Assembly (NCBI GenBank): GCA_963705105.1
Contig: CAVPIW010000018.1
Coordinates: forward strand, 1-27,064
Length of the DNA stretch: 27,064 nucleotides
DNA from: an uncultured Nitrospiraceae bacterium
GTDB lineage: Bacteria; Nitrospirota; Thermodesulfovibrionia; Thermodesulfovibrionales; Dissulfurispiraceae
Reading direction: 5' to 3'
A program made the position numbers and the translations under genes. A model generated the notes under the pieces. The model was given only the letters and a program-made list of their open reading frames with translations, searched no databases and was not told where the DNA came from. Within the stretch, counting starts at the first letter, position 1. The number at the start of each line of letters is the position of its first letter. This document shows, in pieces, positions 1 to 27,064 of this stretch.

Positions 1-1833
1 ACGAGGCTGAAGAGGGCGGGGTAGGTTTCCCGGGTCAGGAGGGTTTCCTCCTTCAGCAGCCTGAGACCCTCAGGGACATGTTTGAGAAAATACCTCTTTC
101 CCTTCACCAGGGCCAGAAAACCGTACGCCCCGAGGGCCTGCATGTGGCGCTGGAGGCGGCAGGGGAGCAGGGAGGTGCGGAACCTTTCCCTGCTGAACCG
201 TTCGGACCGCTCTGCCATCATGTCCTCATATCGACCGAGGAGACGCTCTCTCAATGCGTCATCGAGCCTGTAATAGGGGTCCCAGAGCATCGACGCGACA
301 TCGTATGCCGGAGGCCCGATCCTCGCCCCCTGATAATCGATGAACCGGGGGATGTCGCCGCCCGTGATCATAACATTCTGGGACTGAAAATCGCGGTGAA
401 CGACGGTCTTTTCGAAGGCATCGACAAGGGAAGCGAGACGGTGGAATTCCTCGTCCAGTCTTTGCCTGTCCCCGGCGGAAACCTCCCGCACCTGGGAGAC
501 AAACCGGTCCGTGAAATACGACGTTTCCCAACGGAGATGCTCATAATCGAAAACCCTCTCCGTCAGCTCGGGACATTCCCCCGCCGACTGCGTGGCGTCA
601 TGATGCATCAGGACGAGGCCTTCAAGGACCCGGCCGTAGACGTCTTCGATTTCCCCGGTGCCGCGCGGGCATTTCAGCCATGCATAGAGCGAAACGTCGC
701 CGAGGTCCTCGAAGAGGGCCTCCATGGAACCGGGTCTTTCTTCGATGAGGTCCGGAACGGGCACTCCCAACTTTCTGAAATGACCGGTCAGGGCAAGGTG
801 CCGCCGGTAATCGGGGTCATTTTCAGGGCACTGCATGAGGACGGCCGTCGCTCCGTCATTGACGACCCTGAAATAGCGTCTCGCCGATCCACCCACACCG
901 ATGGGAACCGGGTCGTGGCCCGCAGATCCTGCCGTTTCGAAGGGGACGGTGAACCCGGGGCCGAGGATGCAGAATGCATGATGGCCGATGGCCTGCAGGT
1001 CCGCTCCGGGCAGGACGACGCAATCGTGAAGGCGGATGTTCGCCGGCAGATGGTGATCACCCTCTATGACGACCCGTCCTCCGAACAGAGCGCCTCTGCA
1101 TCCCGTGACGGCTCCGTCGATGTAGACAGACTCACCCAGTGATTGCAGTCGTTGGAAGAGCGCCAACGCATACGCAGGGGGGGAGCCGATGTCGCTCCAG
1201 GCGCAGCCGCTCATGTCGCAGGTGCCGATCGTGAGACCTTCGGCGATTGCGATCTTCCAGGCGAGGACGACATCAGACGCGCCGTCGGGCAGGAGGTCGA
1301 GGAATGCAGGGTCATAGACGGCAACTCCGGTAAAAGCCTTCCGGGCATGTTCTCCCGGCAAAGGTGCCGGCTCCCTTGCTCCCAGGAGCATGCCGTCACG
1401 ATCAAGGGCAAGATTGTTGATCGCCGGTACATCATGGACGGCCAGCGTCACCAGGTTTTTGGAGGAAAGATGGGCCGTGACGAGGAGATCGAGATCCATG
1501 TCGGTGAGGATATCCCCGTTGTGGACAAGGAAAGGCCCGTGCCTGAGAAATGCGGCGGCGTTCTTCAGCGCCCCGCCCGTGTTCAGGATGGGATCTTCCG
1601 GGAAGACGGTCATCGCCCCCGCCGGGCCATAGCGCTTCAGCCACTCCTCGAAGACCTCCCTCCCGTGGTGGACGTTCATGGCGATGCCTTCCGGGCCGAG
1701 CGTGAGCAGGCGTTCGATGATCATTCCGATCAGGGGCTTTCCGAGGATGGGGAGCAGGGGTTTCGGGATGTGGTCAGTTATGGGACGCAGGCGCTCGCCC
1801 AGTCCCGCGGCGAGGACGAAGCAGCGGAGTCTC

Positions 1834-1841
<8 letters not shown>
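1..1841 (-). CDS. Fusion of N-terminal sugar-phosphate nucleotidyltransferase (MurU-like) and C-terminal APH-family phosphotransferase (AmgK-like); 3' end outside window
   Basis: Not in the ORF track, consistent with no stop before the window edge. Hand translation from ATG 1841 gives [38 protein letters not shown] (NTP-transferase GxGxRLxPxT..PKP motif). The same frame gives GGSARRYFRV (~870-900) and VHRDFQSQNVM (~370-400), which are APH/AmgK motifs. The start overlaps the end of the DUF1343 gene. Confidence 0.85.
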
Positions 1842-3009
<1,168 letters not shown>

Positions 3010-3063
3010 GAAATACCTCTTTTGTCATTTACAAAAACTGTCAACGGCAAAAACAGCCCTTCA

Positions 3064-3289
3064 GCCACAGAGGTCACAGAGATCACAGAGATAAACTCAG
3101 ACAAGCTATTGACCCGGCAATTAAACGGATGAACCGCGCTGTGCTTTGTCATTCCGTCTTGACCGGGGCTTGCGGCAATGACAGTAGTATTGGTATTTAA
3201 TTGCCGGTTTAAATATGGGCTTTTCTCGGTGCCCTCCGAGCTCTCTGTGGCTAATATATCTGTTCTTTGCGCTCTTTGCGGCTTTGCGC
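3064..3289. repeat. Nested inverted-repeat mosaic in divergent intergenic region
   Basis: GCCACAGAG-GTCACAGAG-ATCACAGAG (3064-3090) is mirrored at 3225-3251. Perfect 12-bp IR CCGGCAATTAAA at 3114-3125/3196-3207. Central TGTCATT..AATGACA at 3147-3183. CTTTGCG x3 at 3265-3289. Confidence 0.8.
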
Positions 3290-3309
3290 AAAAAAAGCCG
3301 TCAGTCCTG

Positions 3310-3341
3310 TTCCTTTCACTGTCACTCACACTCACACTGTC
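3310..3341 (-). repeat. CAGTGT/GAGTGT hexamer tract ending in CAGTGAAAGGAA
   Basis: Reverse complement reads ACAGTGTGAGTGTGAGTGACAGTGAAAGGAA, matching the units at 10585-10725. Confidence 0.8.
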
Positions 3342-3435
3342 TCCGTGTTGCTTTAACCTGAAGAGCCTGATTATACTATATTTTCAGCCCTTTTCCAAGG
3401 GCCTCATCATCACAGAAAGAGGTGAAAGTAAAGAT

Positions 3436-5367
3436 ATGGCTGTACAGATGCTGGAATTCAAGGCCGAGGTGCGGGAACTCCTCGATCTCATGATCCATTC
3501 TCTCTATTCACACAAGGAGGTCTTCCTTCGGGAACTCATCTCCAACGCGTCCGATGCGATCGACAGGCTCCGGTACCTGTCCCTGACGGACAGCTCCGTC
3601 CTTGAGGGTCTCGGGGAGTGGACGATACGAATCACCCCCGACAAGGTCGCCGGGACGCTGACGGTGAGTGACAACGGCATCGGGATGACGAGGGATGAGG
3701 TCATCAGCGAACTCGGCACCATCGCCCATTCGGGCACAAAGGACTTCCTCAGGGCACTGCAGAGCAAGGAGGCCCAGGCCAACCCCGACCTGATCGGCCA
3801 GTTCGGTGTGGGGTTTTATGCCTCCTTCATGGTCGCCGACAGGGTGACGGTGCTCACGAGGAAAGCGGGCGAGAAAGGCGCAGAAGGGGTGAAGTGGGAG
3901 TCCGCCGCCGACGGCTCCTTCACCGTCCAAGATATCGGGCGGGACCGTTCCGGCACGGATGTCATCCTCCACCTCAAGGAGGACGAGAAGCGGTTTCTCG
4001 AAGAATGGGAAATCCGGAACGTCGTGAGGAAATACTCTGACTACATAGAGCATCCCGTCGTCATGGAGACGGAGCGTGTGAAGCCCGACGAGCAGGACGA
4101 AAAGAAGCAGGTGACCGTTAGGGAGGACGAGGTCCTGAACTCGCGGAAGGCCATCTGGCTGAAGGACAAGTCCGAGATTACCGAGTCGGAGTACAACGAA
4201 TTCTACAAGCATATTTCTCATGATTTCCTGGACCCCGCAAAGGTCATCCATTACCGCGCCGAGGGGACCTCTGAATTCACGGCCCTCCTCTATATACCGT
4301 CCAAGGCCCCCTTCGGCATGTTCTACAAGGACTTCAAGATCGGCCCGGCCCTCTATGTCAACAGGGTCCAGATCATGAACCACTGCGAGGAGCTCATCCC
4401 CGTCTACCTGAGGTTCGTCCGGGGCGTCGTCGACTCGTCCGATCTGCCGCTCAATGTCTCCCGGGAGACGCTGCAGAACAACAGGCAGGTGGAGATCATC
4501 AGGAAGAATGTGACAAAGAAGGTGCTCGACACGCTCACGGAGATGAAGAAGGGCGCCTATGAGCAGTACCTCGCCTTTTACGGTGAATTCGGCAAGATTC
4601 TCAAAGAGGGTATTCACTTCGACTTTTCACGGCGGGAGACGATTGCCGACCTGCTCCTTTTCCCGTCGTCCAGGACTAAGCCGGGTGAATTCACGACTTT
4701 CCAGGCCTACATAGACGGAATGACGGAGGGCCAGGATACGATCTACTACATCAGCGGATCGAAGATCGACGAAGCCCTCGCCTCGCCATACCTGGAAACG
4801 TTCAGGGACAAGGACATCGAGGTGCTCGTCATGCCCGACGAGATCGATGATTTCATCATGGGCGACCTCTTCGAGTATAAAGGGAAGCACTTCAAGTCCG
4901 TCCTCCAGGGTGACATCTCCCTCGATGCCGCCGGGGCAGAGGCCCTGGAGCGTGACAAGGGCGCCTATGGGGACCTCATCGGGCTCATCAGGGATGCGCT
5001 GAAAGAGGAAGTCAAGGACGTGCGGCTGTCAGGGCGGCTCAAGGATTCGCCCTGCTGCCTCGTGACGGACGAAGGCGCGCTCAATCCGAAGATGGAGCGC
5101 ATTTTGAAGGCCATGGGTCAGGAGGTGCCGCCGATGAAACGGATCCTGGAGATCAACGCGGCGCACCCCCTCGTCGAGACGATGAACAGCATCCTCCGGA
5201 AGGACAGCGGGAGTCCCCTGCTCGGGGAGTTCGCGTCGATCCTTTACGATGAGGCCCTTCTCCTGGAGGGCGCGCAGCCCCGGGATCCCATCGCTTTTGC
5301 GAAGACCGTGGCCCGTCTCATGGTCGAGCAGGGGCGGCACAGCCTCGGCAGCGAAGGACCTCAGTGA
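3436..5367 (+). CDS. htpG: Molecular chaperone HtpG (Hsp90)
   Basis: Motifs YSHKEVFLRELISNASDA, DNGIGMT, IGQFGVGFY and DLPLNVSRE. Start moved to ATG 3436 (GAGGTGA upstream); the upstream ORF extension is repeat DNA. Confidence 0.97.
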   Translation: MAVQMLEFKAEVRELLDLMIHSLYSHKEVFLRELISNASDAIDRLRYLSLTDSSVLEGLGEWTIRITPDKVAGTLTVSDNGIGMTRDEVISELGTIAHSGTKDFLRALQSKEAQANPDLIGQFGVGFYASFMVADRVTVLTRKAGEKGAEGVKWESAADGSFTVQDIGRDRSGTDVILHLKEDEKRFLEEWEIRNVVRKYSDYIEHPVVMETERVKPDEQDEKKQVTVREDEVLNSRKAIWLKDKSEITESEYNEFYKHISHDFLDPAKVIHYRAEGTSEFTALLYIPSKAPFGMFYKDFKIGPALYVNRVQIMNHCEELIPVYLRFVRGVVDSSDLPLNVSRETLQNNRQVEIIRKNVTKKVLDTLTEMKKGAYEQYLAFYGEFGKILKEGIHFDFSRRETIADLLLFPSSRTKPGEFTTFQAYIDGMTEGQDTIYYISGSKIDEALASPYLETFRDKDIEVLVMPDEIDDFIMGDLFEYKGKHFKSVLQGDISLDAAGAEALERDKGAYGDLIGLIRDALKEEVKDVRLSGRLKDSPCCLVTDEGALNPKMERILKAMGQEVPPMKRILEINAAHPLVETMNSILRKDSGSPLLGEFASILYDEALLLEGAQPRDPIAFAKTVARLMVEQGRHSLGSEGPQ

Positions 5368-5368
5368 G

Positions 5369-5581
5369 CCCTGTCGCTGCAATGGAAAGGCGGGACGAAG
5401 CGCCTCAAAGCCTCGCTGATAGCGAGAATGATCGTTTATTATTGGTGTATCGGGAATTCATCTTTGATGTCATCCGCCATCTGCCTGAAAGGGTCTGGAC
5501 GGGAAGGCAAAGGTTTCGCAGCACCGAGGCTTGTCGGCGCATACGCCCCGCCTTTCCGGATGTCCGATTGCAACAGTAAGG
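5369..5581 (+). mobile_element. Palindromic MITE-like element, copy 1 (type A, 213 bp)
   Basis: Left end CCCTGTCGCTGCAATGGAAAGGCGGGACGAAGCGCC; right end GGCGCATACGCCCCGCCTTTCCGGATGTCCGATTGCAACAGTAAGG; flanks TGAG/TGAA. Confidence 0.8.
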
Positions 5582-6909
5582 TGAAATTCTTTATCTCTAC
5601 TCTCGGGTGTCCGAAGAACACCGTCGACTCCCGTCATATGGGCGATGAACTGACGAGACAGGGGTTCATACCCGCGGAGGAGCAGGATGCCGACGTCATC
5701 CTTGTGAATACCTGCGGGTTCATCAGGGACGCCAAGGAGGAGTCGATCGGGGAGATCCTGAGGCTTGCAAAGCTGAGAGAGCAGGGGAAGCGGCTCGTTG
5801 TCTTCGGATGCCTCGCGGAGCGGTACCGCGAGGACCTGGAGCGGGAGATGCCCGAGATCGACGGCCTCTGGGGCGTCGGCGACACGGCTGGCATCCTGAG
5901 CTATCTGGACACCCTCAGGACAGAGGGGGAGGACCGTCATGACCGGTCAGGCCACCCCCTCACGCCGTCTCCGGCCGGATCTTACGCCTATCTGAAGGTT
6001 GCCGACGGCTGTGACAGGAAATGCACCTTCTGCGTGATCCCCTCCATCAGGGGCAGGTTCAGGAGCATCGACGCGGAGGCCCTTCTGGAGGAGGCAGGGG
6101 AACTGATTAAAGGAGGCGCGCGGGAGCTTGTTCTCGTGGCCCAGGACATCACGAGCTACGGCAGGGAGTTGAAGGGCTGGAACCTTGCATCCCTCCTCCG
6201 CGGCCTCGTGGCGCTGCCCGGTGATTTTTGGGTCCGTCTTCTCTATCTCTATCCGACGGCATTGGACGACGAGCTGCTGTCCCTCATCGCCACGGAAGAG
6301 AAGATCGTCAAGTATCTCGACATCCCGCTCCAGCATTCCGAGGACCGGCTCCTGCGGCTTATGGGACGAAGGGGGACGAAGAAGGAGTATCTGAAGATCC
6401 TGAGGAAGATCAGGAAGGCCATTCCCGGTGTGACTCTCCGGACGACCTTCATCGTGGGGTTCCCGACGGAGACGGAGGAGGAGTTCAACGGACTCGTGGA
6501 CTTCATCGAGGAGGTGAGGTTCGACCGGCTCGGCGTCTTTGCATTCTCAAAGGAGGAGGGAACGCCGTCGGCGCTGTTGAAAGGACAGGTGCCCGACAGG
6601 GTGAAGAAGCGGAGGCTCGACGAGATCATGCGGCGCCAGGCCCTCATCTCTGCCGGGTTGAATGCGGAGCTTGTGGGCAAGCGTTTCAGGGCCGTCATCG
6701 ACGAGGTCGGCGGCGGCGTCGCCATCGGCCGTCTCCCCTCGCAGGCGCCGGAGATCGACGGGGTGGTGATCATAAAAACAGTCGATGATCGGCAACCGGC
6801 TGTCGGCGACATCGTGACCGTCGGGATTACCGGGGCTCACGATTACGATGTCGAGGCGGTGATCGTCGCACCTGTCTCGCAATCATGTCCTATCCTCGTG
6901 CCAGGGTAG
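5581..6909 (+). CDS. rimO: Ribosomal protein S12 methylthiotransferase RimO
   Basis: LGCPKNTVDS and NTCGFI N-terminal motifs, radical SAM motif CDRKCTFC, and a C-terminal TRAM region with QAPEIDG. Start placed at GTG 5581 because the upstream extension is the repeat element. Confidence 0.95.
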   Translation: MKFFISTLGCPKNTVDSRHMGDELTRQGFIPAEEQDADVILVNTCGFIRDAKEESIGEILRLAKLREQGKRLVVFGCLAERYREDLEREMPEIDGLWGVGDTAGILSYLDTLRTEGEDRHDRSGHPLTPSPAGSYAYLKVADGCDRKCTFCVIPSIRGRFRSIDAEALLEEAGELIKGGARELVLVAQDITSYGRELKGWNLASLLRGLVALPGDFWVRLLYLYPTALDDELLSLIATEEKIVKYLDIPLQHSEDRLLRLMGRRGTKKEYLKILRKIRKAIPGVTLRTTFIVGFPTETEEEFNGLVDFIEEVRFDRLGVFAFSKEEGTPSALLKGQVPDRVKKRRLDEIMRRQALISAGLNAELVGKRFRAVIDEVGGGVAIGRLPSQAPEIDGVVIIKTVDDRQPAVGDIVTVGITGAHDYDVEAVIVAPVSQSCPILVPG

Positions 6910-7114
6910 CTTTCATGAAAAGGCGGGACGAAATGCCTCAAGCCTTGCTGATAGCGAGCATGATTATTTGAAATTGGGCATCCGGGATTCATTCCTTTAT
7001 TTCATCAACGGCGGGCCTGATATATTCCTCATGGGAAGACAAAGGTTTCGCAGCACCAGGGCTTCTCGGCATCATCGCCCCGCCTTTCCGGATGTCTTGT
7101 TGCAGCGATCAAGG
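6901..7114 (+). mobile_element. Palindromic MITE-like element, copy 2 (type A, ~214 bp)
   Basis: TGAAAAGGCGGGACGAAATGCC...GGCATCATCGCCCCGCCTTTCCGGATGTCTTGTTGCAGCGATCAAGG; colinear with copy 1. The outer left end is degenerate. Confidence 0.78.
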
Positions 7115-7161
7115 TCATTCCGGGCATCAGTGGCAGCACGTGGCAACGAACTGGGAGAAAC

Positions 7162-8004
7162 ATGAAGAAATTTCCCTTTTTGCACATCATCCTTTTCTGC
7201 GCCACCTTCCTGACGACCCTCGCGGCAGGGGCGCTCCATATGGGGATCGACATCCTGAAGCAGCCGGAAAGGATCATCGAGGGGTTCCCCTTCGCCGGGA
7301 CCCTCATGTGCATCCTCCTTTTCCACGAATTCTCCCACTATATCGCGTCGAAGATGCATCACATCACGGCGACGCTTCCCTATTTCATCCCTGCACCTCC
7401 TTATCCATTCATCATCGGCACCTTCGGCGCCTTCATCAAGATGAAATCCCCCATTGTGACGAGAAAGGCCCTCGTCGACATCGGCGCCTCGGGACCGATT
7501 GCGGGGTTCATCATTTCCATCATCGCCTGCCTGGCCGGCCTCAGCATGTCGGAGACAAGGCTGCCCCAGGCGGAGAAAGGGCTGATCTTAGGAGATTCGC
7601 TGCTCTTCTCCTTTCTCTCACAAATCGTGCTCGGTGTGACGCCTGATCAGCACGACATCCTCCTGCACCCCGTCGCCTTTGCAGGCTGGATCGGTCTCTT
7701 TGTCACCTCCCTGAACCTCATCCCCGTGGGACAGCTCGACGGAGGGCATATAGCCTTCGCGTTGCTTGGTGAGAGGCACAGGCAGCTTTCCCTTGTGCTC
7801 GTCTTCGTCCTCGCCTTCATGGGCATCTTCTTCTGGGAGGGGTGGATCCTCTGGGCCGTGCTTCTTGTCGTCCTCGGGATCCGCCATCCGCCCGTCATCC
7901 ACTGGGAGATTCCCCTTGACTCAAGACGGCGTTTTGTCGGGTTCCTGTCCCTGGTCATATTCGTCATCACCTTCATCCCCTCACCGTTCCGGCTCGTCCT
8001 GTGA
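7162..8004 (+). CDS. Site-2 protease family (M50) membrane metalloprotease
   Basis: HEFSH zinc motif, DIGASGP, NLIPVGQLDGGHI and multiple TM segments. Confidence 0.92.
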   Translation: MKKFPFLHIILFCATFLTTLAAGALHMGIDILKQPERIIEGFPFAGTLMCILLFHEFSHYIASKMHHITATLPYFIPAPPYPFIIGTFGAFIKMKSPIVTRKALVDIGASGPIAGFIISIIACLAGLSMSETRLPQAEKGLILGDSLLFSFLSQIVLGVTPDQHDILLHPVAFAGWIGLFVTSLNLIPVGQLDGGHIAFALLGERHRQLSLVLVFVLAFMGIFFWEGWILWAVLLVVLGIRHPPVIHWEIPLDSRRRFVGFLSLVIFVITFIPSPFRLVL

Positions 8005-8834
8005 AAGCGTCCGTCATATCGAGCCCGTCCAATCCTCTTGTCAAGGAGATCCTGAAGATCAAAGCGGGGAAAAAGACCGGTCAGGAGGGACGATGCATCA
8101 TCGAAGGTCCCCATCTGATCGAGATGGCCCTCTCGTCACAAGCTGCCATCGAGAGGGTCCTGTTCACCGCCGAATTCCTTGCCCGCCAGGACGGCCGCAG
8201 GTTGCTGAGGTCCCTCATGGGGAAGGTGCCCGCCGGTGGCATCATCGAGATGTCCGGTTCTGTCATCGACCGTCTCAGCGATACGGAGACGCCCCAGGGC
8301 ATTCTGGCAGTGGTGGTGTTCGGCGCCACGGCACCGGAAGACCTAATTATCGGTGAATCTCCCCTCGTGGTCATCTGTGACGGCATCCAGGACCCCGGCA
8401 ACCTCGGGTCGCTCATCAGGGTGTCTGACGCAGCAGGTGCGAACGCCGTCTTCATCCTCCCCGGGACATGCAATCCTTACCTCCCCAAAGTCATCAGGTC
8501 GACGGCAGGGAGCATCTTTCACATCCCCCTCGTCCCTATCGGTCCGGAGGCATGCGTGGATTTTCTGAGAACACATCATATCCCGCTTGCCATCGCCGAC
8601 GTGCGCGGAGCGGTCTCCCTGTTTGACGCGGACCTCACGGGCCCGCTCGCCCTCGCCTTCGGGAGCGAAGCGAGGGGCGCCGGCAGGGTGCTGAGAGAGA
8701 AGGCCGATGTGTTGCTGAAAATCCCCATCGTGGGGAAGGCTGAGAGCCTCAATGTCGCCATGGCGGCATCAATCTGCCTCTACGAAGCTGTCAGGCAGAG
8801 AACAGCCCCCCGCTGCAAGCCCGGCCGGAAGTGA
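8001..8834 (+). CDS. TrmH/SpoU family RNA 2'-O-methyltransferase
   Basis: Motifs IQDPGNLGSLIR, GSEARG and ESLNVAMAASI. GTGA overlap with the upstream gene. Confidence 0.93.
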   Translation: MKASVISSPSNPLVKEILKIKAGKKTGQEGRCIIEGPHLIEMALSSQAAIERVLFTAEFLARQDGRRLLRSLMGKVPAGGIIEMSGSVIDRLSDTETPQGILAVVVFGATAPEDLIIGESPLVVICDGIQDPGNLGSLIRVSDAAGANAVFILPGTCNPYLPKVIRSTAGSIFHIPLVPIGPEACVDFLRTHHIPLAIADVRGAVSLFDADLTGPLALAFGSEARGAGRVLREKADVLLKIPIVGKAESLNVAMAASICLYEAVRQRTAPRCKPGRK

Positions 8835-8851
8835 CCTTGTTTTTGCATGAA

Positions 8852-8919
8852 CCTTTCAGCTGCGTGAAAAGGCGGGGCGAATGCCCCGCCTGTCCCGGAA
8901 GTGTATTGCAACGATAAGG
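8852..8919 (+). mobile_element. Minimal (68 bp) copy 3 of the palindromic element, ends only
   Basis: CCTTTCAGCTGCGTGAAAAGGCGGGGC-GAAT-GCCCCGCCTGTCCCGGAAGTGTATTGCAACGATAAGG. Confidence 0.8.
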
Positions 8920-9068
8920 TTATTTTGGACACGAGTGAATCCATTTTTTTGTTGACGGACCCCATATCGCGTCGTATACTTTTTTTAGGGATGCCGTCTG
9001 AATCATTCGGCAGACAACGGGGGGGATACACGACGAGAGAGATGTGAAGGAGCGCGGGGATTCCGTTT

Positions 9069-9827
9069 ATGGGTATATCCGCAAAATCACGGGAGCAGTA
9101 CCGGATACTCGTCATCGATGACGATGCGGCCGACTATCTTAGCGCCCTCGGGACGATCAGGAACTGCATGGTGCTCCATCTGCCCGACCGGCTGAGGGCC
9201 TGCGAGTTTTTCTTCCACAACCATGTGGACCTCGTCATTCTTGACCATGGAACAGGTCAGGACTGCACGAAACTCCTGCAATTCCTCAAGTCAGTGAGAC
9301 CGTCCATACCCGTCGTCACCGTCACGGCCTGCGGTTCCGAGAGCCTTGCCGTGTCGGTATTCAGGAACGGCGCCCGTGATTATTTCAAGAAGCCCCTCGA
9401 AATGCCATCCTTCATGGTCTCTGTCGGGGACGCCCTGGGCATACGGACGATATTGAAAAGGGCCGACTCGGAGCGTTCCAGGGATGGTCTTTTCCGCGCC
9501 GTCGGATATATCAATGATCATTATGACACGCAGCTGAAGCTTTGCCAGGTTGCCCGCGAGGCGGGAATGAGCGTGTCCTGCTTTGAGCGGCTCTTCAAGG
9601 TCAAGATGGGCATGACGTTCACCCGATACGCGAATCAACTTCGCATATCGAAAGCCCTTGCCATGCTGAAGGAGAGCGACCTTGCCATCAGTGACATCGC
9701 TTTTGCCTGCGGATTCACCAACCAGTTCCATTTTGCGAGGACCTTCAGGAAGATCACGAAGTCGTCGCCGAGTATCGTCCGGAGACATCAAAACGGCCAG
9801 GTGAGAGAAAAGAGACAAAGCTCCTGA
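9069..9827 (+). CDS. Response regulator, REC domain plus AraC-type HTH
   Basis: REC motifs ILVIDDD, VILD and GARDYFKKP; AraC motifs ISDIAFACGFTNQFHFARTFRK. Confidence 0.88.
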   Translation: MGISAKSREQYRILVIDDDAADYLSALGTIRNCMVLHLPDRLRACEFFFHNHVDLVILDHGTGQDCTKLLQFLKSVRPSIPVVTVTACGSESLAVSVFRNGARDYFKKPLEMPSFMVSVGDALGIRTILKRADSERSRDGLFRAVGYINDHYDTQLKLCQVAREAGMSVSCFERLFKVKMGMTFTRYANQLRISKALAMLKESDLAISDIAFACGFTNQFHFARTFRKITKSSPSIVRRHQNGQVREKRQSS

Positions 9828-9853
9828 CGCCCGTCCGGCTTTCCTCGTCTAAA

Positions 9854-10047
9854 CCTTATCGTTGCAATACACCCCCGGGAAAGGCGGGGCGTATGCGCCG
9901 AAAACCTTGCTGCGGCGACACCTGTATCGAGACTGAAGAGGAGGCATAAGCCAATGTCAGGAGAATTGGGCATCCTTTCCGACACTGACACTCACACTGA
10001 CACTGTTTTCAGAGTGCTTCGCCCCGCCTTTCTATGCAGCTACAAAG
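9854..10047 (-). mobile_element. Palindromic MITE-like element, copy 4 (type B, 194 bp, inverted)
   Basis: CCTTATCGTTGCAATACACCCCCGGGAAAGGCGGGGCG...CGCCCCGCCTTTCTATGCAGCTACAAAG; perfect TAAA/TAAA flanks; contains a GACACT/CACACT hexamer tract. Confidence 0.85.
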
Positions 10048-10074
10048 TAAAGAAAATCCCCCCTCTGTCGATAT
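10048..10074 (+). promoter_or_regulatory. Putative sigma28 (FliA) promoter of cheW
   Basis: TAAA-N15-GTCGATAT versus consensus TAAA-N15-GCCGATAA, upstream of a chemotaxis gene. Confidence 0.7.
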
Positions 10075-10129
10075 GAATGTAACATCTCTTGTCATGGAAA
10101 TACGGTGTAAATCATAGAAGGAGAACAGC

Positions 10130-10576
10130 GTGAAGGCGACGTCCGGACAGGAAGTACTGCAGTTGGTGACATTTAAGCTGGGTGATGAGGAGTACGCAGT
10201 CGATATCCTGAAGGTTCAGGAGATCAACCGGATGGTGCACATTACCGCCGTTCCGAATGCCGACCGTTCCCTTGAAGGCGTCATCAACCTCAGAGGCAGG
10301 GTCATCCCCGTCACAAATCTTCGGAAGAAGTTCGGGCTTGATTCGAAGGAACTCGATGGCCATTCACGCATCATGGTCGTCGATGTCGGTACCACCATCG
10401 GTCTCATCGTCGATTCCGTGTCGGAAGTGCTCAGGCTCCCCTCAGATACGGTCGAACCGCCGCCGCACATCGCCGGAAACGGCAGCACCGACTATGTAAT
10501 GGGCATCGGCAAGCTCGAAGACCGGCTGCTCATCCTTCTCGACATTGAAAAGCTCATGGGTAAGGGGAAGGAATAG
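10130..10576 (+). CDS. cheW: Chemotaxis coupling protein CheW
   Basis: Motifs LVTFKLGDEEYAVDILKVQEI, GVINLRGRVIPV and GLIVDSVSEV; SD AAGGAG. Confidence 0.96.
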   Translation: MKATSGQEVLQLVTFKLGDEEYAVDILKVQEINRMVHITAVPNADRSLEGVINLRGRVIPVTNLRKKFGLDSKELDGHSRIMVVDVGTTIGLIVDSVSEVLRLPSDTVEPPPHIAGNGSTDYVMGIGKLEDRLLILLDIEKLMGKGKE

Positions 10577-10584
10577 GTGCAAAA

Positions 10585-10725
10585 GCAGTGTGAGTGTGAG
10601 TGCGAGTGTCAGTTTCAGTGTCAGTGAAAGGAATAATAGCAGTGTGAGTGCGCGTGTGAGTGCGCGTGTCAGTGTCAGTGAAAGGAATATGTCGGGGTGT
10701 GAGTGGCAGTGGCAGTGAAAGAAAT
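10585..10725 (+). repeat. Three-unit tandem array of hexamer tracts, each ending in CAGTGAAAG(G/A)AAT
   Basis: GCAGTGTGAGTG...TCAGTGAAAGGAATA twice plus a shorter third unit. Confidence 0.85.
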
Positions 10726-10730
10726 GTTTC

Positions 10731-10751
10731 GGGCCCTTCGGGGAAGGGCCC
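10731..10751. terminator. GC-rich hairpin between convergent cheW and M48 genes
   Basis: GGGCCCTTC-GGG-GAAGGGCCC perfect 9-bp stem; weak U-rich tail on the minus strand. Confidence 0.6.
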
Positions 10752-10770
10752 CCACAATATATTGATCCTT

Positions 10771-12201
10771 TTACTGCCTTATTGCCGGGATGCGTGACGC
10801 CGCGTGTTTCCCCATCTCATTGTCCGGAGCGACCTTCACCTGCAGGGAATAGGCCTGATACGCCGAGGACTGATCACCCGTGTTCTCATAGCAGATCCCA
10901 AGGACGCCGAAGATTTCAGGATGCTTGGGGTTCGCTTCGGCGTACTTTTTCAGATGGGGAATCGCCTCCCGGTAGGCCTTTGTCCTGTAGCGGCTCATGC
11001 CGAGGAAATAATGGGATGACGCATCCTCGGGAAAGAGGGAGAGGGCCCGCTTCAAATTTTCGACGCCGGCGCCGTAATTGCCCCTGAAGTACTGCGATAT
11101 CCCCATGCCGCGCAATGCGGGCTGGTATGCGTTGTTGATGTTCAGCGCCGCCGTGAAAAAGCGATCCGCCGACGCGTAGTCCTTCTTTTTCAGCATGATA
11201 TAACCCTTCAGAGAAGGGAAGGGCGCCTCGGTCCGGTCCGCGGCGATGGCACCGTCGACGTGTCTCTCCGCTTCCGCCAGGCTGTTCTTCTGATAGGCCC
11301 TCGCCGCCGGGTCATAGTGATCACGGTACACCTTGCTTGTCTTCCTGATGTCGGCGGACATGCGCTGGAAGCGCTCTTTGCCTGTCCCGTCACCGACTCT
11401 GACGTAAGGCGGCACTGCAGCGATCATCTGGCGGATCTCGTCGATACGCACCGATGTCCTCGGATGCGTCGACAGGAGGTCCTCGAAGAACCCCCTTTCC
11501 TGGGGTTCCTTGCCGATGGAGCGGAGGTAATCCTGCGAGATTCTGTCGAGGTTCTGATGGGCCCTGACGGCATTCTCCGGATCGTATCCCAGCCTGGTCA
11601 TGTACTGGATACCGAGGCGATCGGCCTCCAGTTCATCGTCTCTCCCGTATTTCAGCAGCAGGAGACTGCTCCCGATGGCGCCTGCATTGAGCAGCGCGTC
11701 GGAGTAAGCCTGTCCGCCCAGGGCGGTCCCCGCCGCTGCAAGGCCGATCTGCTGGAGCATGCCGTATGACGTCTGACGGGCCGAATGGCGGGCGGCGACA
11801 TGGCCCATCTCGTGGCCCATGACGAAGGCGAACTCAGCCTCGTTGTCGAGACCGGCGAGAAGTCCCCGGGTCATGACGACGTGGCCTGGAATGGCCCAGG
11901 CATTGGGGACGGAGCTGTTCTGGACGGCGAAATCAACGGGGAGATTGGGCCGGTGCGAGACGCCGTGGATGTTCCGGACGACCCCTGTCAGATATGTCCG
12001 CAGTTGATCGTCCCTGTAAGGTCCTCCGCCCCCTTCCGCCCCCCAGAGTGCGTTGGGATAGAGGTCACGGCCCATCTTGATCTCCTGTTCCTCGGATACG
12101 AGCATCAGTTCGCTCTGCCCCGTCACGGGGTTGGTGGCGCAGCCCAGTAGCGACAAAGTCAGCAGACAGACGACAATGAGGGAAGACACGAGCTTTTTCA
12201 T
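10771..12201 (-). CDS. M48 family metalloprotease lipoprotein with C-terminal TPR repeats (BepA/LoiP-like)
   Basis: Lipobox LLGC; motifs PNAWAIPG, HEMGH, ELEADRLG and LSTHP; TPR-like helices. Confidence 0.92.
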   Translation of the reverse strand: MKKLVSSLIVVCLLTLSLLGCATNPVTGQSELMLVSEEQEIKMGRDLYPNALWGAEGGGGPYRDDQLRTYLTGVVRNIHGVSHRPNLPVDFAVQNSSVPNAWAIPGHVVMTRGLLAGLDNEAEFAFVMGHEMGHVAARHSARQTSYGMLQQIGLAAAGTALGGQAYSDALLNAGAIGSSLLLLKYGRDDELEADRLGIQYMTRLGYDPENAVRAHQNLDRISQDYLRSIGKEPQERGFFEDLLSTHPRTSVRIDEIRQMIAAVPPYVRVGDGTGKERFQRMSADIRKTSKVYRDHYDPAARAYQKNSLAEAERHVDGAIAADRTEAPFPSLKGYIMLKKKDYASADRFFTAALNINNAYQPALRGMGISQYFRGNYGAGVENLKRALSLFPEDASSHYFLGMSRYRTKAYREAIPHLKKYAEANPKHPEIFGVLGICYENTGDQSSAYQAYSLQVKVAPDNEMGKHAASRIPAIRQ

Positions 12202-13088
12202 GACGCGATATACCTCCCCGGGTTTTCCGTTATTGCTTTCATTATATCATCTTCAGGAAATCCCCGGTCGATCAGATTTCGGGCTGCCGCAACGACGCTG
12301 CAAGCCCCTCCGATGAGCGTTCCGTGTCTGTCGGCAAGGGCCTGTGGGCGCATGCCGCCGTCTTTCCTCGTCCCTGCGACGGAATCCGACACGATGATGA
12401 TCCTCCCGGGATCCTTGATCCTGAATATGAGATCGACAGTCATAGGATGGAGATGGAAGGGGTCTGCTATGATCTCCGCGTACACATCCCTGTTCATCAA
12501 TCCGAATCCCGCCAGGCCGGGCTCCCGGTGATGGAGAGTCCTCATGGCATTGAAGAGGTGGGTGACGCACCGGGCGCCGGCCCTGAAGCCGGCTTCAGCT
12601 TCCGCATAGGTCGCGTCGGAATGGCCCATGCTGACCCGGATCCCGCCGTCGGCAAGGCGGGTGATCAGCTTCGGCGCCCCGTCGAGTTCCGGAGCGAGTG
12701 TGACGATGCGCACTATATCCTCAAAGCCGTCGAGGAGCGCATTGAGATTGAATTCCGAGGGGTCGAGGAATGTGGCGGCATTGAGGGACCCGCATCGCGC
12801 GGGATTGAGAAAGGGTCCCTCGAGGTGGACGCCGATGATGCGGGCTGGTCCATGAGTGCCGGATGCAGGAGCACTCTCCCTATGAACCTGTTCCTGTTGA
12901 TCCATAGCCTCCCTGATTACCGCCATCTGCTGCCGCATCACCGGGACGGGGGAGGCATAGAGGGTGGGGATGATCTCGTCGACACCCAGGGCTCCGTGGA
13001 TCCTTGAGATCTCGAGGATGTGCTCCCCGAGGGTTGTTCTCGTGTCATACCCGCCGATCCCGTGGGTGTGGATGTCGATGATCTTCAT
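12198..13088 (-). CDS. nagA: N-acetylglucosamine-6-phosphate deacetylase (compact, 296 aa)
   Basis: Motifs IDIHTHG, HLEGPFLN, TLAPE, GHSDAT, THLFNAM and VSDS. Confidence 0.9.
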   Translation of the reverse strand: MKIIDIHTHGIGGYDTRTTLGEHILEISRIHGALGVDEIIPTLYASPVPVMRQQMAVIREAMDQQEQVHRESAPASGTHGPARIIGVHLEGPFLNPARCGSLNAATFLDPSEFNLNALLDGFEDIVRIVTLAPELDGAPKLITRLADGGIRVSMGHSDATYAEAEAGFRAGARCVTHLFNAMRTLHHREPGLAGFGLMNRDVYAEIIADPFHLHPMTVDLIFRIKDPGRIIIVSDSVAGTRKDGGMRPQALADRHGTLIGGACSVVAAARNLIDRGFPEDDIMKAITENPGRYIAS

Positions 13089-13124
13089 GGCCCGCAGATC
13101 TGCTATGATAGCATGGAAGGAACA

Positions 13125-13863
13125 ATGAATGAATCAACGCCATACCAGGAGAGGATCGACTTCGGGACATGGACGACCCGGGACCTCGATGTCCTTATCC
13201 GGCGGGCCTCGTCGCTGAAGGGCATTGCCCGGAAAGTCGCATTCATCTCGCGACAGTTTCTCGGTCTGCCCTATGGCGCATCGACACTTATCGGCGGCGA
13301 GGGAAGGCGGGAGGTATTCGTCATCAACCTCCGCCATGTGGACTGTTTCACCTTCCTGGATTATGTGGAGGCCTTGCGCCTGTCTGACACCGTTGTTGCG
13401 TTCAAGGACATGGTGAAGCGTGTTCGTTACCGGCAGGGGATCGTGTGCTACAAGGAGAGGAACCATTTTTTCACCGACTGGACCGCCGGGAACAATGTCA
13501 GGGATGTGACCGGGACTGTCGGCAGGGGTGCAACAAGGACATACGAAAAAAGACTCAATGATCGCGGAAACGGTTCCCTTCTTTCTGCCCGGCATTCCTG
13601 CCCGAAACCGGTTTATTTCCTGTATCCCCGCGGCTGGTCTCAGCGGGGAAGTCTGCCGGAGGCTGCATACGGGCGATTATGTCGGTGTCTGTTCCGAGTC
13701 GCCCGGTCTCGATGTTTCACACGTCGGGATAGTCGTCCGCCGCAGGGGGGCGCTCATGCTGAGACACGCCTCGTCATTGCCGGCCCACGGCATGGTCGTC
13801 GAACAGGGACTCATCGATTATATGGAAGGCAAACCGGGCATCATCGTCCTGCGGCCTGTCTAA
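13125..13863 (+). pseudogene. DUF1460 / N-acetylmuramoyl-L-alanine amidase-like protein, split by +1 frameshift (~13575-13580)
   Basis: Frame 1 has FLGLPY..VDCFTFLDYVEAL..RYRQG..RNHFFTDW. Frame 2 continues GDYVG..GLDVSHVGI..HASS..GIIVLRP. Could be a sequencing error. Confidence 0.75.
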
Positions 13864-13864
13864 A

Positions 13865-14060
13865 CCTCCGTTGCATGCAGAGGCGGAACGAAGTACCTTA
13901 AAGCCTTGCTGATACCGATGCTGTCTCCGGGAAGACAGATCTGGTTCAAAGCCTTTCCAATGCGATGATGAGACATGTCGAGGTGTTCAGCGCCTGTCGC
14001 CTGACGGGCCGTTGATATCAATAGACACGGCAAAGTGTGGTCCGGTGACGAATAATAAGG
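13865..14060 (+). mobile_element. Copy 5: degenerate left end of the element plus ~140-bp internal module; canonical right end absent
   Basis: CCTCCGTTGCATGCAGAGGCGGAACGAAGTACCTTAAAGCCTTGCTGATA follows the TAA stop, then a module shared with 19778-19915. Confidence 0.7.
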
Positions 14061-14077
14061 CGTGAAACTCCCACTGA

Positions 14078-15316
14078 TCATTGCGACCTGTTCTCCAGCG
14101 AATCCGTTTCCCTGCGGAGCACCCAGAGGAGCCAGAGGCCGGGCAGGGCCGTCACCGTCGTCAGGATGAAAAAGGTGATCCATCCCGTCAGCTCGACGAC
14201 ATATCCCGACGTCGGGGAGATGAAGACACGCCCGAGGGCCGCGAGGGAGGAGAGGAGGGCGAACTGCGTCGCGCTGTACCGGTGATTGCAGAGCGCCATG
14301 AGGAGCGATACGAACGCCGCCGTGCCCATGCCTCCCGAGAGGTTCTCGAAGGCGATAGCGAAGATCATAACGGGATAGCTCTTTCCCGTCCATGCGAGGA
14401 GGGCGAACGAAAGATTGGAGACGGCCTGAAGGATACCGAAGGCGAGCAGGGACCGGAAAAGGCCGAGCTTCACCATGAGGGCGCCTCCGGCGGCGGCGCC
14501 GATGAGTGAGGCGGCAAGACCCATACCTTTGTTGATCGTGCCGACATCGGTCGGAGTAAACCCCACGCCGCGGATGAGGAAGGTTGTTGTCAGTGTGCCT
14601 GCATAGGCGTCGCCCATTTTGTAGAGGACCATGAGAAGGAGAAAGGAGACAGCTGCGGGACGGGACAGGAACTCCCTGAGGGGGCCGACGATCGCTTCCT
14701 GGAGGGTCTTCGGGGCCGATGCTGTGAAAACGGGCTCGGGTCCGGCTAAGGTCGTCAAGATCCCGATCCCGACGAGCGATGCCATGATCAGATAGGTGTT
14801 GCGCCAGCCGATCACATCGGACAGGATGAGGGCGAGGGCGCCGGAAACAAGCATCGCAACGCGGTACCCTGTCACAAAGACGGCAGCGCCTATCCCCCGC
14901 TCGACATCGCGGAGGAGGTCCGTGCGGTAGGCGTCGATGGCGATGTCCTGGGAGGCCGAGAAGAAGGCGACGGTGAGAGCGAGGAGGGCGAGCATGAGCG
15001 GCGCACTCTGGGGTGAACGGGAGCTCATGACAGCAATGGCTCCCATGAGCGCGAGCTGGAGGGGCAGGATCCAGCCGCGGCGCCTCCCGAGCCAGGGAGG
15101 AACAAACCGGTCCATGACGGGAGACCAGAGGAACTTGAGCGTGTAGGGCAAACCGACGAGGGCGAAGACACCGATCGTCCTGATGTCGACGCCCTCGATG
15201 GTCATCCATGCCTGCAGGGTCCCTCCCGTCAATGCGAGGGGAAGGCCTGACGAAAAACCGAGGAAGGGCATGACTGCAACGCGGCGGTTGAGGCAGGCCC
15301 GGACAGAAGCTGTCAA
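14078..15316 (-). CDS. ampG: AmpG family muropeptide MFS permease
   Basis: Motifs LGFSSGLP, LKFLWSPVMD, GRRRGW, SASQDIAIDAYR and YSATQFALLSS. Confidence 0.95.
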   Translation of the reverse strand: MTASVRACLNRRVAVMPFLGFSSGLPLALTGGTLQAWMTIEGVDIRTIGVFALVGLPYTLKFLWSPVMDRFVPPWLGRRRGWILPLQLALMGAIAVMSSRSPQSAPLMLALLALTVAFFSASQDIAIDAYRTDLLRDVERGIGAAVFVTGYRVAMLVSGALALILSDVIGWRNTYLIMASLVGIGILTTLAGPEPVFTASAPKTLQEAIVGPLREFLSRPAAVSFLLLMVLYKMGDAYAGTLTTTFLIRGVGFTPTDVGTINKGMGLAASLIGAAAGGALMVKLGLFRSLLAFGILQAVSNLSFALLAWTGKSYPVMIFAIAFENLSGGMGTAAFVSLLMALCNHRYSATQFALLSSLAALGRVFISPTSGYVVELTGWITFFILTTVTALPGLWLLWVLRRETDSLENRSQ

Positions 15317-15321
15317 TTCGG

Positions 15322-16075
15322 TCAGTTCCGAACTCTTCTGTGAATCTCGCCCGATGAGGTCACTCCCCAGACCGTCCCGTCGGCTGCGGCTGAGATATAA
15401 TCAATCCGTCCGTCCAGCTTTTTCCAGTCACTGCCTGCCCACCGGAAGACCTCCCCCATGTCGTTGACGCCCCAAATGTTTCCGGAACTGCCCACAGAGA
15501 CCTGTTTGAACGTTCCGGGTATTTTGGACCATGTCGTTCCTGTCCACCGGTAGACTTCATCTGTGAATTGTGACCCCCCAGACAGTGCCGTCCTGTGCAA
15601 CCGAAATATTTCTCAGGGTGCCGTTCATGAACTTCCAGTCGCTGCCTGTCCACCTGTACACTTCGTTGGCGACGGTCACTCCCCAAACGTTGCTGGAACT
15701 TCCCACGGCGACCTGCCTCAATGTTCCGGGCATTTTGGACCATGAGGAACCGGTCCAGCGAAACAATTCATTGTTCGGCGCGACTCCCCAGACGGTGCCG
15801 TCCGCCGCGGCGGATACATTGCTCATCTTCCCCTCGATTTTCTGCCAACCTCCCCCGGTCCACCGGTAGACTTCATTCGACGGGTTCGAGCCCCAGATCT
15901 GTTGACTGCTCCCGACGGACACCTGTTTCAGGATGCCCTCGACGCGCTGCCAAACGGCCTGATCATCAGGCGACACACTTGAAGAAGTCGTAATGCATCC
16001 AGTGGATCCGAGCGTGACGGCGAGAGCAAGCATCACGAGACATAACCGCATTGTCCGGTACAGCAATCCGTTCAT
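15322..16075 (-). pseudogene. Tectonin-repeat beta-propeller lipoprotein (6 x 35-aa repeats), split by +1 frameshift (~15565-15572)
   Basis: Repeats W..I.G.L..VSV....VWGV....EVYRWTG continue across ORFs 15557-16075 and 15322-15600. Signal peptide ends in STGC. Confidence 0.78.
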
Positions 16076-16268
16076 AATGTTCCCTCCTTGTGAATAAATT
16101 TTACGGCGGAATGCACCTCAAAATGATATCACAGAAGACCACCGGTGTCTATAATGGTGCTTGTCGCAGCACGAAAAGACGCGAGGAAGTGTCAGTGAAA
16201 GGAGTACTTCATTTATATTCATCTAAACAATGGATTCGGGACTGCACTCGATGGCCGGCAGTTCAGGT

Positions 16269-18803
16269 TTATTCGAAGCTGATGAATCGCTTCGGGTCCA
16301 CCTTTTGCGCCACCCGGGACGGGATGATGCCGGCGACGAGTATCGTCACGAACAGGAAAGCCGTCACGAGGGAAAGAAAAAGGACGGGCACCCTGAAGGT
16401 TATCTCCCATCCGAAGGAAATCTTGTTGATTACGTGGATGAAAATGATGCTCAGGATAGGGCCCATGGTCAGGCCGAGCACGATGCCGCCGAGACCGATG
16501 ATCCCCGCTGTGATGGTGAGCGTCGCTCTGATCTGTCGCCACGATCCCCCGAGGTAGCGGATGATGCTGATGTCCCGTTTCTTTTCGAGGACGAGGGCGA
16601 GAAGGATGTTGATCACCCCGATGACGGAGACGAGGATCGCGATGAGCTCGATCGCATAGGTGATCGCGAAGCTCTTGTTGAAAATGCTCATGATTGTGTT
16701 GCGGAGATCCCCGTTGTTCATGATAGTCAGGGCATAGCCGGCAGGGAGCCGCTGCTTCAGCGTCCCGATGAACGAGGCGGCGTCGGCCCCCTCCCGAAGA
16801 TAGACGCTGATCTGTGTCGCGTCATCGAGACCCCAGTATTCCTTGAGCCAGCGTCTGTCCATGAAGATGAATCCCGACGTGGCCGCATAGTTCATGAAGC
16901 TGTGGCTGACCGTGAAGGTCTTTTTCCCTTTCGGTGTCATGAGTTCTATCCTGTCGCCCGGCTGAAGGCCCTGTTTCAGCCTCAGGAAGTCCGAAACGGC
17001 GACTTTCCCTTCGTCCCTCAGCGCCCGGAGCTCTTCCGGGCGAATGCGCGACCCGAAGCGGGTTTCGAGATACCGGCCGTAGAGTTCAGTGTTTCCAAAG
17101 GCTACGGTCACCGGCGACCCGAGGAACTCGGACTGCAACGCCCGGTATCGGTCGATCCCCCCGATGTCAGGAAGGCCCTCGATCGTCCTGATCACATCCT
17201 CCGACAGGGGGAAAAAGCAGTAATTCGAGACGCAGGAGGCGGGTTTGATGTAGACGTCTGCGGAGACGTTTCTGTCTATCCACTCTTTGAGGGACGTCCT
17301 GAAGGAGAAGATGAGCGTCAGGAGGGCCACGATGAGGGCGCTGCTGATGGCGACGCACATGAGGGCAACGGAAAAACGGTAGAGGCTGCCCCGGATATCG
17401 CCCAGGGCGATTCGGCCCGGCGACCTGAACATCCGCCCCGTCACCCTGCGCAGGAGCCTCAGCAAGACGAGCAGGAAGGAGGGCGATAGGAGAGTGAACC
17501 CGAGAATGATAAGAAGGATACCCGTATAGGCGAGGAAAGGAAAGGGGAAGGGCATGAAACGGTAATCCGCATAGGCCGCCGCCATTCCCGTGATGACCGA
17601 CAGGAGGCCGAGGGTGCTGAAAAGAACGAGGTATCTCCTGTACCGGCCTTCGAAGGACCCCTCCCTCAGGGTCTCGCCGGGATGGATTCTCGACGCCTCA
17701 ACGGATGGAAAGAGAGAGGCGATGAACGACACGGAAAGGCCGAGGACCAGTGCCGTCAGCCAGTCCTGAAATGTGAGGAGATAATCGGAGACGGCGACGT
17801 TACTGTACATGGAGGAGATGGTCCTCTCGACGGCGATGACGGAGAAGTACGCGAAGACCTGACCGAGGACGATCCCGGAGAGAGAGCCGACAGAGCCGAT
17901 GATGAGGCCCTGCAGGGTGAAGAGGATCATGATTGTTCTCCGGTCCGCGCCGAGTCCCCTCAGGATGCCGATTTCCGTCCTGCGCTTGACGACGGAGATG
18001 AAGATCGTATTGTAGAGCAGAAAAACCCCGACGAGGATGGAGATGAGACTGACGAACTGCAGGTTGTACTGAAAGGAGGAGAGGAGCGACTTCTGGTTCC
18101 TGATGAGCTCGGACTTCCTTTCGAGAACAAGGTCCGACGGCAGTATCCTCGAAATCTCCGCCGCCTGCCGCTCGTCGGCGATGAGATCGATTCTTGTGAG
18201 CTGTCCTGTCCTGCCGAAGAGTTCCTGAAAATTGCCGATGTCCATAATGAAGGAACGGGTTGAGAGGACGTCCCTGTCGAGAATGTCGGCGACGAGGAGG
18301 GAGTACTCACGGTCATACACGAGCACCTGCAGGGTGTCACCCCTGCGTACCGACGCGGCCGCGGCAAAGGACGCTGTGATGAGGACGGCGTTCTGATTTC
18401 TGTAAAAAGTCTCGATATCGGTCGCTTTGCGGGGTGTCGCGCCGATGAACCTGAGGGACTTGACCGTGTCGATCCCGCTGATCTCGATTGTTTCGTCCCG
18501 CGCCCGGACGTACCCCGTCGCTTTCATGACGGGGAAACAGGCGCCGGCCTTCTGCAGGACCAGGGGGTAAAGGGTCTCGTCGAAGTCGATTCCGGACAGG
18601 CTCAGGATCTCATGAGTCGCCGCCGGGTTGATCCCCCTGATTTCCGTCTCGAAAGCATTCATCGCCCTGTCCGAGGCGACCTTCACGCCCGTGAAAAGGC
18701 CGATGCCGAGGGCGACGCCGACAATGGAGAGGGCCGTGAGGAAGCGCTCCTCCCTGATCGTTCTGAGGATGATGAGGCGGAGGAGTTTGATCGTCCTGTT
18801 CAT
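16269..18803 (-). CDS. ABC transporter permease, double FtsX/MacB-type (AttF/G-like)
   Basis: 844 aa with two FtsX-type motifs (RRTEIGILRGLGA; KRDISIIRYLGG) and TM clusters. Confidence 0.9.
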   Translation of the reverse strand: MNRTIKLLRLIILRTIREERFLTALSIVGVALGIGLFTGVKVASDRAMNAFETEIRGINPAATHEILSLSGIDFDETLYPLVLQKAGACFPVMKATGYVRARDETIEISGIDTVKSLRFIGATPRKATDIETFYRNQNAVLITASFAAAASVRRGDTLQVLVYDREYSLLVADILDRDVLSTRSFIMDIGNFQELFGRTGQLTRIDLIADERQAAEISRILPSDLVLERKSELIRNQKSLLSSFQYNLQFVSLISILVGVFLLYNTIFISVVKRRTEIGILRGLGADRRTIMILFTLQGLIIGSVGSLSGIVLGQVFAYFSVIAVERTISSMYSNVAVSDYLLTFQDWLTALVLGLSVSFIASLFPSVEASRIHPGETLREGSFEGRYRRYLVLFSTLGLLSVITGMAAAYADYRFMPFPFPFLAYTGILLIILGFTLLSPSFLLVLLRLLRRVTGRMFRSPGRIALGDIRGSLYRFSVALMCVAISSALIVALLTLIFSFRTSLKEWIDRNVSADVYIKPASCVSNYCFFPLSEDVIRTIEGLPDIGGIDRYRALQSEFLGSPVTVAFGNTELYGRYLETRFGSRIRPEELRALRDEGKVAVSDFLRLKQGLQPGDRIELMTPKGKKTFTVSHSFMNYAATSGFIFMDRRWLKEYWGLDDATQISVYLREGADAASFIGTLKQRLPAGYALTIMNNGDLRNTIMSIFNKSFAITYAIELIAILVSVIGVINILLALVLEKKRDISIIRYLGGSWRQIRATLTITAGIIGLGGIVLGLTMGPILSIIFIHVINKISFGWEITFRVPVLFLSLVTAFLFVTILVAGIIPSRVAQKVDPKRFISFE

Positions 18804-18828
18804 GCCGGTATCGCAGCGATCATGTTCA

Positions 18829-19040
18829 CCTTCCCGTTGCGTGAAAAGGCGGGGCGAAGCGCCTCAAAGCCTTGCTGAAGGCGACGATGAGCATTGCCAG
18901 GTTCGTGTTTCAGGATTCCACTCTTTGTGTAATCGACCATTGGCTTGAAAAGGGATCTTCCGCGACGGTTGTGGTGTCGCCGCATCAAGGTTTTCGGCGC
19001 ATACACCCCGCCTTCCCGGATGGCATATGCGACGATAAGG
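18829..19040 (+). mobile_element. Palindromic MITE-like element, copy 6 (type A, 212 bp)
   Basis: CCTTCCCGTTGCGTGAAAAGGCGGGGCGAAGCGCCTCAAAGCCTTGCTG...CAAGGTTTTCGGCGCATACACCCCGCCTTCCCGG..GCGACGATAAGG; perfect TTCA/TTCA flanks. Confidence 0.85.
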
Positions 19041-19041
19041 T

Positions 19042-19686
19042 TCATTCCGCTATGCTGCCGTCCCTGATACGGACGATCCGCCCGGCGTATGCGGCGATGT
19101 GCTGCTCGTGGGTGACGAGAACGAGGGTCTTTCCCGACTCCGCTGTGACGCCGCAGATGAGTTTCATGATCGATTCGCCGGTCCGGCTGTCGAGGCTCCC
19201 TGTCGGTTCGTCGGCAAGAATGATAGCCGGGTCATGGATGAGGGCACGCACGATGGCGACGCGCTGCTGCTCCCCGCCGGACAGCTGATAGGGATAGGAG
19301 GAGGCCTTTTCCCTGAGCCCGACGCGTCCGAGGAAGTCGGCGGCCCGCCGCTCGTCGTCGATGCCGTTCAGCAGGAGGGGCAAATGGACATTCTCCAGGA
19401 CGGTGATGTTCGGCAGGAGGTTGAAGAACTGGAAGATGAAGCCGATCCTCTTCCTCCGGTGGAGCGTGAGCTGCTCATCGGTGTACCGCGTGATGTCGTC
19501 GCCGCCGATGACGATATGCCCGCTGTCGGGCCTGTCCATGCCGCCGATGAGGTTCAGCAGCGTCGATTTGCCCGACCCCGAACTCCCCATGACGGCGACG
19601 AACTCTCCCGATCCGATCGTGAGGGTGACGTCCCTGAGGACAGGGGTGTCGCCGAAATGCCTGTTGATTCCTTCAAGGAGAATCAT
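19042..19686 (-). CDS. ABC transporter ATP-binding protein (LolD/MacB-like)
   Basis: Motifs GSSGSGKST, LSGGEQQRVAI, ILADEPTG and VTH. Confidence 0.95.
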   Translation of the reverse strand: MILLEGINRHFGDTPVLRDVTLTIGSGEFVAVMGSSGSGKSTLLNLIGGMDRPDSGHIVIGGDDITRYTDEQLTLHRRKRIGFIFQFFNLLPNITVLENVHLPLLLNGIDDERRAADFLGRVGLREKASSYPYQLSGGEQQRVAIVRALIHDPAIILADEPTGSLDSRTGESIMKLICGVTAESGKTLVLVTHEQHIAAYAGRIVRIRDGSIAE

Positions 19687-19692
19687 CGTTTA

Positions 19693-20053
19693 CCGCGCAG
19701 TTGCATGAAAAGGCGGGACAAAACGCTCTGAAAACAGTGTCAGTGACAGTGTGAGTGTCAGTGTCGGTGTCACTACCGCTGCTTCCGGGAGGGCAGATAC
19801 GGTTCAAAGCCTTTCCAATGCGATGATGAGACTTTTCCAGGTGTTCAGTGCCCGTTACCTGACGGGCACTTGGTATCAACTGACACGGCAAAGGGTGGCC
19901 TGGTGATGAATAAGGTATCTTAGCGGAAAGGCTTTTCACCACATCAGCCTTCCCGTCAGTCCTTTTGTCGTCCGGTCCCATCCGTTGTCTCCTGTCTGAT
20001 GTTTCTCGGCGCTTTCGCCCCGCCTTTCCCGGGAGTGTATTGCAACGATAAGG
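19693..20053 (+). mobile_element. Palindromic MITE-like element, copy 7 (composite, 361 bp)
   Basis: Left end, hexamer tract, ~138-bp module shared with copy 5, unique spacer, then right end CGCCCCGCCTTTCCCGGGAGTGTATTGCAACGATAAGG; flanks TTTA/TTCA. Confidence 0.82.
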
Positions 20054-20054
20054 T

Positions 20055-21111
20055 TCAGTATCCCGTCAGCTCGGCATAGGCCCTGCCCGTCGCGTTTCCC
20101 TCGACTGAGCATGTCCCTTCCCAATAATAATTAAGGGTCGAATGGGCGGCGACGCATTCCTGGTCTTCCAGGGACGGGATGACGATCACGTCGATACCCG
20201 CGGAAGGGATGGCGATCCGCCATCGCGAGGGATAACGGGCCCTGGTTTTTTTCGATGTATAGTGACCGAGCACGGTGAGGACGACGTCGTCGCGGGAGAG
20301 CTGCCGGGCACTGCCGTCGCGTTCGACGATTGTACCCGATGAGAAGGGGTCGATCGTTCCGTCGCTCCTGCGAAGGCGGTAGATCATGATGTCCCGTCCG
20401 TCGTCGAGCTGGATGGCGAACCAGTCCCAACCCCTCACCTCTTTTTCCAGGTCCCTCGTCGGAGAGCTCGCGGTCGAACCAGCTTGACCCTGTCACGCGG
20501 AAGACCTTGTCCCGGTATCGAAGGGTCCCTGTCGTCATAAGCCGCGTAAGGGAGAAATACAGAGAGGCGGACAGGGGGGATTCCCGGGATTTGCGGGAAT
20601 ACCCGTTGTTTCCGTGGAGCACGACCTTCTTTTCGGGAACGAGGAGGAAATCGATGGCCTTCTCGTCGTCTGCGGCCCTGATGCGTATGGTGTCTCCGGA
20701 CCACTGCAGTTGATTTCGTTCGGTCCATACGAGGAGGTCGCCGTGTTCCGTCCCCGAACTCGCGAAGGCCCCCCTGTCCGCAACGTCGCTGAAGGAAAAT
20801 CTCTTTCCCGCGACGTCGGTGAGGGCGAAATGGGATATATAGATATTGTTCAAACCGAAGCGGGAACGGTAGGGTCTTTTCTGGACGCCGACAACGAAAA
20901 AGGTGAGCTCGTAACCGAACAATCTCCCCTGGTCGTCGCGGAGATGGCCGGTGAAGTACCACCACTGGACTTTGTAGTCATCCCGGTAGTGCATGTCACC
21001 GGGAAAGGCGACGGACTTGGAGGGGGTGACATCTGCGAATTCCTCTGCCGATACCGGGACGGCGATCGCGCAGAGGATCAGAGCCAGAGTGATGAGGTGA
21101 AGTCCGACCAT
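20055..21111 (-). pseudogene. Secreted lipocalin-like / CrtC-AttH family protein, split by +1 frameshift (~20440-20460)
   Basis: Frame 1 has FPGDMHYR..QWWYFTGHL..FGYELTFF..YFSLTRL..WFDRE. Frame 2 has GWDWFAIQLDDG..YPSRWRI..YWEG..GRAYAELTGY. Confidence 0.78.
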
Positions 21112-21163
21112 GATCTCATCATCATGAGTCAGGGGCGGGACAATTTGCAAATCCGGCGCCGCG

Positions 21164-21751
21164 CTACCCGATCCAGACCGTTCTCTTGAAGTCTTTCAGG
21201 CCTTCGACAATGTGGTTCGTCGTTCCCCGGTAGCCGACCCTGAGGCTCGATTCGAGGTCATAGTGTTTCAGGCAGGTGCCGCAGGAGAAGATTTCAACGC
21301 CCTTTCCCTCGATGCTCTTCAGGATGGGGATCATCTCCCCGTCCGTCGTCGTGAGCTTCACGCCGGCATTGAGAAAAAAGATGGTGTGCGGCATCTCACC
21401 CGTCACGAGCATGGTTTCAAAAAAGGCCTTCATGAGGACCCTGCCGAGGGCTTCCTCTTTTCCCATGGTGTCGGAGCCGACGATACAGAAGAGGTCTTTT
21501 TCTTTGATCGCTTCTGCGGGAGATTCAGCCGGTTCGCAGACGTAGCCCTTCATGAGCTTCACCCGCCAGTGACCGTTCTCCCGGACCTCTTCAGAGGAGA
21601 GCCCGCTCTTCCGGGCGAACCTCATGAGGTTTCTCAACGATGCCTCGTTGTCGATGAGGATATCCACCGATCCCTCATCGATTTTCGATATGGCCTCTTC
21701 AGCCATGATGACAGGCTTGGGACATCCGAGGCCCCGCGCGTCGATAAACAT
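21164..21751 (-). CDS. yedF: Sulfurtransferase-like selenium metabolism protein YedF (TusA + DsrE domains)
   Basis: IDARGLGCPKPVI N-terminus, FFLNAGVKL and SCGTCL. Start moved to ATG 21751 with GGGAGG SD. Confidence 0.85.
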   Translation of the reverse strand: MFIDARGLGCPKPVIMAEEAISKIDEGSVDILIDNEASLRNLMRFARKSGLSSEEVRENGHWRVKLMKGYVCEPAESPAEAIKEKDLFCIVGSDTMGKEEALGRVLMKAFFETMLVTGEMPHTIFFLNAGVKLTTTDGEMIPILKSIEGKGVEIFSCGTCLKHYDLESSLRVGYRGTTNHIVEGLKDFKRTVWIG

Positions 21752-21858
21752 AATGCTTCCCTCCCGATGTTTCTGTTTAACAATACCTTGGGAAGGACAG
21801 GAAATACCAATAGCTTTTATCGATAAATTCTTCTGTATTGATAGGAGAACCTTGAAGT

Positions 21859-22764
21859 TCATTCCCTCCAGGAAGCGATCACATCTCTGAGGGCCTTGTA
21901 GATGTCCGGATGGGAGAACGGGAATCCCTCGGCAAGGAGCACGCCGGGAATAACACGCTGCCCGTTCAGGACGGCCTTCGCAAATTCACCCAGGGCGATC
22001 CTCGCGGCGAAACCCGGAACGGTCAGGAAGGCGGGCACTTTGAGCGCCTCGGCAAGGGCCTTTGAGAACTCGGCATTTCTGACTGGATTGGGTGATGTTA
22101 TGTTGACCGGTCCAGAGACGTGGCGCCTGTCAATGAGAAACAGAAAGGAGTTTACAAGGTCGTCGATGTGGACCCAGGAGACCCACTGTTTTCCCGAACC
22201 GACGGGTCCGCCGAGAAACCGCTTGAAGACAGGGATGAGGGACCCGAGGAGACCCCCTTTTTCGCCGAGAACGAGCCCGAACCGGGTGATGACCACCCTC
22301 GCACCGCGGCCGGCCGCGCTCATCGCCTCCTGTTCCCAGTCCCTCGCGAGGAGTCCGAGGAAATCGCTTCCGCTCGGCGCGTTTTCACGGAGTTCCTCAT
22401 CGCCGTGAAACCCGTAATAGCCGATGGCCGAAGCATTGAAGAGAGTCGTGCCGGCCTTGTCCGGGATCGCGTCGACGACGTTCCTCGTCGTGAATATCCT
22501 GCTGTCACGGAGGTCTTTTTTGACCTCCGGATTCCAGCGGCGTGAAATGGACGATCCGGCAAGGTTGATGACCCATTCCGCACCGGCCAGTTTCTCCTGC
22601 CAGGGCCCGGGCTGCACGGGATCGCCCTCGATCATCTCCGCCCCGGGGATATCACGGCCCCTCCTGGACCTCGTGAGAACCATGACGGCATGTCCCTCTT
22701 TCACAAGCCTCCGAACAAGCCTGGTCCCGACAAAACCCGTCCCGCCGGTCACGAATACTTTCAT
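21859..22764 (-). CDS. TIGR01777 family NAD-dependent epimerase/oxidoreductase
   Basis: Motifs VTGGTGFVG, INLAG, SAIGYYG, GGPVGSGKQWVSWVHIDD and GQRVIP. Confidence 0.92.
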   Translation of the reverse strand: MKVFVTGGTGFVGTRLVRRLVKEGHAVMVLTRSRRGRDIPGAEMIEGDPVQPGPWQEKLAGAEWVINLAGSSISRRWNPEVKKDLRDSRIFTTRNVVDAIPDKAGTTLFNASAIGYYGFHGDEELRENAPSGSDFLGLLARDWEQEAMSAAGRGARVVITRFGLVLGEKGGLLGSLIPVFKRFLGGPVGSGKQWVSWVHIDDLVNSFLFLIDRRHVSGPVNITSPNPVRNAEFSKALAEALKVPAFLTVPGFAARIALGEFAKAVLNGQRVIPGVLLAEGFPFSHPDIYKALRDVIASWRE

Positions 22765-22830
22765 GGAGACCTCCGTTGCAAGTTCTTTCTTCCATTATAA
22801 ACCCAAATAGAGTATATCCAAGAAGATAAC

Positions 22831-23026
22831 CCTCGTAGTTACGTAAAAAGGCGGGGCGAAGCGCTCTGGAAAACATTGTCAGTGATAGTGTGAGTGTCAG
22901 CAAAAGCTTCATTATTTTCAGACATTGACCCGAAAAGCTGCCTTTTGTGACGGTTAATGTGGTCGCCGCATCAAGGTTTTCGGCGCATACACCCCGCCTT
23001 TCCGGAAATCCTATTGCAACAAGAAG
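22831..23026 (+). mobile_element. Palindromic MITE-like element, copy 8 (type B, 196 bp)
   Basis: AAAAAGGCGGGGCGAAGCGCTCTGGAAAAC, hexamer tract, then CAAGGTTTTCGGCGCATACACCCCGCCTTTCCGG..TATTGCAACAAGAAG; flanks TAAC/TGAC. Confidence 0.82.
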
Positions 23027-23102
23027 TGACAAAATTGGTTAACTGAGGGCTCAAATCAGCAATATTTCCCAATAATAGCAATAAATTACAACATTTTATC
23101 GC

Positions 23103-23129
23103 TAAAGATCACCGGGGAGGCACCGATAA
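23103..23129 (+). promoter_or_regulatory. sigma28 (FliA) promoter of flagellin
   Basis: TAAA-N15-ACCGATAA upstream of fliC. Confidence 0.85.
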
Positions 23130-23201
23130 CAAATTAAAGAAAAAAGAGCGAAGGTCGGAAAGGGGGATAGGGATTTACGGACCGGGGCTCTGAAAAAATC
23201 A

Positions 23202-23236
23202 AGGCAAGGATGCCTGATACAACATTTCAAGGAGGA
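23202..23236 (+). promoter_or_regulatory. Putative CsrA-binding sites in fliC leader
   Basis: Hairpin AGGCA-AGGA-TGCCT with GGA in the loop; second CAAGGAGGA overlapping the SD. Confidence 0.65.
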
Positions 23237-23243
23237 AAGTACC

Positions 23244-24086
23244 ATGTCACTCGTCATCAACACAAACATTCTCTCTCTGAACGCTCAGAGGAACCTCGCA
23301 GCAAACAACGCAAGCATCAATATTTCCGTTCAGCGTCTTTCTTCGGGTTTACGGATCAACTCGGCCAAGGACGATGCGGCCGGTCTGTCCATTTCGGAAA
23401 AATTGCGCGCCCATACACGGAGCATCTCCGTCGCCATCAGGAACTCCCAGGACGGCATCAGCCTGTCCCAGACTGCTGAAGGCGGTCTCACGGAGATCGG
23501 CAACATCCTCGCGAGAATGAGGGAGCTGGCAGAACAGTCGGCGAACGGCACCGTCGGCACGTCGGAGCGGAGCGCTCTTGACAACGAGTATCAGCAGTTG
23601 ATCGAGGAGATCAACAGGATCTCCAACGTCACGGAGTTTAACGGCGTGAAGCTGCTCGACGGCAGCATGAGCAGCGCCGGCGTGACGCTGCAGGTCGGTT
23701 TTAAGAACGATGCCAACGACAGGATCACTTTCTTCTCCGGCATTGCAGCGACCAACGCAACCGGCCTCGGCATCACCGGAGCGTTTGCGACCATCTCTGG
23801 GGCCGGTAACGCCCAGTCTGCCCTCACGCAGATCGACAGCGCCATCACGACCGTCGCCACAAGGAGAGGCACCCTCGGCGCCATCCAGAACAGGCTCGAG
23901 GCGACGATCTCAAATCTCAGCATCACCAACGAGAACCTGAAGGCGGCGGATTCGCGGATCAGGGATGCAGACTTTGCTGAGGAGACGGCAAGGTTCACGA
24001 GGAACCAGATCCTCGTCCAGGCCTCGACGGCAATCTTGGCGCAGGCCAATGTGGTGCCCCAGTCCGCACTGCAGCTCCTGAGGTAA
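23244..24086 (+). CDS. fliC: Flagellin (short, 280 aa)
   Basis: Motifs INTN, RLSSGLRINSAKDDAAGL, LGAIQNRL, SRIRDADFAEE and AQAN..PQ. Confidence 0.97.
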   Translation: MSLVINTNILSLNAQRNLAANNASINISVQRLSSGLRINSAKDDAAGLSISEKLRAHTRSISVAIRNSQDGISLSQTAEGGLTEIGNILARMRELAEQSANGTVGTSERSALDNEYQQLIEEINRISNVTEFNGVKLLDGSMSSAGVTLQVGFKNDANDRITFFSGIAATNATGLGITGAFATISGAGNAQSALTQIDSAITTVATRRGTLGAIQNRLEATISNLSITNENLKAADSRIRDADFAEETARFTRNQILVQASTAILAQANVVPQSALQLLR

Positions 24087-24109
24087 TACAGCGTTTCTCA
24101 TGACCCGGG

Positions 24110-24136
24110 CGGGCGGCTTCCCTGTGAAGCCGCCTG
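24110..24136 (+). terminator. Stem-loop downstream of fliC
   Basis: CGGGCGGCTTC-CCTGT-GAAGCCGCCTG; no U-tract, so possibly an mRNA-stabilising or partial terminator hairpin. Confidence 0.5.
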
Positions 24137-24157
24137 AACCCTACAAGGAGGACAGCA

Positions 24158-24529
24158 ATGATCATACGGGGCGATGACAAAAATATGTTTGCGTCAATGC
24201 CTTTCGAACCTCCCAAGACCGTCACGAGAACAGACGCTGGCAAGGAAAAGAAAACCCAGGAAAGCGCAAAGGAGGGGGTCGCACAGAGGAGTGAGACGAA
24301 AAGCGATGTTCCGCAGAGCATGACCGGGCCGGAAGGACGCATGCTTGAACAGTTCATGAACAGGAAAGTCCGACTGGAGGTCGATACGGAACTCCACAGC
24401 GTCATCATCAAGATCGTCAACAGGGAAAACGGTGAGGTCATCAAACAGATACCGCCTGAAGAGCTTGTTGACCTCGCAAAAAAAATGAAGAACATTAAAG
24501 GGATGTCCCTCGTCGACAAGGAGGTATGA
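24158..24529 (+). CDS. flaG: FlaG family protein
   Basis: C-terminal IKIVNRENGEVIKQIPPEE..G.LVDKEV; located between fliC and fliD. Confidence 0.88.
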   Translation: MIIRGDDKNMFASMPFEPPKTVTRTDAGKEKKTQESAKEGVAQRSETKSDVPQSMTGPEGRMLEQFMNRKVRLEVDTELHSVIIKIVNRENGEVIKQIPPEELVDLAKKMKNIKGMSLVDKEV

Positions 24530-25932
24530 CGTTGGCCATATCGGCGGGTATCGGCCTGAGCTCAGGTCTTGATTACAGCAGTCTTATCACGAATCTCCTG
24601 CTCCTGGAGAGGCAGCCGGTCACCAACCTCCAGAGCAGGCAGAACAAGTACAAGGAGAAGATCAGCATCTATAATGATCTCTCTTCAAAGCTCTCGGCAT
24701 TCAAGACTGCGGCTCAGGCCCTCAAGACGACGACGGACTTCCTTTCCAAGAAGATTTCATCCAGTGATGTCTCCGTCGTGGACGCGACGGCGACAAATAC
24801 TGCTTTAGCGGCCGGTTATACCATATCAGACATAAGCCAGATCGCCAGGGCTCATCAGTTCACCCATAACACGGGCCTTGCCGACGCGGACTCCACCGTC
24901 GTTCTGTCTGCCGGCGGGAGGTTTCAGTTCACAATCAACGGGGAGACACAGACGATCGACGCGTCGTCTGACATGACACTCCGGCAGCTTGCCGATGCCA
25001 TCAATGAAAAGACCTACACAGGCTCCATCAAGGCCCAGGCTTCGGTCATCAACACGGGAACGTCGGCGTCACCATCCTACAAACTCGTCCTCGCGAGCAC
25101 AGCTACCGGCGCTGATTACGGCATGATGATCAACGCCGACGATTCCACCCTCGACCTTGACCAAGTTCAAGGGGCCGATTCGGACTCAGATGGACAATAT
25201 CGCGTTGATATGCAGGCTGCCCAGAATGCCCTGTTCAAAGTCAACGGGCTCCAGGTGACAAAGAGCTCGAACACGGTGAGCGATGTCATTACCGGCGTGA
25301 CCTTCACGATCAAGCAGCAGGGCACTGTACAAGTCAATCTGACTGTTGAGAATGACTCGGAGGCTATCAGGAAGAAGATAGAGGATTTTGTCACGGCCTA
25401 TAACGATGTCGTGAACCTCGTCTCATCGAAATCGACATACGACACGACGGCGAAGAAGGGAGGGCCCCTGAACGCCGAGGCGACGGCGAAATCAATCGTC
25501 AACAAACTCCGGAGCATGCTTATCACGCCCGTGTCGGGACTGGGGAGCGGGATCGATTCCCTTGCCGAGATCGGCATCACGACAAACAGCAAGGACGGGA
25601 CACTCGTTGTCAACACGGCGACTCTGAGCGGCAAGTTATCGACCAACCTGGAAGAGGTGGCCGATATTTTTACCTCGTCAGGCAGCGGCATAGCAGGCAA
25701 GATTGCCGATTATGTCACAGAGATTACGGGATCAAGCGGAGCCCTGACAGGCAGAACAAAGGGACTGCAGTCAGTCATCGACGACATCTCGTCGGATATC
25801 CGGAGAATCGAGAGCAGGCTTGCTTATAAGGAGCAGGCCCTCAGGAGACAGTATGCGGCACTCGAGTCCCTGCTGAGCGGTTTCTCGGCACAGGGATCGT
25901 TTCTCTCAGGCCAGATGAGCAGTTGGTCCTGA
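24526..25932 (+). CDS. fliD: Flagellar filament cap protein FliD
   Basis: Motifs GLSSGLD..LI, AQNA.FKVNG..SSNTVSDVITGVT, FVTAYN and LRRQYAALE. Confidence 0.94.
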   Translation: MTLAISAGIGLSSGLDYSSLITNLLLLERQPVTNLQSRQNKYKEKISIYNDLSSKLSAFKTAAQALKTTTDFLSKKISSSDVSVVDATATNTALAAGYTISDISQIARAHQFTHNTGLADADSTVVLSAGGRFQFTINGETQTIDASSDMTLRQLADAINEKTYTGSIKAQASVINTGTSASPSYKLVLASTATGADYGMMINADDSTLDLDQVQGADSDSDGQYRVDMQAAQNALFKVNGLQVTKSSNTVSDVITGVTFTIKQQGTVQVNLTVENDSEAIRKKIEDFVTAYNDVVNLVSSKSTYDTTAKKGGPLNAEATAKSIVNKLRSMLITPVSGLGSGIDSLAEIGITTNSKDGTLVVNTATLSGKLSTNLEEVADIFTSSGSGIAGKIADYVTEITGSSGALTGRTKGLQSVIDDISSDIRRIESRLAYKEQALRRQYAALESLLSGFSAQGSFLSGQMSSWS

Positions 25933-25957
25933 CAAAATATTATTCACGGAGGCATGA

Positions 25958-26368
25958 ATGCAGCAGCAGGCGGGAGCCTACAGGACGACGGAAGTCAATA
26001 CAGCGGACAGCATAAAAGTCGTTTCCCTTCTTTACGACGGGGCTATTAATTTTATTCAGGCGGCGAAGCTTAAGATCGGAGAGCGTGACATCGCAGGGAA
26101 GGGCCTGTATATCGGCAAGGCGACGTCGATCGTCGCAGAGCTTTCGGCCTCTCTCAACATGGATGCAGGGGAACTCGCGGGGAACCTGAGAAAGCTCTAT
26201 GATTTCGTACTCGACAGACTTTTTCAGGCTAACCTAAAGGACGATACGTTTGCCTGCGATGACGCCGAACGGGTGCTCCAGGAACTCCGGGGAGCCTGGA
26301 AAGAGATCGAGAAGAGACCTTTGCAGAACCAGAAAACCCCTGAAAACGGCATTGAAGTGAGGATCTGA
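25958..26368 (+). CDS. fliS: Flagellar export chaperone FliS
   Basis: Motifs AYR..V.TA..LLYDGAI, L.ASLNMDAGELA.NL..LYDF and ELRGAW. Confidence 0.94.
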   Translation: MQQQAGAYRTTEVNTADSIKVVSLLYDGAINFIQAAKLKIGERDIAGKGLYIGKATSIVAELSASLNMDAGELAGNLRKLYDFVLDRLFQANLKDDTFACDDAERVLQELRGAWKEIEKRPLQNQKTPENGIEVRI

Positions 26369-26730
26369 TGGACAATCTCACGTCACTCTATGAAGACCTC
26401 CTGTCCTGCGCCCGGAAACAGATGGAACACCTGCGTGACGGAGACCTTGACGGCGCGCTCCTCCGGATGTCCGAACGCGAGGAGATCATCGGCCGCATGC
26501 GGACCGCCGCCGTGCTGGTCGATAAGAGTGCCGCCACGAGGGAAAATTCCGCACACCTCATGAACATAGCCGAAGAGATCCTCTCCATCGATACGGATAT
26601 GGGGAAGATCGTCCAGCAGGGCATGCGCACCATCATGGATGAGCTTCTGACCGTCCAGGAGACGAGACAGAATCTCGCCCCCGGAAAAGTCTACCGCGAC
26701 TCCGGTAACCAGGTTCATGTAAGCGCATAG
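26368..26730 (+). CDS. FliT-like flagellar chaperone
   Basis: 120-aa helical protein coupled to fliS (TGATG); assignment is positional with weak sequence support. Confidence 0.55.
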   Translation: MDNLTSLYEDLLSCARKQMEHLRDGDLDGALLRMSEREEIIGRMRTAAVLVDKSAATRENSAHLMNIAEEILSIDTDMGKIVQQGMRTIMDELLTVQETRQNLAPGKVYRDSGNQVHVSA

Positions 26731-26852
26731 GAAAAAGAGTCAACACTACATTGCATTAAATTCAAAATTCGCCTTACCCCTCCCTTCATCTTCCTTCCTC
26801 CTGATGTTGTTGAGCATGGAAGACTGCGTAGTTAGCCCGATATACCCCTCTT

Positions 26853-26913
26853 TGTCATTCCCGCGCATGCGGGAATCCAGATTCGTGCAGATGCCAGTTC
26901 TGCGGGCATGACA
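26853..26913. repeat. GTCATTCCCGC-type REP-like palindrome
   Basis: TGTCATTCCCGCGCATGCGGGAATCCA...GCGGGCATGACA; contains ATTCCC-N8-GGGAAT. Confidence 0.7.
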
Positions 26914-26958
26914 GCTTTTTCATGAGAAACCTATAAGTTCTAATGTTGAACCAAACTT

Positions 26959-26985
26959 TAAAGTAATCTTTCATTTCCCCGATAC
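26959..26985 (+). promoter_or_regulatory. Putative sigma28 promoter
   Basis: TAAA-N15-CCCGATAC just upstream of ATG 26995. Confidence 0.55.
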
Positions 26986-26994
26986 CAAAATGTG

Positions 26995-27064
26995 ATGGAA
27001 ATCACAGCGAACAATGATGGCCGACTTTATTCGATCAGCGAAGTCAGCAGACTCACCGGCGTCC
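26995..27064 (+). CDS. Start of MerR-family HTH protein (partial)
   Basis: MEITANNDGRLYSISEVSRLTGV resembles the MerR N-terminal Y.I.EV...GV motif; only 23 codons visible. Confidence 0.6.
   Translation, partial: MEITANNDGRLYSISEVSRLTGV

Follow-up and report, generated by a model that had tools for sequence, protein, structure and literature searches.

The 27,064-nt window analysed here carries a small non-coding MITE, present as copies 1, 2 and 6 and as five further members or derivatives. The two arms of the outer stem of this element covary beyond shared ancestry, and copying of one arm onto the other lies, at least partly, behind the mirrored changes. The hairpin core between the ends is conserved beyond those ends and across genera. 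The arm covariation, the IS1380-type ends and the family-wide core of this MITE are newly described; a full-text search of the literature found no paper on the family, though supplementary MITE catalogues could list it. Covariation is usually read as proof of a functional fold; with several hundred natural replicates in one genome, in which 'compensatory' pairs are seen to come from copying between arms, this family allows one to test how far covariation depends on selection.

Copies, ends and the IS1380 connection

A profile search of the genome of the window (4.23 Mb, 19 contigs) gave 775 matches, 306 of them full-length, and profiles of the two ends detected 543 pairs facing each other, of which 508 were left-right (about 500 paired ends), with size classes near 195, 212, 270 and 350 bp. 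The family occupies ~2.7% of the genome. The 306 full copies and 508 left-right pairs make this a short, non-coding element with many dispersed copies, as expected of a MITE, and the interior shows no 3-nt codon phase (p 0.41 and 0.54). Clustering of the full copies yielded families A (n=157), B1 (n=46), B2 (n=19) and B3 (n=20), plus smaller ones. Each of the three copies in the window belongs to a different family (Table 1), and copy 6 lies between the genes for an ABC ATPase and a permease, both on the minus strand.

Table 1. Features of the MITE and of other repeats in the window. Columns are those of the structural model; quoted arms are those cited in the sequence-only reading.
Feature	Positions	Strand	Remarks
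Other intergenic repeat types	3063-3252, 3310-3349, 10581-10733		9-bp tandem units in inverted blocks; also 6-bp tandem units resembling the repeats found in place of the left inner arm in 195-bp copies
Copy 1 (B2, 213 bp)	5369-5581	+	between htpG and rimO; partial decay of ends
Copy 1, quoted arms	5400-5404/5536-5540 and 5408-5415/5525-5532
Copy 2 (B1, 212 bp)	6902-7113	+	after rimO; left end decayed
Copy 2, quoted arms	6933-6937/7068-7072 and 6940-6947/7057-7064
68-bp internal-deletion derivative	8852-8919	+	both ends and a short outer-stem hairpin
~195-bp class copy	9854-10047	-	short tandem repeats in place of left inner arm; no inner stem
Left end, then truncated copy of nested hairpin M2	13864-14055	+	M2 part 13920-14055
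Gene with five 105-bp coding repeats	15422-15876	-
Copy 6, left 4-bp target-site duplication	18825-18828	+	identical to 19041-19044
Copy 6 (A, 212 bp)	18829-19040	+	intact CC...GG ends
Copy 6, left terminus	18829-18842	+	resembles IRL of an IS1380 subgroup
Copy 6, outer stem, left arm, columns 15-28	18843-18856	+	partner 19004-19017; location of most mirrored changes
Copy 6, inner stem, left arm, columns 31-57	18859-18885	+	conserved 2-nt loop 18864-18865
Copy 6, quoted arms	18867-18874/18986-18993
Copy 6, interior loop, about 90 nt	18886-18975	+	variable sequence, constant length
Copy 6, inner stem, right arm, columns 149-174	18976-19000	+
Copy 6, outer stem, right arm, columns 178-191	19004-19017	+
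Copy 6, right terminus	19027-19040	+	resembles IRR of the same IS1380 subgroup
Copy 6, right 4-bp target-site duplication	19041-19044	+
361-bp long form	19693-20053	+	same ends; interior is M2 (about 19786-19955)
Second ~195-bp class copy	22831-23027	+

The nested hairpin M2 is a 168-bp paralogue of the same architecture without ends of its own. The genome holds 93 full copies of it, with 13 mirrored changes against 1.7 after shuffling, 7 of which are one shared change. Families X (22 copies) and B3 are carried as cargo in larger repeats, with their core intact and their ends decayed. Two MITE copies (C6:934816 and C10:241471) are themselves interrupted by inserted elements, which we take to be IS1634-like.

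The termini of the MITE read CC...GG and form imperfect inverted repeats of ~14 bp. Of the 68 copies whose ends are anchored, 43 are flanked by a 4-bp TNNA target duplication, whereas shuffled flanks give 6.7 (maximum 15); in family A the duplication is perfect in 73/152 copies, and it is perfect in copy 6 too. Elements of the IS1380 family have CC...GG ends and make a 4-5-bp AT-rich duplication. PF13701 has matches in 89 of 251 genomes of the order, and of the 30 IS1380 loci returned from the order, three (L032, L036 and L039), all exceeding the NF033539 (IS1380) cut-off, have termini near-identical to those of the MITE and repeat its asymmetry between left and right. Further relatives of these three carry the same ends, with 4-5-bp duplications. 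The transposases most closely related to the matching one come from records labelled Nitrospirota/Thermodesulfovibrionales.

No IS1380 transposase was found in the genome of the window by a PF13701 search, and the L039 protein, used as query there, had no match. None of the 15 DDE_Tnp_1 matches in that genome has matching ends, the listed pairs of up to 3.5 kb include no long element enclosing its own transposase, and a metagenome pattern scan returned one locus only, a plain copy without transposase. The notion of a non-autonomous MITE, which an IS1380-family transposase would mobilise in trans at the ~14-bp ends with a 4-bp TNNA duplication, is well supported by the sequences of the ends and flanks; termini and duplication of this type imply that the MITE moves by protein-bound ends. 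The hairpin core (model R1) is absent from 52 IS1380 loci, so that the MITE did not arise from those elements by mere internal deletion, although other parents may exist. Among the 35 host-family genomes listed, related ones not being independent, the MITE occurs in 4 of the 15 that match PF13701 and in 12 of the 20 that do not.

Covariation and copying between the arms

A sequence-only reading of copies 1, 2 and 6 had proposed copy-specific compensatory base-pair changes in the long stem, with pairing and length under selection. The letters that it quoted for the arms are all present in the sequence, and its lengths (213/214/212) are correct for copies 1 and 6; measured end to end the three copies are 213/212/212. 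The swaps, however, are not copy-specific but traits of three subfamilies (B2, B1 and A). The C-G to T-A swap at columns 32-173 is found in 43/46 B1 copies, and the C-G/T-A swap at 45-160 divides 45/45 B2-B4 copies from 202/203 A and B1 copies on one branch of the tree. Of the 157 A copies, 146 have the G·T seen in copy 6 (columns 41-164), and the T·G of copy 2 at columns 44-161 is shared by 3/46 B1 copies. At columns 31-174 the B1 family has G·T in 39/46 copies and A-T in 3/46, so the 'second double substitution' of copy 2 amounts to one change on a family wobble.

That the arms covary beyond chance is borne out by data other than these swaps. Over nine outer-stem pairs in 473 elements, counted without a tree, we found 63 mirrored changes against 6.3 by chance (maximum 17), alongside 10 double changes that were not mirrored; slid partners give 7-14. 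Mere shared ancestry of a few subfamilies does account for the swaps first cited, and one nested family contributes about 22 of the 63 mirrored changes. However, 35 mirrored changes, in 31 of 414 copies, are left after removal of two nested families, and collapsing near-identical lineages leaves 31 independent mirrored events. On the tree, same-branch double changes number 35 against 7.5 expected (0/2000 permutations as high), 17 of the 21 Watson-Crick double changes are on single copies, and the ten terminal pairs show no excess (33 double changes vs 31.5 expected). The branch counts and the 31 lineages refute shared ancestry as sole source of the outer-stem covariation, and as a general account it is hardly credible. 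Applied to whole families, RNAalifold gave weak and inconsistent consensus folds.

Copying between arms can be seen directly in single copies. At C6:342568 the right arm lacks the 3-nt loop of its family, which is replaced by the 2-nt version of the left arm, and it is a 10-base copy of that arm, private change included. Three positions, one of them a private change, were copied between the arms of C5:210975. About 7 of the 473 copies carry such multi-base tracts, and adjacent dinucleotide changes are mirrored in 3 copies. Transversions make up 15/35 of the mirrored and 104/236 of the single changes, which supports copying, since a stepping-stone route through G·U would favour transitions. Template switching at quasipalindromes is described as equalising the arms in one step and giving apparent compensatory changes, and as yielding multi-base tracts and inverted spacers (PMC8794818, PMC5941160). 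As copying can write 'compensatory' pairs without selection, the swaps seen here are no proof of selection. It should be noted, too, that the mirrored changes are concentrated at columns 19-23, with none at 24-25 and few in the inner stem (3/21), which is unlike the prediction of plain template switching.

A 16-state likelihood model of the outer pairs, which ignores relatedness and takes the decay of the ends as its clock, gave a -lnL of 1401 without any pairing-dependent process, 1331.7 with selection on pairing, 1317.6 with selection plus reset to consensus, 1320.9 with copying plus reset (four parameters) and 1316.0 with everything, the full model retaining both copying and selection. The fit does not separate copying from selection; a simpler version that lacked the reset term preferred selection by itself, with copying estimated at zero. 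A family mismatch at column 26 is still uncorrected in 53/58 B1 copies. Co-conversion had no significant support at column 16 (16/30 vs 158/391 copies, p 0.18), and at column 26 in B1 (2/3 vs 3/55) the copies are too few. The earlier proposal that pairing and length are under selection therefore holds in part: the covariation is strong and loop length is kept across genera, but arm-to-arm copying also makes pairs.

In family A there is hardly any linkage between the left end, the interior and the right end (mean r2 0.03 for sites more than 100 bp apart, 0.35 within 10 bp), which indicates that copies recombine through their arms. Hybrid copies with the same terminus at left and right exist; terminus typing errs on decayed ends, and the finding rests on clear hybrids. 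MITE copies connect distant loci for recombination. The outer-stem word has no Chi-like excess outside the elements (ratios 0.95-1.09). In one element of another genome (L235 in G060), the left outer arm of one subfamily is joined to the right arm of another, and the outer stem pairs poorly.

The inner motif, its range and the strand

Departures at near-invariant columns of family A run at 10.4% in the ends, 6.4% in the interior, 3.6% in the outer stem and 1.3% in the inner blocks, and in the 33 copies whose ends have decayed furthest the inner blocks still stand at 1.6%. Decay of the interior rises with that of the ends (rho 0.31-0.61), whereas decay of the inner blocks does not (rho 0.07), and tree-step counts repeat the same pattern, with the inner blocks tightest. 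Loop and paired bases within these blocks are equally conserved (median 4 vs 3 changes, p 0.88).

A natural control is provided by 118 copies in which tandem repeats replace the left inner arm. Deprived of its partner, the right inner block departs at 1.8% of paired and 2.5% of loop columns, compared with 0.6% and 0.5% in 150 copies that have the partner arm; its decay is 3-5 times higher, while ends and outer stem differ 1.0-1.6 fold. The lower conservation without the partner arm implies that the fold matters in some way. However, loop bases are affected as strongly as paired ones, so that the effect could reflect a different conversion rate, not selection, and the spread of the 118 copies means that the inner stem is unnecessary for spread. 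The suggestion that the element works as a folded single strand rather than only through protein-bound ends gains from the partner effect, but it is weakened by the IS1380-type ends and by those 118 copies, which lack the inner stem and still spread.

Beyond the genome of the window, a covariance model finds the core in 28 of 68 host-family genomes and a sequence-only model in 24/68, and both place it in 15 of the 24 genera of the family. A second genus (G004) has 212-bp copies of the same plan with different pairs at six or more positions. In a two-genus alignment of 35 elements, 89 cells change on both sides vs 40 after shuffling, although the number of pairs that change on both sides (13/36) is not beyond shuffles (75/500). 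Another alignment (A3) has 26/36 pairs changed on both sides, but is model-fitted and includes 8 reverse-strand duplicates, so that the sequence-only matches described below serve as the main test instead. Among 79 elements from 23 genomes, at loci chosen from the best model matches, the outer stem is rewritten yet paired, loop length is 83-102 nt (mode 88), and the 2-nt pyrimidine loop is retained in 69/79 left and 64/79 right arms, with perfected forms in 3 and 3. Read right-to-left, the retained 2x2 loop consists of tandem G·A/A·G, which is known for strong sheared stacking in DNA (PMC8163305). For the best sequence-only match of each of 19 genomes, the element's own right arm is the best partner among the 19 in 13/19 and pairing averages -18.4 kcal/mol with own arms vs -8.9 kcal/mol crossed, the left arms of different genomes being 49% alike; in 3 of the 19 the arms pair no better than shuffles.

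More than one terminus type carries the core. In other genera it occurs with a second CC...GG type and 4-6-bp duplications (L097-L105, L175-L213), and in G140 with a third type. An inner hairpin that outlasts its own ends, in 15 genera and on different ends, points to a function beyond transposase binding.

Could the core persist under no selection at all, kept by conversion between copies and by arm-to-arm copying, with hairpins raising local conversion? Copying plus reset does fit the outer-stem data with only its four parameters, recombination through the arms is free, and a clock based on the target duplications (0.8-4.2% per site) spans the 1.3% of the inner blocks. Yet perfected loops arise in single copies and no family has lost the loop over 23 genomes, the motif is kept even in genomes with few matches, and the interior, which conversion tracts should cover too, ages with the ends. 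We regard the absence of selection as quite improbable.

The equal conservation of loop and paired bases, the held spacing, the faster decay of a lone site and the independence from transcription (see below) would also suit two duplex-DNA sites ~120-130 bp apart, bound by a host or transposase-associated protein, with pairing as a by-product of copying. Such sites would have no need for the fixed differences between the arms (the 2-nt loop and a 2-nt difference in spacing), and a short variable stretch in the motif shifts length and sequence on both arms together; the absence of the core from the 52 IS1380 loci likewise speaks against them, and this reading seems rather improbable to us.

As to the strand, the wobbles had been described as G-U on the left-to-right strand, but copies 1, 2 and 6 show 4 G·T and 6 A·C there. 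Each A·C opposition reads as G·T when the opposite strand is taken. Where a Watson-Crick pair had changed on one side only, the left-to-right strand gave 57 G·T vs 120 A·C in 250 copies; without polymorphic columns the ratio was 20:20 in the outer stem and 18:35 in the inner stem, and in terminal pairs it was 110:112. An even balance of the two had been named as evidence against a folded strand, and the data go part of the way towards it: we find no left-to-right excess of G·U and none tied to transcription, and the strand signal, such as exists, favours right-to-left.

Selection for a functional structured RNA on the right-to-left strand, in which pairing selection compensates and copying only supplies mutations, could build on the last point. 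Arm duplexes are more stable right-to-left in 70/79 elements (partly owing to the tandem G·A loop), own right arms are usually the best partners, pairs change on both sides between genera, and selection on pairs fits as well as copying; the RNA could serve as a processing site or terminator, as reported for Correia and bcr1 transcripts. However, the element shows no orientation bias to host transcription: copies are sense:antisense to flanking genes at 153:139, and divergent genes surround 93 of them, convergent genes 73, in a gene context of 3909 genes that comes from a simple gene finder and contains errors. Stem wobbles ignore the transcribed strand (sense 15:22, antisense 13:16, p 0.8; larger set p 0.15), stems between divergent genes are no less conserved, and whole-element folds are mixed, favouring right-to-left in 9/19 genomes (as RNA) and 46/157 family A copies. 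There is no Rfam match at gathering score in the window or in six homologous loci, and no conserved internal promoter is evident by eye in the core. We consider a structured RNA unlikely.

Genome-wide, the orientation of the MITE follows GC skew (202:121, p 8e-6). The bias is about as strong as that of the genes (563:371), yet independent of neighbouring genes. It may represent an insertion bias of IS1380 or selection on the strand exposed at the fork. Orientation that tracks GC skew, not transcription, argues for a reading at the level of DNA.

Based on these analyses we can present a rough proposal, to which we give even chances: a DNA-level self-copying hairpin around a constrained inner motif. 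The transposase would act on the ~14-bp ends and have no need of the ~170-bp imperfect hairpin between them. Pairing of the arms would take place in single-stranded DNA, with the replication fork as the most likely setting. The copying of one arm onto the other that the tracts show would follow, by template switching or hairpin repair, so that a single step makes a 'compensatory' pair out of a private mutation. Copies also swap parts through their conserved arms, as the loss of linkage shows. The inner motif (its sequence, 2x2 loop and ~88-nt spacing) would be under purifying selection, most likely through recognition of the folded DNA by a putative protein.

More tentatively, the ~170-nt core could be an undescribed, family-wide folded nucleic-acid module that hitch-hikes on several IS1380-type end pairs and aids the spread or retention of its carriers, being seen in folded form by a putative host protein; its parts are a variable paired outer stem, the tandem G·A loop (right-to-left), a bulged inner helix and the ~88-nt loop. 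If so, the module gives its carriers an advantage that autonomous elements lack.

Comparison with known systems

REPINs and integron attC/VCR sites are imperfect hairpins in which certain unpaired bases are conserved; they work as single-stranded DNA in folded form, and their orientation can depend on replication; they have signature motifs of their own and no 4-bp duplication. A folded ssDNA substrate of REPIN or attC type does not fit our element, which has the 4-bp duplication and in which no signature motif was seen.

Bacterial MITEs are short and non-coding, with IS-like terminal inverted repeats and target duplication, and like the present element they are intergenic, reach high copy number, form a long stem-loop and are mobilised in trans by an IS (PMC10969869, PMC3184786). 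Here, unlike in those MITEs, conservation of the inner arms exceeds that of the ends about eightfold, and the core is common to several genera on more than one end type. The sections of the MITE review available to us mention neither IS1380 nor compensatory changes (PMC10969869). With the IS1380 family (NF033539, PF13701; treated in PMC9330008) the element shares near-identical left and right termini in one subgroup, but it has no transposase, and those IS1380 loci have no hairpin core.

A precedent for compensatory changes in a mobile bacterial repeat is bcr1 of the Bacillus cereus group, a mobile repeat of ~155 bp with direct repeats and reported compensatory base pairs that preserve a fold (PMC3184786). 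It is described as being transcribed and as having a two-hairpin cruciform and 5-bp repeats, whereas our element is one long rod with IS1380-type ends in which copying between the arms is seen. Compared with the quasipalindromes at which correction has been described (PMC8794818, PMC5941160), the arms here lie 90-150 bp apart, and fixed internal loops have persisted long, though copying alone should erase loops.

Follow-up and report, generated by a model that had tools for sequence, protein, structure and literature searches.

What are the repeated elements of about 200 bp that interrupt the intergenic regions of this locus, and by what were they moved? The window is a stretch of 27,064 nucleotides from an uncultured Nitrospiraceae bacterium, the genome of which (G000) is represented by an assembly that is 99% complete. 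A preliminary description had placed eight copies in the window, and the element was indeed present at all eight places, at seven of them with two ends. The copy assigned to positions 13865 to about 14060 contains the element but has no right end, and the stretch stops at about position 14057. The copies are as follows.

5369..5581, + strand: full-length copy, 213 bp, at the overlap of the htpG stop and the rimO start; flanks TGAG and TGAA (one mismatch)
6901..7114, + strand: full-length copy, 214 bp, with decayed left end and lost duplication; overlaps the rimO stop
8852..8919, + strand: internally deleted copy, 68 bp, with both ends and one perfect hairpin; duplication decayed
9854..10047, − strand: inverted copy of the CAGTGT-tract subfamily, 194 bp; TAAA duplication perfect
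13865..14057, + strand: left end and part of a nested inner module; right end absent
18829..19040, + strand: full-length copy, 212 bp, between two ABC-transporter genes; TTCA duplication perfect
19693..20053, + strand: compound copy, 361 bp, with a nested inner module of about 170 bp that has its own inverted repeat; flanks TTTA and TTCA (one mismatch)
22831..23026, + strand: copy of 196 bp in the divergent spacer upstream of flagellin; both ends and the duplication decayed

Immediately downstream of the copy at 8852..8919 lies the end of a different small repeat family.

Family size and distribution

The element is a non-coding MITE of 213 bp that occupies about 600 genomic sites in G000. Profiles of its ends yielded 677 left and 601 right matches (E < 1e-3), and the reversed genome sequence, used as a control at the same threshold, yielded none for either side. 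After overlaps had been resolved at E < 0.1, 710 left and 636 right ends formed 521 pairs, with a total of 666 end-bearing loci, and the family sequence accounted for about 4% of the genome. Confinement of the family to the window, which the preliminary description had considered, is thus not what was found, and its extrapolation to hundreds of copies per genome held, although the window is the densest contig with 26 pairs per 100 kb compared to about 12 on large contigs. Paired copies had a length mode of 211 to 213 bp and were short, multicopy, and without a transposase; the long end pairs that were inspected enclosed ordinary genes or unrelated insertion sequences (IS).

The proposed intergenic placement agreed with the finding that only 3 of 391 copies were flanked on each side by at least 60 bp of a predicted gene. 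For another 46 of the 391, predicted open reading frames, at least some of which are the element's own, covered more than half of the copy. Insertions inside genes may have been removed by selection. The element, which the preliminary description did not recognize, had no match to the Rfam covariance models at the gathering score and none at E ≤ 0.1 (three loci).

Ends, target duplication, and empty alleles

The MITE possesses terminal inverted repeats, and its ends read CC-n5-GTTGCA. GTTGCA and AAAGGCGGG are separated by 3 nt at the left end and by 13 nt at the right end, which retains the asymmetry described before but replaces the sizes of about 2 and 10 nt given then. Among 243 copies, 158 had an inner repeat offset by 10 nt and 71 one offset by 9 nt.

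Not mentioned in the preliminary description was a 4-bp target duplication at T-N-N-A sites. It was perfect in 146 of 391 copies compared to a shuffled mean of 16.2 (maximum, 25), and only a length of 4 bp was enriched. Perfect duplications were kept by only 37% of all G000 copies but by 34 of the 46 with the best-kept ends, and where both flanks were T-N-N-A, the middle bases agreed in 121 of 157 cases with 20.3 expected. Agreement with the consensus was more frequent for the inner flank base than for the outer one (25 versus 9; P = 0.009), a bias that a piggyBac-like mechanism with hairpin intermediate and seamless excision may produce but that other causes explain as well. A stop codon was contained in the target 4-mer of 45 of the 391 copies. 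Stop codons are frequent within T-N-N-A, so an insertion at such a site would duplicate the stop and leave the gene intact.

Empty alleles of the window copies were sought in public metagenome runs. A contig of run X1 joins position 5367 to 5593 with 8 letters between them, making this allele 217 bp shorter, or 213 plus 4 bp, and it differs elsewhere at 6 letters in 2,229. In four runs from four studies (X3, X4, X5, and X7), only 23 letters separate positions 9828 and 10050, so that this allele is shorter by 198 bp, or 194 plus 4 bp. The empty sites that the preliminary description had asked for therefore exist for two window copies, and several nested copies have gap-free empty paralogues within G000. 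An origin of the empty alleles by precise excision is unsupported. These carry a few base differences next to the site, indicating old alleles that are evidence neither for a recent insertion nor for precise excision.

An IS1380-family element with the same ends

A relative contains a 1,531-bp element, L064, that has both the left and the right end of the MITE and a TTAA/TTAA duplication. Its transposase, a single frame of 485 codons, scored 234 bits with the IS1380 model NF033539 (cutoff, 180) and 149.6 bits with PF13701 (E = 1e-43). A transposase bracketed by the element's ends, for which a search had been recommended, is thus found in relatives and not in G000. IS1380 elements have CC termini and a 4- to 5-bp duplication; the L064 elements fit these traits by a transposase above the family cutoff, CC termini, and a 4-bp duplication.

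The L064 transposase belongs to a distinct clade of eight full-length proteins, with a branch support of 100/100 among 29, and the IS of this clade are 1,520 to 1,541 bp long with ends that begin with CC. A MITE-type end adjoined the transposase gene in 11 of 13 loci at 58 to 100% identity, the other two being fragments, and 17 loci at 21 to 27% identity had different ends wherever these could be located. The end profiles matched by side, the left MITE end being the left IS end and the right one the right IS end. The 4-bp duplication was perfect in three of five two-ended IS of the clade and in four of four complete IS copies of genome G555, with one copy common to both sets. A metagenome scan recovered L064 as one identical and one partial copy. 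The best plasmid matches of the clade transposase were 21 to 26% identical, its identity to ISEcp1 was about 26%, and a sequence search found no relative of solved structure.

The likeness to the IS ends stops after about 14 bp in the G000 MITE. Profiles of the subterminal IS DNA gave a best E value of 0.5 with the MITEs, and the whole IS produced a single 25-bp match in the G000 genome (E = 0.035). An origin as a type I MITE, that is, as a deletion derivative of the IS, was consequently rejected, since the interior was without IS homology in both searches. Judged by these comparisons, the interior is not IS derived, as in a type II MITE. It would be an old lineage of its own, homologous across the class.

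Very probably, then, this is a MITE with 4-bp duplications that shares both ends with one IS1380 clade, the transposase of which likely cut and pasted it in trans, as inferred from the sequences. The transposase would recognize the outer 13 to 17 bp, synapse ends about 213 bp apart, and insert them with a 4-bp stagger. Alternatively, a resident transposase of the IS1634, IS4, IS701-like, IS1182, IS256, IS3, or ISL3 type may have moved the MITE. These are encoded in G000, several of them in multiple copies, but their ends differ, duplications are 5 and 7 bp for two of the families (by eye), and the IS1380 clade fits both ends, the sidedness, and the target, leaving this alternative very unlikely.

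Even less probable is a REPIN/RAYT-type element or an attC-like recombinase site. The long hairpin and the AAC-n6-GTT boxes, by which each end and its flank form a short inverted repeat with 6 bp in its middle, resemble such sites, but the outer box consists of the target duplication and the C at the terminus, with middle bases copied from side to side, and a DDE element has the same ends. The REPIN/RAYT type is defined by the lack of a staggered-cut target duplication, and a 4-bp duplication is present; HUH and tyrosine recombinases are not known to leave one. REPINs also depend on a RAYT retained by the host, whereas the putative helper of the MITE is a patchily distributed DDE IS absent from the G000 assembly. 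From the initial classification as MITE/REPIN-like, the MITE part stands, with hundreds of copies, empty sites, and an end-sharing IS; the REPIN part is not supported, since the 4-bp duplication and the IS1380 partner indicate a DDE transposase.

The missing putative helper and the near-identical copies

No PF13701 match was found in G000, the clade transposase reached a best E value of 1.0 by tblastn, and NF033539 gave only weak cross-matches to other IS. Long end pairs, unpaired ends, and contig ends of G000 contained no cognate transposase. The clade was likewise not found at E ≤ 1e-20 in six of nine genomes with at least 20 exact end matches, most of these assemblies being fragmented. An intact IS1380 element of genome G004 was rejected as partner due to its different ends.

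Near-identical copies could nevertheless mean that the family is still active, with a cognate IS in the unassembled part, on a plasmid, or visiting the population. The nearest neighbor was at least 98% identical for 59 of 465 copies and 100% identical for 8, clusters of 7 to 8 near-identical copies have unrelated flanks, and the presence of copies varies among close strains. Near-identical pairs with an interior divergence of 1.7%, however, had differences at 26 of 120 sites in left positions 3 to 7, compared to 2 of 120 sites at the right end, and perfect duplications were kept by only 30 of 43. The G555 IS copies and a young MITE burst in G195 are without such variation, which is why left-end mutagenesis was rejected as a step of the mechanism. 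All four combinations of left and right modules occur, a pattern that fits conversion of the interior at old sites. The assembly resolved 18 copies of another IS, making a collapse of the helper less likely. Ongoing activity is therefore possible but doubtful; recombination between copies explains the near-identical copies better than recent jumps. The helper transposase was likely lost from G000, and the copies now probably recombine among themselves. Near-identical MITE copies should thus not necessarily be read as recent jumping.

Conserved architecture in relatives

Homologous MITEs of 204 to 218 bp were found in 11 genomes from at least two orders. A wider core-end pattern was needed, since the G000-specific pattern matched in only 2 of 401 genomes of the phylum. 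In one genome-collection search, 3 of 22 matches were true family members. Both matches of the end pattern in plasmids were due to chance, and two pattern searches of viral contigs gave 0 and 42 matches, none of the 42 fitting the MITE profile or the transposase.

Across the homologues, the transposase-facing core of the terminal repeat was nearly invariant. The inner stem (helix 2), mostly 10 to 11 nt out of register, remained paired, and in 10 of its 11 pairs both partners had changed. Paired cells reached 92% compared to 80.5% after shuffling (0 of 500), in a control that ignores relatedness and with a structure from the same alignment of non-independent sequences. Being kept as pairing and not as sequence, the inner repeat probably functions as a hairpin, within a transcript or a single strand, or was homogenized by arm-to-arm repair. 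A fixed reading-frame length was rejected, because lengths varied from 204 to 218 bp across families. The cross-order alignment separates the outer core, likely read as sequence, from the inner stem, kept as structure, which bears on whether MITE interiors matter.

The covarying stem, folding z values of −2.0 to −8.5 for ten representatives, and the 68-bp copy, which is a single hairpin just downstream of a gene, would suit a domesticated structured RNA or terminator-like regulator with incidental mobility. Such a role is unlikely: copies in tandem gaps were oriented without bias (same, 120; opposite, 100), equal numbers lay in convergent and divergent gaps (59 and 61), a terminator scan called one small sub-hairpin in one copy, Rfam gave no match, and copies are missing from close strains. 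Mobilization by the IS1380 clade remains the preferred reading.

Comparison with known systems

The available text of the review PMC10969869 covers as prokaryotic type II MITEs Correia/CREE, RUP, ERIC, Chunjie (Geobacter uraniireducens), and QMITE. Like the G000 family, these are described there as non-coding, shorter than 500 bp, intergenic, hairpin forming, and nested, with terminal inverted repeats, decaying target duplications, and IS similarity confined to the ends. The element is of a known, ordinary kind, and the family and its pairing are apparently undescribed. The G000 family differs in its IS1380-family partner, a term missing from the available text of this review and of the census PMC11602168. 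Its copy number reaches the upper end of reported values, with 468 in the richest genome of that census, as far as available and by another method, and 711 ERIC in Photorhabdus. Its lineage spans at least two orders, whereas conservation at 95% identity is mainly limited by genus in the accessible part of the census. REPINs are likewise non-autonomous hairpin elements with long persistence in lineages, according to the available text of 10.1101/2021.07.10.451892.

The L064 clade resembles IS1380 members such as IS1247, ISEcp1, ISPme1, and ISPsp9 in passing NF033539 and PF13701, in its single frame, and in its CC ends. It differs by its length of 1,520 to 1,541 bp from members of 1,672 and 1,718 bp and by its 4-bp duplication from the 5 bp of IS1247 and ISPsp9, as given in the accessible parts of PMC3281130 and PMC4133298. 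Non-autonomous IS1380 forms appear in the available text of PMC9330008 as one-ended transposable modules, not MITEs. A partner from the IS1380 family is thereby assigned to a prokaryotic MITE, and the literature searched contained no such pairing.

IS1380 serves as the piggyBac outgroup in the available text of PMC13416829, and piggyBac shares with the MITE and IS a 4-bp target, TTAA as the commonest one, CC ends, and an unequal left and right layout (PMC7351741, available text). The target of the MITE and IS is T-N-N-A and not strictly TTAA, and the inner repeat, present only in the MITE and changing in sequence, is therefore unlike the protein-bound inner repeat of piggyBac. Tentatively, and with low confidence, an ancient parasitic lineage may have persisted class-wide by borrowing a T-N-N-A-targeting IS1380 clade with piggyBac-like chemistry. 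The length of about 213 bp and the inner hairpin, which is shifted by one helical turn and preserved through pairing rather than sequence, would be parts of the transposition substrate maintained by selection. On this reading, the interior of a MITE would be a working structure and not decayed filler. A 1.5-kb IS, a 213-bp substrate, and a 4-bp T-N-N-A target form a compact, testable system in the outgroup family of piggyBac.

A MITE family between the genes of G000

The preliminary description had proposed a family of palindromic intergenic mobile elements at eight places in the window, and all eight hold the element, seven as two-ended copies of 68 to 361 bp and one as a right-truncated copy. 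They separate ordinary genes, for instance htpG, rimO, cheW, ampG and those for an ABC transporter and flagellin. In the genome of the window, G000 (4.23 Mb, 99% complete), end-profile matches at E < 1e-3 numbered 677 for the left and 601 for the right end, with 0 in the reversed genome; 521 left-right pairs and 666 end-bearing blocks were counted. Paired copies shorter than 600 bp accounted for 118 kb; the total of family-like sequence, in which inner modules that can also stand alone are counted, came to 168 kb (4.0%). Termini could be anchored in 395 pairs, which had a modal length of 211 to 213 bp and subfamilies near 195, 275 to 290 and 340 to 390 bp, and the statistics were based on the 391 short ones. 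A position well inside a gene predicted by a purpose-made simple gene caller (82.5% coding) was found for 3 of these 391 copies, and the target of 45 contained the stop codon of the upstream gene. It is nearly certain that this family is a MITE.

Target duplication and empty sites

The two flanks shared a stretch of exactly 4 bp in 146 of the 391 copies, compared to a mean of 16.2 and a maximum of 25 after shuffling. Among the same copies, identities of 2 and 3 bp were not enriched and those of 5 bp marginally so (7 versus 1.3). The 4-bp duplication was present in 34 of the 46 copies with the best-kept ends; for T-N-N-A flanks, left and right had the same middle bases in 121 of 157 cases versus 20.3.

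Six of the 24 metagenome runs listed were used for a comparison of contigs. An empty allele in run X1 joined position 5367 to 5593 via 8 letters, a difference of 217 (213 + 4) bp, and restored a GTGA sequence in which the htpG stop and the rimO start overlap. In runs X3, X4, X5 and X7, position 9828 was joined to 10050 via 23 letters (198 = 194 + 4), while run X2 carried element sequence at both sites, those of the copies at 5369 and 9854. The empty alleles showed a few base differences beside the insertion site, which indicates that they are old. The joined flanks of 45 G000 copies matched elsewhere in G000; many of these matches were self-overlaps and several were clean insertions into other MITE copies or other small repeats.

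A probable partner clade of IS1380-family elements

Domain, profile and translated searches did not find a cognate transposase in the G000 assembly, and the other IS of this genome have ends unlike those of the MITE. A pattern scan revealed related MITEs in two further assemblies, G409 (422 end matches) and G410 (389). In G409, MITE-type ends and a TTAA duplication enclose a 485-codon IS1380-family frame, 1,531 bp in total. Because G409 is named Thermodesulfovibrio sp. and an identical IS locus exists in G249, from the class of G000, the host of this IS should belong to the Thermodesulfovibrionia, with G249 possibly being the same assembly as G409 and G453 possibly coinciding with G410.

Relatives of the transposase at E ≤ 1e-20 were present in 30 of 301 genomes of the class, and at an identity of at least 56% in 13. 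A MITE-type end adjoins the gene in 11 of the 13 loci with 58 to 100% identity, the other two being fragments. The 17 loci with 21 to 27% identity have different ends where ends were found, and nearby motif matches were merely loose and unpaired. In a midpoint-rooted tree of 29 proteins, which left out L139 and rows shorter than 330 aa, the eight full-length clade members grouped together on a long branch with a support of 100/100.

The left consensus of the IS, CCTTGCAGTTGCAT, is that of the MITE left end; at the right end, CCCTAACGTTGCA in the IS has a similar counterpart in the MITE, CCTTATCGTTGCA. No homology between IS and MITE was found beyond the ends, so that the MITE is of type II. 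Judged from the ends, their sidedness and the target, the MITE has very probably been moved by this IS1380 clade. Full-text literature searches, together with passages of PMC10969869, PMC11602168, PMC3281130, PMC4133298, PMC9330008, PMC13416829 and PMC7351741, yielded neither an IS1380-linked MITE family nor one of such kind from Nitrospirota or Thermodesulfovibrio; a registered relative may exist beyond these texts.

A different MITE of 232 to 237 bp, which combines the ends of the family with a REP-like insert, occurs at L162, L167 and L179 of genome G525 and at loci of G558. It could not be aligned by eye with the 213-bp lineage and probably derives from the IS1380 clade independently.

Activity in G000

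A neighbor with at least 98% identity existed for 59 of 465 copies. The 24 near-identical pairs, which share members, differed at 26 of 120 sites in left positions 3 to 7 versus 2 of 120 on the right; 30 of 43 near-identical copies had kept a perfect duplication, and left and right modules occurred in each of the four possible combinations. In genome G555, four IS copies agree in their ends, and all their duplications are perfect. Among 13 MITEs of genome G195, a set partly collected via a left-end pattern, 12 share one left heptamer and 10 have a perfect duplication. Left-end differences, lost duplications and module mixing are together attributed to recombination between the interiors of copies at old sites. 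The MITE is probably stranded in G000 with its copies recombining, and near-identity does not demonstrate current activity. Two copies (C12:295538 and C6:761221) have lost 6 bp of the left end by slippage at a short direct repeat, with the duplication still perfect.

A class-wide lineage

At least 20 exact end matches were found in 9 of 301 genomes, and at most 2 with controls. Copies of 204 to 218 bp from 11 genomes (18 hand-picked full-length copies) align end to end with a mean column identity of 59%; some copies have other lengths, reaching about 260 bp. G000, G004 and G559 carry the interior in the opposite orientation to the outer 7 bp. Most copies have an inner repeat shifted out of register by 9 to 12 nt, which does not hold for G559 and two single copies. 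Descent from a common ancestor would be enough to account for the shared length and offset.

Across the alignment the GTTGCA core hardly varies, and both sides of the adjacent helix had changed in 10 of 11 pairs. Paired cells amounted to 92% overall versus 80.5% when shuffled and 38 to 43% when slid, figures inflated by the relatedness of the sequences and by a structure taken from the same alignment. Left and right arms matched at 12.5 of 14 positions within one family compared to 9.6 between families. This inner-arm pairing may be due either to a hairpin under selection or to repair of one arm from the other.

Other repeats, genes and IS elements

Further features of the window were:
3010-3345, upstream of htpG: cluster of other small repeats with an ACAGAG-type inverted pair, a CACTGT tract and the palindrome GTCATTCC, whose motif has 211 matches in G000
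8920-8937: end of a second inverted-repeat family with elements of about 250 bp, whose motif has 32 matches in G000
10581-10760: tandem array of a CAGTGT module standing by itself, with a REP-like palindrome after it
13020-13863 and 20055-21150: two genes seemingly split across two frames
13920-14055 and 19778-19955: nested inner module, about 170 bp long, that has an inverted repeat of its own
15322-15976, minus strand: two adjoining short ORFs with 105-bp repeats and WGV motifs, resembling a beta-propeller or lectin by eye

The CAGTGT module, with 111 loose matches in G000, is also located inside one MITE subfamily, and eight near-identical MITE copies with common flanks reside inside the second family. 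The nested module is found in a long class of 49 copies and is similar to the G004 family interior. One base at 20460 is missing from the X1 and X2 contigs, so that the break in the second of the two split genes might stem from an assembly error or be peculiar to the strain. G000 is rich in IS elements, by eye about 18 IS256-type, 9 and 6 IS3-type, about 5 IS1634-type and about 5 ISL3-type copies. On contig C5, a nitrogenase nifD-like gene is situated between two MITE ends.
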